Shown one piece after another: positions 1-64,000 of a DNA stretch of 64,000 nt. This stretch comes from a virus. The notes below the pieces were generated by a model. That model was not told the origin of the DNA. It did not search any database and was given only the letters and a program-made list of their open reading frames with translations. Where the stretch lies: the IMG/VR virus record IMGVR_UViG_3300032240_003128; one strand, 5' to 3'. The position numbers and the translations under genes are program-made. Each line of letters opens with the position of its first letter. Positions within the stretch are counted from its first letter, which is position 1.

Positions 1-2
1 TG

Positions 3-1340
3 CTTGGAACTGATGATCGTGGAGCTACTCTTGAGTTCGCTTTGACAGAGTTTTCAAGAAAAAACAGTTCTAAGATAGTTTTTTTAAGCGGAACGCTGCC
101 TAATGCCAATCAAATAGCAGAATGGTTGTCCATATTAAATAAAAGAAAAACAATGGTTCTTAACTCAAAGTATAGAGCCGTTCCACTTGATGTTCATTAT
201 AGAAAATATGACACTTCTCTAAATCAAGGACCAAATCCTGTTGATATGTTTGACTCAATAGTCAAAATTTGTGAAAAGAATATTTCTGACAAAATACTTA
301 TATTCGTACATTCTAAAAACTTAGGCAAAAGATTAGTCAAGTATGTTGTAGAAAGAGGATTAGAAGCTAAATTTCATTCTGCTGATCTTGCTGCGGGTAA
401 AAGAAAATCATTAGAAAAAGAATTCAAAGATGGCTCTTTAAGATTACTTGTTGCAACAAGCACACTTGCTGCTGGTGTCAATTTACCAGCTAGAAGAGTA
501 ATCATTGCTGGAGTTGTCAGAGGAAACCAATTAGTAGAAAAGTCTGAAATATTTCAAATGATTGGTCGTAGTGGCAGGAAAGGAATCGATGATCAGGGTG
601 ATGCTTATATATTTTTCCCTGACAATAAGATTAGCTTGGCTAATGAGTACAAAAAAGTCGATAACATTTCTTCAAAATTGTTTTTGATAAACGATGATCT
701 TGAGTACCACAAACTTGCTGGTCATATTCTCGCTTTAATTCACTTAGAGAAAAAACTTAGTTTTGACAAAATATGGAGTGTGCTTTGCAACACACTAGGT
801 GCTTGTTCAGGCAAAATTAAATCTGATTATTTGAAAAATACACTAGATCGTTTAGTTAACATGAAATTTATTGAGCTTGTTGATGGTGACTACAAAATAA
901 AAAAACTTGGAATTCCAAGCGTATTGTTTTTTATTGATCCTTACGATTTAAACGTCTGGGTTAAAAACTTCTCTCGTTATTTTGCGGGATCTTCAAGAAA
1001 AGATTCTTTGGTAACTTATTATCTTTCTTTAATCCCATCTAATATGAAGTCGTTCATCACAGAAGAAGAAAAATTATTTTGCATGCAATACGCTGACAGA
1101 CTTAGAGAATTGCTTGGTCCTAATTTTATCGAGACAACAGCTATTAAGAATGGATATCTTTATTATTGCATGCTGAATAATAGATCAACAGGTATATTAT
1201 CACCTATGATTCCTGCTATTGTTAAGGATTTTGGCAGGATATGTGCTTGTTTGAATATGGTGTCAAAAATTTGCCAATGGAAATGCGAACATAATTTCTT
1301 CATTGGTTTGAAAGAAAGATTTCATCGTAAAAAAGTTTAA
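3..1340 (+). CDS. SF2 helicase, Ski2/Hel308-like (5' partial, begins upstream of window)
   Basis: Frame is open from base 3 (LGTDDRGATLE, the segment after the DExH box); motifs LSGTLPN, FHSADL, LVATSTLAAGVNLPARRVII, QMIGRSGR. Confidence 0.85.
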   Translation, partial: LGTDDRGATLEFALTEFSRKNSSKIVFLSGTLPNANQIAEWLSILNKRKTMVLNSKYRAVPLDVHYRKYDTSLNQGPNPVDMFDSIVKICEKNISDKILIFVHSKNLGKRLVKYVVERGLEAKFHSADLAAGKRKSLEKEFKDGSLRLLVATSTLAAGVNLPARRVIIAGVVRGNQLVEKSEIFQMIGRSGRKGIDDQGDAYIFFPDNKISLANEYKKVDNISSKLFLINDDLEYHKLAGHILALIHLEKKLSFDKIWSVLCNTLGACSGKIKSDYLKNTLDRLVNMKFIELVDGDYKIKKLGIPSVLFFIDPYDLNVWVKNFSRYFAGSSRKDSLVTYYLSLIPSNMKSFITEEEKLFCMQYADRLRELLGPNFIETTAIKNGYLYYCMLNNRSTGILSPMIPAIVKDFGRICACLNMVSKICQWKCEHNFFIGLKERFHRKKV

Positions 1341-1376
1341 TCATGCTCTCTTAGTTAAAGGCTTTGAGGGAATATC

Positions 1377-2000
1377 ATGTTGATGGAAAAGTTTTACACA
1401 GGACGGCAAACAAAGCCTAAATTGATTAAATTTACCCATAACGATTTAGAAAAGATTGCTTATAAGGTTTGCATAGAACCTGATGAATATAAAATATGTG
1501 TTGAAAGTGCAAGCAATATGTGGGCTAACAAAAAAAAGGGATCATATGGTAAAGGATTAGTTAATACTGAAGATGATCCTTATAAGACTGAAAGAACTGG
1601 AAAATTGGGAGAAATGGCTTTTTCTAAACTCTTTCAATTTCCTGTTGATTTGACTTATCGGGAAGGTGGAGATGATCAAGATTTCATTTGTAACGGAATG
1701 AAATTGAATATCAAAACCAGTACAAAAAAGCCTTGGTATATGGCTGGCTTGGTTACTGCTGGGCATTATCGAGGATCTAATTTCGTTCCTTTGGAGATCA
1801 AACACGATTATTATGTGTTTGGTTACATTGAAATGGAAGACAAAAAAGCCAATACTGCTTCAATAGTTTTTGTTGGCGGATGTGACAAAAAAACATTGAT
1901 TAACAGAGAAGTTAAAAGAGCAATCAAAGGTTCACATATGAATTATCAAATTCCTTATTCGGAATTGGTAGATATTGATAAAGTTAGTTTCAATCAGTAG
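1377..2000 (+). CDS. Hypothetical protein, possible PD-(D/E)XK nuclease fold
   Basis: GKLGEMAF...GGDDQDF...NIKTS pattern resembles restriction-endonuclease-like phage proteins. Confidence 0.5.
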   Translation: MLMEKFYTGRQTKPKLIKFTHNDLEKIAYKVCIEPDEYKICVESASNMWANKKKGSYGKGLVNTEDDPYKTERTGKLGEMAFSKLFQFPVDLTYREGGDDQDFICNGMKLNIKTSTKKPWYMAGLVTAGHYRGSNFVPLEIKHDYYVFGYIEMEDKKANTASIVFVGGCDKKTLINREVKRAIKGSHMNYQIPYSELVDIDKVSFNQ

Positions 2001-2229
2001 GTTTGCCAAAGAAGTTTTCTGGATATTCCATCTTAACGATTTTTTCTCCTTTGACTTCTTCTTCCCAAAATCGTACCTGTTCCACAGATACACCTAATTC
2101 AATATAATGACATTTATCATTTGGATTTACAGGCATATTAACACTTTTTCCGTTATGTAATATGTTTACTTTGCAAATATTTTCTTTTTTATCAAAGCAA
2201 AAACAGTTCTTGCATTTCTTCTTGCTCAT
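1990..2229 (-). CDS. Small Cys-rich hypothetical protein
   Basis: 79 aa, CKNC..C..C; fills the gap and is divergent from the kinase gene. Confidence 0.6.
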   Translation of the reverse strand: MSKKKCKNCFCFDKKENICKVNILHNGKSVNMPVNPNDKCHYIELGVSVEQVRFWEEEVKGEKIVKMEYPENFFGKPTD

Positions 2230-2237
2230 ACTATAAT
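2210..2237 (+). promoter_or_regulatory. Sigma70-like promoter, probably leaderless transcript
   Basis: TTGCAT-N16-TATAAT ending 6 nt before the ATG at 2244. Confidence 0.5.
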
Positions 2238-2243
2238 AGAGTC

Positions 2244-2876
2244 ATGAAAAACATCATTGTTGGATTATTTGGACAGGCAGCATCTGGCAAAGATACAGTC
2301 GCAGCAATGCTTGCTCCACGGTTGTGGGAATATATTGATTACGACAGACCTCTTGTTACAAAAATTGCTTTTGCATACAATGTGAAGAAAATATTTTGTG
2401 ATTACTTTGACGTTGGTTTTGATTTTATTGAAGAATGGAAAAGAAATCCTGAACCTCCTCCCGGTTTTTCAATGAATGTCAGACAGGCTTTACAAATGAT
2501 TGGTGATGGATTTAGAAAAGTTAAAAATTCTGTTTGGATCGACAAAGTTTTGAATAGAATGCAAAATGTAATCATCACAGATGGTCGTTATCTTAACGAA
2601 GCTAAAGCAATTAAGGAAAAAGATGGTATTGTGATTCTTATTGATCGTCCCAGTCATCGTAATGCTGATCAGAACGATAGTGAAAAGATTATGGGAGAAG
2701 TGTCAGATTATTTTGGAAATAAAGATGTGAATGGAATTGTTTCTGATAGTAATTATCCTATGTTTGATTATTACATAAAAAATGATAGCAGCATTTCAAA
2801 TCTAGAAGAGAAGATAATACAACAATTGATTCCTTTCATTGTTGAAAAGTTTGAATTAAAAGGATATGAATATTAA
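2244..2876 (+). CDS. Deoxynucleoside monophosphate kinase (phage type)
   Basis: P-loop GQAASGKDT, RQALQMIG, IITDGRYLNE, SE motifs typical of T4 gp1-like dNMP kinases. Confidence 0.85.
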   Translation: MKNIIVGLFGQAASGKDTVAAMLAPRLWEYIDYDRPLVTKIAFAYNVKKIFCDYFDVGFDFIEEWKRNPEPPPGFSMNVRQALQMIGDGFRKVKNSVWIDKVLNRMQNVIITDGRYLNEAKAIKEKDGIVILIDRPSHRNADQNDSEKIMGEVSDYFGNKDVNGIVSDSNYPMFDYYIKNDSSISNLEEKIIQQLIPFIVEKFELKGYEY

Positions 2877-2910
2877 TTCACAATCTATTATTGTTGAAAA
2901 ACAAATAAAT

Positions 2911-3882
2911 TTATCCGTAATTTGCTCGTGTATTTGGACTTCCTGTTTTTACAACTCGATCATAAGCATCCATTAATTCTTTATAAATTTCAGATTTTTT
3001 AGATTCGGTATTTACACGGTAATAAAAATCTAACAGACTATCAATATCAGTATTTTTGCTTCTCAAATCACTTATAAGTACCTCAGAAGCAGCCAATAAA
3101 AGTTTAATTTGGTGAGAGCTAGAATTTTTTTCTTTTGCAAACGCATTGCACCATTCATCATTATTAAGAATATAATGAAAAATTCTTTTTTCATCTTCTG
3201 GCAAAAAAGCAACAAGTTGCTTTGCATATTCTTTCAAACGATCTACAGTTAAATCAGCTATTTTAAACAATGATTCTTTGCTCATATAATTTTTTATTGC
3301 TGCAAGACGCACACCCATTTCTCTGGGATCGTTTAAATATTGAAACCAAGCACTCGAACCTTTTTTGGTATCATCTTGTTGTCCCGGAGGAAAAAAACGA
3401 ACTGCACCTTGGCTTCTATTAAAGGGGGTTTCGCCTTGTTGAGTTGTATGTCGTAATTCGTGAGCTAATGTTTCTGCTCCATCTTTTGTTAATTTTCCAT
3501 CTGATGTGGGAGTAGGAAGTTCAGCAAAAGCATTATTAGGCATAACCATAGTTTTTGAACTTCTGTTAAAATATGCTCTAGTACTTGCTCCCATAACTCT
3601 TGTCAATCCGCTTCTTGTCACAACAAGCATTCTTACTGGTTTGTCAAAAAATTCTTTAGATGTTGCAAATCCTATATCTCCCTGACTAGGTTGTTGTAAT
3701 TTATTAAAATCTGCATCCCATTTTTTAACGTCAAATTGCGCATTTCTTATCAGTTGTTTTGGTATTACATTTTTTTGAATTATTATTTCATCAGGTCTAT
3801 ATTCTAGATTATTTTGTTCATCTTGTTGTTCTGTAAAATATCGTGGATAATTTGTTTTTAACCATTCAGCAAAATTTTTCAT
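2911..3882 (-). CDS. Putative zincin metallopeptidase with internal-protein-like N-terminal tag
   Basis: Start MKNFAEWLK; TLAHELRHTTQ (HExxH) with a downstream YLNDPREM glutamate. Confidence 0.6.
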   Translation of the reverse strand: MKNFAEWLKTNYPRYFTEQQDEQNNLEYRPDEIIIQKNVIPKQLIRNAQFDVKKWDADFNKLQQPSQGDIGFATSKEFFDKPVRMLVVTRSGLTRVMGASTRAYFNRSSKTMVMPNNAFAELPTPTSDGKLTKDGAETLAHELRHTTQQGETPFNRSQGAVRFFPPGQQDDTKKGSSAWFQYLNDPREMGVRLAAIKNYMSKESLFKIADLTVDRLKEYAKQLVAFLPEDEKRIFHYILNNDEWCNAFAKEKNSSSHQIKLLLAASEVLISDLRSKNTDIDSLLDFYYRVNTESKKSEIYKELMDAYDRVVKTGSPNTRANYG

Positions 3883-3906
3883 TTTATCACCTATCATATT
3901 TATGAT

Positions 3907-4530
3907 TTATTTTAGGTTTTTCAAAGCATTTTCGGTCATTACAATGAATTCCCAGTTTCTTTTTTTGCAATAAACATTTGCTGCTTTCCATTTAGCAATG
4001 TTTTTGTTCCACTTTGTTTGTGATTTTGGTTTTATTTCCCACAATTCTATTTTTCCATCTGTGTATTCTACCAATATGTCGGGAATGTAATTGTGTGTTC
4101 CTCCATTGAAGGAATATTCTATTTGCAAGCTTTCTGCTTTGTATTTTCTTACTTTAGGGTTTTTCTCTAAATGTTTGATAAATTTTAATTCTAAACCGCT
4201 TCGAAAAAATATATTACAATGATTTTTTTCTGAATAAAAATTGCCTTGCTTGAATTTAGTGCCCTTTTTGCCAGTCCTTTTTACTTTTTTTTTTACATCA
4301 CGAATTATAAGTGCTCTTGTTTGAGTTCCCGGAGGAATCACTTCGCCAATATGCTTGGATCGATAATGAGCGATCAAATCTCTTGTAGGTATGCTGCAAG
4401 AGGGGCAAATGACGTAATCATCACCTTCTTTATGTTCTGTGACAATATGTGAACGAAAAACATCTAATTGATCATAACTTTGTTCGCAAATGAAACAACA
4501 ATAGTTTCTACCTGTATTTTTTTTGTCCAT
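3907..4530 (-). CDS. TnsA/T4 gp4-like PD-(D/E)XK endonuclease with two N-terminal C2H2 zinc fingers
   Basis: CFIC..H...H and CPSC..H...H; FRSGLE, YIPDILVEY, EIKP, K.KAA..YC....WEF.VMTE. Confidence 0.75.
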   Translation of the reverse strand: MDKKNTGRNYCCFICEQSYDQLDVFRSHIVTEHKEGDDYVICPSCSIPTRDLIAHYRSKHIGEVIPPGTQTRALIIRDVKKKVKRTGKKGTKFKQGNFYSEKNHCNIFFRSGLELKFIKHLEKNPKVRKYKAESLQIEYSFNGGTHNYIPDILVEYTDGKIELWEIKPKSQTKWNKNIAKWKAANVYCKKRNWEFIVMTENALKNLK

Positions 4531-4548
4531 GTAATAATATATATTTAT

Positions 4549-4914
4549 GTGAAGACTTTTATCCAATATATAACTGAAGAAAGAAAAAATTCAGACTTCA
4601 TGACAAGTCTGAAACTTTTTAATATTGACCCTAAAAATGCAGAACGAGCTATTGAAAAATCGCCATCTGTTTTTGCACAGGCTCTTTATGGCGATGACGA
4701 AGTAGGAGCATCTGCCTTTGATGTAAAAAAAATCGGCAAGAATTACATGATGAAAAACAGAAATGTTTTTGGTAATTTGACTTACAAAGATCACATCCCA
4801 TCAAAACTACAAATGAAAACAATAGTAACGCCTACCTTCGTTGATTATCTTAAAACACAAGGTTTAGCAGGATCTGAAAAATACAATGATTTTCTAAAAG
4901 GTAAAAAGGCATGA
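4549..4914 (+). CDS. Hypothetical protein with internal-protein-like tag
   Basis: In-frame GTG at 4549 gives (M)KTFIQYITEE and removes the overlap with the divergent gene. Confidence 0.6.
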   Translation: MKTFIQYITEERKNSDFMTSLKLFNIDPKNAERAIEKSPSVFAQALYGDDEVGASAFDVKKIGKNYMMKNRNVFGNLTYKDHIPSKLQMKTIVTPTFVDYLKTQGLAGSEKYNDFLKGKKA

Positions 4915-5120
4915 AAGGCTTCAAGAAATGGCTCCAAATTGATGAAGTAGCTACTAGCACAGCAGATGTGGCTCATTTCTCATTGCCTATCGGTGCTGGT
5001 ATGATTAGTAGAACATTTCCCCAGTTTTTTAGTGTCGGGCAGCATGGATTAGGTGGACCAGTTCAGCAATTAACTGATACAGATTATGTTAAACCAAAAA
5101 GGAAAAAGAGGCGATCATGA
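4911..5120 (+). CDS. Small protein with internal-protein-like tag and basic tail
   Basis: MKGFKKWLQIDE...KPKRKKRRS; overlapping start/stop with both neighbours. Confidence 0.65.
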   Translation: MKGFKKWLQIDEVATSTADVAHFSLPIGAGMISRTFPQFFSVGQHGLGGPVQQLTDTDYVKPKRKKRRS

Positions 5121-5584
5121 TAACATTTTATGATTTTTTAGCTGAACAAGATGCACCATTACCACCGCTAGGACAACCACAGCAGCAACAAGGACAGCAG
5201 CAAGGTCAACCACAGCAGCAACAAGGTCAGCAGCAAGGTCAGCAACAAGGTCAACCACAGCAGCAGCAAGGACAGCAGCAAGGTCAACCGCAGCAAGATA
5301 ATATTCTTGTCCACAGAGGTATTCAATATGACAAGGCACAAGTAAAAAAATATATATTCCAAGTTTATGATGACTTATATCAAAAAGAAAATAAGCTTCA
5401 ATTTTTTGTAATGGATATGTTTGAAAATGATCCAAAACGTAATGAAATTCAACAAAAAGTAGCAGCCGAACACATGAAAATTCATGATATTATTGAAGAT
5501 ATTAAAGCGTATTATCAAAGTGTATTACAGCCAAACACACCAAAAGAAACGAGAAAGTGGCGTTTCGGAGATACTAAAAAATAA
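5117..5584 (+). CDS. Gln-rich protein with internal-protein-like tag
   Basis: MITFYDFLAEQ followed by (GQPQQQQGQQQ)n. Confidence 0.7.
   Translation: MITFYDFLAEQDAPLPPLGQPQQQQGQQQGQPQQQQGQQQGQQQGQPQQQQGQQQGQPQQDNILVHRGIQYDKAQVKKYIFQVYDDLYQKENKLQFFVMDMFENDPKRNEIQQKVAAEHMKIHDIIEDIKAYYQSVLQPNTPKETRKWRFGDTKK
5170..5297 (+). repeat. Coding tandem repeat (GQPQQQQ/GQQQ units)
   Basis: Repeated caaggtcaaccacagcagca / ggacagcagcaa units. Confidence 0.85.
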
Positions 5585-5601
5585 AACAATTGGAGTTAAT
5601 A

Positions 5602-6159
5602 ATGAGTACATTCACAGATTTTTTAAAAAATAAAAAAAAATTTGTTGTTCAAGAACAAGGCGTAATAGGAGGTCCATTAGTTGATGGAGCACTTGAAGGA
5701 TTAGGCGTTAATGATAAAATGCGAGGTGTTGGTAAAGCTTTAGGACAAGGAGCCAAGGACACTATTGCAGGAGTTGGTAAAGCTTTAGGACAAGGAGCCA
5801 AGGACACTGCTGTAGGAGTTGGAAGAGCAGTGTTTGGTCAAAATCAAGATTTTACTCGTAATAATATGGCACAACTTGGTGTTGGCGAAGATACAAGAGA
5901 AGTTAGAAGGAAGTATTCAGAACTCCAGAATGCTCTTGCTAATTATTACAATGTTATTAAAAGCAGTCCTACTTTGAGAAAATCTAAACAAGGTCCAGCA
6001 ATTGCCGAGCGTATTCAAAAAGTGTTGGAAGAAATTGAAGATGATTTAGAAACAACTTATAACATGTATCAACAATCAGAAAAAAGAATTCGACCACTTA
6101 ATCCGATTAATGATCCAAATTTAGCAAATCCTCAAAGAGGATTTATTAGACCAGAGTGA
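5602..6159 (+). CDS. Hypothetical protein with tag and 15-aa tandem duplication
   Basis: MSTFTDFLK...VQEQ; GVGKALGQGAKDT twice at 45-nt period; GGAG Shine-Dalgarno. Confidence 0.7.
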   Translation: MSTFTDFLKNKKKFVVQEQGVIGGPLVDGALEGLGVNDKMRGVGKALGQGAKDTIAGVGKALGQGAKDTAVGVGRAVFGQNQDFTRNNMAQLGVGEDTREVRRKYSELQNALANYYNVIKSSPTLRKSKQGPAIAERIQKVLEEIEDDLETTYNMYQQSEKRIRPLNPINDPNLANPQRGFIRPE

Positions 6160-6270
6160 AAATAATATGTTGCTGCATACATACTTATGGAGGTTTCGAT
6201 CTCCTTAATGTTAAAAATATAATAGAAATTCTTAATAAATATAATAGTTAGTCATATGACAGGTTTCTTG

Positions 6271-6300
6271 GCAGGGGTTCCTAAAAACCCCTGCTTTTTT
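6271..6300 (+). terminator. Rho-independent terminator
   Basis: GCAGGGGTT-cctaaa-AACCCCTGC followed by T6. Confidence 0.85.
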
Positions 6301-6354
6301 ATTTGTATTCATTCTTTTCTATGTTATAGTAATTAAATCTTAGAGGATGATACA

Positions 6355-7224
6355 GTGGACGCAATTGATTTAGTTTCAGTTAAAGAAATTCAATGTCTCG
6401 ATAAAGGTTTTGTAAAATTGATTGACGTAATGCCAAGGATTGTTCCTGATGGGCAAACATGTGATTACGCAATAGCTCAAATGGCAAGGGTAAGTTATGG
6501 GCAAGGTACAAAATCTATTAACGAAGACAAGAGTCTTATTCGTTACCTTCTTCGTCACAGTCATACATCTCCATTTGAAGGAATCGATTTCAAGCTACAC
6601 CTGAAAATGCCTATTTTTATAGCTCGTCAAATTTTCAGACACAGGACTAGTAGCGTCAATGAGATTAGTGGTAGATATTCTGTTATGAAAGACGAATTCT
6701 ACATTCCTGATATTAACGATTTACGCAAACAATCAACAATTAATAAACAAGGTGGCGAGGAAATATTAGATAAAAATGTAGCACAAGAATTTGTTGATCA
6801 GATTGAATCGAATTGTAAAAATGCTTATTCTGCTTATTTACAAATGCTAGATGCAGGCATTGCTAGAGAACAAGCCAGAATGGTTTTGCCTCTTAATCTT
6901 TATACCGAATTTTACTGGAAACAGGACTTACATAATTTATTGCATCTTTTGTCACTTCGAGCAGATGCTCACGCTCAGAAGGAAATTAGAGCGTATGCTG
7001 ACGCTATTCTCAAGCTCCTTACACCTTTGGTTCCTTGGACGATAGAAGCTTGGAATGATTATCATCCAATGCGTGGAGCCATGAAATTAACACGATTGGA
7101 AGTGAAATCTTTGTCTGAATCTTTAAAAGATAATATTGATAAATCTAAACTATCTGATATTGGTTCAGACAATAAACGTGAGCAAGCTGAATGGCAACAT
7201 AAAATTGGTGACTTTTATGCATAA
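6355..7224 (+). CDS. thyX: Flavin-dependent thymidylate synthase
   Basis: ARVSY, HTSPFE, RHRTSSVNEISGRY (RHRx7SxR), EQARMVLP, HAQKEIR. Confidence 0.95.
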   Translation: MDAIDLVSVKEIQCLDKGFVKLIDVMPRIVPDGQTCDYAIAQMARVSYGQGTKSINEDKSLIRYLLRHSHTSPFEGIDFKLHLKMPIFIARQIFRHRTSSVNEISGRYSVMKDEFYIPDINDLRKQSTINKQGGEEILDKNVAQEFVDQIESNCKNAYSAYLQMLDAGIAREQARMVLPLNLYTEFYWKQDLHNLLHLLSLRADAHAQKEIRAYADAILKLLTPLVPWTIEAWNDYHPMRGAMKLTRLEVKSLSESLKDNIDKSKLSDIGSDNKREQAEWQHKIGDFYA

Positions 7225-7252
7225 CTTCCACTAATTTAAAGTGGAGGTGTTT

Positions 7253-7681
7253 ATGAATTGTCATAGTTTTTGGAGATATGTATTTCTTTGTTTTCACCTA
7301 CTTACTATTTTCGGCATTATGCTTGTACTAAGTGCAATGTCACCAAGTAGTTCTGGCGCAAGAATTGGTGAAATTGAATTAAAAGATCAATTAGCCACAA
7401 AGACTTTGTATTCTGATAACGTAAATTGGATTCTTTCAACCAACCCAGAAATTACTATTATTGATAATCAAATAATAAGTGGCTATAATGTTGTGTTTTA
7501 TGAAGTGAAAGATACTAAGAATATCAAGCTTTCTGAACCAAAATTTTCCGCAAAAGAAGATGATAGAAATGATAATGTTTTGGTTAAGATGAGAGCTTTT
7601 TGCAAATCGATGGCGGAAAAAGTAAAAGGAAGAATGATTGTCACTAAGACATCTGTTATTGATTTAAAAATTTCAGAATAA
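7253..7681 (+). CDS. Membrane-anchored hypothetical protein
   Basis: N-terminal hydrophobic helix; GGAGG Shine-Dalgarno before the ATG at 7253. Confidence 0.6.
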   Translation: MNCHSFWRYVFLCFHLLTIFGIMLVLSAMSPSSSGARIGEIELKDQLATKTLYSDNVNWILSTNPEITIIDNQIISGYNVVFYEVKDTKNIKLSEPKFSAKEDDRNDNVLVKMRAFCKSMAEKVKGRMIVTKTSVIDLKISE

Positions 7682-7715
7682 TTACCTTCGACCGAAGGCT
7701 ACTGTCTTACCTTGG

Positions 7716-8066
7716 TCAAGTAGGACAGTATGCTTTCGATCTAATTGATGATTTTTTATAATAAGTTGACTTTGCGGGATAGATAGGCTTATTAACTGTT
7801 GGTGTATTGTACAACTTGGGGGAAGATGGACTGGGAACGACTTGCTGAAGAGACTTTTCTTTTTCTGGTGGATTTTCTTTTAGTTCTTTTTTTTGTTGGT
7901 CTGCCTTTAATAACTCTTCTTTACTGTTTGCATCAAGTTCTTTAATCAATTCTCTGATTTTTGCTTTTTCAATTTCCTTTTTGTTTGGAAATTTTACAAC
8001 TGGTAATTCTTCACCAAAGCAAATTTTGCTAAATACAAACAGTAAAGGAAGAATTAAATATCTCAC
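7716..8066 (-). CDS. Exported protein ending CPT-UGA (possible CxxU selenoprotein extending to 7707)
   Basis: Signal peptide MRYLILPLLFVFSKICFG; 3' end tgt cct act TGA cca agg TAA followed by a hairpin with a GGTC loop. Confidence 0.65.
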   Translation of the reverse strand: MRYLILPLLFVFSKICFGEELPVVKFPNKKEIEKAKIRELIKELDANSKEELLKADQQKKELKENPPEKEKSLQQVVPSPSSPKLYNTPTVNKPIYPAKSTYYKKSSIRSKAYCPT

Positions 8067-8539
8067 AATTTGTCCTCGTCAACAGCTTTTGTAATTGCAT
8101 CGATAATTGCTTCGATAATAAGAGGACCATATTTCTTGCCAATGTATGGAAGAATCTTTTCAATAAAAACCTTAATAAGATTAGAGCTCATTAGGTCAAT
8201 GTTTTCATCTTTGACAAAATTATTGATATCTTCTCTGCTAAGAGCAGCCGCTCCTAGCGTTTCTTGATTTACGATTTCCATTAGATTTGCTTGCATTTTG
8301 TTCTTAGACATCAAAGAAATAAAGAAGTCTAAAACAAATGGACCAAATAGTCTGAAACTTTCCAGAATGAATGCAAACGAAAATCCATTCCTTAATCCTT
8401 CTGTGACAGTGCTAAGGACTTCAGGACCATACTTGTTTAAACAATCGGCAATGAACTCTGTAGAAGCGCCCATATTAAGGGCGCTTTCTTTCATTACCTC
8501 AACATCAGCCAACGAATATCTTGTTTCTGGTTCGCTCAT
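8063..8539 (-). CDS. Alpha-helical hypothetical protein
   Basis: AGGAG Shine-Dalgarno before MSEPET; repeated KYGP/LFGP helical motifs. Confidence 0.65.
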   Translation of the reverse strand: MSEPETRYSLADVEVMKESALNMGASTEFIADCLNKYGPEVLSTVTEGLRNGFSFAFILESFRLFGPFVLDFFISLMSKNKMQANLMEIVNQETLGAAALSREDINNFVKDENIDLMSSNLIKVFIEKILPYIGKKYGPLIIEAIIDAITKAVDEDKL

Positions 8540-8549
8540 TTCAAGCTCC

Positions 8550-9356
8550 TTATACTTTAACAATAGGTACATCGTCTGTCTTATCTTGATCTAGATGATC
8601 TTCTATAACACCTTGGAACGCAAAACAATCAAGCTTGCTTCGGCTTTCAAAATGTTCTTTTCTAACATAGCAATAGCCACCTAATCCAAAGCTGGAACCC
8701 CAACTATTTTGGAGCTTTACCAACCAGCCATATTTGCTGTGTTGCTTTATTCCGCAGGCAAGCATTGAGTGTCCACCACCACCGCCATTTGGAAGTGGAG
8801 CAATGCCTTCTGAATCGACTTTGGTAAAGTTAGATCCAACAAGGATGCCGATGTTTACAACAAAACCAAGGCTGATTGCTTGGCAAACTTCTTCAAATGT
8901 GTTACATTGATAAGCATATCCTAGCTTAAATCTAGCAGCATTATCATAAGCAGCTTTGGTTAAACTGCTCTTGTAATAAACACGGTCATGTGGAAATGCG
9001 CTTGTTTCACAGATTCCATACTTTCTAAGCATGTTAAGGCTATCTGAAATATAAGCCCCACCATCTTGTCCACCATTAATCAAAGCATAGTGGAAGAATG
9101 GATTAAAGTCTTTTTGAACATTTTGACGTTGTTTTTGTAAAATTTCCATACCAGCAGCAGATGCATGAGCTACGCAACTGCTAGTTGATTTTTGGTTTAA
9201 GATTCTATGCCCTTGCCAAGACATATCAATTTCTTTTAGAACAGCAGCATCAAAGCTCCTGAATGAATCTCCAAATTTTGGAGTATCGTTTTCTGGGCTT
9301 GGGGTATGGGAAAGGATACGGTAATAGCCGTCGAAATATATTGATGGAAAACTCAT
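8550..9356 (-). CDS. Papain-like (C1A) cysteine peptidase
   Basis: NQKSTSSCVAHA (oxyanion Q, catalytic C), GGHSMLACG (H), QNSWG..FG.GGY (N). Confidence 0.9.
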   Translation of the reverse strand: MSFPSIYFDGYYRILSHTPSPENDTPKFGDSFRSFDAAVLKEIDMSWQGHRILNQKSTSSCVAHASAAGMEILQKQRQNVQKDFNPFFHYALINGGQDGGAYISDSLNMLRKYGICETSAFPHDRVYYKSSLTKAAYDNAARFKLGYAYQCNTFEEVCQAISLGFVVNIGILVGSNFTKVDSEGIAPLPNGGGGGHSMLACGIKQHSKYGWLVKLQNSWGSSFGLGGYCYVRKEHFESRSKLDCFAFQGVIEDHLDQDKTDDVPIVKV

Positions 9357-9357
9357 G

Positions 9358-10113
9358 TTATTCTCCCTTTGTAATTTTGTTTAAGACTTTAACAACTTCT
9401 GCTTCTGTTTTTGGAATAGAACTGTAATAAAGAACAGTTCCATCAGTCTTTTGTACAACAAACAGGTTATTACTGTTTAACTTCTTAAGAAGTGTGTCCA
9501 TCTTCTTTTGCTTAACTACTAAACTGTTAACATCATAAACCTTGTAAAAACTTTTTGTTTTCAGAATAATATCTCTAATGTCTTTGCTGTTTAAAACAGC
9601 TGCAATATCTGGTGTTGACTCGTTATAATCTGTCAAAAATGTAACATGCAAACCTTCTGGAACCTTTTCTATTACTACATCTGGATCAACAGGATCGGTT
9701 GGGTCTGGTTTAACAGGATCTGGCTTTACACCTTTTACAGTAATGTCTGTTCTTGCAAAATCTGTTAGTTTTCCGTCCACAAGCGCAATAGCAAAAACAT
9801 TAACACTTCCAGATTGAGGAACAGAAACTATAAGGCTATTTCCAGCATCATTGGAAACATATTTAACTTTGCTGTTGCCAACAACAAACCATTTAACTGT
9901 ACCTTTAGACTTTGCTTGGACTACAAGAAACCCTTCACTGCTATCAACTGTGATTGGTTCAGGTAGCTCAAGTCCTTCTACTTTATTTGTAATAGAATAT
10001 ACGGGCGATTGAGGAATTGGTGGTGGTTCAACTGCTACAAGTGAATTAGTTTCAGCAGAAAAACAAGTAAATGCTAAAGCAAATAGCAACAAAATGCTTG
10101 ATAGAAGTTTCAT
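9358..10113 (-). CDS. Exported two-domain protein with Pro/Asp linker
   Basis: Signal peptide; beta-rich N-domain; KPDPVKPDPTDPVDPD linker; alpha/beta C-domain. Confidence 0.7.
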   Translation of the reverse strand: MKLLSSILLLFALAFTCFSAETNSLVAVEPPPIPQSPVYSITNKVEGLELPEPITVDSSEGFLVVQAKSKGTVKWFVVGNSKVKYVSNDAGNSLIVSVPQSGSVNVFAIALVDGKLTDFARTDITVKGVKPDPVKPDPTDPVDPDVVIEKVPEGLHVTFLTDYNESTPDIAAVLNSKDIRDIILKTKSFYKVYDVNSLVVKQKKMDTLLKKLNSNNLFVVQKTDGTVLYYSSIPKTEAEVVKVLNKITKGE

Positions 10114-10140
10114 TTTATCTCCGTAGAATCGTGTCTATTT

Positions 10141-11466
10141 TTAGAATAGTTTGTTTTCTGTAATTAATAACCACTCAGAAAAAGTAATATTTTTATTTTC
10201 TTGAAGTTTTGACAAAAGTTTACCACTTCCTTTACCTTTTTTATCACATAATTCTGGATTATTACTGCAAAATTCGTCTACAGATTTATTTATTTGCGAT
10301 AAAGATAAAGCGATAATTTTCCAATTTTCACTACTTGTTCTTAATCTCCTATCAAAAGCCGGATAGTGGTTTTCAATAGGGTTGTAAATATTTGCCACAC
10401 GTCTAAAATCTTCAATCGCATCATTTGTAAACGCATCATCTGCAAAATCGCATTGTCTTGACATGAAAGCTTCAATAATTTTGGTTAACAAAAGATTCCA
10501 ATTTTCATTTCCTAAATAATTAATATTTTTTCTGTGTTTTTTAAATATTTTTTTCTGACCATTTTCCACTTCTGCATGTCTATAAAGTCTTTGTATAAGC
10601 TTAAATGCGTTAAAAATTGGCTTATTTGGTACATCTTCTCCATTATCTCTAAAGTATTGTTCTATGTTTAATATAAGTTTATTTAAATTTTGCATAAATT
10701 TAAAATTGGTTATTCCGCCTAGAATTGGAATACTAGGTTCAGGAGGTGTTGAAGGAGGAGTATTGCTTGCAGCGACTTCTTCATCTGGAGGTGGTTTTGT
10801 GACAGAAGAAGGTGAGCCAAATTCTTTATCTGAGGCTGGTGCTGCAATAGATGAAACTACGCCTAGTCCTTGGATTTGATCTGGAGTCACATTAAATTTT
10901 TCTGCATCTAATCCATTTATTCTATTTGGAGCGACATTGAATCTTTCTGCACCTAAAGAGATATTTTTTCTACGTTCTTCAACTTCTTTAGCATGTTCTT
11001 CAGCAGCTTGTTTTTTGGCAGCATTTTCTTTAGCTTCTTCTTCAGCACGTTTTGATTTTTCTTTAGCATCTTTTTCAGCAATACGTTCTTCTTCGGTTTG
11101 TATTAGTTTTTCAAGTTTTATTATGTTTAGATTTATAGTCGGCTCTTTTTTTTGTTTGTCTCCTTTTCCTTTGTAAGATTCACTTAGTATTATTTTAAAA
11201 TTATATTTTAAATTTCTGTAGATGCTCTCTGCTCTTGCTTTGTCTATAGGCAATAGTTTTCCTAAAATTTTGCTTTGATACTTTTCGCCTATCAACTTGT
11301 TAGCATATCTTTTAAAAGCTTGGTCAACTTTGAAAACAAAATTTTGTTCTTCTTCTTGCAAATTAACACTGCCAAACATATTCCTTATGAATTTGGTAAA
11401 GTCTTCATTTATGTTTTCCAGTTTATGTTCTTTTTCTTTTAAGAAATTGCTAAAATTTTTGCTCAT
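10141..11466 (-). CDS. Hypothetical protein with tag-like motifs at both termini
   Basis: MSKNFSNFLKE...LENINE; C-terminal ITFSEWLLITE; central coiled coil and Pro-rich linker. Confidence 0.7.
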   Translation of the reverse strand: MSKNFSNFLKEKEHKLENINEDFTKFIRNMFGSVNLQEEEQNFVFKVDQAFKRYANKLIGEKYQSKILGKLLPIDKARAESIYRNLKYNFKIILSESYKGKGDKQKKEPTINLNIIKLEKLIQTEEERIAEKDAKEKSKRAEEEAKENAAKKQAAEEHAKEVEERRKNISLGAERFNVAPNRINGLDAEKFNVTPDQIQGLGVVSSIAAPASDKEFGSPSSVTKPPPDEEVAASNTPPSTPPEPSIPILGGITNFKFMQNLNKLILNIEQYFRDNGEDVPNKPIFNAFKLIQRLYRHAEVENGQKKIFKKHRKNINYLGNENWNLLLTKIIEAFMSRQCDFADDAFTNDAIEDFRRVANIYNPIENHYPAFDRRLRTSSENWKIIALSLSQINKSVDEFCSNNPELCDKKGKGSGKLLSKLQENKNITFSEWLLITENKLF

Positions 11467-11483
11467 TTGTATCCTTAAATAAA

Positions 11484-11888
11484 TCAAGTTAAATCGACAT
11501 GTCTAGAAGTTCCTTTCCCCAAAATATCATATGCTTTTTTCATTATTTTAAAGTTGAGAGAATTGTTTAGTAAATTGTGTATATTGCCTGATAAGAATTT
11601 TCTTATATCTTTTTGTTGAGGTGGTGTAGCTCCAGTAGGCTTAACTCTTACTAAATTTTTAACAAAATTGTCAATAGCAATATTTAAACGCTTTTCCAAT
11701 GCATCTTCGGCTTCATGCATGTCGGCAGTTCCTGCGCTAGTGCCAAGACCTCTTTTGGCACCAGCAATAAAACCGCCAACTCCTCTTAGGATGTCTTCAA
11801 GGGTTTCGTTATAATTACAATCTTCTATTTTAAATCCTTTTTGTTCTAGAAATTTATTAAATTTTTTTCTTCTAAAATTGAAACTCAT
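11484..11888 (-). CDS. Hypothetical protein (tagged family)
   Basis: KKFNKFLEQ...YNETLE followed by a Gly/Ala-rich helix. Confidence 0.6.
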   Translation of the reverse strand: MSFNFRRKKFNKFLEQKGFKIEDCNYNETLEDILRGVGGFIAGAKRGLGTSAGTADMHEAEDALEKRLNIAIDNFVKNLVRVKPTGATPPQQKDIRKFLSGNIHNLLNNSLNFKIMKKAYDILGKGTSRHVDLT

Positions 11889-11908
11889 GTTACACCTTTC
11901 ATTTGATG

Positions 11909-12352
11909 TTATGCGATAAAATCAATTAACGCTGTATCTATTTTTTTCTTAAATTCTTCCATGTTTGTTTTTATTATTTTGTTTAAATTTGTTGATAAAT
12001 TAATAGAAAAGTTTTTAAAATGTGTTTCTAATTTATTTTTTAATAACTTTTCGGCTTCTTTAATTTTAGTGGTTAAAATTTCTTCAACTTCACTTTCATC
12101 ATCAGCATCAAGAAGAGATCTACTTAAAGCATCTACAGCAACATCTTTAGCTGCCGAAGCAGCAATACTAGCTCCAGTACCAATACTTGGTAAATATTTA
12201 CCAAGTGATTTAAAGGTATTTCCTGCCTTAAAGGTATTTCCTGCCATTGATGCGACTCTTGGAATTGCTCCTACTAATCCTGCATATTCATTGATTTCAG
12301 AGTTTGCACTCTGAATTTTTCTATCTTTTATAAAATCGTAAAATGTTTTCAT
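11909..12352 (-). CDS. Hypothetical protein (tagged family)
   Basis: MKTFYDFIKD...EINE followed by a Gly/Ala-rich segment. Confidence 0.7.
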   Translation of the reverse strand: MKTFYDFIKDRKIQSANSEINEYAGLVGAIPRVASMAGNTFKAGNTFKSLGKYLPSIGTGASIAASAAKDVAVDALSRSLLDADDESEVEEILTTKIKEAEKLLKNKLETHFKNFSINLSTNLNKIIKTNMEEFKKKIDTALIDFIA

Positions 12353-12364
12353 TTTTTTCCTTCA

Positions 12365-12661
12365 TCATGGGAAATATTCACGCACAGCATAATCGATCAA
12401 TTTTCTTATGTTGGCATCAAAAGCATCTTTCATGTCATTTATTTGCATTTTGCTATAGCCAGCTTTGTTTAAGCTTGCTTCAAAACTTTTCCATGCAGTG
12501 TTTATTTCCGTTATCAGGGTGTCTTTTGCCGCATCTTTGTTATCTGTGCCTGTAGCAGAACTGTAACCAGCCATGCCACCACTAATTGCTCCACTGATAC
12601 TTCTGTAAGGGTTCATAATAAAATCGAACATACCTTCATTCAACTTTTGTTTTTTATTCAT
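12365..12661 (-). CDS. Hypothetical protein
   Basis: MNKKQKLNEG; TAAATA element upstream on the minus strand. Confidence 0.6.
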   Translation of the reverse strand: MNKKQKLNEGMFDFIMNPYRSISGAISGGMAGYSSATGTDNKDAAKDTLITEINTAWKSFEASLNKAGYSKMQINDMKDAFDANIRKLIDYAVREYFP

Positions 12662-12693
12662 TTCGTACCCCTTTGCTTAACTATATTTATTTC

Positions 12694-14064
12694 ATGGACA
12701 CTTTTTTTTCTTGTTTTTTCGAAAAACTTTATAAATCAAATTTAAAAATCAACATTATTGGAGATGTGTTGATTGATGAATATTATCAGGTAGATGTTGA
12801 TAGAATTAGTCCAGAATTTCCCATTCCTGTTCATCGTTCTTTTGATGACAAGCCAAATAAAATTTTTTGCGGTGGTGCAGCAAATGTCGCAGCACAATTT
12901 AAAAATTTTAATGTAGATGTTAACCTTATATCTCTTATGAATCCGCAGGCAGAAAAAATTTGCAATTTAAATGGTATTAATACAAATTATTCAATCATAG
13001 ACTCTAAATTTGTCAATTCAAAGAAAAAAAGATTTTATAAGGATTCTCATCCATTGATCAGATGGGATGTAGAAAAACCACAATTAGGAATTTCTAATAT
13101 TGATTATTATTTAAATGAAATAAAAATACCTGAAGCTGATATTAACATTTTTTCTGATTACGACAAAGGTTTGTTTTCAACAAATTGGCACAAGAAATAT
13201 TTAAAACAAAGCAAATCACTTATTGATCCCAAGAAAAACCTTAATATTTGGGAAGGATGTTATTTGTTTAAACCTAATGCCGTTGAAGCAAAAAGATTTG
13301 TCAATAAGGAAAAAGTTGAAGATCAGTTGAGATGGCTTCAAGCTTTGCTAGGATGTAATAATGTTGTTATTACAAATGCAGGGGAATGTGTAGATGCAAT
13401 CGATGATAATGAAAAAATATATCATGTAACACCTAGCAAGAAAGTAATAAAGCCCGAAAGTGTGATTGGTGCTGGAGATGCATACATGGCTTTCTTAGCC
13501 ATGTCTTTAGGTGTAGGTGTTGATCTATTAGAATCTTTAAATATTTCATTTGAAGCTGGCATTAATTATGTTGCTAATCGTTATAATAAACCTTTAAATC
13601 CATCAGATTTTTTCGTTGAAGACAAAGTGATTAACAATCCTGCTGTATTGAGAAATAGGGATTTTAGCCTAGTGTGGACTAATGGCTGCATGGATCTTAC
13701 ACATTACGGACACATATCATCTTTAAAACAAGCAAAATCTTTTGGTGACAAACTTTGTGTTGGTGTTAATTCAGATGAGAGTATAGCTAAATTGAAGGGT
13801 GAAAAAAGACCAATCATACCTTTGTCTCAAAGAATTGAAATGTTAAAAGCAATAAAATATGTAGATTTTATTTTTGTTTTAGAAGAAGATTTTCCTCAAA
13901 GTGTCATTGAATTAATTAAACCAAATGTTTTGGTTAAGGGTGAGGATTGGCGAGGTAAAAAAATTGCCGGTGCCGATGTTGTTGATAGAATTGAATTCAT
14001 TCCTTTAGTTGAAGGTCTATCAACAACTAGCATTATAAATAAAATTATTCATGCTTATGGATAA
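12694..14064 (+). CDS. hldE: Bifunctional heptose 7-phosphate kinase / heptose 1-phosphate adenylyltransferase (HldE/RfaE-like)
   Basis: PfkB domain GDVLIDEY, RISPEFPIPV, GGAANVA, SDYDKG, IDPK, GAGD; C-terminal TNGCMDLTHYGH, GVNSD.S...LKG..RPI, LVKGEDW, STTSII. Confidence 0.9.
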   Translation: MDTFFSCFFEKLYKSNLKINIIGDVLIDEYYQVDVDRISPEFPIPVHRSFDDKPNKIFCGGAANVAAQFKNFNVDVNLISLMNPQAEKICNLNGINTNYSIIDSKFVNSKKKRFYKDSHPLIRWDVEKPQLGISNIDYYLNEIKIPEADINIFSDYDKGLFSTNWHKKYLKQSKSLIDPKKNLNIWEGCYLFKPNAVEAKRFVNKEKVEDQLRWLQALLGCNNVVITNAGECVDAIDDNEKIYHVTPSKKVIKPESVIGAGDAYMAFLAMSLGVGVDLLESLNISFEAGINYVANRYNKPLNPSDFFVEDKVINNPAVLRNRDFSLVWTNGCMDLTHYGHISSLKQAKSFGDKLCVGVNSDESIAKLKGEKRPIIPLSQRIEMLKAIKYVDFIFVLEEDFPQSVIELIKPNVLVKGEDWRGKKIAGADVVDRIEFIPLVEGLSTTSIINKIIHAYG

Positions 14065-14173
14065 GTTTTGATTTAACAAATGGACAGTAATGAAATTGTC
14101 CAATGATTGTTGAAGTAACACCAACCAAAAAACCCAAAATAAAAGCGACTGTCAACGTAATGAATGTTTTCAT
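14045..14173 (-). CDS. Small membrane protein (not in ORF track)
   Basis: AGGAGG Shine-Dalgarno; MKTFITLTVAFILGFLVGVTSTIIGQFHYCPFVKSKLIHKHE. Confidence 0.55.
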   Translation of the reverse strand: MKTFITLTVAFILGFLVGVTSTIIGQFHYCPFVKSKLIHKHE

Positions 14174-14186
14174 TTTTGAGCCCTCC

Positions 14187-14196
14187 TAAATAAATA
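14187..14196 (+). promoter_or_regulatory. T4-late-like TAAATA promoter element
   Basis: TAAATAAATA 5 nt before the ATG at 14202; the same element precedes genes at 12661(-), 25561(-), 44808, 46207 and 51756(-). Confidence 0.5.
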
Positions 14197-14201
14197 GAGA
14201 T

Positions 14202-14567
14202 ATGTTATCATTTAAACAATTTTTAAATAATTTAGAAGAACAAGCTGCCACTACTCCAGCTACTGGTGTTACTCCTGCTGCAAGTACAACTCCAGCTACA
14301 TCTAATCCAACTGCTGCAACTGCTGCCACTACTAATGCATCTGCTAAAACACAGCAAGTACCTCCAGCGACCAGAAGCAAGCTTGATGCTGCTGCTCAGA
14401 AGAACGCAGCTGCTATGCGGCTTTATCAGACAGGTAAAACAAAAGAAGCGGTTGACACATTGAGAAAAGATCCTAATTTTCAATTAGCAATGCAAGATTT
14501 AACCAAAACAAGTTCTCCAGCTAATGCTTCTCAGTTGGTAAATTTTGCTTTGGGTGGCAATTCATGA
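14202..14567 (+). CDS. Ala/Thr-rich protein (tagged family)
   Basis: MLSFKQFLNNLEEQ followed by a low-complexity ATTPA segment. Confidence 0.7.
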   Translation: MLSFKQFLNNLEEQAATTPATGVTPAASTTPATSNPTAATAATTNASAKTQQVPPATRSKLDAAAQKNAAAMRLYQTGKTKEAVDTLRKDPNFQLAMQDLTKTSSPANASQLVNFALGGNS

Positions 14568-14710
14568 CATTTAAAGATTTTTTAAAAATTGATGAGGCAA
14601 ATGGTCATGGCGGTAAACGTCATAACTCATTTACTGTTTTAAGGATGAATTATCGTAATCAACAACCAGTTTCTATTAAAAAACAAACAAAAAAACTATT
14701 TAAGATTTAA
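14564..14710 (+). CDS. 48-aa protein (tagged family; not in ORF track)
   Basis: ATGA overlap with the upstream gene; MTFKDFLKIDEANGHGGKRH...; stop overlaps the next start. Confidence 0.6.
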   Translation: MTFKDFLKIDEANGHGGKRHNSFTVLRMNYRNQQPVSIKKQTKKLFKI

Positions 14711-15297
14711 TGCTACTTTTTCCAAAACAAAATTATCAAAAATTCAATTTGGGTATTATTGTTCCTCCTCGCAAGCCATATGATATTCTTTCATTTGCTT
14801 GTTGGTTTTCTTTTTTTAAATTTTTACCAAAAGTAAAACCAATTATTATTGTGGCAGGAAACACTCCTATTGATTTTGCTATATGGGCAAGAAAACTTAA
14901 TTTTCCTGTATTTTATGCTCATGAATGCTTCCATCCTAATCAACTTGTTGGTCTTGACTTATGGGATGAATCTTACGCAATTGTTATTTCAAATATTTTT
15001 TGTATGAAAAAATTTGATTTTAATAAAAATTTTGATAGCGATTTTATGATAATGCGATCAAAATCTCCTGATAACAAAGAGTTTTTAATAGATGATATAA
15101 TGGATAATAATTTTTGTCATGCTGCTTTCTGGAATATTGGAAATAATTTTGAAGAAGTTAGAGATAAGCTAATAAATAATATCGGTATATTCTCTAGTGA
15201 TAAAAGTTTAAATCAAATTAAATTTGAATCTATATGGGAAGATGCTAAACACATAAGAACTCTTTTAAATCAGGAGGTTCGCCATGAAGAGGTTTGA
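14710..15297 (+). CDS. Hypothetical protein
   Basis: 195-aa ORF coupled to its neighbours. Confidence 0.6.
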   Translation: MLLFPKQNYQKFNLGIIVPPRKPYDILSFACWFSFFKFLPKVKPIIIVAGNTPIDFAIWARKLNFPVFYAHECFHPNQLVGLDLWDESYAIVISNIFCMKKFDFNKNFDSDFMIMRSKSPDNKEFLIDDIMDNNFCHAAFWNIGNNFEEVRDKLINNIGIFSSDKSLNQIKFESIWEDAKHIRTLLNQEVRHEEV

Positions 15298-15559
15298 TTT
15301 TGCTTATGGCGATGATGGGTTCGATGATGACGATGAAGAAAATCAAGAGGATCAGGAGAATAACTTCATCGATTCGCAAATGCTAGCCATGCAGATGGAG
15401 CAGAACATTCTTATAGAACAAGAAATTCAAGCTAAACTTTTAGAAGAAGCTTATAAAATCTGCAAAGGTTCGTGGATGTGGTCATTTATGACGATACCAC
15501 AAAGAATGAAAAAAGTTAAAATTGTTTACGATGAAATAAAAAAAATTATTGCTGAATGA
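15284..15559 (+). CDS. Acidic hypothetical protein
   Basis: AGGAGG Shine-Dalgarno; D/E-rich N-terminus. Confidence 0.65.
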   Translation: MKRFDFAYGDDGFDDDDEENQEDQENNFIDSQMLAMQMEQNILIEQEIQAKLLEEAYKICKGSWMWSFMTIPQRMKKVKIVYDEIKKIIAE

Positions 15560-15604
15560 TTTTTGTAGACATACTAATTTAAGTTTGGTCTAAGGGTAAC
15601 AGTC

Positions 15605-15931
15605 TTGCCTACTTATAATTTCGAATGCAAAAATTGCAATAAAATCTATGAAACACTAGCATCTTTTGACGCAACAGGCAAATATGCTGGTGTTTCGTGT
15701 CCTGATTGCAATTCCAAGAAAAAGAAAAAATTGCTTAATGATGCTAATGTTAAATTTGCTCAACCAAAAGATACGAGCAAATTTGATAATTTCAACTATC
15801 GGGCAGGATACAACTTAGAACAAGCGCAGAACTTACGCAGAGATGCACAAACTGCATCACACATGGGAACTGATCCATACATGCCTATAGATGACATAAA
15901 CAACGGAAGGCACTTTGGAGAAGTGAAATAA
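15605..15931 (+). CDS. FmdB-family zinc-ribbon protein
   Basis: TTG start; MPTYNFECKNC...CPDC pattern. Confidence 0.8.
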   Translation: MPTYNFECKNCNKIYETLASFDATGKYAGVSCPDCNSKKKKKLLNDANVKFAQPKDTSKFDNFNYRAGYNLEQAQNLRRDAQTASHMGTDPYMPIDDINNGRHFGEVK

Positions 15932-15959
15932 TTGACATTGGTTAATGAAACACTATATT
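15932..15959 (+). promoter_or_regulatory. Sigma70-like promoter of the prkA operon
   Basis: TTGACA-N16-TATATT upstream of GAGG and the ATG at 16003. Confidence 0.55.
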
Positions 15960-16002
15960 CATTTTATCATGTCGTAAACGGCACACAGAGAGGCAAATTA
16001 AT

Positions 16003-18075
16003 ATGGTTACTTTGAGCCAGTTTGTAGACAAGAATAAGCTAGAGCAATTCAACAGATTAAATGAAGTTGTTAGTTTTGAGCAATATCTCAATCGTTGTTA
16101 CACCAATCCAAAACTTGTCAGAAATTCACATCAACGAATTTATGACATGATTGTGTCGCAGGGCACATCTGAAATTGAAAAGTACCGCAAAAAGGTAATT
16201 GTTTATAATTTCTTTGAAAAACACGAACAAATCAAGGTCTTTGGAATTGAAGAACAACTTGAATCACTAGTTGCACACTATAAAGGTGCTGCTGGTGGCT
16301 ACGGACCAGAAAAGCGAATCCTTCTTCTTTGCGGTCCTGTAGGATCTGCAAAGTCTACAATTGTTCGTCTTATTAAGCGAAGCATGGAAGATTATTCTCA
16401 AAATGATGCTGGTGCTTGGTTTACATATCGTTGGATCAATTTGCCAACAGGTAGCGATGGTATCTACACTTCTGACACTTGTGAATGTCCAATGAATGAA
16501 GAGCCGCTCAAGCTTCTTCCATTCGATGTTCGCAAAAAGATTCTTTATGAACTTAACGGCATACACAAAGAACAAGCTGATGTGTCGCAACACACAACTC
16601 TTTACACTCTTGACGTTAAGGGTGAAATTAATCCTAAATGCAAGTTCTTTTATGACAAGTTGCTTGAAAAGTATAATGGTGATTGGACTCAAGTTCTTTC
16701 CAATCACGTTGAAGTTATTCGCAAGAATTACAATGAAGCCAAGCGTGTAGGTATTGCTTCATTCCAGCCAAAGGATGAAAAAAATCAAGATAGCACTGAG
16801 TTGACAGGAGACATCAACTTTGCTTTATTGCCAACATTTGGTAGTGATTCTGACCCTCGCTGCTTCAATTTTGATGGAGAATTTGAAGTTGCCAACAGAG
16901 GTATCATTGAATTTATTGAAATGTTAAAGCTTGAAGTTGCATTCCTTTATGACCTTTTGGGTGCATCTCAGGAACAATCTATCAAGCCAAAGAAGTATTC
17001 TCAGATTTCGATTGATGAATCAATTATTGGGCATACCAATATGCCAGAATATGAGAAGCTCAAGAACAATCAGTTCATGGAAGCTCTTAAGGATAGAACT
17101 GTCAGAATTGAGATTCCTTATTTGCTTGAATGGAGCAAGGAACTCAAGGTTCTTGAACAGGATTATAATTCAGATAAAATCAAGCAGCATATTGCTCCAC
17201 ACACTCTTGAAATTGCAGCTTTGTTTGCTGTTCTTACCAGATTGGAAGATGACAAAGATAATAAGATCACGATTACGGAAAAGGCTGATCTTTATGATGG
17301 TAAGATGTTACCCGGATGGACTGTTGATCGTGTGAAAGAACTTCGTGAAAAGAATCCCAATGAAGGGATGATGGGTCTTTCTGCTCGTTATGTTCAAGAC
17401 AAAGTTTCTTCTACCTTGTCAAGCCGACACGATTATATCAATCCATTTATGGTTCTTAATGCGCTTAAGAGTGGTCTTGATAATCATTCTTTGATTACCA
17501 ATAAAGATCTTGTTCGCAAGTATCAAAACTGCATCACTTTGTCTACCAAGAAGTTAGATGACATTCTGAAAAACGAAGTGCAAAAGGCTTTGGTTGGTGA
17601 TGAAGAGGCAATTGTAAGGTTGTGTGCTAACTATATCGATAACCTTATGGCTTATATTAACAAGGCAAAGATTCTTAATAAGATTACTGGCAGAGAAGAA
17701 ACAGCTGATGAGAAATTGATGCGTTCTATTGAATCCAAGATTGATGTTCCAGAATCGACTTGTGATGACTTCCGTAGAATGATTGCAGCTTTTATTGGTG
17801 ATCTTGCTGTTAAGGGTAAGATTTTCCGTTGGGACAGTAATCCTCTTCTTAAGAAAGCTTTAGAATCTAAGTTGTTTGAAGATACGAAGGATCATATTAA
17901 GTTGAGTGCATTCTCCAGTGGAGCAAGCACTGTTGATCCTGATGTGCAGAAGAAAATCGATGCTGTAAAACAGCGTTTGGTTGATAAATATGGATACAAT
18001 GAACAGTCTGCAACAGATGTTCTAGACTATGTTTCAAGTATCTTTGCTAGGGGCGATCTAGCAGATAACGACTAA
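16003..18075 (+). CDS. prkA: PrkA/YeaG-family AAA+ ATPase (annotated serine kinase)
   Basis: KRILLLCGPVGSAKST, CPMNEEPL, FQPKDEKNQDSTELTG, SDPR.F.FDG, ANRGIIEFIEMLK, HIAPHTLE, EGM.GLSARY. Confidence 0.95.
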   Translation: MVTLSQFVDKNKLEQFNRLNEVVSFEQYLNRCYTNPKLVRNSHQRIYDMIVSQGTSEIEKYRKKVIVYNFFEKHEQIKVFGIEEQLESLVAHYKGAAGGYGPEKRILLLCGPVGSAKSTIVRLIKRSMEDYSQNDAGAWFTYRWINLPTGSDGIYTSDTCECPMNEEPLKLLPFDVRKKILYELNGIHKEQADVSQHTTLYTLDVKGEINPKCKFFYDKLLEKYNGDWTQVLSNHVEVIRKNYNEAKRVGIASFQPKDEKNQDSTELTGDINFALLPTFGSDSDPRCFNFDGEFEVANRGIIEFIEMLKLEVAFLYDLLGASQEQSIKPKKYSQISIDESIIGHTNMPEYEKLKNNQFMEALKDRTVRIEIPYLLEWSKELKVLEQDYNSDKIKQHIAPHTLEIAALFAVLTRLEDDKDNKITITEKADLYDGKMLPGWTVDRVKELREKNPNEGMMGLSARYVQDKVSSTLSSRHDYINPFMVLNALKSGLDNHSLITNKDLVRKYQNCITLSTKKLDDILKNEVQKALVGDEEAIVRLCANYIDNLMAYINKAKILNKITGREETADEKLMRSIESKIDVPESTCDDFRRMIAAFIGDLAVKGKIFRWDSNPLLKKALESKLFEDTKDHIKLSAFSSGASTVDPDVQKKIDAVKQRLVDKYGYNEQSATDVLDYVSSIFARGDLADND

Positions 18076-18090
18076 TATGAGGATTGAAAA

Positions 18091-19284
18091 ATGCCCCGCC
18101 GTATAGACTCTGATCATAAAGACTTCAGAGACGTAGTCAGTGGCAGGATTAGAAAGAACTTAAAAAAGTTTATTAAAAGTGGTGAAATATTTCGCCACCG
18201 TGGTAAAAATGGCAAAGTATCAATAAAGATTCCTGCTATTGATATACCTCATTTTCTCCATGGTAGGAATCCCAATGGAGCAGGGCGTGGAGAAGGTGAA
18301 CAAGGCGATACAATTGGCAAGGATAAAGGTCAAGGCAAAGGTCAGGGCAATGGTGCTGGTCAGGATGAAAGCGAAGGCATCATTGTCCAACTAGACATGG
18401 AAGACATTCTTCATTTTATGAAGGATGAATTGATGCTTCCTGATCTTAAGCCTAAGCAACAAGCCAATCTCGAAGATGTAAAAATCAAATACAATAATAT
18501 TTCTTTAGTTGGTCCAGAATCTCTTAGACATACTCGTCGCACAATGTTGACCGCAATGAAGCGTCTCTGTGGGACAGGTGAAATTAATAATTTGTATGAA
18601 ATTCCCGGAATTAAAGACAAAGTTAAAATGATCAATCCGATTAATTCGGACAAGAGATATCGTCAATACAAAGAAATTAGTTTTCCATCTAGCAATGCTG
18701 TTGTTATTTTTGCCAGAGATGCAAGTGGATCAATGGATGATCGAAAAGTAAATGTTGTTTCCGACATGGCTTATTGGATTGATGTTTACATTAGAAACTT
18801 TTATGAAAGAGTCGAAAGGCTTTATGTGTGGCATGATGTTCAAGCACACGAAGTAGATGCCAAAGATTTTTACAGAATTAGAAATGGTGGAGGAACTACT
18901 TGCTCCACAGCGTTAGAATTGGTTGCCAAACAATTTGAAAATAGATTTCCACCAAACAATTGGAATATTTATTTCTTTTATTTTACCGATGGTGAAAACT
19001 ACGACAATGACAATGAAGTTTTTACAGCATTGTTGAAGAAAGAATTTCCACAAAGCGTTGTCAACCTTGTCGCTATAACTCAAATCGGTGCTTATTCTTA
19101 CAAGAATAGTGTTGCAGAAGCTGTTGAAAAAGCAATAGTCGAAGGTGATTTGGAAGATAACGTAGTTGTTGCAGAAATTCCATTTGATGTTATCAATAGT
19201 GAAGAGAAGAGAGACGAAGCTATTTTGAAAGCTATTAAGGATATTCTGGGTACTCCTTTCCAAAGTGCTAATCAGGTGTTTTAA
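18091..19284 (+). CDS. yeaH: YeaH/YhbH (DUF444) vWA-domain protein
   Basis: Gly-rich GxGxGxxGD segment, LMLPDLKPK, MIDAS-like DASGSM, GGT.CS, TDGENY. Confidence 0.9.
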   Translation: MPRRIDSDHKDFRDVVSGRIRKNLKKFIKSGEIFRHRGKNGKVSIKIPAIDIPHFLHGRNPNGAGRGEGEQGDTIGKDKGQGKGQGNGAGQDESEGIIVQLDMEDILHFMKDELMLPDLKPKQQANLEDVKIKYNNISLVGPESLRHTRRTMLTAMKRLCGTGEINNLYEIPGIKDKVKMINPINSDKRYRQYKEISFPSSNAVVIFARDASGSMDDRKVNVVSDMAYWIDVYIRNFYERVERLYVWHDVQAHEVDAKDFYRIRNGGGTTCSTALELVAKQFENRFPPNNWNIYFFYFTDGENYDNDNEVFTALLKKEFPQSVVNLVAITQIGAYSYKNSVAEAVEKAIVEGDLEDNVVVAEIPFDVINSEEKRDEAILKAIKDILGTPFQSANQVF

Positions 19285-19286
19285 TT

Positions 19287-20882
19287 ATGTCAGATAAATT
19301 TCTATTTGGTTCGCCTGTTCTCTTTGGATCAGCAACCACTCCGGGTGTGCCTATTCCAGAAGAATTGCAAAAACACATTCCTACTATTTTTCAAGCGTGT
19401 AAAGATTTTGGTTTAGATTTTTATCCTACAATTGTTCAAATGCTTTCTCATGACGAGATGTCTGAAGTTGCATCTTACGGTGGTTTTGCAGTAAGATTTC
19501 CTCACTGGAAATTTGGCGCAGAATACGAAGAAATGCAAAGAGGATATCTGTACGGCAATCATAGAATATATGAAATGGTGATTAATTCTTCACCATGCTA
19601 CTTATATTGCTTAAATTCAAATACTTTGCTTGACAATATCACAGTTATTGCTCATGCTCTTGGGCATTGTCACTTTTTCAAAAATAACATTCATTTTTCT
19701 AGAACTAATACAAATGCTCACAATGAGCTTGCCAACAATGGATCAAATGTAAGAAAGTATATGTCTCGATATGGAAGAGAAACTGTTACTGAATTCATGG
19801 ATCATTTGTTCAGAATAGAGACTCTTGTTGATCCAATGAATATCTGGAAAGAAAGAAAAGCAAAAGACGTTGTCATCACTGATAATAAAGATTATGTGTT
19901 TCCACGAAGAATTAAAACAAAAAATGATTACATGGAAGATTGGATTAATACTAAATCTTTTATAAAAGCTCAAAACAAAAAGATTGAAGAACGTGAGATT
20001 ATGCAAGATCTCAATCTTCTTATTACTCCAGAGTCTGACATATTTGGTTATATTAAGGAAAATGCACCGTTCAAACCTTGGCAACGAGATATTGCAGAGA
20101 TTCTTTACAACGAAGCAATTTATTTTAGCCCACAAGGCAAGACAAAAGCATTGAATGAAGGTCTTGCAAGTTATTGTGATTATCACATCATTGCAAAGCA
20201 AGGTTATTGCAGCCTTGGTCAAGATACAGAAGATGCTGGAATCGTAGAATATTCAATCCACAAGGCTGGAGTTCTTGGCGGCAAGTATAGTATGAATCCA
20301 TACAAACTTGGATTTACCCTTCTTATGGATATTGAGGAAAGATGGGACAAGGGTAGATTTGGCACAGATTATGAAAATTGTACAGATCCTATTGAAAAAG
20401 AAAACTGGGATCTAAAGATTGGACTGGGTAAGCAAAAAGTTTTTGAAGTATGCAAAAACTATGATGATTATCAATTCATCAATGAGTTCTTCACTAAAGA
20501 TTTCTGTGAAAAGAATGAATTCTTTGAGTACAAGCGTTATCCAACAGGTGAAGTTAAGATCGAAAGCAGAGATTACAAAAAGATTAAAAAGGAATTGTTG
20601 CGCAAGTACATTAACCGTGGTTTGCCTAATATCAAACTTATTGAACCAAGGTTTAAAGGAAATATGTTTTTGATGGAACATAAGTGGGAAGGCATAGAAC
20701 TTTATAAGGCTTATGCATATGAAGTCATGAAGTCCATATGTTTTCTTATGAGACAACCAGTTGTATTACAAACAAAAAACCATAATGGCGATGAAGTTTT
20801 TTATTATTGCCAAGATATGAATGGTGATTATAGTGCTGCTGATCCCAAAACAATTACACGGGAGCAACTAAACAAGTTATGA
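19287..20882 (+). CDS. spoVR: SpoVR/YcgB-family protein
   Basis: RFPHWKFG, IYEMVINS.PC..Y, HALGHCHFFKNN, PWQRDI, YF.PQ..TK.LNEG.ASY, NPYKLG. Confidence 0.95.
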   Translation: MSDKFLFGSPVLFGSATTPGVPIPEELQKHIPTIFQACKDFGLDFYPTIVQMLSHDEMSEVASYGGFAVRFPHWKFGAEYEEMQRGYLYGNHRIYEMVINSSPCYLYCLNSNTLLDNITVIAHALGHCHFFKNNIHFSRTNTNAHNELANNGSNVRKYMSRYGRETVTEFMDHLFRIETLVDPMNIWKERKAKDVVITDNKDYVFPRRIKTKNDYMEDWINTKSFIKAQNKKIEEREIMQDLNLLITPESDIFGYIKENAPFKPWQRDIAEILYNEAIYFSPQGKTKALNEGLASYCDYHIIAKQGYCSLGQDTEDAGIVEYSIHKAGVLGGKYSMNPYKLGFTLLMDIEERWDKGRFGTDYENCTDPIEKENWDLKIGLGKQKVFEVCKNYDDYQFINEFFTKDFCEKNEFFEYKRYPTGEVKIESRDYKKIKKELLRKYINRGLPNIKLIEPRFKGNMFLMEHKWEGIELYKAYAYEVMKSICFLMRQPVVLQTKNHNGDEVFYYCQDMNGDYSAADPKTITREQLNKL

Positions 20883-21625
20883 GTCATCCTACTTTTAGGT
20901 TTCTTTTTCAAAATGCTCCCGGCTTGCCTTTTACCAAATGGTGCAAACAATTTGATGAAAGCTTAAAAGATAGAAATGCAAAAACATTTGTATTTGCTGA
21001 CAAATCAATAGCTAATTCTTGTTTCGTTAAAAGCGTACTTAGTCATAAAATATTTCTTAATATTTTCTGTTCAGAAAACATATTTGAAGAATTGCCACTA
21101 ATACAAGAAAACATAAAAAAACATTGTGAATCAATGCTACTGAAAGGTATGTTTTCTGAATGCAAACTTGATTTTAATTCTTTAAAATATGAAAATTTGG
21201 TTTTGAGAGATTATAATCAAATTAACATAAGCGATATGTTCGGTGAAGAATGGCAATTTTACTATTTAAACAAAGCTAAACTTTTTTACAAGTTAAGTGA
21301 ATATTATGCAAATTTACCTTTTAGTTATATATGGTCTTTTTTCTTTTCAGAAAGCAATACTGAGGCACTTGTAGCAGACGAATATGTTAAAAAAAATGTA
21401 CATATTTTTAGTCGTCATATGAAACTAGTAGATAAGCCAGAGGATAATAAGAAATATAAAATAATATATTTGGACACGATGAACAAGAAAGTAAATATTA
21501 ATGTTTTCATGGAAAAACTTGAACAAAATGGTTTGTTGTTGTTAAAAAATCTTGATGCTGATGGACCTAATATGGTAGGATGGCGTGATCTCCGAAATAG
21601 AATGCTTGGAATAATAAGGATTTAA
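20879..21625 (+). CDS. Hypothetical protein
   Basis: ATGA-coupled to spoVR; no recognised motif. Confidence 0.6.
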   Translation: MSHPTFRFLFQNAPGLPFTKWCKQFDESLKDRNAKTFVFADKSIANSCFVKSVLSHKIFLNIFCSENIFEELPLIQENIKKHCESMLLKGMFSECKLDFNSLKYENLVLRDYNQINISDMFGEEWQFYYLNKAKLFYKLSEYYANLPFSYIWSFFFSESNTEALVADEYVKKNVHIFSRHMKLVDKPEDNKKYKIIYLDTMNKKVNINVFMEKLEQNGLLLLKNLDADGPNMVGWRDLRNRMLGIIRI

Positions 21626-21626
21626 T

Positions 21627-21743
21627 ATGATTAGGCAGGCTTTTGAGTATATTTTATTTTTAATAATGACTGCAATTGTCATTACAATAATTGCGTATTT
21701 CACTCAACAGCAAAACAGAGATGGTGATGATTATTATGAATGA
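21627..21743 (+). CDS. Small membrane protein (not in ORF track)
   Basis: AAGGA Shine-Dalgarno; 38 aa with one hydrophobic helix. Confidence 0.45.
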   Translation: MIRQAFEYILFLIMTAIVITIIAYFTQQQNRDGDDYYE

Positions 21744-21960
21744 CACTCAACACATTTCTATTTTGATTAAACAAAGTCCCATCGAAATGTTTAATCAAAT
21801 AAATCAACTTAAAAAAATGAATGAAGAACTTCAATGTATTGATTCTTTGCAGCAAATGACAATTGAGCGGCTGAATAAAGAAATTAATCTTCTTCGTGAG
21901 TCTTTGTATTTATTGGAACAACAACACAAATTAATGCTTGTCCAAAACACCTCCATGTGA
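21736..21960 (+). CDS. Coiled-coil hypothetical protein
   Basis: Heptad-like L/I/Q pattern. Confidence 0.5.
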   Translation: MNDTQHISILIKQSPIEMFNQINQLKKMNEELQCIDSLQQMTIERLNKEINLLRESLYLLEQQHKLMLVQNTSM

Positions 21961-21980
21961 TAAAATATGGAGGTGTTTTG
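21938..21980 (+). promoter_or_regulatory. Sigma70-like promoter within a perfect 14-bp inverted repeat
   Basis: TTGTCC-N17-TAAAAT; arms CAAAACACCTCCAT (21943-21956) and ATGGAGGTGTTTTG (21967-21980). Confidence 0.6.
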
Positions 21981-22004
21981 TAACTAGAAAACAGAGCTAT
22001 TCTT

Positions 22005-23339
22005 ATGAAGACAGTTGGTTTTGAACATCTTCATTGTCACAGCGAATACTCTGTCCTTGATGGGCTAGCATCAATTGATGAGTTAATTTCACGTTGGTCA
22101 CCACATGGCGATTATCTTTGCGTGACAGACCATGGATTGATGGGTGCTATCCCCAGTCTAATCACAAAGACAGAACAAGCTGAAAAGAAATTACAGCCTA
22201 TTTTTGGCTGCGAGCTTTATGTGAACTCTATTCACAATGAGCCAACAGAAACAGAAGATGCTAGAGATAAATTTATAAAAAATTTATCTCCACAAGAATT
22301 TGAAAATTTCAAAGTATCCAGTCACATCTTGGCAATTGCGGTTACGAATAAAGGTTATGAAAACCTAACCAAGCTTTGCAGCCTTGGCTGGAGTCAAGGG
22401 TTTTATCGCAAGCCTAGAGTAAATCACAAAACTCTTCAACAATACAAAGAAGGAATTGTGTTTACTTCTTGTTGCTGCGCTTCTGAAGCTGCCAGAGCTT
22501 TGCGTGTGCATGGAAAAGAAATAGCAGAATCTACTGTCCTGAAATATAAAGATATGTTTGGTGATAATTTTTACCTTGAAATGATGCTTTTAGATTTTGA
22601 GTATCAAAGAGAATATGATCAGTTTTTAGTTGAAATGCATATTAAACATCAGATTCCAATGATTATTACTAATGATGTGCATTATGCATATCAAGAAGAC
22701 AGCAAATATCAAACTTTGATGATGTTGGTAAACACTAAAAGAACATTAGCTGAAATTGAAAAGTTGAAAGCTGAAAATGCTGATGTGTTTGAATTGCAAG
22801 ATAGAAATTTATGGATGAAAACAGAAGAAGAATTGAATCAGAAATGGGCTGAGAAATATTCTGATGTGATTCCTTTGGAGATTTACGAACAAGCCAAGAT
22901 GAATACTGTTAAGATATGTAAGATGGCATCTGGTGTTAAGTTAGACAGAAGTGTTAAATTACCTAGATTGAATGATGATGAAGGCTCTTTAAAGGATTTG
23001 GTATTGAAAGGTATGTTTTACAGAGGAATATCCAAATCAAATCGTATTTACACAAAACGTGTTGCAGAAGAATTGGATCTTATTTTTAGGAAACAATTTG
23101 CTAGTTACTTTTTAATAGTCAAGAGTTTTACCGATGAAGCTAGAAGAAAATGCCAAGAGATTACAGGCTTGGATGGTGTCTATGCGGTTGGACCCGGTCG
23201 AGGTTCTGGTGCTGGTTCTCTCGTCTTATATTTACTTGGTGTTACTGACGTAGATCCTATCAAGCACGATCTTCTGTTCTCACGATTCCTGTCAGAGAAC
23301 AGAGGTAGTCAAGCTGTGCTGAAGTTTAGTCAATCTTGA
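22005..23339 (+). CDS. dnaE: DNA polymerase III alpha subunit, N-terminal part (PHP domain to start of palm)
   Basis: HLHCHSEYSVLDG, TDHG, PIFGCELY, TNDVHY, GPGRGSGAGSLVLYLLGVTDVDPIKHDLLFSRFL; stops before PDxDxD. Confidence 0.9.
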   Translation: MKTVGFEHLHCHSEYSVLDGLASIDELISRWSPHGDYLCVTDHGLMGAIPSLITKTEQAEKKLQPIFGCELYVNSIHNEPTETEDARDKFIKNLSPQEFENFKVSSHILAIAVTNKGYENLTKLCSLGWSQGFYRKPRVNHKTLQQYKEGIVFTSCCCASEAARALRVHGKEIAESTVLKYKDMFGDNFYLEMMLLDFEYQREYDQFLVEMHIKHQIPMIITNDVHYAYQEDSKYQTLMMLVNTKRTLAEIEKLKAENADVFELQDRNLWMKTEEELNQKWAEKYSDVIPLEIYEQAKMNTVKICKMASGVKLDRSVKLPRLNDDEGSLKDLVLKGMFYRGISKSNRIYTKRVAEELDLIFRKQFASYFLIVKSFTDEARRKCQEITGLDGVYAVGPGRGSGAGSLVLYLLGVTDVDPIKHDLLFSRFLSENRGSQAVLKFSQS

Positions 23340-23354
23340 TTGAAGTTTATATTA

Positions 23355-25262
23355 TTAATTGCTTTTAAAATCATCTAATTTGTCAATATTTTCTTGATTT
23401 AAAATTTTTGCCATGTCATCTTTGTTTATTATTTTCCTTGCAAGCAATGATTTAATATGGTCGGCAGATAATTTGTTAATGTTATCTGGACCCAATGCTT
23501 CTATAATTTCTTTTCTGGCAGCGTTGTTGTATCCCTTGCCACTAAGACAAGCAAAAACATTATTAGCAGATAATTCTGTTTTATATGTAATTATAATCTT
23601 TATTATTTTGTATGTTTCAACTTGATAAAAGACAAGATTATCAACACTATTATCAGATAATTTATTCATATTGCGTGAACCTAAGATTCTTGCCATTTCA
23701 TGTTTGTTTTCTGATCGTTCAAGCAAATTATAGACGTGAAAATCACCTAATTTATCAATATTATTTGAACCTAATAATTCTGCCATTTTATATTTATAAG
23801 GTGCTTCGTTAAGCAATTCATAAGCATAATCAGCAGTTAATTTATCTATATTATTTGAACCTAAGATATTTGCTATTTCTGTTGATTCAGAACTATTGTA
23901 TTTCAACAAACTATAGACATCATGACCTGTTAATTTATCTATATTGTCTTGACCTAATTCTTCTTTAATTTTATATTTATTTTTTGCACTTTTGATAAAA
24001 TACAAAACATTCTCATCAGATAATTCTGATTTTTTAATTATCTCTGATATCAAATTTTGATTTTCCGTTCTATTAGCAAATACTATCTTGCTATTAAGAT
24101 CCAATGAGTTGACATAACCGCTTGTGTTTTTGGCAAAATCAAATTGATAATTACTCAAATTTTGCAATTTTCCTAATACAAATTCTTTCTTTTGATCATC
24201 AGTAAGTGTGTTAAAATCTTCATCTGTCATCTTATCTACAACTTTCAAATACATAGGGAAAACTCTAGGATCAGGATCATTCTTGGCAAATTCGAAAGCT
24301 ATCCTGTCAGTGTATAATTTTAAATTTTGTTCCCAAATTTCGGGTTCTGTTGTTGTCCAAGTGCTTTCAGGAATACCTTTACTTGCCAAATATCTTTTAT
24401 ATTCATTTATACTTGTATATCCATTGATACCAATTTTTGATCTTGTGTCTTCTGGGTCTCTAGAATGTTTGTTTTCAGCATCAACCCACTCAGAAGATTT
24501 ACCTTCTGGAGCTACACCCGGATTAACATATCTGGCTGGATCATTTTCATCTTTATTAAAATCGAAGACAAAGTATTGAGTTTGATGATAACGTATTCTG
24601 TAATCAAACCAATGTGATGCCGAAGTTGAACTGGAAATGCACCATCTTTGGTTTTTACCAAATATTCTACATATGTCTGGCGTATCGCCTTTGAATACCC
24701 AAACATTATCGCCTTTGGCTGCTAGGTTTTTTTGATATTTTCTTTCTCCAGCTATTGGGTTGAATAAACCTGATTTTTGTTCGTATTTAGTTAAACTGCC
24801 TTGGATTGAGTGTAATTCTGATTCAAATTTTGTAAAATCATTAAATTCTTCAATTTTTTTATCTTTGTTTATATAAATTTTATTGTTTTTCACTTCTAAG
24901 CTAATGATTTCGTTGCCGATGAACCTTCTGAGAAGGTTCATCATTTCTGTTACTCTGTTTTTATCTTCGTTTTTGAACAAAAGAAAAGTGTCAAATTCTG
25001 GTTTAGTTATTTGATTTGTGTTTAATTTGTCTTGATAGAATTTAGTTTGTCCATCTTCTTGCTTAATTAATTTTTGTTTGATTAATGGAAATCTTTCTCT
25101 CAATCTGGCAAATGCAGCTTTTCTATCAACTGGATCTGGTTCATCTTCAAGTTCTTTAATAAAAGCTGCAAGTTCATCTTTAGGCGATTTATCCTGTTCT
25201 AATGCTCCTTTTATTTGAGCATCTAATGTTTCAGACAATACAAACCAAAGCTTGAAGTTCAT
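23355..25262 (-). CDS. Repeat-containing protein (tagged family)
   Basis: MNFKLWFVLSE; central GKNQRWCIS segment; about 5 C-terminal LGxxNIDKL repeats of about 37 aa. Confidence 0.7.
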   Translation of the reverse strand: MNFKLWFVLSETLDAQIKGALEQDKSPKDELAAFIKELEDEPDPVDRKAAFARLRERFPLIKQKLIKQEDGQTKFYQDKLNTNQITKPEFDTFLLFKNEDKNRVTEMMNLLRRFIGNEIISLEVKNNKIYINKDKKIEEFNDFTKFESELHSIQGSLTKYEQKSGLFNPIAGERKYQKNLAAKGDNVWVFKGDTPDICRIFGKNQRWCISSSTSASHWFDYRIRYHQTQYFVFDFNKDENDPARYVNPGVAPEGKSSEWVDAENKHSRDPEDTRSKIGINGYTSINEYKRYLASKGIPESTWTTTEPEIWEQNLKLYTDRIAFEFAKNDPDPRVFPMYLKVVDKMTDEDFNTLTDDQKKEFVLGKLQNLSNYQFDFAKNTSGYVNSLDLNSKIVFANRTENQNLISEIIKKSELSDENVLYFIKSAKNKYKIKEELGQDNIDKLTGHDVYSLLKYNSSESTEIANILGSNNIDKLTADYAYELLNEAPYKYKMAELLGSNNIDKLGDFHVYNLLERSENKHEMARILGSRNMNKLSDNSVDNLVFYQVETYKIIKIIITYKTELSANNVFACLSGKGYNNAARKEIIEALGPDNINKLSADHIKSLLARKIINKDDMAKILNQENIDKLDDFKSN

Positions 25263-25267
25263 AATTT

Positions 25268-25561
25268 TTAGTCCAAGTGGCTAACTTCATAACCATCAAA
25301 ATTACTTGTTTTTGAATAATCAATGCTTGGTGTTCCTAGATCACCGAAAGGTTTGTCTGTATTGTAACCTTTAGCTCTGTATGGCAAGCTTTTTTTTCCT
25401 TGCAAAGGAAATCCATAATGCTTGCCTTTAACAAAAGTATTTTCCGGCGCATCTGGTTGTGGGAAGGCATACACCTTCATAATGTCTTGAAGTTTTTTCT
25501 GTGAACCACCAATTTCTGTATCTTTTTTAAATTGTTCTAATGTTTTAAATTTCTTTGCCAT
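25268..25561 (-). CDS. Hypothetical protein
   Basis: MAKKFKTLEQF; TAAATA and GAGG upstream. Confidence 0.6.
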   Translation of the reverse strand: MAKKFKTLEQFKKDTEIGGSQKKLQDIMKVYAFPQPDAPENTFVKGKHYGFPLQGKKSLPYRAKGYNTDKPFGDLGTPSIDYSKTSNFDGYEVSHLD

Positions 25562-25592
25562 GTTTCACCTCTACTTTATTTAGGTTTTTCGC

Positions 25593-25620
25593 TTGATTTT
25601 TAACGCATAATTGCTAAAAT
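25593..25620 (+). promoter_or_regulatory. Sigma70-like extended -10 promoter, probably leaderless
   Basis: TTGATT-N16-TAAAAT with a TG extension, 6 nt before the ATG at 25627; no Shine-Dalgarno. Confidence 0.55.
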
Positions 25621-25626
25621 TAACAC

Positions 25627-28098
25627 ATGAACAGCATATCTGTCGAATCTTTTAACAAAATTATTAATAATCAGTTTAAGAAATTTCCTTTTCAGGATGA
25701 TCCACGATATCAATTCAGACTTAGATACGAATTATTAGAAATAGAAACTCAGAATTGTTGCGATTATTTTATCGAATTAGTCAGACAAAGGAAAAAATTC
25801 CCCAATGAGAACAATTTGTTAGTTCCTGTTCTGCTTGGCATTTGTAATGAGTACAATATTGAAGAAATGCCAAAAACCAAGACAAATGAGTTTCCTGATG
25901 TTGACGTTGATTTTTTAGCAGATGTTAGAGATTATTTAAAGAATGAGTTTACGCCTAGCCAATATAAAGCAGAAAATACTTGTTCTATTGGAACTTATGG
26001 TAGATATGCTTTGAAGAGTGCCATGATCGATATGGCACGAATTTATGGATACGACCGACAAGAAGTTTTAAACATTACAACAAACTTAAGAATGAAAGAT
26101 GAAGATGGAGATGAATTGACATACGAAGAAGCTCTTGAAATGTATCCTGAATTGAAATCTTATATGGACAAATATCCAGAATTAGCATTGGCTGTACAAA
26201 AACTTCTTCACAGAGTGCGCAATACTGGTAAGCATGCTGGCGGTGTAATTGTTGCCAAAGATGAGATCAACAAGTTTGTTCCTTTGATGAAAACGACTGG
26301 TGGCGATCAATTAGTTTCTCAGTTTGTTGAAGGTCTAGCAACACAAGAATTAGGACCAATTGGTCTTGTGAAATTCGATTTGCTTGTTGTTTCTGCTTTG
26401 GAACAGGCAGGTCATGCTGCCAAGATGATAAAAGATCGGCATGGCATCAAAGTGATTTGCGGGACCAATCATGATTGGGACAAAACTGATTATCTTAACG
26501 ATGATAAAGCCATATCTTATGCTAATGAAGCAGATTTAATAGGAATATTTCAATATGACAGTAATGGAATTAGAGAAGTTGTAAAGGCTTCTGGTATTAA
26601 CAGTTTTGACGATTTAGTTGCGATTGTATCTTTGTACCGTCCCGGTCCATTGAATGCTGAGATGGATCAGGTATTTATTAAAAGAAAAACTGGACAAGAA
26701 GAATATGTTATTCATCCTGTACTTGATCCTATTCTCAAATCAACTTATGGTGTTCTTGTTTATCAAGAGCAAGTAATGAGACTGCTTAATGTTGTGGGTA
26801 AGATTCCATTGAAAGATTGTGAAGCAATTAGAAAAGCCATTTCTAAGAAAAAGGTGTCTACATTTGTAAAATATAAAGAACAATTTATTGAAAATGGAAT
26901 GAGCGTTCTTGGAACAATTAGAGAAGAAGTCACAGAGATATGGAAAAACCTCGAATTTTTCAGTGCCTATGGTTTCAATCGCAGTCATGCAGTAAGTTAT
27001 ACCTTTATTTCAAGCCGTCAACTATATTTGAAAGCTTATTATCCTTTGGAATTTTTTACTGCTCTGTTGATGTTGGAGGCTAATGAAGAAAAGAAGCGCA
27101 TTTATATTACAGATGCACAGAATCATGGAATTGAAGTTAGAGTCGTTGATTTGAATAAGAGCAAGGCTAATTTCTCAATACACGATAATGCTATTTATAT
27201 TGGATTCGGTAATATTAAAGGCATAGGAATGGATACTGCTAATAAGATTGTGGCGTTACAACCATTTAAAGATGTGGACGATTTTCTTCGTAGGTTTGGT
27301 ACTGATTCAAGCGTATTGAAAGCTTTGATTCCGTTGAAGGTGTTTGGAGAAGACATAAAGAAAGCTTATAATTATTGGCAATCTTTTATGTCGAAAAATA
27401 AGAAAGTTATAGACAAGAACAAGAGATCTAACAAGTCTTATCTTGAGCTTAAGAAAACTGTGCTTTCTTTGTTGCCTGAAAAATATTGGAATCTAGATTT
27501 ATCTGAAGAGCTTTTTACCATTCTTAAGTCAATCCATGATTCTGCGGATGTTAACAAGTTATATAAAAAGTGGATAAGGATAAATTCGAAAGAAGAGGCA
27601 AAGATTGAAATTTCTTATGAAGATTTTGATGATGATGACATGGTGATTGAAGACAAAGAAGTATTGCTTGAACTAAACGATATTTGTGTTGCTGAGAGAA
27701 AGCATTATGGTTTTCAGTTTACTTGTAGGCTGAAAATGATGAAGATGTATAATGACAATTGTACGTTTGATCGAGTCATTAGCTCGCATGCTATGGGTGC
27801 TACCAAGCATATGGTTCAAGTTGAAGTCTTGGATGTAAATAAAAGATATTCAAAATCTGGTAAACCTTATTGTCAATTGGTAGCCATGGATAGTAATTTT
27901 AGAGTTGAAAGAATTAATGTTTGGGAAGATGACTATTCTGTATTCAAGCATTTGTTAGAGGTTAATAAGTGTTTGTCTATGCAAGTCAAACCACCTTCTA
28001 ATGGGTTTTCTACTTATAGTTTGAATTCTCCACCTAAGCATAGAAGACACTTACTGCCATCGTCAGAAATGGATTTTAGAATTGTTTTGATAGACTAG
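25627..28098 (+). CDS. dnaE: DNA polymerase III alpha subunit, catalytic part (palm, fingers, HhH, OB)
   Basis: FPDVDVDF, GKHAGGVIV, LVKFDLL, GIFQY, LYRPGPL, TYGVLVYQEQVM, YGFNRSHAVSY, IKGIG. Confidence 0.92.
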   Translation: MNSISVESFNKIINNQFKKFPFQDDPRYQFRLRYELLEIETQNCCDYFIELVRQRKKFPNENNLLVPVLLGICNEYNIEEMPKTKTNEFPDVDVDFLADVRDYLKNEFTPSQYKAENTCSIGTYGRYALKSAMIDMARIYGYDRQEVLNITTNLRMKDEDGDELTYEEALEMYPELKSYMDKYPELALAVQKLLHRVRNTGKHAGGVIVAKDEINKFVPLMKTTGGDQLVSQFVEGLATQELGPIGLVKFDLLVVSALEQAGHAAKMIKDRHGIKVICGTNHDWDKTDYLNDDKAISYANEADLIGIFQYDSNGIREVVKASGINSFDDLVAIVSLYRPGPLNAEMDQVFIKRKTGQEEYVIHPVLDPILKSTYGVLVYQEQVMRLLNVVGKIPLKDCEAIRKAISKKKVSTFVKYKEQFIENGMSVLGTIREEVTEIWKNLEFFSAYGFNRSHAVSYTFISSRQLYLKAYYPLEFFTALLMLEANEEKKRIYITDAQNHGIEVRVVDLNKSKANFSIHDNAIYIGFGNIKGIGMDTANKIVALQPFKDVDDFLRRFGTDSSVLKALIPLKVFGEDIKKAYNYWQSFMSKNKKVIDKNKRSNKSYLELKKTVLSLLPEKYWNLDLSEELFTILKSIHDSADVNKLYKKWIRINSKEEAKIEISYEDFDDDDMVIEDKEVLLELNDICVAERKHYGFQFTCRLKMMKMYNDNCTFDRVISSHAMGATKHMVQVEVLDVNKRYSKSGKPYCQLVAMDSNFRVERINVWEDDYSVFKHLLEVNKCLSMQVKPPSNGFSTYSLNSPPKHRRHLLPSSEMDFRIVLID

Positions 28099-28116
28099 TT
28101 TATTTTCATATAACAA

Positions 28117-28659
28117 ATGGCTGAAGAAGAAATAATCCGTATTCTGTTACCGTACAAAGAAATCACTAATGGTTTTAGTGTAGCTTTGTCGAAAAGAAAT
28201 AATTTTTTTGTTACTGAACAATTTTACAATTGTAGAGAAATTTTTCATGAAGATTTTCCTACAACTGACAATTTGATTATTTGTGTGCCAGCTTACAAAA
28301 AAAACAGAATAATAAATTTTTTTAAGTTCGTTGAAAACAAATTGAAAATTGACAAAAAATCACAAGTTTTCATCACTCAGAGAAAAAATATTTTCTTCAT
28401 AAAACTAAGTGTTTTCTGGCAATCAAAAATAAAATTTAATTTATTGACTTTGCTAATAAGATCAGGATTAAAAATAGCAAAATTTTTATCTTTAAAGTTA
28501 ATTCTTGAAAAATCTTTTTATTTGAAGAAAACAACGAATGCTTTTAATCTTTTCTTTTCCGGCAATACTAGATATTATGGTAAAAAAAATTCTTGGTACA
28601 AAGAATTTAAAAATAAAGGCATGGAAGAGTGCAAAGTACTGCTAAAAAAGAGGTTTTGA
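28117..28659 (+). CDS. Hypothetical protein
   Basis: 180-aa ORF. Confidence 0.55.
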   Translation: MAEEEIIRILLPYKEITNGFSVALSKRNNFFVTEQFYNCREIFHEDFPTTDNLIICVPAYKKNRIINFFKFVENKLKIDKKSQVFITQRKNIFFIKLSVFWQSKIKFNLLTLLIRSGLKIAKFLSLKLILEKSFYLKKTTNAFNLFFSGNTRYYGKKNSWYKEFKNKGMEECKVLLKKRF

Positions 28660-28684
28660 ATCATATATATGAATGGAGGTTGGT

Positions 28685-29419
28685 ATGTCTGAAATTTCTG
28701 AATGGGAAAAACAAAAAAAGTTTATAAAAGATCTTTGTGATACTTGGGAAAATTCCAAGAAAAAGAAGACTGTGAGCGCAAACAAAGTTGTTGAAAACAA
28801 GGCATATTGCACTCTTAAAGAATCTTTTAATTATACAAGTTCAACCTACAAGGATGACTGGGATAGAATATTTAATCATACATCAAAATTCTTTACTGAA
28901 GATGGAGATGGCAGTCTTCTTAATGAAGCTGCTAGGAAATCAGTTAAAAAAAAAGTAAGTAAGAAAAAAAAGACTTCTTCAGCTAAAAAGGCTGTTATGA
29001 AGGAAAACAAACCTAATAAAAAGCCTTATGATTTGCTTAATCCTGATTCTTTCAAATATGTTGATTTAAAATCAAGTCTCGAAGAACCATATTCGAATGA
29101 CACTGATTTGAATTCTAAAGTTAAGAAGTTAGCCAATTTGCCTAATAGGGTTAATTCTTACACTTATGGTAGAGACGGTTCTGATAAGAGCGGTAAAACT
29201 AAGGTTGCTGCTGGTTGGACAGAAGATCCCAACATGCGCAAATTAGAAGATCTTAAAAAGAAGCTTTACGATCTTGAATGCAAAATGAGCAAGCCAGATG
29301 GTCTTGATGAAATAAAAGCAAAAAAAATGCAGAAGCAGTTTACTAAGTTAAATAATGACATCGCTGATTTAAGCGATAAGTTTACCGGTGACTACAAGAC
29401 TAATCATTACTATGGCTGA
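28685..29419 (+). CDS. Lys-rich hypothetical protein
   Basis: GGAGG Shine-Dalgarno; basic KKKVSKKKK segment; C-terminal coiled coil. Confidence 0.65.
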   Translation: MSEISEWEKQKKFIKDLCDTWENSKKKKTVSANKVVENKAYCTLKESFNYTSSTYKDDWDRIFNHTSKFFTEDGDGSLLNEAARKSVKKKVSKKKKTSSAKKAVMKENKPNKKPYDLLNPDSFKYVDLKSSLEEPYSNDTDLNSKVKKLANLPNRVNSYTYGRDGSDKSGKTKVAAGWTEDPNMRKLEDLKKKLYDLECKMSKPDGLDEIKAKKMQKQFTKLNNDIADLSDKFTGDYKTNHYYG

Positions 29420-29612
29420 TGTACCAAAAAATTTCATGATCAGATGCCTTAAGTGCCGGTGGGCAGAAACGTCCACTGGCATTTCTGATGACTTAAAACA
29501 TCTTACAGAGATACCTAGAACGTGTATGAATTGTGGAACACCTCGTCAGTTTAAATGCCCTAAATGTGGTCGTCCGGCTAAGATGATGCGGATTAAAAAA
29601 AGTGCATCTTAA
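29412..29612 (+). CDS. Zinc-ribbon protein
   Basis: CLKC, CMNC, CPKC. Confidence 0.65.
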   Translation: MADVPKNFMIRCLKCRWAETSTGISDDLKHLTEIPRTCMNCGTPRQFKCPKCGRPAKMMRIKKSAS

Positions 29613-30741
29613 ATTCATAAAACAAGACAATCAGCGTAAAATTTATTTTAATGAGTTGTGTTTTAACAAACATGTCTTCAAAGAAGAAGTTAATTTTAGC
29701 AAAAAAATGTTTTTTTTGTCGTTTGGTGAATTTGGATGTGAAACAATTTTGCCGACCTTTCTTTTGCCAAGGATGAATAATAATTTTCAAGAATACAGAA
29801 AAATTGTTATTGGTTGGAAAGATAGAGAATACTTCTATCGGGATATATGTGATGAGTATTGGGAATTAGATTCAAAATACATGATGCTTAAGAATAATTC
29901 ATATGCTTTTGAAAACACTTCTGTTGAGATAGCAAGTTTGAACAAAAGATTAATTCCTTTGGGAGTTGTAATTAACGGAACAAAGATAGGAAAACTTTGC
30001 GTAAAAGCCAAATGTAAAAAATGTTTTTTTGAATTTGAAGTTGATCGTGGTGATGTTTATTGCGCTAAATGTTATTCAGACAATATTGAAAAATCATTGT
30101 TTCAAGGTTCAAGGGAATACAGAAAATATAGCAATGTTTTACCACAAATAAACAAAAAATATATAGATTTTGCTCAAGATTATATACCAGAAAACACTGT
30201 CGCTTTATTTGCAAGAAATAGAAAAACATATAAAAGAAATTTGACAACAGAACATTATGATAAAATTATTGATATGATAATATCTTTAGGATACAATGTT
30301 GTATTGCTGGGTGAAAGCGTTTCTTCTCATTCGTTAAAAAATGAAAAAATAATCAATTTTATGAATCATGAGTTGGCAGGTAATTTAGAAGCGGCTTTTG
30401 CGATAGTTAATAAATGTGTTTTTTCTTTACAGTATTTTACGGCATCCAGTCGTATTAGTAGTCTGCTGAATAAACCTTTTGTTTTGTTTGAATCAGCAGA
30501 TCAAGTATATGGCAGAGGTCAAGAAGGAATTAGATTGTCTTTGATGACTAAAGATTACAATAATAAAAAAATTGTTTTGGCTAATTATGTTGATGTAGCA
30601 GAAAACACGGATGATGCAGTGGCAACAACAAAGCAGGCTATTCACGAATTACTGATAGACAAAAATTCTAATGATATGTTTTTTAGACCTAATGATTATG
30701 TACATTCTTTGCAAGAAAGTGGCATGAAAAGACTATGGTAA
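29602..30741 (+). CDS. Putative GT-B glycosyltransferase, GT9 (heptosyltransferase)-like
   Basis: KRNL..EHY..II......GYNVVLLG...L...FAIV..C.F...SSLLNKP follows the layout of the GT9 C-domain; Zn-ribbon insert. Confidence 0.5.
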   Translation: MHLKFIKQDNQRKIYFNELCFNKHVFKEEVNFSKKMFFLSFGEFGCETILPTFLLPRMNNNFQEYRKIVIGWKDREYFYRDICDEYWELDSKYMMLKNNSYAFENTSVEIASLNKRLIPLGVVINGTKIGKLCVKAKCKKCFFEFEVDRGDVYCAKCYSDNIEKSLFQGSREYRKYSNVLPQINKKYIDFAQDYIPENTVALFARNRKTYKRNLTTEHYDKIIDMIISLGYNVVLLGESVSSHSLKNEKIINFMNHELAGNLEAAFAIVNKCVFSLQYFTASSRISSLLNKPFVLFESADQVYGRGQEGIRLSLMTKDYNNKKIVLANYVDVAENTDDAVATTKQAIHELLIDKNSNDMFFRPNDYVHSLQESGMKRLW

Positions 30742-31877
30742 CTCAGATTGATATAGCAGAAATTCTTCAGTCAGCTGCTGTCAGAGGGGATTTTCAAAGA
30801 GAAAAATTCGACTCTAAAAAAATTCCTGATAATATGCAGAAGATTTTTGTAATCCCTTTATTTGGTGATATTAGCCATATTCTAGTTTTTGCTAATTACA
30901 TTTTCCCTACTATAAGAAACGATATCAACCTTAAAGACAAATATTTGATTATTGTCACTTGGAAAGGATTCTCAAAATTTTTCCCCGAAGCAGACGAAAT
31001 ATGGTCTATTAAAAGCACTGATCATGTTGACAGATTTTATGAAAAGAGCGAAGGTTTTTTAAACAAATCTGAAAACTTAAATATAATTTATCGTAGTTTG
31101 AATGAATATTTTAGAAACGTCATTGATCCTGCTAAATTCTCAAATCAATTTCATTTCAAATTCCAGACAAACAATATTAAGAACAAAAATGTTGAAATAA
31201 TTAAAAATAAATTACCAAATCTTAATTATTTGAATCAAAACATTTTGACAAAAATTAACAATTTAGGCGAAAGCAAAGCATTTATAATACCTTTTAAGTT
31301 CTTACGCCAGTGGAATTTAGGAAAAGCAAATAATTATAAATTGTCTTCAGCTTTTTATGTAAACGCAATTGACGCTTTGATTAAAAAGAATGTCAAGTGT
31401 ATTGTATTGAAGAATTATTTAACATTTGATATATCTGAAAATTTTGTTAACAATGATAATGTTTTATTTGTTCAGGAAGATGATTGGTTTATGGTTATGT
31501 CTTATATGCTTGCTGCTAAGATGTATGTTGATTTATTTGTAGGACTGAATTGTTTAGCCATTTATTGTGGATGTCCAAGTATTTCTATTACAGAAAGAAA
31601 CATGTACATTGCTTCGGGCTATAAAGATATAGAAATTTGCATGAATGATCAGGTTTCTGACCATAAACTCTTTTCATTTTTTGAGTTAAATTATAATCTT
31701 ATTGATAAAAAATTATTTTTCATAGATAAGTTAGTTCATCAAATTGGTGAATTGGGTTATAGTGTATCTCCAGCAAGTTTAAGATACAATATAGATCTCA
31801 ATCTAAAAGTTACTGAGAAAGTGAAAAAGTTACAACCCAAATTTATCGGTTTGAATAAAAAAGTGATTGGGGAATAA
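30735..31877 (+). CDS. Putative divergent GT9-like glycosyltransferase
   Basis: LFGDI near the N-terminus; MLAAKMYVD..VGLNCLAIYCGCPSI; looks paralogous to the upstream gene. Confidence 0.4.
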   Translation: MVTQIDIAEILQSAAVRGDFQREKFDSKKIPDNMQKIFVIPLFGDISHILVFANYIFPTIRNDINLKDKYLIIVTWKGFSKFFPEADEIWSIKSTDHVDRFYEKSEGFLNKSENLNIIYRSLNEYFRNVIDPAKFSNQFHFKFQTNNIKNKNVEIIKNKLPNLNYLNQNILTKINNLGESKAFIIPFKFLRQWNLGKANNYKLSSAFYVNAIDALIKKNVKCIVLKNYLTFDISENFVNNDNVLFVQEDDWFMVMSYMLAAKMYVDLFVGLNCLAIYCGCPSISITERNMYIASGYKDIEICMNDQVSDHKLFSFFELNYNLIDKKLFFIDKLVHQIGELGYSVSPASLRYNIDLNLKVTEKVKKLQPKFIGLNKKVIGE

Positions 31878-31878
31878 A

Positions 31879-32154
31879 ATGTCACGCAAAGCAAATGTTC
31901 GTGTTGTTTCGAGAGACAATGGTTATGACGACAACAGAGAAAAGTCATTCAAGTCTTTATTGAGTGCTTTTCGTCAAGCTGTCAACAAGGCTGGAATTTT
32001 AAGAGAATACCGACTTCGTGCAACATATGAAAGTCCTGCTCAAAAGAGAAGGCGTAAAGCTAGGGAAAAGGAAGTAACGATTCTGAAAAATCAGATGCGT
32101 GAAAGTTTCCCTGTAAAGAAGAAGGAGAAACCATGTCCGAAAAACAAAAAGTAA
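31879..32154 (+). CDS. rpsU: Ribosomal protein bS21
   Basis: SFKSLLSAFRQAVNKAGILREYRLRATYESPAQKRRRK matches the bS21 pattern. Confidence 0.8.
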   Translation: MSRKANVRVVSRDNGYDDNREKSFKSLLSAFRQAVNKAGILREYRLRATYESPAQKRRRKAREKEVTILKNQMRESFPVKKKEKPCPKNKK

Positions 32155-32450
32155 TTACTTTTGGTATTCCAGAGTCTTTGTACAAAAAGATGAATAGTTC
32201 TGCTATAGCCAAAGACCAAAAAATTTCTGACTATATGAAAAAATTTGTTAGTGATTATTTTACTGACGATGCAACGGTTTCAAGAATTGTTTTGGATGTA
32301 CCAAGAGATAAACGTAACGACAAAGCTTATTTGGCTGCTTGGTTTAAACAAAAGTCTGATTATTTGGTTGAGTATTTTTACAATCAGTACAATGATGAGC
32401 AAGTTCCAAGTATTACTCCATCAGCTTATTGGCATGAGGGTCATGAATAA
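32133..32450 (+). CDS. Possible ribbon-helix-helix DNA-binding protein
   Basis: KVITFGIPESLYKKM...ISDYMKKFV. Confidence 0.5.
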   Translation: MSEKQKVITFGIPESLYKKMNSSAIAKDQKISDYMKKFVSDYFTDDATVSRIVLDVPRDKRNDKAYLAAWFKQKSDYLVEYFYNQYNDEQVPSITPSAYWHEGHE

Positions 32451-32704
32451 TGCCACTTAGTCTGGCTCAGGTTTATGATATATGTCTTGCAACTGATCCA
32501 GATGGTAAATGTTGCCGTTATCTTTCTCAAGACAGCAATGGAAATGATTACCATTGTTTAAAAAAATCTCAATTTAAAAAAGAAATTGACGAAGAAGTTG
32601 ACAATGGCATTGTAAAAGGTTTACGAGCCCCAAAGGGCGATAATTGCAAAGGTTATCCAGTATTTATTCATTTGACAGTTGGATATGACACAAAAAGCAC
32701 TTGA
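32450..32704 (+). CDS. Cys-containing hypothetical protein
   Basis: CCRYL, HCLK, GDNCKG. Confidence 0.6.
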   Translation: MPLSLAQVYDICLATDPDGKCCRYLSQDSNGNDYHCLKKSQFKKEIDEEVDNGIVKGLRAPKGDNCKGYPVFIHLTVGYDTKST

Positions 32705-32769
32705 CTTTTATGGGTGTTCCTTGTTAAAATTAAGAAGTCTATTCATAAACGGATTTATGAGGGTTTAGC

Positions 32770-33183
32770 ATGATGCACCGTCTTAGTGATGCGCTTGTTA
32801 TTGATTTGCAAGATGGACAAAACCTTGAATTTTATTCTCAAGGCGATTATGTAAAGGGTATTTTTTATAAAGTGTTTGAAAATCTGAATGATAAAAACGG
32901 TGTGTCTTTAAAAGGAAAAATTGATTTTAAGCCATCATACTTAGACATTATTGAAAAATGTAATATTGAAAACTCTATGAACATGATTTATAAGATTTTA
33001 AACAAACATATTGCGTCTCAAGATTTCACTTATTTTAAAGATGATGATGAAACTTCACTGCCTAGAGACGTAATGAAGATATTAGAATTTATGAATCATT
33101 TGCATAAGGTAAAAGTTCCCAAACGATTTGTTGCCGGATTTTTAATGCTTATGGTTAAATTTACATATTTTACAGCAACATGA
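32770..33183 (+). CDS. Hypothetical protein
   Basis: TTGACT...TGTTAAAAT promoter and GAGG upstream. Confidence 0.6.
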   Translation: MMHRLSDALVIDLQDGQNLEFYSQGDYVKGIFYKVFENLNDKNGVSLKGKIDFKPSYLDIIEKCNIENSMNMIYKILNKHIASQDFTYFKDDDETSLPRDVMKILEFMNHLHKVKVPKRFVAGFLMLMVKFTYFTAT

Positions 33184-33521
33184 ATACATTCGAACATTAT
33201 AATCTTTTATGGTTAAATTGTGAGTTTTTTAACAAAAAACCAGCAAAAGAACATTTTTTTCTTTACAAATATTTTAAAAATAAAATTCAAAAATTAATAA
33301 TGGAATATTTTTACGTCATGGGAGAAGAAAATATTTATCTTTTCCAAGATCACACAGGCTATAAAGTTTCTCCATCTTTTTTATATAAACAATATTTTAA
33401 ATTTAAGAGTTTGATTAGCATATATAATAAAGCGAAGATTGACTTTGATTTTGATACCTTGCGTAATTTAGATCAGGGAAAAATCAAAATTAAAGATTTA
33501 GGAGTAAAAAATGCTGATTAA
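33180..33521 (+). CDS. Hypothetical protein
   Basis: Coupled ORF. Confidence 0.5.
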   Translation: MNTFEHYNLLWLNCEFFNKKPAKEHFFLYKYFKNKIQKLIMEYFYVMGEENIYLFQDHTGYKVSPSFLYKQYFKFKSLISIYNKAKIDFDFDTLRNLDQGKIKIKDLGVKNAD

Positions 33522-33744
33522 ATATGCTGATTGGCGCAATATGAATGAATCATCACCTATGACCCGTCAAAGATTGGGTTGGGGTAGAATGGGTACTTAT
33601 CCACTTAGAGCTGATTTCATGTCTCATAGCACCCCACCTCCTGACATTATGAACAAAATGATTGATATTTTTGGAACAACTGACGGAGAACATAAACCAA
33701 AACATAAACCAAAGCATAAGAAACGCAGGAAGAAACATGGTTAA
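33511..33744 (+). CDS. Small protein with tag-like start and basic tail
   Basis: AGGAG Shine-Dalgarno; MLIKYADWRNMNE...KPKHKPKHKKRRKKHG. Confidence 0.6.
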   Translation: MLIKYADWRNMNESSPMTRQRLGWGRMGTYPLRADFMSHSTPPPDIMNKMIDIFGTTDGEHKPKHKPKHKKRRKKHG

Positions 33745-34507
33745 TTGTAGGTATTTATCCAATTCGTTGACATCAACAAATTGTGGTTGCAACACCACGA
33801 TTGCAGAAATGCCAATCTATGTTGTAAAGCAACATAGTACTTACCCACCTTTTAAAGTTGATGTCACAGATTGCAATGGAGAACCATACGATCTTAAAGA
33901 TCTTGTCGTTGAAGCGGCAATGTGGACAAATGCAAGATTGAAGACAGCAATAACAATTACAGATAATTTGATTAGATTTGCAGACAATGTGGGTTATGAC
34001 AGTGTTGGTACAAGTTCTATTCTTCATGTTTCAAATGGTAGAGATTTTGAAAGAATGACAATTGTTGGTTTTGATGATGTTAATAAAGTCATTCAAGTAA
34101 ATCGTGGAGCTTGTGATACAACTATTAGACCTTGGACTAAAGGAACTACTGTAAAAATATTAAGATTTTTCAATTCTCCTGCTTCATCTGAATTGACTTA
34201 CCACAACAGAGAGAATGTAGATGGCACTGTGACTCAAAATGTTTTGCAAAGAAGTACACTAATTTATGAATGGAAACCTGAAGACGTGTGCTTCATAGGA
34301 AAATATTATTTTGAGTTCAAAGTTTTGAAAATGGCTATTTTGAATAACTTGAATGCTTTTGATATTTCTACCATTAGCATCACGCCAATTAGCGAGATAA
34401 ATTATCATTGCGAATTAGGTCTTGGTGTTGAATGGGCAAGAAGATTCCCCAATGACAAAGAAGGGTTTGTAATAGAAGTTACTAGTAGTCCAACAGCGGA
34501 GTGTTAA
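33737..34507 (+). CDS. Putative virion structural protein (BppU-like baseplate domain)
   Basis: VKQHSTYPPFKV...PYDL...YEW...D....GKYYFEFKV...FP pattern. Confidence 0.5.
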   Translation: MVNCRYLSNSLTSTNCGCNTTIAEMPIYVVKQHSTYPPFKVDVTDCNGEPYDLKDLVVEAAMWTNARLKTAITITDNLIRFADNVGYDSVGTSSILHVSNGRDFERMTIVGFDDVNKVIQVNRGACDTTIRPWTKGTTVKILRFFNSPASSELTYHNRENVDGTVTQNVLQRSTLIYEWKPEDVCFIGKYYFEFKVLKMAILNNLNAFDISTISITPISEINYHCELGLGVEWARRFPNDKEGFVIEVTSSPTAEC

Positions 34508-34509
34508 TT

Positions 34510-35043
34510 TTGGTAGACATTAATCGTTTGCGTGTTAATTTTCAGATTCGTATTCCACAAGTAAGAGTAATGCAAAATGGAGAACAGTTAGGCATTATGC
34601 CTACTGAAAAAGCCAGAAATTTAGCCTACGATCAAGGTCTAGATTTGGTTGAAATGGTTCCTAATGCCAATCCACCAGTTTGCCATATTTTAGATTATTC
34701 TAAATATAAATACGAACAAAAAGTCAAGCATAAAGATCATATGAAAAAGCAGCGAGAAATGGTCCAAGCTGTTAAGGAAATAAGATTATCTCCTGCAATT
34801 GGACAACATGATCTTGACATAAAAATCAAACATATTATTGAATTTTTAAATGAAGAGAAAAAAGTACAAATTTACATGAAATTTAGATCAAGGGAAATGC
34901 AACACAAGGATGTTGGTTTTGAAAAAATTAATCAAATCTTAGAGAAATGTAAAGAATCAGCCAATGTGGAATTATATCCTAAATTTGAAGGATCAAAATT
35001 AATTTGTCGTTTGGCTCCGCAAAAAACAAAAGTTTCAAACTAA
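34510..35043 (+). CDS. infC: Translation initiation factor IF-3 (non-AUG start)
   Basis: RVN.QIR..QVRV, GLDLVE, PPVC.ILDYSKYKYE, VKEIRL, HDLDIK, FRSRE. Confidence 0.93.
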   Translation: MVDINRLRVNFQIRIPQVRVMQNGEQLGIMPTEKARNLAYDQGLDLVEMVPNANPPVCHILDYSKYKYEQKVKHKDHMKKQREMVQAVKEIRLSPAIGQHDLDIKIKHIIEFLNEEKKVQIYMKFRSREMQHKDVGFEKINQILEKCKESANVELYPKFEGSKLICRLAPQKTKVSN

Positions 35044-35095
35044 TTTAAATTACATTGTGTTTCGCTGACAATGCTTTATAAAAGAGGATTAAAAA

Positions 35096-35410
35096 ATGAG
35101 TGAGACGGGTAAGGTTGTTGATTGCAAACCTTGTGGTAATCAAGTTTTGATTGAGCTTTTGACTACTCAGGAAATGGCTAATACTAAGCTTATTCTTAAT
35201 AACACCAATAAGAAGCTTGGTGCAGAATATCAAGCTATTGTTCTTGCTGTTGGACCTCAAGTAAATTTTGAATCATTTGGATTCAAAATTGGCAACCGAG
35301 TTGTTATTTCAGGTAATGCGGTTCCTGCGCCTGAATATGGTCCAGAAACTGAGCGAGAAAAGGTTCTTGTCGATCCTACAGCCATTAAAGCTGTACTGGT
35401 TTGTAAGTAA
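35096..35410 (+). CDS. groES: GroES-like co-chaperonin
   Basis: KPCGNQVLIE, VLAVGP, KIGNRVV, IKAVL. Confidence 0.75.
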   Translation: MSETGKVVDCKPCGNQVLIELLTTQEMANTKLILNNTNKKLGAEYQAIVLAVGPQVNFESFGFKIGNRVVISGNAVPAPEYGPETEREKVLVDPTAIKAVLVCK

Positions 35411-35849
35411 CTTTTTTAATTTTGTATATAGGACGCATGTAATCAGGACCGCAAAATGACGCTTCTATATCAATTATATTTGACGCACTCAAGCTAAAGT
35501 CTTTTCCTTGTCTTTGGAAAACGACCTTTAGCTTGGTGTGTTTTGGGACCAAAGGTGTTTCACCTTTTATTGTTCTGTATTGTGTCGGACTGAAAAATAA
35601 TTTTGTTCCATCTTCTAATTCAGCTTCAATTATTTTTGTCTTATCAGATAATCTTTTTACCATGCCTTCTTTTGTGACGGTGGGAATGTCAAAAATACCA
35701 TCATTGATTGCCATGTCTATATCTGGCAAGTGATTGGGACGACCTGTGTATCCTAAAGTTGATACTGCTTGTGATCCGGTATCGCTACTTGTAACCATAG
35801 CGCCGGGAAACAGACTCATACTTTCTATAAATTTTTTAAAACCAATCAT
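35385..35849 (-). CDS. Hypothetical protein (tagged family)
   Basis: MIGFKKFIES. Confidence 0.6.
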   Translation of the reverse strand: MIGFKKFIESMSLFPGAMVTSSDTGSQAVSTLGYTGRPNHLPDIDMAINDGIFDIPTVTKEGMVKRLSDKTKIIEAELEDGTKLFFSPTQYRTIKGETPLVPKHTKLKVVFQRQGKDFSLSASNIIDIEASFCGPDYMRPIYKIKKVTYKPVQL

Positions 35850-35896
35850 TTTTCACCCTATATTAGTATGTATACAAACTTGCAAGGATTTTATAT

Positions 35897-36289
35897 ATGT
35901 CGATTGAAAACCCAAATCTTGATATGAAAACTAAATCAAAAAAGAATAATCTTTCTGATAGAAACAATTCTATTAGAAATACTCCAAAACCAAAATATTT
36001 AACACATTCAATCGTCGAACAATTTATAAAAGAAAGTGTTGCTGATGATGATATAAAAGAAAATTTGTTTATTAAACTTAAAAAGTGTCCAGATGGAGCT
36101 TTGCAAAACTTTATTGATAATTTTGAAAAAAAGATAGCCTCTGTGATAAGTGAAATGTCTCCTAAAAAAGAAAAAGAAAGTTTGCAGCAAATCACAAACG
36201 AAGTTACTATTGAAGATATGGTTGCTTTGCGCAAAAGTCTTTCAGAGCAATCCATTAAGGAGTTTGAAAGTGGAACCTCTTCAAGTTAA
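35897..36289 (+). CDS. Hypothetical protein
   Basis: 130-aa ORF. Confidence 0.55.
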   Translation: MSIENPNLDMKTKSKKNNLSDRNNSIRNTPKPKYLTHSIVEQFIKESVADDDIKENLFIKLKKCPDGALQNFIDNFEKKIASVISEMSPKKEKESLQQITNEVTIEDMVALRKSLSEQSIKEFESGTSSS

Positions 36290-36707
36290 GATTGTTTGCG
36301 AAGACAGCGAGTTCATACCAGTAAAAGCAACAAAAGGTTCGCTTGGTCTTGATCTAAAAGCTAAACTTGAATCTGATGAAATTATTTTAAATCCTCTTGA
36401 AACAGTTAAGATCAAAGCAGGATTTTCCATAGCTATTCCTGATGGATATCATGCTAAAATTGTTTCCAGAAGTGGCATGTCAAGCAAAGGTATTATTGTA
36501 ACCAATGCTCCGGGGATCATAGATAGTGACTACCGTAATGACATTTGTGTATTACTAACAAACATTGGAAAACAACCATATAAACTGGAAAATAAAACAA
36601 GAGTAGCGCAAATGTTTTTTGAGAAAAATGTTGATACAGAATTTGTTTTTGTTACTTCATTAGATCAGACAGAGCGCACAGGTGGATTCGGATCAACTGG
36701 AGTTTAA
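36270..36707 (+). CDS. dut: Trimeric dUTPase
   Basis: GLDL, SRSG, NAPGIIDSDYR, RVAQ, RTGGFGSTG; AAGGAG before the GTG at 36270. Confidence 0.95.
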   Translation: MEPLQVKIVCEDSEFIPVKATKGSLGLDLKAKLESDEIILNPLETVKIKAGFSIAIPDGYHAKIVSRSGMSSKGIIVTNAPGIIDSDYRNDICVLLTNIGKQPYKLENKTRVAQMFFEKNVDTEFVFVTSLDQTERTGGFGSTGV

Positions 36708-36921
36708 AAATTTGAAAGCCTACATTGTAATTGCTGTAGCAATGGAAGTTGAAGGCAGATTGACTGCTGTAAAAGTTGAAAAGGCTTTTAATTCTCGTGA
36801 GTTGGCACAGAAGTATATGGATTCTATGCCAACAACTTATCCAGATAGAATTAAATTACCTGAACAATCTCTTAATTGTTTATGTGAACGCAATGTCTAC
36901 GAAATAGAAGTGGAAGGTTAA
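36682..36921 (+). CDS. Hypothetical protein (start uncertain)
   Basis: Fills the gap between dut and the GT2 gene. Confidence 0.5.
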   Translation: MDSDQLEFKNLKAYIVIAVAMEVEGRLTAVKVEKAFNSRELAQKYMDSMPTTYPDRIKLPEQSLNCLCERNVYEIEVEG

Positions 36922-36922
36922 C

Positions 36923-37651
36923 ATGTCTAGTAATGTTTCTGAAGTTAAGAATGAAATCAAGATTGATCTTGCCAAAGCAAATGTTCAGGATTCTGTGTCT
37001 ATTGTAATCGTACACAAAGATAAACCAGAATATCTTAATATTGCGCTACAATCCATTGCGGTAAATTCAATTAACAATAATTACGAGATTGTTGTTGTTG
37101 ATAATGCTAGTGGAGCTGATACGCAAACATTTTTAGATGATTTAGAAAAAGATGTTAAAGTTGTCAGATCAGACAAAAATCTTTATTTTAGCGCAGCAGC
37201 TAATTTAGGATTTAGGCATGCTGACAAAAATAGCAAATATATTATTTTCTTGCATCATGATGTTGTTGTTCTGAACCCTGCTTGGATTGACTTGATCATC
37301 AATGTTGCTGAAGCTAATAAGAGCGGCTTTGTTGGAGTTGAAGCAGGATCATATTTTATTGGCAATCAAAAAGCTGAATTTATCCAAGAATGGTGTGTTT
37401 TGATGACACGCCAATGTTACGAAAAGATTCATGGATTCCCAGAACAACTTCCTTTAGTTGGAAACGCTTTTATTGCTACTCTTAAAGCGCAACAAGAAGG
37501 ATTTAAGCCACAAGTGATGAAAAACAACATTCTTCATCATTATAAGAATTTTTCAGTTGATGTTAATACTTTTGAAAGATTGTCTGAAGAAGCTATGGCT
37601 TTGTTGCCTAAAATTGTAAGTCAAACACAAAGCAGATCAGTCACCAACTAG
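36923..37651 (+). CDS. Glycosyltransferase family 2
   Basis: VSIVIV, EIVVVDNAS, NLYFSAAANLG, FLHHD. Confidence 0.85.
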   Translation: MSSNVSEVKNEIKIDLAKANVQDSVSIVIVHKDKPEYLNIALQSIAVNSINNNYEIVVVDNASGADTQTFLDDLEKDVKVVRSDKNLYFSAAANLGFRHADKNSKYIIFLHHDVVVLNPAWIDLIINVAEANKSGFVGVEAGSYFIGNQKAEFIQEWCVLMTRQCYEKIHGFPEQLPLVGNAFIATLKAQQEGFKPQVMKNNILHHYKNFSVDVNTFERLSEEAMALLPKIVSQTQSRSVTN

Positions 37652-37660
37652 GAGTTTGTC

Positions 37661-38116
37661 ATGAAGATTAGCCAAGTTTTCAAGTTGCTTGATTCTATCG
37701 CAGACGATTATAACATTATTTTTAAGACACCAGATTGTAAACTTCTTCCTTTGCATTTTCATGTAACTGAAGCAGCTAGTGTTCAAAAGAAGTTTGTAGA
37801 TTGTGGTGGTGTTGAAAGAGAAGAATCTTATGCTTCTATTCAGTTATGGACTGCTGATGATTACGATCACAGAATTACTACTGGTAAATTAAGAAAAATT
37901 ATTCTTAATAATTTGATCCAAACTGATAATGATATGGATTTATTTGTTGAATGTGATGATAATAGCTTAACAACTTACACTGTTGAAAGTTCTGAAATTG
38001 CAGGAAAAACTATTGCTTTCCTTCTTGGAAAGAAAACTACACAATGCCTCGCACCAGATAAGTGCGGTGTTAAGGAAGCTCCTAAGAAATCTTGCTGCAA
38101 AGGCGAATGCTGCTAA
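37661..38116 (+). CDS. DUF6428-like protein with Cys-rich tail
   Basis: HFHVTE...FVDCGG...QLW.ADD.DHR...CLAPDKCG...CC...CC. Confidence 0.7.
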   Translation: MKISQVFKLLDSIADDYNIIFKTPDCKLLPLHFHVTEAASVQKKFVDCGGVEREESYASIQLWTADDYDHRITTGKLRKIILNNLIQTDNDMDLFVECDDNSLTTYTVESSEIAGKTIAFLLGKKTTQCLAPDKCGVKEAPKKSCCKGECC

Positions 38117-38547
38117 TTAATGCTTTTAATAAAATTGATTAGTTTTGGATTATTGTATGTTTCTATGCGATGATTAGCATAGTTTGATGCAAAAAACATA
38201 CAGAAAAGTTCTTCTTCATCCATCTTTGGCTTGCCCTTATACAAACGGGCAAGCTTTTTCCATTCTTTCTTTTGCTCATTTGTTATTGATTTTTCCCAGA
38301 TAAGATGAGCAATTTCATGCAAAAAAGTAAATTCTCTGCCATAATTCCATGGAGCAGCTACTTCAATATCAAACTTGTGTATTACACCTATATGATCTTC
38401 ATCGCCATTTAAAGTGTTTTTGCATGTTAGTTTTATATTAAAACTTTTTAATAATTTCTGATATTTTTTAGGCAATTTAGCAATAGTGTTTTGAAGATTT
38501 TTTTCTTCTTCAGATTTTTGTTCTACGAATTGAATAAAACTTCTCAT
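38113..38547 (-). CDS. Small zincin metallopeptidase (tagged family)
   Basis: MRSFIQFVEQ; TFLHEIAH; EELFC..FA third-ligand segment. Confidence 0.7.
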   Translation of the reverse strand: MRSFIQFVEQKSEEEKNLQNTIAKLPKKYQKLLKSFNIKLTCKNTLNGDEDHIGVIHKFDIEVAAPWNYGREFTFLHEIAHLIWEKSITNEQKKEWKKLARLYKGKPKMDEEELFCMFFASNYANHRIETYNNPKLINFIKSIN

Positions 38548-38562
38548 GCCCTATATATGGGT

Positions 38563-39249
38563 ATGAAAAGAAGAAAAAAACCAACTCCTGAAGAAATTCA
38601 GAAACCAGTTCACGCTAGCGCCAAGAAAAAGGAGCTTTTTCATATTGAGTTCCTTAATTCTGTACAAAAAAAATGTTGGGAAACAATTCAAGACAATGAT
38701 ATTGTTTTCCTTTTGGGCAGTGCAGGTAGCGGCAAAACATTTCTTTCTACCGCATATTCTGTTTACAGTTTCCTCAGAAAGGAAACACAAAAAATAACAA
38801 TTACAAGACCTATTGTTGAAGCTGGTGAACGTCTTGGGTTTTTACCCGGATCTTTTGAAGAAAAAGTCCATCCTTATATGCTTCCAATTTATGATACATT
38901 GGATGAATTAGTGGGTACAGAAGGACCACAGCGCATGGCTCTTAACAAATCTCTTGAAGTTGCTCCACTAGCTTATCTTCGTGGTCGTACTTTCAAGAAT
39001 TCTGTCTGCATCCTTGATGAGGCTCAAAACTGCACATACACTCAATTAAAATTGTTCCTTACAAGATTGGGTCAAAACAGCAAATTGATCGTTACAGGAG
39101 ATCCTAAGCAATCAGATTTGCCCGGTAAAATTGCAGTTATGGAAATTGTAGAAAAACTTAGAGGCGTTAAAGGAATTGGCGTTGTTGACCTGCCAGATTC
39201 ATCAATCGTAAGGCATCCATTGATATCTGCAATTGTCGAAAGAATTTGA
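38563..39249 (+). CDS. phoH: PhoH-family ATPase
   Basis: GSAGSGKT, RPIVEAGERLGFLPG, PLAYLRGRTF, LDEAQN, GDPKQSD, VRHPLI. Confidence 0.95.
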   Translation: MKRRKKPTPEEIQKPVHASAKKKELFHIEFLNSVQKKCWETIQDNDIVFLLGSAGSGKTFLSTAYSVYSFLRKETQKITITRPIVEAGERLGFLPGSFEEKVHPYMLPIYDTLDELVGTEGPQRMALNKSLEVAPLAYLRGRTFKNSVCILDEAQNCTYTQLKLFLTRLGQNSKLIVTGDPKQSDLPGKIAVMEIVEKLRGVKGIGVVDLPDSSIVRHPLISAIVERI

Positions 39250-39250
39250 G

Positions 39251-41884
39251 ATGGCTTTAAGTTATAAATATTTAACTTCTGGCGGCTTTGAGCTAGCAGG
39301 ATCAGCCGATAATTTATCCGGTATCCTGCATTACTATCAATTTCAAAATAATAATTTAGATAGTTTTGGTTTTTTTGATTTAGTTGGTTCGAGTCAATAT
39401 CAAGCAGGAATTGTTAGTCAAGCAGTATTGACTTCTAAATTTTTGACTGTAAGTGGGACAGCTAGTAAAAATGGGGCATTTTTTAGTGGCAATTCTTTTA
39501 CTTTTTGCATGTGGTTCAAGATAGGATCAATTAATAAAGACCAAAATGTATTTTATTTTGATAGCCCTGATGAAGATTTAGTAATAAAGTATTCTTCTTC
39601 TACAAAAAAGATATATTTCAATTCATTAAGCAATCCTATTTCTTCAACTGTTTTATCTGGAACATCGTGGTATTTTGTTTGCATAAAGAAAACTGGTTCA
39701 AATGTTTATGTTCAACTAAATAACCAAACACCTGTATCGTATGCTTATAATCACACTCCAATAAGATTTAATTCAGTTGTTGCCACAGATTTAGATATAA
39801 TATCACCGACAAAATATTCTGCTTTATATTGGGATGATGTTAGATTTTATAAGTATTTTTTAAGATCAGAAGAAATTTCTTATATTTACAACAGTGGTAA
39901 GCCTTTTGCAATAACTGGAGGCAATCAATCTGTTCTTTGGGATTTACCAGCACATTATTATTCCTTCGACAATTTAGTCAACGACGAAGCTGGTTCTGCA
40001 AACTTAACTTTGGCGTATTACAGTGTATCTGGCGGCACAAGTCCTATCGTTGATGGTAAATTCAACAATTGTTTACAAGTTGGAAATACTTATGATTTGA
40101 CAACACTTCTTGGATATGATTATTACGGCTATACATCTTACAATGGCAATATACTTGGGAGCGCAGGAGGAAGTTATTCGATTGCGTTTTGGATAAAACG
40201 ATTTGCCGATCCTTTGTCTACTGTTACTCCTCAAATTTCAATTTTGTCTATTTTAACAGCATCTAACACAAATATAGTACAATTTGGCTATAACGGTAAA
40301 AATATTTTTAAAATAGATGATGGAACAATTTCTGGAGCCACAATAGAATTGTCTGCTCTTGCAACAACATGGAATCATTTCGGAATAGTTTACAATAATG
40401 ATCAAGGAAGATACACATTTTATTTGAATGGTGTGATTTTTGGAGAAATATCATCTGCAAGAAGTTTGCTGACAGCAGGAAAATTTTATCTTGGATGGGA
40501 TGGAATTACTTATTCTTCTGGAAACCCTTATCTTTGCCAAGATGTTCTGATAGATGATTTAAGAATTTACAATTTCCCAATTACTGGTTGGGATTTTATT
40601 GCTTTGTATACTTTGGGATCATTTAGTAGCCTTGAAAAAAGTTTATCAATTAGTTTCAATATGGGAACTTTGCCTTTAAAAGGATATCAAATAGAATCTT
40701 ATGATTTTTATGAGGATTCATCTGATACACAGATTGTTATTCCTGATCCTAAACATAAACTAAGAATTGTTGTGCAGCAGATATGGGCAAGAAGTGTTGA
40801 CGATGTTTGCAAAAAGATAAAAGCACTTAATTATTACATGAATATAAAGTCTATTTCTGTTTGGTCAAATAATTTAGTTGGACCTTATGGAGGTGGCGAG
40901 GCAGGCAGAGATCAATATGGATATTATATAGACATTCCTGATTTTTGTCAAAATGCTGAATGTGTAGATTTCTGTATAGGCGTTAATGCCTTAGTGACAA
41001 TATCAGCAACAGCTTTTGCATCAAGCAGTAATGATGAAATTATTGCTACTGGCGGTTTTGATTTAACTGGCTCTGCTGTTGTTTATTCAAAGAAAAATAA
41101 ATATATTGCTTCTGGTTCCTTTGAATTAGTAGGAAGTGCCTCTGCTTCACAAACTGGTGGTATTGACGGTACATCTTACACAGCAAATGGTGGATTTGAA
41201 TTAACTGGTTCTGCTGGTATATGGTCATCTGATCAAGGAACACTGCTTGTTGAAACAGGTGGTGATATGGTCATTTCCAACATAACTCCTTTATTGAAAA
41301 ATGATGGTGGAACAAATCTAGTTGGATCAGCATTTTCTTCAAGAGAAAGTATTTGCGATTGTTTAAATGTTCCATATGTCGTTCAAATAAGCCACAATTT
41401 GACAAAATCAAGCGAACTCACCAGATTTGCTTTAAGAAATAATTTATCTATACCAACAATTGTTTCAATGGTGTACAGTTCTAAGACAGGTCAATATACA
41501 GGCAATATTAGATTGCAAGGGCTATCTTCATTTGTCAACGCAAGTGAAACTTGGACCATAACATTTAATTTATATTGCACTGGAGAATTAAATCAATTTG
41601 CTAACAGGTATAACTGGATATTAAACTTAAATATAAAAAGATTTACAGTTGGATTTGATAGCAAAGAAACAAATGTAATTGTTTATTTATTAAGCAGTTA
41701 TATATGCCCACAATCTGATAGCAGTACGTTTAGATTTACCACCTCTGTAAATTTAAGCACATTGGTCACGCAAATAAACAATTCTTCGTTTATTAACTCT
41801 ACTAATTTTAATGATAGGATTGGTCTATTTTTGTCTGACGCATGGCTTTCCAATCCAAATCTTGTCATGTCAGTTGGAGCATAA
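39251..41884 (+). CDS. Virion/tail protein with two LamG (concanavalin-like) domains
   Basis: FTFCMWFK...WYFV...DDVRFY and SIAFWIK...WNHF...DDLRIYN; repeated xGGFELxGSA motif. Confidence 0.7.
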   Translation: MALSYKYLTSGGFELAGSADNLSGILHYYQFQNNNLDSFGFFDLVGSSQYQAGIVSQAVLTSKFLTVSGTASKNGAFFSGNSFTFCMWFKIGSINKDQNVFYFDSPDEDLVIKYSSSTKKIYFNSLSNPISSTVLSGTSWYFVCIKKTGSNVYVQLNNQTPVSYAYNHTPIRFNSVVATDLDIISPTKYSALYWDDVRFYKYFLRSEEISYIYNSGKPFAITGGNQSVLWDLPAHYYSFDNLVNDEAGSANLTLAYYSVSGGTSPIVDGKFNNCLQVGNTYDLTTLLGYDYYGYTSYNGNILGSAGGSYSIAFWIKRFADPLSTVTPQISILSILTASNTNIVQFGYNGKNIFKIDDGTISGATIELSALATTWNHFGIVYNNDQGRYTFYLNGVIFGEISSARSLLTAGKFYLGWDGITYSSGNPYLCQDVLIDDLRIYNFPITGWDFIALYTLGSFSSLEKSLSISFNMGTLPLKGYQIESYDFYEDSSDTQIVIPDPKHKLRIVVQQIWARSVDDVCKKIKALNYYMNIKSISVWSNNLVGPYGGGEAGRDQYGYYIDIPDFCQNAECVDFCIGVNALVTISATAFASSSNDEIIATGGFDLTGSAVVYSKKNKYIASGSFELVGSASASQTGGIDGTSYTANGGFELTGSAGIWSSDQGTLLVETGGDMVISNITPLLKNDGGTNLVGSAFSSRESICDCLNVPYVVQISHNLTKSSELTRFALRNNLSIPTIVSMVYSSKTGQYTGNIRLQGLSSFVNASETWTITFNLYCTGELNQFANRYNWILNLNIKRFTVGFDSKETNVIVYLLSSYICPQSDSSTFRFTTSVNLSTLVTQINNSSFINSTNFNDRIGLFLSDAWLSNPNLVMSVGA

Positions 41885-41886
41885 TC

Positions 41887-42219
41887 GTGATTGTTGAAAT
41901 TATTTCAATTATTAGCTTGGTATTTACAATTATATCTTCTTCGTTTGTTTTTTATTTTCTTAGATATCAATATTTGATACTTCAAGACAATGCAAATGCA
42001 TTTAAAATGCTTGTTGAATTTGTAAACAAGAATTTTGAAAAGAATCTGGAAGACCATGAAAACATTGTCAAAGTGATTGTTGATAATGATGAAAAAGTTG
42101 TTCTGGCGCTAACTGAAAATGATCAAAAAATTGTAGATATGATTTCCGAATCACAAAAGAACTTCATAAACCTAGCCATGTTCTTGGGTTACAGACCTAG
42201 AAATTTAGAAGACCTTTAA
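41887..42219 (+). CDS. Membrane-anchored coiled-coil protein
   Basis: N-terminal transmembrane helix, then NDEKVV/NDQKIV repeats. Confidence 0.55.
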   Translation: MIVEIISIISLVFTIISSSFVFYFLRYQYLILQDNANAFKMLVEFVNKNFEKNLEDHENIVKVIVDNDEKVVLALTENDQKIVDMISESQKNFINLAMFLGYRPRNLEDL

Positions 42220-42264
42220 AAATTTTAACACGCTCTATTAAGTTAGACTAAATGGAATTTCAAC

Positions 42265-43230
42265 ATGTGTGTGCAATACAAAGCTTTTAATTCGACACGC
42301 AACTTTGGCGTTGAACTTGAAGTTGGTAATGAATACCCAAGAAGCTTTATATCAAGTGTTATAAAAAACACTACAAGAATGAAAGTGAATATATCAAATT
42401 ACACACAATCTGTTAATAATGCTTATTGGGTAGTCAAGACTGATGCATCTTGTGGCAAAAAAATTAAAACCAACGGAATTAATGAAGGAGGTTATGAAAT
42501 AGCCTCTTTTGTTGCTTCTGGAATTGATGATGTAAACAAAATATCTAATGTTGCCCGCAGCTTGAAGAAAAGTGGTGTACGAGCAAATAACAATTGTGGT
42601 TATCACATTCATATCAATACTTCAGATTTCTCCGAAGAAGATATGGGCAGGCTTATAAGTTATTGGATTTTGATTGAAGATATTTTTTTCAATATGGTTC
42701 CTTTCCGCAGAACCGTTAATCGTTATTGCAAAAAAGTTAAAATTAAAAACAACACTTATCAAAAAGCTTTACAAGTTATAAAAGACAGCAGCAAAATATG
42801 GGAAATGTATAGACCTAAAACATTTAACATAAGACATCCAAATGAAAAAAGATATTCTCTCAATCTTTTGAATTTTTATGCTGCTTCTAAAACAAAATTT
42901 AAAAGAAAAACAATTGAATTTCGATTCCCAGAAGGAACGCTTTGCCACGAAACAGTGAAAAATTTTATATTTTTGTTTTTAAGTTTTGTCGAAAACATGA
43001 AAATTGCAAAACATCCAAAATCTAAGAATATGAATGTTGATTATTTTTTAAATATTTGTGGACTAGGTAGTGAAAAAGCATTTTGTATTCTAGACCATAA
43101 TTTGATCAAGACAAAGATATGGATTTTGAAAAGACTGATTAGATTTAGCAAGGTTCAGGAATATAAGAACCAAGCAAAGAAGATCATTTCTAGGATTTAC
43201 AGAGGGTATGGCAATGCAAAAAGTTTCTAA
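42265..43230 (+). CDS. Putative amidoligase (COOH-NH2 ligase, Amidoligase_2)
   Basis: FGVELE, W.VKTDAS, EIAS, CGYHIHI, RYSLNL, TIEFR. Confidence 0.85.
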   Translation: MCVQYKAFNSTRNFGVELEVGNEYPRSFISSVIKNTTRMKVNISNYTQSVNNAYWVVKTDASCGKKIKTNGINEGGYEIASFVASGIDDVNKISNVARSLKKSGVRANNNCGYHIHINTSDFSEEDMGRLISYWILIEDIFFNMVPFRRTVNRYCKKVKIKNNTYQKALQVIKDSSKIWEMYRPKTFNIRHPNEKRYSLNLLNFYAASKTKFKRKTIEFRFPEGTLCHETVKNFIFLFLSFVENMKIAKHPKSKNMNVDYFLNICGLGSEKAFCILDHNLIKTKIWILKRLIRFSKVQEYKNQAKKIISRIYRGYGNAKSF

Positions 43231-43417
43231 AACGAAGCGAGAAATGTTCGATGCTTTTACTGCCAAATATAAAAATGTTCCATCTGTTTTTATAGCTAGG
43301 AGTCTTGATTACCATGATAATCTTGGTAAATGCTTTGACTCTATTATGGACTATGATCCTTGTGTTGCGCAAGAGTTCGATGTAGAAAAAAATAATTGGC
43401 AGAGCAAAACCTTGTGA
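43208..43417 (+). CDS. Hypothetical protein
   Basis: 69-aa ORF with GAGG upstream. Confidence 0.5.
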   Translation: MAMQKVSKTKREMFDAFTAKYKNVPSVFIARSLDYHDNLGKCFDSIMDYDPCVAQEFDVEKNNWQSKTL

Positions 43418-43497
43418 AAAAAAAAGTCGAAAATCATAAATATATCGTAACACATAATATAAAAAATCTAGGTCGTCAAATAATAAAAGGTGAAACC

Positions 43498-43806
43498 ATG
43501 CCAGTCGAAACTACTAATACTGCTGATACTGCCAATACACCACAAGAAAGATCTTATCAAAGAATTTTTAGTCTTGTCGGTTTCCTTACAGGAATTGCTA
43601 GAAGTGCTGGTTTATTTTTATTTGGTATTTTTCTTGGATTGGGTATTGTTCTCAGAGATCCACCTCCTGATAAAAAGAGCCTTGCAATAATTGAGAAATT
43701 AAACAGTGAGAATGAATCTTTGAAGCTATCGATTAAGAAGCAGGAAGAGGATGCTAAAGTTCCTGTTTTCAGTACGATCAAAGATGGCGTTGTTATAGGT
43801 CGTTGA
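43498..43806 (+). CDS. Membrane protein with coiled coil
   Basis: Hydrophobic GLFLFGIFLGLGIV segment. Confidence 0.55.
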   Translation: MPVETTNTADTANTPQERSYQRIFSLVGFLTGIARSAGLFLFGIFLGLGIVLRDPPPDKKSLAIIEKLNSENESLKLSIKKQEEDAKVPVFSTIKDGVVIGR

Positions 43807-43947
43807 AACCTAATTGGTTCCTTATGTTTTTAAATATTCGCACTATATTAATGTGAATGTGTTATGATCAAGCACATTTATTAACTGCCTGTAGGTCACT
43901 GCTATTAGTTGCAGTTAATTAGGCACATGTGTGCAATGAGGTTTACC

Positions 43948-44199
43948 ATGAGTTTTCTTGGCATAGGTAATTCTAAGCATCAGATCGGGCAACCATCTTG
44001 CGATGAATGTTTAAGCGGATATCCACGAAAATGCCGTTGTGGTGGCATGATTCATGCAGAATTTGGTGTTCAAAATTCTCCATCTAAGTATTTATGCGAC
44101 AAATGTGGCGACCGTTTTATTAAAAATACTTATGCTCCCAAGAATCGTAAACCAATGTCTGAAAACAAAAACAAAATTAGGGCTAAAAATGACCGTTAA
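43948..44199 (+). CDS. Cys-rich zinc-binding protein
   Basis: CDEC, CRCGG.IH, CDKC. Confidence 0.6.
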   Translation: MSFLGIGNSKHQIGQPSCDECLSGYPRKCRCGGMIHAEFGVQNSPSKYLCDKCGDRFIKNTYAPKNRKPMSENKNKIRAKNDR

Positions 44200-44770
44200 A
44201 CTTTATACCGGCTATGGCGATAAGGGTTGTACATTTACCAAACGTAACCCAAAAACACCAAAGTATGACAAACTGATTAATTTGATTGGCGAGATAGACG
44301 ATTTGAACAGTCATATTGGTTATTTGGTTTATTTGCTTGAAAAAAAGACGCATCAATTAGAATATGGTGTTTTTCAAAATAGGATTCAATCTCTTCTTTT
44401 TCATATAGGCGCTTTCTTGGGTTACAGTAGCCCAATAAAAAAAGAAGTATTAGAAAAAGCTATTTTTACACTTGAATATCAAATTGATGAGCAAGAAAAT
44501 AAAAACGAACCAATTAAAAATTTCATTTTACCATTTGGCACACAAGCAGCTTCATTTGCCCACATTTGTCGCTCTAAAGCAAGAACTGTTGAAAGATTGA
44601 TTTGCGAATATTTGTCGCATCAAGATGAAGTTTCTGAAACCAATGAATTGATTCAAGTACTATTTAACCGTTTAAGTGATTATTATTTTAGTTTAGCTAG
44701 AACAATTAATCGTCTTAACGCTAAGAAAGACCTCGTTTGGAAGGCAGATTCAAGTGAATACGATTTCTAA
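44189..44770 (+). CDS. pduO: ATP:cob(I)alamin adenosyltransferase, PduO type
   Basis: KLYT..GDKG.T, GEIDDLNS.IG, IQ..LF.IGA, FILP.G, H.CR..AR.VER, NRLSDY.F..AR. Confidence 0.88.
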   Translation: MTVKLYTGYGDKGCTFTKRNPKTPKYDKLINLIGEIDDLNSHIGYLVYLLEKKTHQLEYGVFQNRIQSLLFHIGAFLGYSSPIKKEVLEKAIFTLEYQIDEQENKNEPIKNFILPFGTQAASFAHICRSKARTVERLICEYLSHQDEVSETNELIQVLFNRLSDYYFSLARTINRLNAKKDLVWKADSSEYDF

Positions 44771-44807
44771 ATACAAAAGACATGCTTGGTCCATAAATAG
44801 TAAAGAG

Positions 44808-45434
44808 ATGGACCAGAAGCTAACTAAACCAGTCCTTGTATTGAACAAGCATTGGACTGCTGTAGGAACCACACCGCTTTATAAAGCATTTAATTTGATA
44901 TTTAATGAAATACCAAACAAACATAAAGCAGAAATTATTGATATAGATTGTGTTCCGTACACTTGGGATCAATGGAGTGAATTGAAACCAAACGAAGACG
45001 AAGAAACAATCAATACTGTAAGTTTTTCTTTTAAAATTCCACAAGTAATTAGACTTCGCAGTTATGACAAAATGCCACAGCAAAGAGTTGTATTTTGCCG
45101 CAATAATTTATATCGCAGGGATAATTATCAATGCCAATATTGTGGCATAAAGCCCGGCACAGAAGAACTAACAATTGATCATGTTTTGCCTAAATGTAAA
45201 AATGGGATGACAACTTGGGAAAACTGTGTCATTTGTTGTCCAGAATGCAATAAAATCAAAGGTGGAAAACTTCCAGAAGAAGTAAGACATAGTAAATTTC
45301 CACATGGCATGAAATTGCTTAAAGAACCTAAAAGACCAAAGCATAAAGAAATAAGAATGCATAACTTTTATCCTAGCTGGAATCAATGGTTAACAGAGTC
45401 CTATTGGAATATTGAGTTAGAAAATGATAACTGA
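44808..45434 (+). CDS. HNH endonuclease
   Basis: VLVLN, RDNYQCQYCG, LTIDHVLP, WENCV..C..CN..KG. Confidence 0.9.
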   Translation: MDQKLTKPVLVLNKHWTAVGTTPLYKAFNLIFNEIPNKHKAEIIDIDCVPYTWDQWSELKPNEDEETINTVSFSFKIPQVIRLRSYDKMPQQRVVFCRNNLYRRDNYQCQYCGIKPGTEELTIDHVLPKCKNGMTTWENCVICCPECNKIKGGKLPEEVRHSKFPHGMKLLKEPKRPKHKEIRMHNFYPSWNQWLTESYWNIELENDN

Positions 45435-46179
45435 AAAGAAATTTTTTAAACCTGTAGTAAACATATCACCGCCTGTTGAGAAACTTATCGACATTGTTGT
45501 CCCTTTTCATGAATGTTATGAATCTGTTACCAACCTTGTTAAAAGTTTATTCATGTATTCACCCAAAATCATAAATAAATTAATTTTGGTTGATAATGGC
45601 TCAGGAAACAAAGAATTCGCTTTGATGTATAGCGACCATCCTAAAATAAAAATTGTAAGAAGTGAAGTTAATTTAGGATTTGGCGGTGGTGTAAATCTAG
45701 GAATGAAAAATGCCGAAAAATTAATCGTTGTGGTAATGCACAGTGATTCTTATCTAGCAGATAAAAAATCATTATCCAATTTATACAAGGATTTTATTTC
45801 TTTGAGAAATAATGCTGTAGGAATGATGACTGCTATCAGCAACAATCCACAAGCAAATGAAAAAGTCCTTCAAAGAAAAGATGTAATTGATGAAGAACCA
45901 GCAATAATAAAAGAAAATTTTATACCAATGTATGGCTGTATTGTTGATTTGGCTGCTTGGCATGGTTGTCAGGGAGTGCCAGAATTTCCTTTAGCTTGGT
46001 TTGAAGATGAAGCTTTTTGCTACAAATTAATTAAAATGAAATACAACATAGCAGTTTCTTATAGAAGCTTTATTGGACATAAAGGTTCTATTACAGTTAA
46101 AAGTTTAGTTAACAAAAATAGAAAAAATTTAGAAACAATGAAATCAAATATTCAATTGCTTGACAAAATAAGAAAATAA
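45424..46179 (+). CDS. Glycosyltransferase family 2
   Basis: DIVVP, ILVDNGS, NLGFGGGVNLG, MHSD, FEDE. Confidence 0.85.
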   Translation: MITEKKFFKPVVNISPPVEKLIDIVVPFHECYESVTNLVKSLFMYSPKIINKLILVDNGSGNKEFALMYSDHPKIKIVRSEVNLGFGGGVNLGMKNAEKLIVVVMHSDSYLADKKSLSNLYKDFISLRNNAVGMMTAISNNPQANEKVLQRKDVIDEEPAIIKENFIPMYGCIVDLAAWHGCQGVPEFPLAWFEDEAFCYKLIKMKYNIAVSYRSFIGHKGSITVKSLVNKNRKNLETMKSNIQLLDKIRK

Positions 46180-46206
46180 TACTAAATATTAAAGGAGGAG
46201 TAAAAT

Positions 46207-46386
46207 ATGAATAATGTATTCACAAATACTTTGGTTTGCTTAAAACCTGATAATACAACTGCTAATATTGGAATCAGGCAATTTCCACCAAGTTGCCCAA
46301 AAATCAACTATAACAATCAGTGCAGCACTATTTTCAGTGCATGGCTTCCAGCCATTACTGTTTGTCGTCAGAGACTTTACGTTTAA
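46207..46386 (+). CDS. 59-aa Cys-containing protein (not in ORF track)
   Basis: TAAATA and a strong AAGGAGGAG Shine-Dalgarno; MNNVFTNTLVCLKPD...TVCRQRLYV. Confidence 0.6.
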   Translation: MNNVFTNTLVCLKPDNTTANIGIRQFPPSCPKINYNNQCSTIFSAWLPAITVCRQRLYV

Positions 46387-47245
46387 TATTTAATAATTTT
46401 CTTTTGGTTCTTGCAGGGATTTCACGAACCTTGCAAGAACCATCTTTATTTAAATTCTTCTGCTTCTGCTTTACAAATGTAGTACTATCTTTCTTGTCAT
46501 AATCGCTTATATTATTATTTCCACCGCTAGTAAATTTTTGCACATTATAGTCAATGTAAAATCTAGCAGCAGATTTTGCATCATGGCTATCATCATTTAT
46601 CATTTTGGTATTCATGTCCCAATCTGATGTAAAACTTTGTCTGTGTACAGGAACAAGTTGTGCAATTGGATTTTGATCATCAGGCTTGAATCGTAATGGC
46701 TTAAATTTTTGTGTAAACACAAGATTTATCCAAATGTCATATTGCATCCAATCTGTTTCTAAAATGCCTTCCATGACATAATATGGTTGCCTTTCAGGGA
46801 AATTAATTGGTGACCGTATTTGCATACACCAATTTGGCGATGTTTTGAAAATACATCCAGTGTAAACTTGAACAACACCGGCTTCTACTAGTCCATAAGT
46901 AAATTTCGATCTTCCAATACCAAGATGATTCCATTTTTCTGACTTTGCCAATTCAGGTGCTCGTAACATTCCATGAACGATTCCATAGTCAGAATCATCA
47001 TAGTCTTCATAATTCTTATATGTGAAATCTTTACCACCATGCCAAGTGATTTCAAAATCTATAGGTGGATATATCCAAAAACCCATTTGGTTTGCTATTT
47101 TGTATGGCATACACCATTTGATTCCATTATTATCAGCTGTGTTTTTTAAAGTTTTTTCAGCTTTTTCAATTCGGCATGCTTTTGGATGAGTTTTATAAAT
47201 TTTCAAATCTAAAGTTTCTTCACGCATTTTATTGCTCTCCATCAT
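46355..47245 (-). CDS. DUF6065-like protein
   Basis: C.P...ANQMGF.IYPP.DF...W.GG, G.IFKT, PIN, GILETDW, PIAQLVP. Confidence 0.65.
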   Translation of the reverse strand: MMESNKMREETLDLKIYKTHPKACRIEKAEKTLKNTADNNGIKWCMPYKIANQMGFWIYPPIDFEITWHGGKDFTYKNYEDYDDSDYGIVHGMLRAPELAKSEKWNHLGIGRSKFTYGLVEAGVVQVYTGCIFKTSPNWCMQIRSPINFPERQPYYVMEGILETDWMQYDIWINLVFTQKFKPLRFKPDDQNPIAQLVPVHRQSFTSDWDMNTKMINDDSHDAKSAARFYIDYNVQKFTSGGNNNISDYDKKDSTTFVKQKQKNLNKDGSCKVREIPARTKRKLLNIKRKVSDDKQ

Positions 47246-47342
47246 AAAAGAGTCATTTAAAACTACCATTGACAAGTCGAAAGTGTTTTTCGTATTATTC
47301 AGCACGATGGTTAGAAACCCATTGTTTTGAAAGGAGTCTCGC

Positions 47343-48593
47343 ATGCAAATGATTGACGTTGGAACCGGATTGTGTCGCATTCCTTTTTCATCCATCAAGC
47401 CTGCCAAGGAATTTGATGAGTTTGAATTTGGTTTTTTCAACCCTCGTATTCTTGATTCTAAAAATCGTGAGTACTATGGTTTTTCTCAAGAGGAAATCGA
47501 CAGTCTTAAAGATTCCATCAAGTCAAAAGGATTGATGGAAAATCTTCATGTCAACAACATCAATTCTGAACACATTTTAATCGATGGTCATCGCAGGCAT
47601 GAAGCAATCAAGCAGTTGCTTGAAGAAAATGCGCTTTGTTATGACCGGCACACCAATCAACATGTGCCTGCCAAAGATATCTATTCAGAAGTTATTGTTA
47701 CCATTCATCAACAATTAAACGCATCTCAATGCTTTAGTCGTGCGTTTGAGAGCGATTGCAATAAGATTTCTTTTGGAGAAAATGCTACTATCAGATTTGT
47801 TGATTATTGCATTTCCTTCAATATGCCAGAAAATAAAATTATTGAAATGTGCGGCAAAAGTATTTCTTGGCTAAGAGCCACAGCAAAATTATTGCAAAAA
47901 GTTAAAGCAGATTCTGATGTTAAAGAAGCCCTTCTTGACGGCAGAATAAATGCATCTGCCGCAAATTCTCTCATGGATATTGAGAATGAAGAAGAAAGGC
48001 AAGCAATTTTTGAAACAGCTTTGAAAAAAGCTGAAGAAGATTGTGCTGAAAAAATTAAAAAACAAGATGTTGCTATCTACAACACTAAAAGAAAATTGAA
48101 AAAAGCTGAAAAGCAAAAAGAAGAAGCTGAAGATTATGGTGATATCGAAGATGCAGATGCGTTAATCGAAAAGCATGCATCAACTCTTGAAGAACGTAAA
48201 CGTGAACGCAATGACATTGCTCCTCGCATCAATAACAAGAACCTTGAAGAAGCTATTGATGATATCGATGGTGATGTAGATGATTTAGACATGGGTCATC
48301 ATACCGATGAACCAACTACAAAGAAAAAGAAAGAACCTAAACTCACGATGAAATCAATTCGTGATACTTGGACAAAGGACATTGAAACCTCTATCAGCAG
48401 AGGTCACATGACCGATGAACATGAAACTATTATTCCAATTCTCAACAAGTGCTTTGCAGATATGGTTAAGGCAATGTTTGAGGAAAAGATTTCTTACCAA
48501 GATTTCATTTATCGTTGGTCAAATCAATTTATTGAAGCTGGCTTGTCAGCTAATGCAGGAGAAGATGTTGACATCAACGGTGAAATTGGTTAG
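47343..48593 (+). CDS. ParB/Srx-domain protein with coiled-coil C-terminus
   Basis: FNPR, LKDSIKSKGL, LIDGHRR; TTGACA..TATTAT promoter and AAGGAG upstream. Confidence 0.75.
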   Translation: MQMIDVGTGLCRIPFSSIKPAKEFDEFEFGFFNPRILDSKNREYYGFSQEEIDSLKDSIKSKGLMENLHVNNINSEHILIDGHRRHEAIKQLLEENALCYDRHTNQHVPAKDIYSEVIVTIHQQLNASQCFSRAFESDCNKISFGENATIRFVDYCISFNMPENKIIEMCGKSISWLRATAKLLQKVKADSDVKEALLDGRINASAANSLMDIENEEERQAIFETALKKAEEDCAEKIKKQDVAIYNTKRKLKKAEKQKEEAEDYGDIEDADALIEKHASTLEERKRERNDIAPRINNKNLEEAIDDIDGDVDDLDMGHHTDEPTTKKKKEPKLTMKSIRDTWTKDIETSISRGHMTDEHETIIPILNKCFADMVKAMFEEKISYQDFIYRWSNQFIEAGLSANAGEDVDINGEIG

Positions 48594-48607
48594 TTTGTGA
48601 TTAATGG

Positions 48608-48889
48608 GTGATGGATTGGGGAAAAATGTGGTACTACGCAGCAAAAGTCAGACTTCCTGACCCTCCATCTCAACTGATCCATCACCTGTATCGTGAGCCA
48701 GAAAAAAAATTATTTAACTTATGCATGAATAATTTGTGGTCAAAAAAGTGGGAAATTATTGTCTGTGAATTTGAAAAATGTGATCTTTTATGCGCTAACT
48801 GTCACGCTGAAATAGAAGATAAAATTTCTTCCAATAAAAAAAATTATCGCATGCTTTTATATCATGTTAATACCGATTCTGTTTATTAA
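48608..48889 (+). pseudogene. HNH endonuclease fragment
   Basis: HH...K.F...EKCDLLCANCHAE C-terminal HNH motif without a normal N-terminal CxxC. Confidence 0.45.
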
Positions 48890-48930
48890 TTGTTTTTAAA
48901 ATGCCAGTTAGCTGTAATATATAATCATAG

Positions 48931-49224
48931 ATGCCAATGTTAAATTGTCCATTCTGCGGTGGTTATCTTCCATATGTTTTGGAAGAAGGAATTGTTTTTT
49001 GCGGTAATTGTGAACGAATGGTAGAAAGTTCTTACACAAATAAAATGCTTAGTGTTTTCAGAGTGCTTAATAGAACAAGAGGAAGAAAAAACGATCAAAT
49101 CAAGCTTGAATGCAAGCTTGATGATCATTCTTGGAACATAGTTTTAAATGCTATTGATGAATGTCTTACTTTTCAAGAATTTCAACTTCTATTAAAAACT
49201 ATGTCATCGTCTTCATCAGATTGA
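48931..49224 (+). CDS. Zinc-ribbon protein
   Basis: CPFCG...CGNC. Confidence 0.6.
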   Translation: MPMLNCPFCGGYLPYVLEEGIVFCGNCERMVESSYTNKMLSVFRVLNRTRGRKNDQIKLECKLDDHSWNIVLNAIDECLTFQEFQLLLKTMSSSSSD

Positions 49225-49409
49225 TTTTTGTTTTTTTCTGGAATCAATTCTTCTCTTGCAATCACATAGTTTCTATCAGCGTCAATTCCAATTTTAACTC
49301 TTCCTGTCTTGCCATAACCTTGTATGCCGCAAATTGTTAAGGCAATTTCTTTGCCTTCCGGGGTCTTGATGTAAACTTTTTCATAAAGCTTGCGAGTAAG
49401 AACCAGCAT
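49182..49409 (-). CDS. csrA: Carbon storage regulator CsrA/RsmA
   Basis: MLVLTRK..E.V.I...VKIGIDA....I.REEL; AAGGAGAGG Shine-Dalgarno. Confidence 0.85.
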   Translation of the reverse strand: MLVLTRKLYEKVYIKTPEGKEIALTICGIQGYGKTGRVKIGIDADRNYVIAREELIPEKNKNQSDEDDDIVFNRS

Positions 49410-49513
49410 ATGTTACCTCTCCTTGGTGTCAGAAAGACACACTTAAATCTTCCAATTTAATTGAGTGTATCCAACTAATTTAAATAGGATTTATTTGGAT
49501 CAAGGGTATAATT

Positions 49514-49942
49514 ATGCGACACAACAAGAAAATTCCAGTTTTTGTTTACGGAACCCTTAAAAAGGGTGAAAGAGCACATAGCAAGCTTAAAGGTGCAAAA
49601 CTCATAGCTATGGCAGAACTTCAACCGGAATATAAGTTGCTTGATTGTGGAAGATATCCTGCATTAGTAAAAGCTGATAATGGTACTAATTATATTTCCG
49701 GCGAAATTTATGAAGTTACAAAAGATGTTCTAGAAAGTCTTCATGAATATGAAGGTGTAAATACCGGTTTGTTTTATTTTGACTTTCTTGCCTTGGAAAA
49801 CTTTGAAATTGTAAATGAACCAGAAAGCAATTTGACTGTTAAAATGTTTAATCGCAATTTAGTTTTTGGTTATTTGTTTGGTAACCAAAATGTAAATTTA
49901 CCCGAAATTGAACATTGGTCTATTGACTGCGCTTTAGTTTAA
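49514..49942 (+). CDS. Gamma-glutamylcyclotransferase (AIG2-like)
   Basis: VFVYGTLKKG, YPALV, GEIYEV, L.EYEG. Confidence 0.85.
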   Translation: MRHNKKIPVFVYGTLKKGERAHSKLKGAKLIAMAELQPEYKLLDCGRYPALVKADNGTNYISGEIYEVTKDVLESLHEYEGVNTGLFYFDFLALENFEIVNEPESNLTVKMFNRNLVFGYLFGNQNVNLPEIEHWSIDCALV

Positions 49943-49954
49943 ATGATTGGTTTG

Positions 49955-50815
49955 TCAAAGTATCAAATTTTTTCCTCGATAGGTATGCCAATCAGATTTA
50001 TTTTTATACAAATCTAGATTTGAATGGTATTCTGTAAATCTTTTAGTTTTTTCACCAAACCAATTTGTGTGATCTTTGATGATTTTGTTGTAATTGTTAT
50101 AAAGATATGTTTTTTCTGGTTCTGCTAGCCACAGAATTAGATCCTCATTTGGTATCCCCCACAATTTTCTTTTTACTAGATTTTTTTCTTCATAGTTTAA
50201 ATTTTTAATAGAAATTAATTTTTCCTTGTACTTGAAGATAAATTTATTTGAATACAGTCCTATTGACATAGATTGCCAACTTCGAAGAGCTACTTTTTCA
50301 ACATATTCTGGGACATGGAGCATTGAATTTTTGAATCTTGGTCCAACTTTACATGTATCATGAATAAAGAACCAAAATGGACTTGAAAGATCAGATTCAA
50401 TAATGTCAATAAACGCTGAATTCTCAAATGAATTGTGATCAAGAAATCTAAATTCAATATCGCTGTGATATTTTTGATAGGATTTTTCATTTCCTGCTAT
50501 AAAAACTATTATATTTGTTTTTTTAATTCCATGTTTAACCAATGATGGCAATATTATTGGAAGTGTTTTTTTATAGAACTTTTCATGACTTCCTACTGCT
50601 ATTTTAACTTCATTTTCATCAAGTGGCTTGCTGTCAGGATAATTTGTACTATTTATTATCCTTGGTCCAGATATGAAATCTTTTCTTTCTTGACAACTTA
50701 GTATATCTTCATTTAAAGTATTAGACGATTTGCTAACATAATATTTAATATCATCTTCATTAGGATATCTTCCTAGAAACGTAATAAACATTTTTTTGAT
50801 TTTTTCTTTCGTCAT
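49955..50815 (-). CDS. Possible glycosyltransferase-like protein
   Basis: FLGRYP N-terminal module; WFFIHDTC motif; lies next to the glycosylation cluster. Confidence 0.4.
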   Translation of the reverse strand: MTKEKIKKMFITFLGRYPNEDDIKYYVSKSSNTLNEDILSCQERKDFISGPRIINSTNYPDSKPLDENEVKIAVGSHEKFYKKTLPIILPSLVKHGIKKTNIIVFIAGNEKSYQKYHSDIEFRFLDHNSFENSAFIDIIESDLSSPFWFFIHDTCKVGPRFKNSMLHVPEYVEKVALRSWQSMSIGLYSNKFIFKYKEKLISIKNLNYEEKNLVKRKLWGIPNEDLILWLAEPEKTYLYNNYNKIIKDHTNWFGEKTKRFTEYHSNLDLYKNKSDWHTYRGKNLIL

Positions 50816-50817
50816 TT

Positions 50818-51756
50818 TTATGCATTATTTTCTCTGTTCTCTAGCCACTCACTAAAACTAGGCATGTCGTATTCTTTCAACATGTATTTTTTCTTACTTT
50901 TACGCCATGTTCCGCCATGTTTCTTGTAATCTTTTGCTGCCCATGCATTTGCATAAGCTGAATTTCCTGTAACGCATGGTTGATCATTAACACTGGTCAC
51001 CCATGTGCCTAATGAAGTTTCTGGACACCAAACCATCTCGTTGCCAGACGGATGTATTTCAAAATTACTTAGCAAAGGCATCCCATTATCAACAAATAAC
51101 TTTGTATAAGATTGGAATCCCATTGTAGATTCAAGCAATAATTGATCGTTTTGTTCAACAACCCATTTGTGATCAAGAGTGGATGTGCAGAAATAATGTC
51201 CATCAGTGTAAATTTCATGCACAGGAGCATTCTTGTGAATATGTATATTCTCTATTTTAACAAACTTTCTTATTCTGTCATTTAGATCAAATGCAGCAAT
51301 TTCATCTCCCACTTTTAATTCATTGAAGTATTTCCATCCATCTTTAGTTAAAGCTGGATATGATACAGGCAAACATGGATACACATCAAATTTACTTTTG
51401 GCTTTTGCTTTTGATTTTGCCCATAATGCAGGATTGTTTGGTAAATTTTTACCTTCACTAAGATTTTCGTGGGATACCATAACTGGTTTCCTCCCTTTAT
51501 GATGAGACTTTTTCTTTTCAGCTCTGCGTTTTTGGGCAGTAGCCTTTTCTTTAAGCTCAGGACTCATTGCAGCGGCTTTTTTTGCTGGACGGCATTTGGG
51601 GTAAGCTTTCTTCTGATCGCCTTTTCTAGACCCCTTTTTGGCACTTGCACCGCATGGGGGATGTTTACCTGATTTGTCTTTGCGAGAAATGTCTATCCAT
51701 TTCTCATCAAACCATTTACCAAGACCTGAGTTTTTGTATGTTTCGTTAATATCCAT
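50818..51756 (-). CDS. Basic DUF5872-like protein interrupted by a mini-intein
   Basis: GLGKWF.EKW.D...CG...YPKCRP; KFDVYP|intein|SAYANAWAAK.YKK.GG.W. Confidence 0.75.
   Translation of the reverse strand: MDINETYKNSGLGKWFDEKWIDISRKDKSGKHPPCGASAKKGSRKGDQKKAYPKCRPAKKAAAMSPELKEKATAQKRRAEKKKSHHKGRKPVMVSHENLSEGKNLPNNPALWAKSKAKAKSKFDVYPCLPVSYPALTKDGWKYFNELKVGDEIAAFDLNDRIRKFVKIENIHIHKNAPVHEIYTDGHYFCTSTLDHKWVVEQNDQLLLESTMGFQSYTKLFVDNGMPLLSNFEIHPSGNEMVWCPETSLGTWVTSVNDQPCVTGNSAYANAWAAKDYKKHGGTWRKSKKKYMLKEYDMPSFSEWLENRENNA
50962..51375 (-). mobile_element. Mini-intein (138 aa, no endonuclease)
   Basis: Block A CLPVSYPALTKDGWK...LKVGDEI; block B STLDHKWVV; blocks F/G VWCPET...VTGN followed by Ser+1. 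Confidence 0.88.
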
Positions 51757-51800
51757 GATAACATTATATATTTACCTGCAAAAAAAATATTAATGACCTG

Positions 51801-51905
51801 TATAAATATAATTGGTTTCACATAGTGGTGGGCGTTTTTGCTGTTTCCTGCTCCGGTATGTGATTAAGGATTGTTCTGAAGATTAACAGCGTCAAGACAT
51901 CCCCT
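51801..51905 (+). ncRNA. Candidate small structured RNA
   Basis: TATAAATA upstream; GC-richer non-coding tract with GCTGTT/AACAGC and GGG..GTTTT/AAGAC..CCC complementarity; palindrome directly downstream. Confidence 0.3.
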
Positions 51906-51906
51906 G

Positions 51907-51933
51907 AAAACCGTAACAATTTGTTACGGTTTT
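51907..51933. terminator. Palindromic, probably bidirectional terminator
   Basis: AAAACCGTAACAA-T-TTGTTACGGTTTT. Confidence 0.7.
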
Positions 51934-51948
51934 ATTTTGGATAAAGTT

Positions 51949-52098
51949 ATGAAAGATTTTTTAGTTATTTGGCGAAGAGCCTTGGACTTAAATGAGAATG
52001 ATCACTGCTTAACAGTGATCATTCGTACATTCTTTTGGTTAGTCAATATAATTACATGTGGTTTTATAATGGCTAATTGCATAAGACATTGGAATTAG
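51949..52098 (+). CDS. 49-aa membrane protein (not in ORF track)
   Basis: MKDFLVIWRRAL...IIRTFFWLVNIITCGFIMANCIRHWN; contains a perfect 12-bp hairpin at 51996-52024. Confidence 0.55.
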   Translation: MKDFLVIWRRALDLNENDHCLTVIIRTFFWLVNIITCGFIMANCIRHWN

Positions 52099-53720
52099 TT
52101 TTTTGTCATTTCTACAAACAAGCTAATTTCAGGCAACATATCAATTGTTTCTTTGACAATTTGCTCATTTCCATTGCAGAATGTTTTCTTTTCAACAACA
52201 AATCCTGCTTTTTCACCCAACGTCTTTAAACCAGCAAAATCATATGCAATTTTATGTCCTTCAAATAGCAATGACCATAATTTACCTGATTCAAATTCAT
52301 TTCTAGCACAACCATCGTTAATTTCATCAAATATATTCAATTGATTGGCTTGATAGTACTTAATCAATTTGTCAGCATCTGGAACTGCAATGCGTAATAC
52401 AGCGCCTTTTTTCATGCAACGATAACATTCATGAAGGAAATTGGTGCCTTCTGTAACGGTTAAGTGTTCAAGCATATGGCTTGAATAAGCTAAATCAATA
52501 GTTTCATTTTGAAAAGGTAATGGATTTTGTGTGTTAATTGGTAGAAACTTGTATTTGTGCCTAGATGCAAAATCTTGTAAATTCAAAACATCAGTATTGA
52601 TCCATCCGTAATGGAACATATTAATAAAGCTGCCAAAGTTAACCTTAAGCTTATTGTCGCCAGCAGGAATGTTGACAGCAATATTTCCACGCTCTAAGTA
52701 TTCTTTGTCAACAACCAATTGCGTTGATGGCATTCTTTCAAGCCACCATTCCTTAGTTCTCAAAGTACAATGAGTTTTATCAAATCCATCATCATTTTCA
52801 CCAAAATCAACACCATGCAAGCCACGCTTGCTAACTCGATCCATTTCTTTCAAAACAGCATCAAGATGTTCTTCTGGAATATGTTCAAAAACTGCTGTTG
52901 AAAACGCTAAATCAAATTCTTTGTCTTTGAAATTCCAAGGAGTTTGACAAATGTCCCATTCAATTACATCATTGGTAACTCTGGTTAGTTGACAATGATG
53001 AGAAATTTCTAATCCTTTAGACCTAACTCCAGCATCATTGAATTTCTTGACCATGTACCCTCTAGCAGCACCAATCTCTAGAATAGATTCTGGATTGTGT
53101 TCCATTACTTTTTGATAAGTAACCCAGTGAACAGGATAATCCCAATATCCTTCATGAGCATAACCGCCAACTTTGCCGCCACCATTGAAATAGTGCTTAT
53201 CAAATAGACTTTTGCGATCTTCTTTTTTTGGTTTTGTAACTTCGATAATCATGTCTGTTCCCAATGCTCCATGTGGTAAAACTACTATGTTTTCAAACCC
53301 TGCTTCACGCATTAGCTTGATTGCATAAACAGGACAAAGACTGTTTCTGTGCGTGTTTTCATCATAATTCTGATCACCAAATATAATGGAAGAACTGTCA
53401 TCATCCCATTCTTCTTGATTCAATACCCATTCCATTTGTCTTTTTGTGTTAGCTGTTATAAAAACAGCTTTACCACCATCACGAAGAATCCTAAATACTT
53501 CTGAAATAAAAAGTTTGACTTTACGCCAAGAAAGATGTTCAATGCAATAACAACTAAAAACACCATCGTATGTGGAATTTGTAAGAGGCAAAGATTGATT
53601 GAAATCAGCCACTACATCTACAGTGTCACCAGAGCGAACATCAACATTTGGACGGAAGTAAGGATTGTCTCCTCCACCCAATTCAATTACATTTTTCGTA
53701 AACGGAAAAGTATAACTCAT
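52095..53720 (-). CDS. Protein with three tandem class I SAM-methyltransferase domains
   Basis: IELGGG..IEHL..RILRDGG; LEIGAARG..FEHIP; NFGS..HMLEHL..RCMKKGA. Confidence 0.8.
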   Translation of the reverse strand: MSYTFPFTKNVIELGGGDNPYFRPNVDVRSGDTVDVVADFNQSLPLTNSTYDGVFSCYCIEHLSWRKVKLFISEVFRILRDGGKAVFITANTKRQMEWVLNQEEWDDDSSSIIFGDQNYDENTHRNSLCPVYAIKLMREAGFENIVVLPHGALGTDMIIEVTKPKKEDRKSLFDKHYFNGGGKVGGYAHEGYWDYPVHWVTYQKVMEHNPESILEIGAARGYMVKKFNDAGVRSKGLEISHHCQLTRVTNDVIEWDICQTPWNFKDKEFDLAFSTAVFEHIPEEHLDAVLKEMDRVSKRGLHGVDFGENDDGFDKTHCTLRTKEWWLERMPSTQLVVDKEYLERGNIAVNIPAGDNKLKVNFGSFINMFHYGWINTDVLNLQDFASRHKYKFLPINTQNPLPFQNETIDLAYSSHMLEHLTVTEGTNFLHECYRCMKKGAVLRIAVPDADKLIKYYQANQLNIFDEINDGCARNEFESGKLWSLLFEGHKIAYDFAGLKTLGEKAGFVVEKKTFCNGNEQIVKETIDMLPEISLFVEMTKN

Positions 53721-54724
53721 GATTCTAACATTCCTCTCCAAGTATTAATGTAACATTCCCTTATATTTTTCCAATTGTATTTTTTAGCATGAGATATTAA
53801 TTCTTCTCTATAATCCCATGTGTTGTTCTTATACCGATCAATAGCTTTAGCAATGCAATCAGGATCTTTCTTCAACACTAGTTTACAATTATTGTCCAAA
53901 CAATCAGCAGCACCAACTCCGTATGAAGCAATAACTGGTCTTCCAAATGTCATGGCTTCAAGAATCTCAATTCCAAAACCTTCCGTAACACTAGGTTGGA
54001 CATAAACATTAATTGATTTAAAAAATTCATCTAATGTTTTTACATAACCTAAAATATTATAATTAGCTCTACCACCAAATTGACGAATCATATGAATCAA
54101 ATATGGCGATTGCTGTCCTGCAAATGTTAATACTGCATCCTTATAATTCAATTTTGCCCAAGCCTCAATTAAATACTTCACTCCTTTATCTGGTCCAATT
54201 TGACCCAAGTACCCTACTGAAAAGGTTTTAGGATAAGGATAGTTAACACCTTCATAGCATCCGTGAGATATTACAGTTGTGTTCTTGCATCCAAATTCTT
54301 GCATTACTTTATTGCTATGTTTACTTGGACAAATAACAAGATCAGCATCAATATAACTTGATATATATTGATTCCATAGCACGGGATTGCTAATGTGCGG
54401 ATAGTCATAAGGAATGCCAAGGATTTTAAATTCTTCTTGGCTTGCTTTAATATCGTGGGCTGCTGCCGTATAAGAAATCTTGATACCTTTTTCTTTTAAT
54501 TTTTTAGTTAATTTAGGAAATGTTCCAGCATAAAAGTGTGCTAGTTTGTATTTTTCTAAATTGGGAATATCAATTACATTTTCTGCTTCAAACGGATCTT
54601 GAGTTGGTTGAGGATTAACTACATCAATTGGACCCAAATTGCTAAGTGCTTCCAATTCATTTTTGGTAACTGTACCACCACCAGTTCCATTACCAATTCT
54701 ATCACAAGTGATGTAAAGAAACAT
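53717..54724 (-). CDS. Glycosyltransferase family 4
   Basis: GQIGPDKG, PSVTEGFGIEILEAM..G.PVI. Confidence 0.9.
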   Translation of the reverse strand: MFLYITCDRIGNGTGGGTVTKNELEALSNLGPIDVVNPQPTQDPFEAENVIDIPNLEKYKLAHFYAGTFPKLTKKLKEKGIKISYTAAAHDIKASQEEFKILGIPYDYPHISNPVLWNQYISSYIDADLVICPSKHSNKVMQEFGCKNTTVISHGCYEGVNYPYPKTFSVGYLGQIGPDKGVKYLIEAWAKLNYKDAVLTFAGQQSPYLIHMIRQFGGRANYNILGYVKTLDEFFKSINVYVQPSVTEGFGIEILEAMTFGRPVIASYGVGAADCLDNNCKLVLKKDPDCIAKAIDRYKNNTWDYREELISHAKKYNWKNIRECYINTWRGMLES

Positions 54725-54783
54725 TTGATAATTTCCTTTTAAGTAAAAGTTGTTTGACTATCCGTAAATGCTAGTAAAGAAAT

Positions 54784-55842
54784 TTACCAACCACCTGTAT
54801 CAATAGCTTCGTAACATAATAATTCATAACGATTGACCATGTGTTCGTAAGAAAATTGTCTTGCCCACTCAATACAGTTTTCTGACTTAATATCATTGAC
54901 AGCATCAGACTTAATCAAATTTTCCATCTCATCCTGAGTCCTAACCAAGAATCCAGTCTCACCATGCTTAACTGTTTCACGCATTGCACCATTGTCCCAT
55001 GCAATAACTGGCATTCCACACAACTGCGCCTCCACAGGAGCTAATCCAAATGGTTCCCTGTAGTGCAAATTGGGGTGCAGAAGGGCTTTATTTGTGTTAA
55101 ACCAATCAACGCATTCATTTCTGTTTTGATGACCGATATAACGCAAATTTGGAGAAATAACACATGCGTCTTTAATCTTACGCAATAAGTCTGGTTCACC
55201 AGTAATACGATCATCTCCAACTAAATCTAACCCAACTCCACATATGTTTGCAACACTACAAGCAATATGTGGACCTTTAATAGAACTGATTCTTGCTAAA
55301 AACAAATATCTGTTATTTCTGGCTTTATTGCTTCTAGAATAAAAATCAACATCAACACCATTGTAAGCAACTCTTGAACTGCACTTTAAATGTGTTGTGC
55401 ATACTTCTGATTGATCTTTGCTGATACAAATAAAACATGGAGAAGGTACAGGAGGAGCAATGCTGTACATTGTTTCTACAGGAGCATGTAGGACACCTAA
55501 GATAGGTTGTGGAAGATGACCTTCCATCTTTAAGATATAACTCCATTTTTCCCAGCTATGGTCAATAATTACATCAAATTTTGGTAGTTTTTCCCAATAA
55601 CCAGAATATGCTTGTCTTTCAGATTCACCTAATGTTGTTTCATGTAAATTTGCGTTAGTTTTTGATCCTTTAGGAGCAATAAGTGTTACTTCGTGACCCT
55701 TAGCATGCAAACCTTCTGCACAAGCGTAGGCGATTGCCTCAAGTCCGCCATACCCTTGTAATGGAACTGGCATTACAGTCGTCGATATTACACAGATCTT
55801 GAGTTTTTTGGTGTTACTTGTTGGCAAATGTGTTATTTTCAT
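54784..55842 (-). CDS. Glycosyltransferase family 4
   Basis: YGGLE, GHEVTL, RISSIKG, EPFGL..VEA..CG.PVI. Confidence 0.9.
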   Translation of the reverse strand: MKITHLPTSNTKKLKICVISTTVMPVPLQGYGGLEAIAYACAEGLHAKGHEVTLIAPKGSKTNANLHETTLGESERQAYSGYWEKLPKFDVIIDHSWEKWSYILKMEGHLPQPILGVLHAPVETMYSIAPPVPSPCFICISKDQSEVCTTHLKCSSRVAYNGVDVDFYSRSNKARNNRYLFLARISSIKGPHIACSVANICGVGLDLVGDDRITGEPDLLRKIKDACVISPNLRYIGHQNRNECVDWFNTNKALLHPNLHYREPFGLAPVEAQLCGMPVIAWDNGAMRETVKHGETGFLVRTQDEMENLIKSDAVNDIKSENCIEWARQFSYEHMVNRYELLCYEAIDTGGW

Positions 55843-56510
55843 GGTTTGATCTCCAATGGTTTGAATCCTTCAATACTGCTGCTACCAAGTCCACAATGAA
55901 CGCATTGTATGCTTGTATCAACGTGGATCTTAAAGCCATGATTTCGTGCATGTTTGCAGAAGGTGAAATCTTCGCTGGTCTTTTCTAAATGGGGAAGATC
56001 TGTCCTATCACAACGCCATTCAAACCAATGACAGCGATTGCTTAATGGTGGCAAACTCTCTAAAACAGATCTGTGAATCAAAAGACATCCAGCCCCGACA
56101 TAGTCAACTTCGACAAGACTATTAGCTGGATATTCAGTGATCCATTGTGGTCCATTTTGCGAATCTAGAAGCATTACGGGTGCTAACGGAGCATAACGCC
56201 TGTAATAGACACCACTTACGATTGGTTTGTTGTGACTTACTAATTTTGCTATTACATCAGGAGGCGGAATTACATCATCGTCTAAAAAGAAAAGCCATTC
56301 CCAGCCGATTTCTAAGAGTTTTAAACACCCTGTATTTCTGGCATGATCAAACGGCATTCCCTGAAGTGCGGTCCACGCTCCACTTGGCATGTATATGTTT
56401 CTTAAGCCAAATGCCCATGCTACTGTGCATGTTTCTCTTGTTAATATGCAGCCCAGAACTCTATTTTGATTGACTGGTGCTGTGTTGATTTGTTCCCATG
56501 ATGCTGGCAT
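55839..56510 (-). CDS. GT-A (family 2-like) glycosyltransferase
   Basis: ARN, LFFLDDD, GAGCLLIHR, SEDFTFC. Confidence 0.8.
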   Translation of the reverse strand: MPASWEQINTAPVNQNRVLGCILTRETCTVAWAFGLRNIYMPSGAWTALQGMPFDHARNTGCLKLLEIGWEWLFFLDDDVIPPPDVIAKLVSHNKPIVSGVYYRRYAPLAPVMLLDSQNGPQWITEYPANSLVEVDYVGAGCLLIHRSVLESLPPLSNRCHWFEWRCDRTDLPHLEKTSEDFTFCKHARNHGFKIHVDTSIQCVHCGLGSSSIEGFKPLEIKP

Positions 56511-56596
56511 AAAATTAATATAGAACAATTTAATTATAAATTTCATCTCTCTTTTAAAACATAGGAGAAAAGCATGAGCGAATTGACTACGCACGA

Positions 56597-57094
56597 TCAG
56601 ACATTTTCCACCTCTTCGATGGTCGTCGCATCATTAACAGATTTCTTTTTAGCTGCGTACTCAAGGCTCATTTGTGATCGATATTCTCCATATTGCAGCA
56701 TAATCACAGTTAACCATTGCATTTCAAGTAGATGTGGCATACCATCTGTATCTATGATTGATGGGATTTGCAGTCCTGCTTTTTCACATGTTGTTGCCAT
56801 GAGGTACAAACTAGATAGTAAAACAAGATCATCAATAGATAACCCAAGTTTCCAGCCATAAGATGTAAGAAATCCTGCATCAATTTTATTACTGAATTCT
56901 TTATCTATCTTAACCATCTTATCTTGTTTGGCGGAAAGAAGAGGTAATTGTTGTACCAAATCTAGAGCAGCAGCAATTTGATCTGATGTTGCTTCTTGGT
57001 TGTAATTGATATTTACAACACCTTGTTCGTCTTGTGATACCCCATTTATGGGGCATACTTTTGCAATCAATTCGTGAATTTGTTCTACTCTCAT
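56597..57094 (-). CDS. Probable tail-fibre assembly/accessory protein
   Basis: Directly downstream of a fibre gene; ends ATTIEEVENV, a typical fibre-chaperone C-terminus. Confidence 0.5.
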   Translation of the reverse strand: MRVEQIHELIAKVCPINGVSQDEQGVVNINYNQEATSDQIAAALDLVQQLPLLSAKQDKMVKIDKEFSNKIDAGFLTSYGWKLGLSIDDLVLLSSLYLMATTCEKAGLQIPSIIDTDGMPHLLEMQWLTVIMLQYGEYRSQMSLEYAAKKKSVNDATTIEEVENV

Positions 57095-57098
57095 TTTG

Positions 57099-59297
57099 TT
57101 ATCCTTTTATTTCGCCAAATAGGTCCATTGCGTTAAAAGTGCCAGTCGCTCCAGCAGCAGTGACGCTCTCTTGAGGATAAAAATAGTTATAACCCAAAAC
57201 ACTCGTTGCAGTAACACTCGGTGTTGATAAATATTGAAGTAATGCACCAGAAGTTGCTAGTGTAGCCATGCCCAAAGATGTGCTGGGCATTTGACCAGCA
57301 CCACCAGCGATTTGCGTTCTGGCGTAACTTGCTCCTGTAGATACACGGCTTGCCGTCATAGCACTCACATTTGCACCTATACCTGCTCGTGAAGCTACAT
57401 ATTGTATTTGATTTCCACTTGAAAGGTTCCAAATTTGCGGTGATGTACTCGCATAAGTGTGATTTGTTGCATCAGTTTTGAATAGTTGTCTTGACACTTG
57501 GTTGTCGTAGTTATTTACATATCTCTGTATTGCGGTGTCATTTGTTGTTGTTGGTGCAGTTGGCAGAATTGTACCAACTAATCTTCTTGTGGTTGTGCCA
57601 GATTTTAATGCAACACCATCTATTATTTGAATTGCATCTGCTCGTGTATTAACGGCACTCCATACTGTGCCAAATTCCAAAGCAGGGACTCCAGAATTAT
57701 CATATGCAAAAACATCGTAAGGCAGACCAGATGTCAATCCTGTTATGCTTAGACTAACTACAGCGCCACTTGCAACACTTGTTTTCCAGTTTGTGCCATC
57801 AAACAGGGCAATTTGGTTTCCTGTGTAAGGAACAAGATATAAAGTGGATTGTGCTGATTGATCTGTTGATGTTATAGCAACGCCGCTTTGTACGCTTAAT
57901 CTAAAGTTATTTGTTTTTGGTTGTATATTGTTTGGGATAATTTGATTCAAATGAACTGGACCAATTTGACCACTACCAATATTCCCACTAAAGACAGACT
58001 CATTTCCCAGATGAAATCTACTTATTTGACCGCTGGCAATACTACCGCTAGTTACTTGACCGCTACCTAATGTTAATGTTGTGATTAACCCAGAAATTAA
58101 GTGATTAACACCAATTTGTCCTGATGCAATACTTCCACTTACTACAGCAGCGTTTCCAATAAATCCAGATGTAACAGAGCCAGAAGTCAAAGAGCTACCT
58201 GCTTGCCAAACTGTTGCAATTGTTCCATTTACTTTTTTTACATAACCTTTTTGATCTGGTATGTTTACAAAAAGTTCACCAACTCGTAGATCGCCAGAAA
58301 CTGGAACATAGCCACTTGTTTCAGTTCTTTGTGGCAATAATGGAATTAAAGGATCAACATTGAAAAAAGTAGAATAAGCAGCAGTTAATCCAGATGCAGT
58401 AAAACCTAGTCCTATAGCTCCAAATCCAGCAACGCTTAATCCGCTAAATGTAGCAACACCACTAGTCGCAGATACACTTGTGCTACCACCAATAGTACCA
58501 GCGCCGCTAACAACATTGGCAAATACTGTGTTTGTTGCTGCGCCATCAACTGTTCCACCACTTGTCAATAAATTTACTACTGGTTGAGTAGCAATGTTTT
58601 TTGTGGAATAAGACCTAGTTGGTTGAGTGGCAACACTTAGTTGCGTTGCAGATCCACCACCTCCACCACCACTATTAGCTTGCGTTCCTGATCCACTGTT
58701 GTAAATGAATGCTCGTTCTGTTGAGTCAATTGCTTCGTTATAAATGCGAAGGTCATCAATTCTATTGTTGTAGTTTAATGATCCATAATCTACTGTGAAT
58801 GGAGTGATGGAGCCATATGTGTTTGCATTTGGCGAAAAAAGTGTTCCAGTTTTAGTTAGTAATGAGTTATTTCTGTAAATTTGCCAGTTTAAACCATCCC
58901 AACTGACTATGACATGTTGCCATGTACTTCTTAAAAAAGAAGGAACATAAAAACTTCCTGTTGAATTGTCTGAAAACACTAAATTAGTACTTTTTCCGAA
59001 CCATTGAATAAGTAAACCATTTGAAAAAACCGAAGGCAAAATTCTAATTAAGTTATTTGAATAATCAAAAGAATCTGTCCAAAACCAAAATGCAATTGTA
59101 AAATTGCCAGATGTGGGTAAAAGATTTGTGCTAGAATATGCAGCACCACTTAAATTATAACCAAACATGTTTATGCATTGGTTTATTTTGCCGCTGCTAT
59201 TGATAGATGCAGAGCCTGTATTGGTTAAATTGCTACTACCAGTGCTATCGGTATAGTTTGTTGCAGTGTCAAAAAGGTAATGATGTGTTTGTGCCAT
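57099..59297 (-). CDS. Tail fibre/receptor-binding protein with LamG, Ig-like and Ser/Gly-repeat modules
   Basis: FTIAFW...DDLRIYN; ATQPVV...GVATFSGL; GELFVN motif; SGSIASGQIG repeats. Confidence 0.75.
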   Translation of the reverse strand: MAQTHHYLFDTATNYTDSTGSSNLTNTGSASINSSGKINQCINMFGYNLSGAAYSSTNLLPTSGNFTIAFWFWTDSFDYSNNLIRILPSVFSNGLLIQWFGKSTNLVFSDNSTGSFYVPSFLRSTWQHVIVSWDGLNWQIYRNNSLLTKTGTLFSPNANTYGSITPFTVDYGSLNYNNRIDDLRIYNEAIDSTERAFIYNSGSGTQANSGGGGGGSATQLSVATQPTRSYSTKNIATQPVVNLLTSGGTVDGAATNTVFANVVSGAGTIGGSTSVSATSGVATFSGLSVAGFGAIGLGFTASGLTAAYSTFFNVDPLIPLLPQRTETSGYVPVSGDLRVGELFVNIPDQKGYVKKVNGTIATVWQAGSSLTSGSVTSGFIGNAAVVSGSIASGQIGVNHLISGLITTLTLGSGQVTSGSIASGQISRFHLGNESVFSGNIGSGQIGPVHLNQIIPNNIQPKTNNFRLSVQSGVAITSTDQSAQSTLYLVPYTGNQIALFDGTNWKTSVASGAVVSLSITGLTSGLPYDVFAYDNSGVPALEFGTVWSAVNTRADAIQIIDGVALKSGTTTRRLVGTILPTAPTTTNDTAIQRYVNNYDNQVSRQLFKTDATNHTYASTSPQIWNLSSGNQIQYVASRAGIGANVSAMTASRVSTGASYARTQIAGGAGQMPSTSLGMATLATSGALLQYLSTPSVTATSVLGYNYFYPQESVTAAGATGTFNAMDLFGEIKG

Positions 59298-59299
59298 TG

Positions 59300-59872
59300 T
59301 TATTCTCCAAACTGACTAATTTCTTTATTCACAATTTCTATAGCTTCTGCAATATAAGCAATTTGCATTGTGTTACATAATGATTTTATTGTATTTTCTG
59401 TATCATTTATTAGATCACTAAAATTTACAATAATCTTTTTATCATCCCAACTTTGATACAATTGATCACATATATTTTTGTGATCAATTGCGCTTCTTGA
59501 ATAATCGCCACTTGACTTGCTGTTCATGCTGCTAACAGCGTTTTCAATGTTTCTATTGGTAATTATCAACCATCTTTCTCTATCTTGTGGAAAATTGTTA
59601 TAAAATTCTTGACACAGATTGTTTTGAAGTAATAAGTGATGTTTACAACACCATTTTTCATATTGATCTTTTAATGCAAAATATTCTTCCCAGTTGACAA
59701 CATTTACATAAGAATTAAAATAATTATCAGCATAACTGCCAGTTGGACTGAATATTTTGTCAATCGGTCTTTCCTGATAATTTGATTCAAACCCTAAACG
59801 ATGCATTACACCAGTTAATGCACTAGTGCCTGATCTATATGTTCCTAAAATTAAGACTCCAATTTTTCTCAT
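59300..59872 (-). CDS. Sulfotransferase-family (P-loop) protein
   Basis: ILGTYRSGTSAL (5'-PSB-like), RNIENAVSSM (3'-PB-like), F.DLI. Confidence 0.7.
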   Translation of the reverse strand: MRKIGVLILGTYRSGTSALTGVMHRLGFESNYQERPIDKIFSPTGSYADNYFNSYVNVVNWEEYFALKDQYEKWCCKHHLLLQNNLCQEFYNNFPQDRERWLIITNRNIENAVSSMNSKSSGDYSRSAIDHKNICDQLYQSWDDKKIIVNFSDLINDTENTIKSLCNTMQIAYIAEAIEIVNKEISQFGE

Positions 59873-62800
59873 ATTAGTCCTCCGTCACAAAATGTAAAAT
59901 ATAGTGATCCACTTGCCGTCATAGTTAACACTTGACCCACAATGAATCCAGAATTTATGGCGATGTTTGGATAAGATACTTGTCCGCTTGCGATACTGCC
60001 ACTGACTACAGCACCATTGCCAATCATGCCAGAAGTAACACTACCAGAAGTGATTGTAAAACTTGTTGGAATTAAGCCAGATGCAATATTACCTGATTGA
60101 ATAACACCGTTTCCAAGTATCCAACCGCCACTTTTTATTGATCCTGATGCAAGATTTGATATTGCTGCGCCCGAACTAAGATGAAATTGACCTACCTGAC
60201 CAGATGCAATATTTCCGCTTGTCACTTGACCAGAACCAAGTGACAATGTTGTAATTAAACCAGAAATTAAATGATTAACACCAATGCTTCCACTACTAAT
60301 ATTCCCAGAATTAACAGCATTGTTACCAATGAAACCAGAAACAACACTTCCAGAAGTTAATGTAATTCCTGATTGAATTACACCAGACGCAATATGACTA
60401 AGTCCAATTTGTCCACTAGCAATATTACCAGAAACTATAGCATTGTTACCAATAAATCCAGATGTAATACTTCCTGAAAGCAATCTGAACACAACACCAC
60501 TAGCAATGTTTCCACTATTTACTTGACCAGAACCAAGCGTTAATGTTGTAATTAATCCAGAAATTAAATGATTAACACCAATTTGTCCACTACTAATATC
60601 TCCAGACTGAACCGCACCATCAGCCAAATGAACATTACCGATACTACCGGAAGAAATTGCTCCACTTGTTAAACCACCAGAAGCAATGTGAATATTGCCA
60701 ATAACGCCTGATGTTATATTACCTGAATTAACAGAAGAGTTACCAATAAACCCAGAAGTAACATTACCTGAAAGTAAAAATGTACCAGAAAATACAGTAC
60801 CAGATGCAAGATGAACTAAACCAATGCTGCCACTACTAATATTACCGCTATTAACAGCATTGTTACCAATATATCCAGAAGCAACAGACCCAGAAGTTAA
60901 TGTAATTCCTGATTGAATTACACCAGACGCAATATGACTAAGTCCAATCACACCACTAGCAATACTTCCACTTACAACAGCAGCATTTCCTAATGCTCCA
61001 CTCTGAACACTACCAGATGCAACGAATGTGCCAGAAAATACAGTACCACTTGCCAAGTGAACCAAACCAATGCTGCCACTACTAATATTCCCAGAATTAA
61101 CAGTGTTGTTGCCTATAAAACCAGATGTAATAATACCAGAAGACAAAGTAAATCCAGCAGGGATAGTTCCAGAAGCTAAATGTATACTTCCAACTTGTCC
61201 TGATCCAATACTTCCACTAACAACAGCAGCATTTCCTAATGCTCCACTCTGAACACTACCAGAGGTTACGAATGTGCCAGAAAATACAGTACCACTTGCC
61301 AAGTGAACCAAACCAATTTGCCCTGATCCAATACTTCCACTAACAACAGCAGCATTTCCTAATGCTCCACTCTGAACACTACCAGAGGTTACGAATGTGC
61401 CAGAAAATACTGTGCCAGAGGCTAAATGAACTAAACCAATAATACCGCTTGCAATACTTCCTGAAACTATAGATGCGTTTCCTAATTTTCCACTACCAAC
61501 GCCACCTGATGCAATTATGTTATTATAAACAGAACCGTCAGATAATTTTCCGCTACCAACACCACCAGATGCGATATTATTATTGAATACAGCATTGGCA
61601 CCAATCATTCCACTAGTGATTGCGCCGGAAGCAATCAATCCATCAGTAATTGCTCCTTGAGAAATATGGAATGTTCCAATGCTTCCACTAGCAATGCTTC
61701 CACTGACTACAGCAGCATTTCCAATATTTCCACTAGTGATAGATCCTGAAGCATTTGTGTTCATTACCTGAACTGCTGTCATTATTACAGAAGGGATATC
61801 AGGTAATATTGTTCCGCTTTTATTTTGTGCAAGTATTCTCATATTAGAATCTGCGGAATACCAAGCAATTTCTGTATAATCACCTGAAGAAACAGATAAA
61901 ACCCAGTTCCATGCTGCTACAAGTTTTGCGTTATTGGTTGGCAAAGTTAGTTGTGTATCACTTTGCAAAACATTTGAGCCATTTAATTTCAACCATATGT
62001 CAATATCATCTGAACCAGAATCTGTTTTATCAAGTTGTGCTGAAAACTGAATATTATAAGTTCCAGCGTATCCAAATACGATATTTGATCCTGATCTAAC
62101 TGAAATTCCATTTGCTTCGGCAACATTGTTATATGTCATTAAATTGCCAGAAGCTAATCCAACATTAGTTTGCGTTACATCTGAATATGCTGAAATGTAA
62201 TATCCAAGAGGAACAGTTCCTGTTGTTCCAATTGTGACCAGATTTGGATTGTTTGTAATTGATATATTTCCAGCAGCGGCAATTGTTTTGTATTCATTTG
62301 CTGTTGCTCCAGCATTGATTCCAAGAATTTGATTTGCTGTTCCAGAAATATAAGTCGGAACTAAAACACCAGAAGCAATATGATTTCTTCCAATTTGTCC
62401 ACTGCCAATACTTCCGCTTACTACAGCAGCATTACCTATAAATCCAGATGTAACACTACCAGAAGTAAGACTTGCTCCACCACCACCTACACCAGATGCT
62501 AAGTGAAATTGTCCAATCTGCCCACTACCAATGCTTCCAGAAAGGACAGAAGCGTTTGCTAATTTTCCACTATGAACACCACCAGATGCAATGTTATTAT
62601 TGAATATAGCACCACTAGCAATATCGCCAGAATGGACAACGCCATCAGCTAGCATTCCAGAAGTTACAGAGCCGCTAGACAGCTTATATAATCCAATTCC
62701 ACCGCTGGCAATTATATTGTTATAAACAGAACCGTCAGCTAATTTTCCGCTACCAACGCCACCTGATGCAATTGTGTTATTGAATACAGCACCAGCACCA

Positions 62801-64000
62801 ATCATTCCAGAAGTTATGATTCCAGAAGTCAAAAAGCCAACAACAACTCCCGAAGCTAAATGAACACTTCCAATGCTTCCGCTAGCAATACTTCCGCTTA
62901 CTATAGCAGCGTTTCCAATAAATCCAGATTGAACTTGTCCACTTTGTAGTACAACAGTGCCGCCTCCCATGATATTTGTGCTGACACCACCGCCGCCGCT
63001 TGTAATTTGAAGATAAAAACCTCTAGCATTACCACCTTGTTCAAAAAATCTTAATCTATCTTGATAAACATCTATAGTAACACCAGTACCACTTAGTGTT
63101 GTGTTGGTCTGTGCTTTAGCTAATAGTATTTCTCCACCTTCATCTCCCACTGAGTTTGTTACTGTGAGTAGATTTGCACTTAAAATTGTGCCATCCCATG
63201 TCAAACCAGATGAACCAGTTAATGCTGCACCATTATTTACTTGAACTTGTCCAGAAGAACCACCAGTTATTGTTCCACTAGCAATGTTTCCAGAAACAAT
63301 GCTATTTGCAGCTAAATGTCCACTATTAACAGCACCAGAACTCAGATGCATTCTACCAATTTGTCCACTGGCAATACTTCCAGAGACAACAGCAGCATTT
63401 CCAATTAAACCAGAAGTGATAATGCCAGAAGTTAGTCCAGCAGTAAGAACACCAGAAGCTAAATGATTAATGCCCACTTGACCACTAGCAATACTTCCAC
63501 TAACTACAGAAGCATTACCCAATGATCCACTTTGAACTGTTCCAGATGCAACGAATGTACCAGAAAACACAGTACCAGAAGCAAGATGAACTAATCCAAT
63601 ACTTCCACTACTAATATTACCAGAAGTAACAGCGTTATCACCAATAAATCCAGATGTAATACTTCCAGAAAGTAATCTAAATACAACACCACTAGCAATA
63701 TTTCCAGAAGTTACTTGACCAGAACCAAGTGACAATGTTGTAATTAAACCAGAAATTAAATGATTAACACCAATGCTTCCACTACTAATATTTCCTGAAT
63801 TAACAGCATTGTTACCAATATATCCAGAAATAACAGACCCAGAAGTTAATGTAATTCCTGATTGAATTACACCAGACGCAATATGACTAAGTCCAATCAC
63901 ACCACTAGCAATACTTCCACTAACAACAGAGGCATTACCTAATGAACCACTTTGAACACTACCAGAAGTTACAAACGTACCAGAAAATACAGTTCCAGAT
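59869..64000 (-). CDS. Long repetitive tail fibre protein (5' partial; frame open to window edge)
   Basis: Dozens of (V/I)xSGxI(A/G)xG repeats; embedded C1q/BclA-like domain at about 61770-62210 (GTYNIQFSAQL...IWL..NG). Confidence 0.8.
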   Translation of the reverse strand, partial: SGTVFSGTFVTSGSVQSGSLGNASVVSGSIASGVIGLSHIASGVIQSGITLTSGSVISGYIGNNAVNSGNISSGSIGVNHLISGLITTLSLGSGQVTSGNIASGVVFRLLSGSITSGFIGDNAVTSGNISSGSIGLVHLASGTVFSGTFVASGTVQSGSLGNASVVSGSIASGQVGINHLASGVLTAGLTSGIITSGLIGNAAVVSGSIASGQIGRMHLSSGAVNSGHLAANSIVSGNIASGTITGGSSGQVQVNNGAALTGSSGLTWDGTILSANLLTVTNSVGDEGGEILLAKAQTNTTLSGTGVTIDVYQDRLRFFEQGGNARGFYLQITSGGGGVSTNIMGGGTVVLQSGQVQSGFIGNAAIVSGSIASGSIGSVHLASGVVVGFLTSGIITSGMIGAGAVFNNTIASGGVGSGKLADGSVYNNIIASGGIGLYKLSSGSVTSGMLADGVVHSGDIASGAIFNNNIASGGVHSGKLANASVLSGSIGSGQIGQFHLASGVGGGGASLTSGSVTSGFIGNAAVVSGSIGSGQIGRNHIASGVLVPTYISGTANQILGINAGATANEYKTIAAAGNISITNNPNLVTIGTTGTVPLGYYISAYSDVTQTNVGLASGNLMTYNNVAEANGISVRSGSNIVFGYAGTYNIQFSAQLDKTDSGSDDIDIWLKLNGSNVLQSDTQLTLPTNNAKLVAAWNWVLSVSSGDYTEIAWYSADSNMRILAQNKSGTILPDIPSVIMTAVQVMNTNASGSITSGNIGNAAVVSGSIASGSIGTFHISQGAITDGLIASGAITSGMIGANAVFNNNIASGGVGSGKLSDGSVYNNIIASGGVGSGKLGNASIVSGSIASGIIGLVHLASGTVFSGTFVTSGSVQSGALGNAAVVSGSIGSGQIGLVHLASGTVFSGTFVTSGSVQSGALGNAAVVSGSIGSGQVGSIHLASGTIPAGFTLSSGIITSGFIGNNTVNSGNISSGSIGLVHLASGTVFSGTFVASGSVQSGALGNAAVVSGSIASGVIGLSHIASGVIQSGITLTSGSVASGYIGNNAVNSGNISSGSIGLVHLASGTVFSGTFLLSGNVTSGFIGNSSVNSGNITSGVIGNIHIASGGLTSGAISSGSIGNVHLADGAVQSGDISSGQIGVNHLISGLITTLTLGSGQVNSGNIASGVVFRLLSGSITSGFIGNNAIVSGNIASGQIGLSHIASGVIQSGITLTSGSVVSGFIGNNAVNSGNISSGSIGVNHLISGLITTLSLGSGQVTSGNIASGQVGQFHLSSGAAISNLASGSIKSGGWILGNGVIQSGNIASGLIPTSFTITSGSVTSGMIGNGAVVSGSIASGQVSYPNIAINSGFIVGQVLTMTASGSLYFTFCDGGLI
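61201..61410. repeat. Near-perfect 123-bp tandem repeat inside the fibre gene
   Basis: tgatccaatacttccactaacaacagcagc...gaaaatac at 61201 and 61324. Confidence 0.85.

Follow-up and report, generated by a model that had tools for sequence, protein, structure and literature searches.

A peptide resembling the T4 capsid targeting sequence recurs at the ends of unrelated phage proteins and may form a cargo-loading code

In the window analyzed here, a 64,000-nucleotide stretch of the virus record IMGVR_UViG_3300032240_003128 with about 80 genes, 15 proteins carry the peptide M-x-x-F-x-x-[F/W]-[L/I] at one end. This tag is real, modular, found clade-wide, and under protein-level selection. We consider it likely, though well short of certain, that the capsid targeting sequence (CTS) of phage T4 has grown here into an extensive code for loading cargo, one usable at C termini as well. 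Dozens of proteins probably travel in the phage head and are injected, and they would be predictable from sequence alone; we found no description of such a tag code in huge phages in the literature. The tagged genes, with one untagged paralogue and the promoter boxes found beside some of them, are as follows.

2911..3882, minus strand: cargo gene encoding 323 aa (Met at 3882), with leader MKNFAEWLKTNYPRYFTE, a short linker, and an HExxH (HELRH) body.
4549..4914, plus strand: small protein, opening (M)KTFIQYITEE if translated from a possible GTG start (alternative ATG at 4600), with two tandem C-terminal tags, TFVDYL and KYNDFLKGKKA.
4911..5120, plus strand: 69-aa tagged protein MKGFKKWLQIDE... 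whose tail, KPKRKKRRS, is strongly basic (sequence reading).
5117..5584, plus strand: 155-aa tagged protein MITFYDFLAEQ, its helical body preceded by a Q/G/P-rich low-complexity linker (sequence and tag matrix).
5602..6159, plus strand: 185-aa tagged protein MSTFTDFLKNKKK, then a Gly-rich region and a helical body (sequence and tag matrix).
10141..11466, minus strand: 441-aa protein tagged at its N terminus (MSKNFSNFLKEKE), with EDFTKFI as a second copy and, at the C terminus, a block of KLQE followed by NKNITFSEWLLITENKLF (alignment A2).
11484..11888, minus strand: 134-aa tagged protein, tag from residue 10 (KKFNKFLEQ), paralogue of the untagged 12365-12661.
11909..12352, minus strand: 147-aa tagged protein MKTFYDFIKD (sequence and tag matrix).
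12365..12689, minus strand: untagged paralogue gene with a TAAATA box (12684-12689) located 22 nt ahead of its start (BLASTP, box search).
14187..14567, plus strand: CTAAATAAATA box, its 3' end 5 nt short of the ATG, and 121-aa tagged protein MLSFKQFLNNLEEQ with an A/T/P-rich linker (orthologue in L053).
14564..14710, plus strand: 48-aa basic tagged protein MTFKDFLKIDE (orthologues compared).
23355..25262, minus strand: 635-aa tagged protein MNFKLWFVLSE, flanked by the halves of a split DnaE (comparison of the slot in relatives).
33511..33744, plus strand: 77-aa protein with divergent tag MLIKYADWRNMNE and a very basic tail; aromatics at 5 and 8, three-residue spacing unchanged.
35385..35849, minus strand: 154-aa tagged protein MIGFKKFIES; tag kept in L053-L055, linker diverging in L055.
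38113..38547, minus strand: 144-aa tagged protein MRSFIQFVEQ, HExxH (HEIAH); its ATG lies 4 nt past the end of a TATATA box.
50818..51774, minus strand: 312-aa basic DUF5872 protein with a solely C-terminal tag (LKE followed by YDMPSFSEWLENRENNA) and a TAAATA box 12 nt upstream of its start.

All N termini listed in the preliminary description are present where it placed them. The tag consensus, M-[K]-[T/S/N]-F-x-[E/D/Q]-[W/F]-[L/I]-[E/K], puts aromatics at 4 and 7 and an aliphatic residue at position 8; two of the N termini, MLIKYADW (33511) and MNFKLWF (25262), are divergent, though conserved in relatives (the former in L053-L055 as MLIKY.DWR.M.ESSP). The two reported C-terminal copies are also real, closing the proteins at 10141-11466 (...NITFSEWLLITENKLF) and 50818-51756 (...MPSFSEWLENRENNA), and an L-x-E lies just upstream of both of these long tags. 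Further copies came to light beyond that list, namely, the tandem C-terminal pair of the 4549/4600-4914 protein, kept in L099-L101, and the second N-terminal copy of the 441-aa protein. The start at 3882 is backed by homologues opening MKNF or MENF, and the protein has a weak eCIS_core/DUF4157 match; a GTG start at 4549 appears plausible. Orthologues of 4911..5120 in L099-L101 open MKGFK[YH]WLKIDE, the L101 orthologue of 5602..6159 opens MSKFTDFLKNKKK, and those of 14564..14710 (MTFKEFLKLEE, MTFKEFIKMDE, and MTFKEFLKMDE) retain the hydrophobic-x-acidic position. The untagged 12365-12661 gene leads a four-gene minus-strand operon of tagged genes, and 23355..25262 shares a transcript with 25268-25561 downstream of a TAAATA box at 25577, as read from the sequence. 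In the split-DnaE slot, L055 has a 450-aa protein (MMNFKSWLILSE), L054 has a 548-aa protein (MINICFKEWLHLTE), and L053 is empty; the bodies of the slot proteins are 23 to 36% identical, and the tag and L-[ST]-E are retained. Several small cargoes have strongly basic tails, as do T4 internal proteins.

To score the tag, matrices were always trained on another genome, and the window matrix was built solely from the N termini of LR756511.1. This genome and G001 (0.57 to 0.6 Mb) are the nearest complete genomes, with DnaE 42% identical to that of the window. The phage itself is uncultured, roughly half a megabase in size, and T4 related. With the LR756511.1 matrix, 10/891 N-terminal positions in the window scored, versus 4/16787 internal positions (odds ratio 48, P = 8e-11), and C-terminal positions were also enriched (5/1215 versus 5/16787, P = 3e-4). 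Termini were likewise enriched in LR756511.1 (odds ratio 7.5, P = 5e-18) and G001 (odds ratio 23, P = 5e-25); under the LR756511.1 matrix, the controls, a 194-kb T4-like genome (odds ratio 2.0, P = 0.2) and T4 (odds ratio 3.6), were near background. About 5 of the 39 tag matches in LR756511.1 would be expected by chance. Position 4 is F in 10/11 window tags and 40/46 LR756511.1 tags, position 7 is F or W in 11/11 and 38/46, respectively, and position 8 is L, I, or V in nearly all tags. Scanning relatives with a tag profile, as had been proposed, yielded 30 to 45 tagged proteins in each complete relative and tag arrays on many IMG/VR contigs.

The proteins had been described as unrelated, and all-against-all BLASTP of those in the window bears this out, with a single paralogous pair (11484-11888 and the untagged 12365-12661); mean column identity across 72 tagged proteins is 4%. 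Together with the turnover of cassettes, these results show that a diverse cargo, varying among related phages, has the tag as its sole common part. Synonymous codons vary freely at the conserved tag residues, so selection acts on the peptide, and the DNA upstream of the copies is dissimilar; the tag is conserved at the protein level and not as DNA. Both observations weigh against taking the shared N terminus as a by-product, either of a 5' coding need of leaderless messages or of a mobile cassette of promoter plus first codons. Many tagged genes of the relatives are indeed of leaderless type: the box ends 4 to 5 nt ahead of the ATG, and Shine-Dalgarno-like sequences are few. Efficient starts also typically have A-rich codons 2 and 3 (AAA ACN, encoding K-T). 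However, the same peptide stands at C termini and is duplicated internally, the leaderless arrangement is also common to many untagged genes, and the tag is retained in operon-internal genes that lack a box; we regard a by-product as highly improbable.

A late-promoter-like box ties the tagged genes of the relatives together. A TA-N-ATA box precedes 23/39 tagged genes versus 89/1011 genes in LR756511.1 (P = 5e-14) and 13/30 versus 82/897 in G001 (P = 2e-6), and the same box precedes capsid and portal genes; tagged genes in these relatives are a co-regulated class. Within the window, where the preliminary description had noted TAAATA upstream of several tagged genes, the late box was not significantly enriched before them.

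Homologues of the 2911..3882 protein (29 to 95% identity) retain the leader and an [F/L]-x-E and have hypervariable linkers of 0 to 150 aa; in the HExxH family, the conserved [F/L]-x-E lies about 18 residues in and is followed by a variable linker and then a conserved folded body. Homologue families of this kind are built as expected for a targeting peptide. Conservation in the 441-aa family peaks at its two end tags: F5, F8, L9, and E11 of the N-terminal tag are invariant in alignment A2, as are nearly all residues of the C-terminal block, even in a 27%-identity homologue. An AF2 model of the 2911..3882 protein has a helix at residues 7 to 16, low confidence from about residue 22, and a confident fold from about residue 34, the tag being modeled as a helix of its own; we read it as a short amphipathic docking helix.

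A helix of this kind, its F, W/F, and L residues sharing one face, could instead direct late proteins to the cell envelope, as an amphipathic helix that targets the membrane or as a cryptic export signal, and either terminus would serve, as MinD, FtsA, and MreB illustrate for short terminal amphipathic helices. In P0038, distantly related to the HExxH cargo, the tag's place is taken by a Tat-like signal made up of TRRDWLK and a hydrophobic stretch. We consider membrane targeting or export very unlikely, as the acidic residues at +2 (45 to 59% D/E) and +5 (27 to 41%) are the opposite of cationic anchors, with no cationic polar face, no window protein has a twin arginine or a hydrophobic h-region after the tag, and the cargo domains are cytoplasmic nucleic acid and nucleotide enzymes. 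A Tat signal proper (S/T-R-R-x-F-L-K plus h-region) is present in no window protein and only in P0038.

The hydrophobic spacing at 4, 7, and 8 equals that of a PIP box (Q-x-x-h-x-x-a-a, with a conserved Gln at 1 and aromatics at 7 and 8), and a sliding-clamp or replisome-binding peptide could likewise occur at either terminus after a flexible linker; some tagged genes do lie among the replication genes of the window, e.g., between the DnaE halves. The tag profile, however, lacks a conserved Gln, and its position 8 is occupied by an aliphatic residue (L/I/V), not an aromatic one. This phage has a DnaE-type polymerase, and the beta-clamp motif of such polymerases, QL[SD]LF, does not resemble the tag. 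Nor would one expect orphan late proteins to be clamp clients by the dozen, and the tagged genes have late-type boxes. Clamp binding is thus extremely improbable.

The targeting reading draws on the T4 CTS itself. In T4, amber-suppressor genetics assigned targeting to residues 4 and 7, which are aromatic in IPIII, and processing to residues 8 and 10, the L/I-x-E site being cut by gp21 (PMC9026906). The conserved positions of the tag, 4, 7, and 8, are among these mapped determinants, in line with the T4-like identity first proposed (PMC9026906). IPII and IPIII open MKTYQEFIAE (read directly), a CTS removed by prohead protease gp21 (Mullaney & Black 1996; PMC9026906, PMC9958956, PMC3012670). Like it, the tag is a roughly 10-residue N-terminal peptide with an M-K-T start, aromatics at 4 and 7, I/L at 8, and often a Glu soon after, common to otherwise unrelated proteins that are often small, basic, and fast evolving. 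The tag differs in its preference for Trp at 7 and for Glu at 9 rather than 10, in leaders that often run longer (about 18 aa) and place the hydrophobic-x-Glu further downstream, and in also occurring C-terminally and in tandem, although T4 Alt, with its C-terminal propeptide (PMC9026906), is a precedent for C-terminal placement. There are tens of tagged proteins per genome here versus three or four in T4, with cargo up to 600 to 1000 aa that includes enzymes; relatives couple the tag to a leaderless late-type promoter box, and packaging here is a prediction.

The preliminary description had an (I/L)-x-E site after most tags. An [L/I]-x-E does follow within 19 residues in 7/11 window cases versus 12/70 (P = 0.003) and in 15/46 versus 197/1011 in LR756511.1 (P = 0.04), moderate support for that statement, but exact placement at positions 8 to 10, with the T4 processing residue Glu at 10, occurs in only 3/14 window tags. 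Several observations count against the CTS reading: W-L-E, the most common pattern in relatives, does not fit L/I-x-E; candidate cleavage sites upstream of relatives' C-terminal tags have A or F at P3; the window's own tagged genes show no significant late-box enrichment; the CTS binding partner has not been identified even in T4 (PMC9958956); and T4 gp61.1 (54 aa, beside the primase gene) opens MKTFKEFIKE and is not a known packaged protein.

Some of these observations would suit a tag that docks proteins not to the prohead but to another late hub. A chaperone could play that part, as could an assembly factor for the tail or baseplate, or a compartment or factory built by the phage. A terminal helix with a flexible linker, usable at either end and in duplicate, describes any short linear docking motif; E10 is mostly absent; the motif occurs on gp61.1, within a replication gene cluster, and on a primase-like LR756511.1 protein (which may be a chance false positive); and the window encodes a Cpn10-like protein. 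Against such a hub, for which no candidate was identified, stand the coincidence of the conserved positions with residues genetically shown to direct capsid targeting, the co-occurrence of the tag pattern with S77 protease genomes, and two tagged genes within the LR756511.1 head gene cluster. We therefore hold a non-prohead hub to be unlikely.

The gp21-like protease that was to be sought is present, with a T4 portal, in both complete relatives (LR756511.1, S77 E = 7e-28, Gp23 E = 5e-87, portal E = 1e-74; G001, S77 E = 8e-27, portal E = 3e-70), and gp23, searched for in LR756511.1, was found there. The relatives' protease is 35 to 38% identical to gp21 of T4-like phages, and S77 is present on 6/8 large contigs found through the tag pattern alone, both complete ones included. 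S77 and head genes were absent from the window's close IMG/VR relatives, themselves 18 to 23% fragments, so that the head module is deduced from genomes only 42% identical in DnaE. The tag matches the T4 targeting determinants, and the complete relatives have T4 head machinery.

From this we infer binding to the core, cleavage, packaging, and injection. Tagged genes would be transcribed late, often as leaderless messages, and the tag, functional at either protein end and open to duplication, would bind the scaffolding core or inner shell of the assembling prohead. Cargo joined to it by a flexible linker would be built into the head, where a gp21-type prohead protease may cut after the nearby hydrophobic-x-Glu and free the cargo, which would stay with the DNA and be delivered into the next host.

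Encapsulin cargo peptides are short and terminal, occur at either end, and dock unrelated cargo inside an HK97-fold shell through a Pro/Ala/Gly-rich linker. The tag shares this architecture of terminal peptide and flexible linker as an analogy of mechanism, not membership: the encapsulin consensus is another one, there is no protease step, and the shell is a bacterial nanocompartment and not a virus head. In phiKZ-like giant phages (SPN3US and 201phi2-1), ejection and inner-body propeptides are cut by a gp21 homologue (PMC5694885, PMC7411985). There, too, many head-internal proteins are loaded via N-terminal propeptides that a T4-type protease trims after Glu, but those propeptides have at least 100 residues, are cut at S/A/G-x-E, and share no single short motif, whereas one short consensus is reused here. 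The Dar antirestriction proteins of P1 have N-terminal capsid-targeting signals (PMC9024508, PMC12810830), through which defense-countering proteins are head loaded and injected; P1, however, uses a hierarchical DarA/Hdf assembly in an unrelated head module, with no single shared short motif.

Only about 10 of the 72 tagged proteins have a Pfam domain. Recognizable cargo includes NADAR, CCA/polyA nucleotidyltransferase, HAD and PNK-like RNA repair modules, 2H phosphoesterase, NUDIX, and HExxH proteins and is of counter-defense or repair type. The tag is not a feature of recognizable early enzymes; equal frequency at their starts would have spoken against the original proposal, which all of its suggested checks open to computation favored. 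Tagged cassettes are gained, lost, and replaced among close relatives, with the flanking core genes unmoved, and T-even internal-protein loci turn over likewise (PMC3012670).

Fifteen of the roughly 80 genes in the window (G+C, 32 to 38%; phage DNA) encode proteins with the tag, a M-x-x-F-x-x-[F/W]-[L/I] peptide at a protein end, in agreement with the "about 15" of the preliminary description. Every N terminus quoted there was found in the sequence, and the two reported C-terminal copies are real. Homologues confirm that the first tagged gene starts at Met 3882, and the start codon at 4549 is GTG. The protein encoded at 4549/4600-4914 has two further tag copies at its C-terminal end, and a 441-aa protein (10141-11466, minus strand), tagged at both ends, has a second N-terminal copy. 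The tagged proteins had been called unrelated orphans, and they do share nothing beyond the tag, except for one paralogous pair. Pfam and PHROGs gave essentially no matches for them, and the 441-aa protein had no match by tblastn in 50,697 phage records. Several of the small tagged proteins (cargoes) end in Lys/Arg-rich tails. A Hint/intein insert in the C-terminally tagged DUF5872 protein (50818-51756) was dropped for want of Pfam support, and the PrkA N terminus (MVTLSQFVD) was left out, as it scored weakly and is not kept as a tag in relatives.

A profile scan of the window and its relatives, proposed in the same description, found the tag enriched in all three genomes. A position matrix trained solely on N termini of a distant relative, LR756511.1, and then applied to the window proteins matched 10 of 891 N-terminal versus 4 of 16,787 internal positions (odds ratio, 48; P = 8e-11), and C-terminal positions were enriched too (P = 3e-4). 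The reverse test, with the window matrix applied to LR756511.1, gave an odds ratio of 7.5 (P = 5e-18), and the third genome, G001, gave 23 (P = 5e-25). Among the controls, the odds ratio was 2.0 (P = 0.2) for a complete 194-kb T4-like genome and 3.6 for T4. From the internal match rate, ~5 of the 39 tag matches in LR756511.1 are expected by chance.

LR756511.1 (595 kb) and the IMG/VR genome G001 (572 kb, with terminal repeats) are the closest complete genomes (DnaE 42% identical to that of the window) and encode ~40 and 30 to 45 tagged proteins, respectively. Orthologues in closer relatives (DnaE 73 to 89% identical) retain their tags, and the CheckV completeness of these fragments puts the genome size at about 480 kb. 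Only 25 IMG/VR stretches match the exact DNA pattern for MKTFxEWLE, many of them on contigs of 140 to 570 kb (G+C, 30 to 54%), and the genes beside them are often tagged as well, with up to five in 7 kb. G001 also has a C-terminal tag array (257358-259281, minus strand) of three tandem paralogues, each ending ...HWAMASE[SG]FKEWL[KR].... A full-text literature search found no paper tying the T4 capsid targeting sequence (CTS) to any huge phages other than phiKZ-like ones.

Codons at the conserved tag residues vary (TTT/TTC, five Leu codons, and GAA/GAG) and the upstream DNA differs; therefore, selection acts on the peptide. This codon variation, together with the C-terminal copies, makes it highly improbable that the tag is an artefact of expression or recombination. 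Homologues of the protein at 2911-3882 (minus strand), the HExxH family (27 sequences, 29 to 95% identity), begin with the conserved leader M-[KE]-N-F-x-E-W-L-K-x-x-x-P-x-[YF]-[FL]-x-E, which is followed by a linker of 0 to ~150 low-complexity residues and then by a conserved body. An AF2 model on this alignment (pLDDT 84) has a helix at 7 to 16, low confidence from ~22, and a confident body from ~34. Foldseek returned nothing at E <= 0.001 for this cargo, its weak rows being mostly zinc peptidases, and in VIA-align the C-terminal helical bundle scored a Z of only about 5. The most distant homologue, P0038, has a Tat-like signal (TRRDWLK and a hydrophobic stretch) at the place of the tag, and thus the same body bears a different address. 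In the family of the 441-aa protein, two segments are kept even at 27% overall identity: the residues of the N-terminal tag and the final 29 residues (…KLQENKNITFSEWLLITENKLF). A long form of this family (P0048; 6738-8789 of the close relative L101) repeats an N-terminal module, KF[IV]x[FL]LVEKR[IV]HP...LLKLTQE, twice, each repeat being followed by a Gly-rich stretch.

Read directly, T4 IPII and IPIII start MKTYQEFIAE. Amber-suppressor work on IPIII assigned residues 4 and 7 to capsid targeting and 8 and 10 to processing; gp21 cleaves after L/I-x-E, and Alt loses a C-terminal propeptide too (PMC9026906). The tag is conserved at precisely positions 4, 7, and 8, and we suggest that a T4-type CTS has grown into a cargo-loading code for the prohead. 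T4 itself holds a further candidate:

NC_000866 18966-19130, minus strand: T4 gp61.1, 54 aa, beside primase gene 61, starting MKTFKEFIKE

This N terminus matches a CTS almost perfectly, residues 8 to 10 being I-K-E, and gp61.1 may be an unrecognized packaged protein. Its gene sits in the replication cluster, E10 is mostly missing from the tags, and W-L-E is the commonest pattern; these points leave some room for a motif that docks proteins to another late hub rather than to the prohead, a reading that we consider unlikely. A broader version, rather improbable in our view, is that the tag is no capsid signal but a general either-end sorting code of half-megabase phages, which would address at least a tenth of the late proteome to another phage-built structure or hub, the T4 CTS being one specialized descendant. 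A membrane anchor is very unlikely because the polar face of the tag is acidic, and a clamp motif, whose defining residues the tag lacks, has the slightest probability of all.

Head genes of the T4 type accompany the tag in the two complete relatives. A gp21-type S77 prohead protease and a T4 portal are present in both LR756511.1 and G001, and Gp23 was found in LR756511.1, where it was searched for. In LR756511.1, the relevant genes include the following:

531014-533587: T4-type portal, 857-aa gene
242240-243133, minus strand: diverged paralogue of the S77-type head maturation protease (PHROG 207, E = 6e-27), the second such gene in this genome

A 616-aa gene adjoining the protease was wrongly considered the portal, and a 310-aa protein is assigned as scaffold by position only. 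The S77 paralogue lies far from the head module and is comparable to one in SPN3US. The capsid protein has LLE and FNE in the region that aligns immediately ahead of the maturation site of T4 gp23, and its gene is adjoined by two tagged genes, one for a NADAR protein and one for a protein of 1076 aa. S77 was also present on 6 of 8 large contigs found through the tag alone.

About 10 of the 72 tagged proteins in the three genomes have Pfam domains, namely, NADAR, CCA/poly(A) nucleotidyltransferase, HAD_SAK and PNK-like kinase, 2H phosphoesterase, NUDIX, CAP, DUF5661, and DUF5872. Tagged genes also turn over among relatives, as at a locus of the window:

22005-23339 and 25627-28098, plus strand: the two genes of a split DnaE, flanking two minus-strand genes

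In the slot between the DnaE halves, each of three relatives has a different tagged protein, all retaining the tag and L-[ST]-E, and a fourth has none; the insert differs from relative to relative and is smaller in L053. Likewise, tagged genes were gained or lost in the 4.5- to 6.2-kb and 10- to 12.7-kb clusters among the window and its close relatives L099, L100, and L101. This turnover is the same as that of the T-even internal-protein loci, for which gene gain and loss have been described (PMC3012670).

If the prohead reading is true, sequence could reveal which proteins uncultured huge phages package and inject, with tens of candidates per genome, far above the three internal proteins plus Alt of T4. 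Candidates include RNA-repair, NADAR, NUDIX, and metallopeptidase-like proteins, which look like preloaded counterdefense tools. Binding of the CTS to the prohead core is still termed "mysterious" (PMC9958956), and hundreds of natural tag variants, including C-terminal and tandem forms, along with covarying scaffold and capsid proteins, would offer comparative data for the receptor hunt. Natural tag diversity could also add to the tools for protein packaging in T4.

In LR756511.1, a TA-N-ATA box, counted at 3 to 22 nt before the ATG, precedes 23 of 39 tagged versus 89 of 1,011 other genes (P = 5e-14), and in G001 it precedes 13 of 30 versus 82 of 897 (P = 2e-6). The box mostly ends 4 to 5 nt 5' of the ATG, and fewer of the tagged genes have a Shine-Dalgarno-like sequence (10/39 versus 511/1,011), which suggests that the tagged genes of these relatives are expressed as leaderless late messages. 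This coupling of tag and box suggests that these phages have a leaderless late regulon. Capsid and portal genes are also preceded by TAAATA or TATATA boxes, with longer leaders. A TAAATA element had been reported upstream of several window genes, and boxes do head tagged operons (12684, 14187, 25577, and 51769), but neither TAAATA nor TA-N-ATA was significantly enriched ahead of the window's tagged genes because most of these sit inside operons; by transcription unit, 4 to 5 of 9 have a box. A box 4 to 5 nt before the ATG marks a low-Shine-Dalgarno class genome-wide in LR756511.1 and G001 and at 14187-14201 and 38548-38560 in the window; the class probably consists of leaderless late messages. 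About 40 to 60 untagged genes per genome share this arrangement. The window also encodes a full-length translation initiation factor IF3 with both Pfam domains (34501-35043, plus strand), which is notable because IF3 discriminates against leaderless messages.

Other window genes include ThyX, PhoH, a Cpn10-like gene, several glycosyltransferases, tail-fiber-like genes, and a phage-borne operon:

16003-20882, plus strand: complete PrkA/DUF444 (YeaH)/SpoVR operon

This operon is kept in the close relatives L053 to L055 and L099 to L101, and LR756511.1 has PrkA as well. The segment at 7716-10113 (minus strand) encodes a papain-like C1 peptidase together with signal-peptide proteins, a cluster kept in L099 to L101. 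Laminin_G_3 (concanavalin-like) domains occur in two large proteins (39251-41884, plus strand; 57099-59297, minus strand), both near a 1376-aa tail-fiber-like gene and likely host-recognition structural proteins.

Follow-up and report, generated by a model that had tools for sequence, protein, structure and literature searches.

The locus considered here has a close counterpart in the cellular prkA(yeaG)-yeaH-spoVR trio, among the most widespread of bacterial modules of undefined mechanism. In E. coli, YeaG (SpdA) is required for the starvation-induced, largely non-specific degradation of cytoplasmic proteins (PMC13684143); this role in global starvation proteolysis was reported in October 2026, in a paper that addresses YeaG/SpdA and not the roles of YeaH or SpoVR in E. 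coli proteolysis. PrkA of B. subtilis hydrolyzes casein in an ATP- and Walker-A-dependent manner (PMC9512850), and very slowly. The biochemistry of PrkA alone is disputed: in B. anthracis, protease and kinase activities are negligible (PMC13001217).

The DNA analyzed here (the window: 64,000 nucleotides of viral sequence, IMG/VR record IMGVR_UViG_3300032240_003128) carries this trio as three contiguous + strand ORFs separated by gaps of 15 and 2 nt. The genes are complete and full-length, as a preliminary description of the sequence had maintained, and match all three Pfam families. The features are as follows.

15605..15931, + strand: FmdB-type zinc-ribbon gene, 108 aa, TTG start; Pfam Zn_ribbon_8 at 1.9e-09
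15932..15959, + strand: sigma-70-like promoter match, TTGACA-16-TATATT, 11/12 consensus positions
16003..18075, + strand: prkA/yeaG(spdA)-type AAA+ ATPase gene, 690 aa; PF08298 and PF06798
18091..19284, + strand: yeaH/yhbH-type DUF444 protein gene, 397 aa; PF04285
19287..20882, + strand: spoVR/ycgB-type gene, 531 aa; PF04293
20879..21625, + strand: lineage-specific ORF (orf248), 248 aa, translationally coupled to spoVR

The order prkA-yeaH-spoVR is also that of 55 of 79 cellular loci and of all testable phage loci. The motifs singled out earlier, GPVGSAKST in PrkA, DASGS in YeaH and HALGH with NEG in SpoVR, can be read intact in the translations and are conserved throughout 80-140 phage and cellular homologues. 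The TTGACA promoter that had been placed before the operon is a genuine match, located with a GAGAGG ribosome-binding site in the 71-nt spacer before prkA; it is the best match within 14000-22100 and is kept in the relative L004, but promoter-like sites are no more numerous here than in shuffled sequence (29 vs 30.5).

PrkA matches the AAA_PrkA family (PF08298, 3.1e-78) over residues 24-418, the C-terminal PrkA domain (PF06798, 1.1e-72) over residues 426-676, and PDB entry 9xip, entitled 'Serine protein kinase', over residues 12-683 (E 6e-201); a literature search found no paper describing the 9xip structure. Walker A occupies residues 111-119. Conservation among 82 phage and 58 cellular sequences is at least 95% for GPVGS.KST, FQPKDEKNQD and FLYDLLGA, and about 25% of all PrkA positions reach that level in phage and cellular copies alike. 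ATP hydrolysis and ATP-dependent degradation or remodeling of proteins may be attributed to the phage protein by analogy with its cellular homologues, among which these activities are themselves in dispute.

YeaH (DUF444, PF04285, 1.7e-63) has a helix at its N terminus, a disordered linker rich in Gly and, at its C terminus, a vWA domain whose MIDAS site comprises DASGS at residues 210-214 and GGT and TDG downstream; D210, S212, S214, T269 and D300 do not vary among 78 sequences. Its AF2 model (pLDDT 75) has 287 PDB matches at E<=0.001, all of them vWA or integrin I domains and among them NorD of the NorQD complex, so that the predicted fold supports the assignment of YeaH as a vWA adaptor.

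SpoVR matches PF04293 at 1.5e-100, with residues 25-443 covering profile positions 5-404 of 407. Its AF2 model (pLDDT 84) comprises a predicted zincin-like helical domain (approximately residues 20-410) and a C-terminal alpha/beta domain, confidently modeled at residues 414-523; at E<=0.001 SpoVR_C (PF24755) is not among the Pfam matches of the window's protein, and it is present in the clade relatives L026 and L028 at ~1e-06. HALGH lies at residues 123-127 and NEG at 290-292, and H123, H127, E96, N290, E291 and G292 are invariant. Aligned with M1, M4, M9, M30, M32, M61 and minigluzincin peptidases, the model scores VIA-align Z values of 7-11, a moderate result to be read with caution, since a mostly helical model such as this one can give unspecific matches at Z below 13; zincin peptidases make up about 45 of the top 50 VIA-align rows. 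Foldseek with the same model returned nothing significant, a profile search of the PDB with SpoVR gave no peptidase link and nothing at E<=10, and a literature search found no paper tying SpoVR to zincins. A candidate sequence link to peptidases, from hhalign against E. coli PepN, was discarded as a chance 13-column match.

The likeness to gluzincins (M1, M4, M32 and minigluzincins) resides in two histidines placed four residues apart on one helix and in a glutamate on a later helix, within an N-E-G-(W/F)-A-(S/T) motif that we take to resemble the NEGFA motif of family M1. Unlike gluzincins, SpoVR has alanine (44 of 80 sequences) or valine (36 of 80) at position 124, directly after the first histidine, and never the glutamate of HExxH; about 165 residues separate the His helix from the Glu helix, and there is no similarity at the level of sequence. 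Membership of the gluzincins is not claimed, and the term metallopeptidase stays putative for SpoVR because the motif reads H-A/V-x-G-H. Of the earlier proposal that an AAA+ ATPase, a vWA adaptor and a possible metallopeptidase work together, the first two parts fit the 9xip match and the YeaH fold, and the third fits the zincin structural neighbors but is weakened by the absent glutamate.

The trio is flanked by phage genes, as had been noted: a tail-fibre homologue (PHROG match at 1.8e-28), a split DnaE DNA polymerase, PhoH, ThyX, an HNH endonuclease and a helicase. The window, in which no capsid or terminase gene and no tRNAs were found, is from a fragment (roughly 110 kb) of one huge-phage genome belonging to a clade with genomes of ~0.26-0.67 Mb. 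The same module is carried by a relative (G003) with a 572-kb genome, direct terminal repeats and a CheckV completeness of 100%; G002 and LR756511, a 595-kb uncultured huge phage in GenBank that has the zinc-ribbon-PrkA-YeaH-SpoVR order, give Terminase_6N matches above the cut-off. LR756511 and the 80 IMG/VR relatives (L004-L083) share with the window this four-gene block, HldE upstream and DnaE downstream. Among the 80, PrkA is present in 80, YeaH in 79 and SpoVR in 76, every absence falling at a contig end, and a survey anchored on DnaE-N rather than on PrkA recovered the trio in 13 of 13 testable clade loci. Identities between the window and LR756511 or the IMG/VR relatives are 57-96% for PrkA, 45-93% for YeaH and 49-97% for SpoVR. 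Two differences from LR756511 are the 248-aa ORF that the window's sub-lineage adds after spoVR and the DnaE parts, which are split by an opposite-strand gene in the window and adjacent in LR756511. In some relatives LAGLIDADG homing inteins interrupt conserved sites of the trio, after R286 of PrkA and after N100 and A294 of SpoVR; the window has none.

These properties bear on the origin of the module. Phage PrkAs are monophyletic (SH 97 by FastTree with 149 rows, SH-aLRT 98 by IQ-TREE with 52 rows) and sister to cellular copies from many phyla, on a stem of 0.29-0.53 and with an internal depth comparable to the spread among bacterial phyla. Cellular PrkAs are at most 54% identical to the window's, against 57-96% within the phage clade, so there is no close cellular donor; the high YeaH and SpoVR identities of one cellular locus (L100) come from short alignment segments only. 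The dN/dS ratios of the trio are 0.02-0.06, values that are approximate because dS is near saturation. The phage copies have a single origin, and the module has very probably come down by vertical descent as one of the core, syntenic components of the huge-phage clade; phylogeny against cellular copies and a viral survey had both been called for in the preliminary description. The objection it had raised against itself, that phage and host DNA were joined in a chimeric assembly or that a recent capture is decaying, might draw on the missing capsid and terminase genes and on a relative (L084) that sits in a MAG labelled Bacteriovoracaceae, but it is refuted by finding the gene order again in LR756511 and in 80 viral contigs, each assembled independently, by relatives with terminal repeats and terminase matches, by the low dN/dS and the tree, and by a GC content that rises only modestly across the module (0.36-0.375 vs ~0.32 in the flanks).

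Two neighbors had been put forward as accessories or substrates, and they fare differently. The FmdB-type zinc-ribbon gene occurs in 78 of the 80 viral loci, upstream of prkA on the same strand in 74 and 6-9 kb off on the other strand in four, and beside prkA in none of 79 cellular loci; its dN/dS is 0.02-0.08, the nearest atlas clusters of its product are 90-100% viral, and PADLOC gives only a weak PtuB-like match (1.3e-4). It therefore stands as a phage-clade-specific, conserved neighbor and a candidate accessory, perhaps a regulator or adaptor peculiar to the phages. Obligatory membership of the operon is harder to maintain: the spacer to prkA is 1 nt in L005-L012 only and 70-130 nt in most other clade members, often with a CTTATAAT box, and the two genes are parted by a terminator and a TATAAT box in many relatives. 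These signals, with the displaced copies, weaken the operon assignment, and the zinc-ribbon gene is probably often transcribed separately from prkA. The ATGA of orf248, for its part, makes a 4-nt overlap with the spoVR stop, in agreement with the coupling described earlier. Its homologues are restricted to L004-L009 (52-82%) and L012 (30%), with none in LR756511 or in any other member of the clade, it evolves faster (dN/dS 0.10-0.22), and it has no Pfam, PHROG or PADLOC match and atlas scores at noise level. Because it is confined to the window's sub-lineage and evolves faster, orf248 is not a core accessory.

A reading that accommodates these facts, to which we assign a probability of about 0.55 as a whole, is that the locus encodes a working PrkA-YeaH-SpoVR module, a vertically inherited core part of these huge phages, that turns over or remodels host cytoplasmic proteins. 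That the module is a functional, conserved component of the phage is highly probable; that its role is protein turnover or remodeling in the host cytoplasm, an assignment made by analogy with cells, is somewhat better than an even bet. During infection the module would do the work that the trio does in its cellular setting. By analogy with E. coli YeaG/SpdA, hexamers of PrkA would spend ATP on engaging proteins and unfolding them; YeaH, as adaptor or activator, would use its MIDAS for docking, in the manner of the vWA partners of MoxR-type AAA+ ATPases; and a metal-dependent hydrolytic step would be supplied or gated by SpoVR. In this way host cytoplasmic proteins would be turned over or remodeled by the phage, freeing amino acids and energy and reshaping the proteome in the course of an infection cycle that, for a phage of half a megabase, is long and costly. 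Clade-wide retention under purifying selection, together with independent acquisition elsewhere, argues that the three proteins make up a machine sufficient in itself and able to work in a foreign cytoplasm, and suggests that the recycling of host DNA by other phages may have a parallel in the recycling of host protein by large ones.

A bolder version, speculative and on balance doubtful, sees in SpoVR the hydrolytic subunit that is missing from the PrkA/YeaG(SpdA) machine of starvation proteolysis. SpoVR would be a non-canonical zincin that relies on H123, H127 and E291 and on a different general base, for which the invariant E96 is one candidate. Huge phages would then carry the complete machine, plus a phage-only regulator with a zinc ribbon, and could start the bulk recycling of the host proteome at a time of their choosing. 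If this were true, the intein insertion points (N100 and A294 of SpoVR, R286 of PrkA) would mark the catalytic center of the machine. The zincin-like fold and the intein sites single out residues for mutagenesis.

The trio might instead be a signaling device with which the phage pushes the host into stationary phase or dormancy, or holds it out of them. In cells, mutation of prkA or spoVR impairs sporulation, YeaG affects survival and the regrowth lag after starvation, and the starvation-linked PhoH is also encoded in the window. Control of dormancy, persistence or sporulation is nonetheless unlikely, and ranks below protein turnover, because the bacteria that have the trio are mostly non-sporulating (its nearest cellular relatives are Myxococcota, Chloroflexota, Planctomycetota and Bdellovibrionota) and the neighboring heptose-pathway gene or genes may point to a Gram-negative host; in part it also merges with protein turnover, since the survival effect in E. 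coli follows from proteolysis. Processing or assembly of the phage's own proteins, as a chaperone or protease for maturation of a very large virion or for scaffold clearance, must be considered as well, given that huge virions need many assembly factors. Assembly of large complexes is an established role of MoxR-vWA pairs, vWA partners of AAA+ ATPases often serve it, and NorQD is represented among the YeaH fold matches. The surroundings tell against this role and make it quite unlikely: the module sits amid genes of replication and nucleotide metabolism (DnaE, ThyX, helicase, HldE) and not among structural genes, the trio also occurs in unrelated phages of differing virion types (Thermus phages, RsoM2USA and others), and it is conserved in cells, which build no virions.

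Selective destruction of host defense or regulatory proteins early in infection is in keeping with the proteolytic or remodeling takeover functions that phages commonly carry, and the phage-specific zinc-ribbon partner could aim the machine at chosen targets. Such a role is improbable: the trio has no likeness to any PADLOC defense component, and about a quarter of PrkA positions are identical in phage copies and cellular copies of many phyla, the opposite of the fast evolution usual in counter-defense. A reading of the locus as itself a defense system was likewise set aside, PADLOC having no match for PrkA, YeaH, SpoVR or orf248.

The trio can be placed beside several known systems. MoxR-type AAA+ ATPases with their vWA partners (RavA-ViaA, NorQ-NorD, CbbQ-CbbO) likewise combine an AAA+ ring with a MIDAS vWA protein encoded next to it; PrkA differs in belonging to another AAA+ family with a C-terminal domain of its own and in having a third, zincin-like partner. 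The likeness may be one of mechanism, by analogy, and membership is not claimed. Much closer is the cellular module built on the ~690-aa PrkA subtype (Myxococcota, Chloroflexota, Planctomycetota, Bdellovibrionota, Calditrichota), which has the same three families, gene order, domain architecture, Walker A, MIDAS and H-x3-H...NEG; its PrkA is 51-54% identical to that of the window, and the window's YeaH and SpoVR are 30-41% identical to cellular copies against 45-97% within the phage clade. The phage module differs in being virus-borne, in its upstream zinc-ribbon gene and in the inteins of some copies.

Lastly, complete sets of the trio are present in other tailed phages. The preliminary description had known of no characterized phage version; the genes are in fact annotated in the Thermus phages phiYS40 and TMA (YS40_056 DUF444, 057 SpoVR, 059 PrkA) and in the Ralstonia jumbo phage RsoM2USA (ORF30, 29 and 28) and present in several GenBank huge phages, among which the uncultured LR745206 and LR756504 have complete PrkA, DUF444 and SpoVR sets, although none has been characterized functionally. 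In PMC8504454 the trio genes appear only in a list of annotations, and the main text of the huge-phage paper of Al-Shayeb 2020 has no mention of PrkA, SpoVR or sporulation. The trio proteins of all these phages are 23-31% identical to the window's and none has a zinc-ribbon neighbor; the Thermus phages also differ in gene order and in an extra 616-aa gene. In the PrkA tree, whose 149-row version also includes a Thermus phage row, a very long branch sets RsoM2USA, LR745206 and LR756504 apart, together with E. coli YeaG, so that their trios are separate acquisitions. The cultured carriers phiYS40, TMA and RsoM2USA make the proposed role testable. The phage-borne trio has been on record since 2006, and the window provides one more example of it, together with the description of a clade, rather than a new kind of system.

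Three full-length, contiguous genes with intact motifs, lying among phage genes, had been reported for this stretch in the preliminary description, and that observation is confirmed. The ORFs match the Pfam families of the trio and follow one another on the plus strand, with intergenic gaps of 15 nt (PrkA-YeaH) and 2 nt (YeaH-SpoVR).

Genes of the trio and its immediate neighbors in the window
15605-15931, upstream of prkA: zinc-ribbon protein, 108 aa (Pfam Zn_ribbon_8/FmdB-type)
16003-18075, plus strand: PrkA, 690 aa (Pfam AAA_PrkA, 3e-78, and PrkA C-terminal domain, 1e-72)
18091-19284, plus strand: YeaH, 397 aa (Pfam DUF444, 2e-63)
19287-20882, plus strand: SpoVR, 531 aa (Pfam SpoVR, 1.5e-100)
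From 20879, overlapping the SpoVR stop codon: 248-aa ORF

The Walker A (GPVGSAKST), MIDAS-like (DASGS) and HxxGH...NEG (HALGH, NEG) motifs are all read in the window translations, and their positions prove invariant or nearly so when 78-140 homologues from phages and cells are aligned. The TTGACA promoter fares less well: TTGACA-16-TATATT at 15932-15959 (an 11/12 match) is the top promoter-like site of the region, but such sites are no commoner there than in shuffled sequence.

The rest of the window is phage-like, with genes for a tail-fibre homologue, split DnaE, a helicase, ThyX, PhoH, an HNH endonuclease, an amidoligase and glycosyltransferases. The zinc ribbon/PrkA/YeaH/SpoVR/DnaE order recurs in the closest GenBank relative, the 595-kb uncultured phage LR756511 (identities of 52, 62, 51, 53 and 48%, respectively). 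A scan of IMG/VR finds a close PrkA relative on 142 viral contigs; among the 80 fetched, PrkA is present on 80, YeaH on 79 and SpoVR on 76, with every absence falling at a contig end. When the downstream part of DnaE rather than PrkA serves as anchor of the search, the trio is recovered in all 13 clade loci that have enough upstream sequence. One 572-kb relative ends in direct terminal repeats and is scored by CheckV as 100% complete; terminase-like matches come from this genome, from LR756511 and from a third relative. Together these results exclude a chimeric assembly with host DNA and place the operon inside the phage. For the 111-kb contig nearest to the window the completeness estimate is 23%, and the window itself is most likely a piece of a genome several hundred kb long. 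Most clade members also have, upstream of the module, an HldE-like bifunctional gene (12673-14064 in the window, with PfkB kinase and cytidylyltransferase-like domains; 36-84% identity), which forms one conserved block with the trio and DnaE. The two DnaE parts of the window (22005-23339 and 25627-28098) are split by an opposite-strand 635-aa ORF (23355-25262) that has no family match; in LR756511 they adjoin (4363..3080 and 3076..932 in L003 numbering, minus strand).

The trio is not cargo in decay. The zinc-ribbon gene and each gene of the trio show dN/dS of 0.02-0.06 when the window is compared with two IMG/VR relatives (L004 and L005), values that are approximate, the synonymous sites being near saturation, and clear in direction. 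With one genome per species and a sample of the 80 sequences nearest the query, cellular PrkAs are at most 54% identical to the window's, as against 57-96% inside the phage clade; the gap is wider for YeaH and SpoVR (30-41% as against 45-97%). In trees built from PrkA with this cellular sample, a single branch sets the phage sequences apart (support 97 in FastTree with 149 rows; SH-aLRT 98 in IQ-TREE LG+G4 with 52 rows) as sister to a cellular group of many phyla, and the internal depth of their clade, ~0.67 changes/site, is as great as the spread among those sister phyla. No recent donor can be pointed to, and a recent, decaying capture is excluded. The single apparent exception to the 54% limit is a PrkA 64% identical to the window's, on a 546,147-bp contig (L084, CALFYV010000090.1) binned to an "uncultured Bacteriovoracaceae" MAG; since it has the phage-type zinc ribbon-PrkA-YeaH-SpoVR block, together with HldE, and nests within the phage clade, this contig is probably a misbinned huge-phage genome. 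In this clade of huge phages the three genes form an intact unit that is conserved and passed on vertically. A mosaic with one relative (L009), in which SpoVR is 97% identical (dS 0.70) and PrkA just 84% (dS 2.3), suggests recombination between lineages within the operon.

Inteins tend to occupy conserved functional positions within important genes, and relatives of the window have acquired them in two of the three proteins, although the window's own trio copies have none. SpoVR grows to 930-1375 aa through one or two LAGLIDADG inteins, inserted after residue 100 (EMVIN / C...HN / T) or after residue 294 (NEGLA / C...HN / S) in window numbering, the latter three residues past the invariant E291; intein-bearing genes include L026:13295-16078, L028:13295-17398 and L031:12137-15058, and some, of ~1370 aa, hold both. 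In one PrkA relative, P0009 (88% identical), the intein insertion follows residue 286. Given the preference of inteins for such sites, their placement fits PrkA and SpoVR both being expressed and needed.

Two neighboring ORFs had been put forward as accessories or substrates, and they part company on closer inspection. The FmdB-type zinc-ribbon gene is a conserved, phage-specific neighbor, present in 78 of the 80 viral loci (in 74 on the same strand as prkA and upstream of it) and upstream of prkA in none of 79 cellular loci, where a phage-built profile finds just two weak matches, neither of them in that position; the atlas clusters nearest to the protein are 90-100% viral. It is, however, loosely tied to prkA: a spacer of 1 nt separates the two genes in L005-L012, and one of 70-130 nt in most clade members, in several of which it contains a terminator and then a CTTATAAT box; four loci have the gene 6-9 kb off on the opposite strand. 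The zinc-ribbon protein is a candidate partner of the trio. The CTTATAAT box stands ~35-45 nt ahead of the prkA start in L025, L037-L039, L044, L047, L048, L051, L062, L067 and L072, often preceded by a GC-rich hairpin and T run right after the zinc-ribbon gene, and may mark a type of promoter that serves the trio throughout the clade. The 248-aa ORF at 20879 is a real gene (dN/dS 0.10-0.22), but it is confined to the window's closest relatives and its slot varies across the clade; it does not belong to the core.

Of the AAA+ ATPase, vWA adaptor and possible metallopeptidase that had been proposed, the first two fit the structural evidence. PrkA matches the solved "Serine protein kinase" structures 9xip, 9xiq and 9xir at 6e-201. 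In the YeaH model (pLDDT 75) an N-terminal helix is joined through a Gly-rich, disordered linker to a C-terminal vWA domain; the model gives 287 PDB matches at E<=0.001, NorD of the NorQ-NorD AAA+/vWA complex among them. For the SpoVR model (pLDDT 84), Foldseek returns no significant match; in a structural search against representatives, zincin metallopeptidases (M1, M4, M9, M30, M32, M61, minigluzincins and DUF885) fill ~45 of the 50 best rows, with Z values of 7-11, a range that can be unspecific where proteins are helical. The invariant E96 and N100 lie on two short strands preceding the helix (114-133) that carries the likewise invariant H123 and H127, four residues apart, and helix 287-304 holds the invariant N290-E291-G292; the order of these elements is that of gluzincins, and N-E-G-(W/F)-A-(S/T) recalls the NEGFA motif of family M1. 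At position 124 the aligned homologues have Ala or Val and in no case Glu, so that the canonical HExxH base is missing, and neither a PDB profile search nor hhalign against E. coli PepN gives a sequence-level link to a peptidase. SpoVR is therefore better called zincin-like, with a probable metal site, than a peptidase.

The interpretation given in the preliminary description is partly supported. E. coli YeaG (renamed SpdA) is needed for a starvation-induced, mostly non-specific degradation of cytoplasmic proteins that supplies amino acids and ATP (PMC13684143). B. subtilis PrkA hydrolyzes casein slowly, in an ATP- and Walker A-dependent manner, and has no kinase activity (PMC9512850); the protease and kinase activities of B. 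anthracis PrkA on its own are negligible (PMC13001217), which leaves room for partners to supply functions missing from PrkA alone. Less likely roles for the trio are control of host dormancy, as had been suggested, virion assembly and counter-defence. By analogy with the cellular work, the likeliest role is that of an ATP-driven machine for protein turnover or remodelling that the phage carries with it and would use to recycle or reshape the host cytoplasmic proteome in a long, expensive infection.

Other phages are already on record with the trio. Thermus phage phiYS40 encodes DUF444, SpoVR, an extra 616-aa protein and PrkA as YS40_056 to 059, with matches also in TMA and related Thermus phages; in the Ralstonia jumbo phage RsoM2USA, PrkA, DUF444 and SpoVR are ORF30, 29 and 28, and the uncultured 635-kb phages LR745206 and LR756504 have the trio in the window's order. 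These proteins are 23-31% identical to the window's. The main text of the 2020 huge-phage paper does not mention PrkA or SpoVR, and the RsoM2USA paper just lists the two under different functional headings (PMC8504454). An Amidoligase_2 gene lies 21 kb from the trio in the window (42265-43230) and two genes past SpoVR in RsoM2USA (ORF26, L002:1903-3474); the parallel is probably fortuitous, given how often jumbo phages encode amidoligases. The PrkA tree comprises two deeply parted subfamilies, separated by ~5 changes/site and both with phage members: a ~690-aa type (the window's clade, Myxococcota, Chloroflexota, Planctomycetota and others) and a YeaG type. The PrkAs of RsoM2USA, LR745206 and LR756504 group with E. 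coli YeaG beyond this very long branch, a placement that points to separate acquisitions. The window trio is a further, well-documented case of phage cargo already recorded, yet unstudied; what is added is its conservation across the clade, the zinc-ribbon neighbor specific to phages, the inteins of relatives and a SpoVR fold resembling that of zincins.
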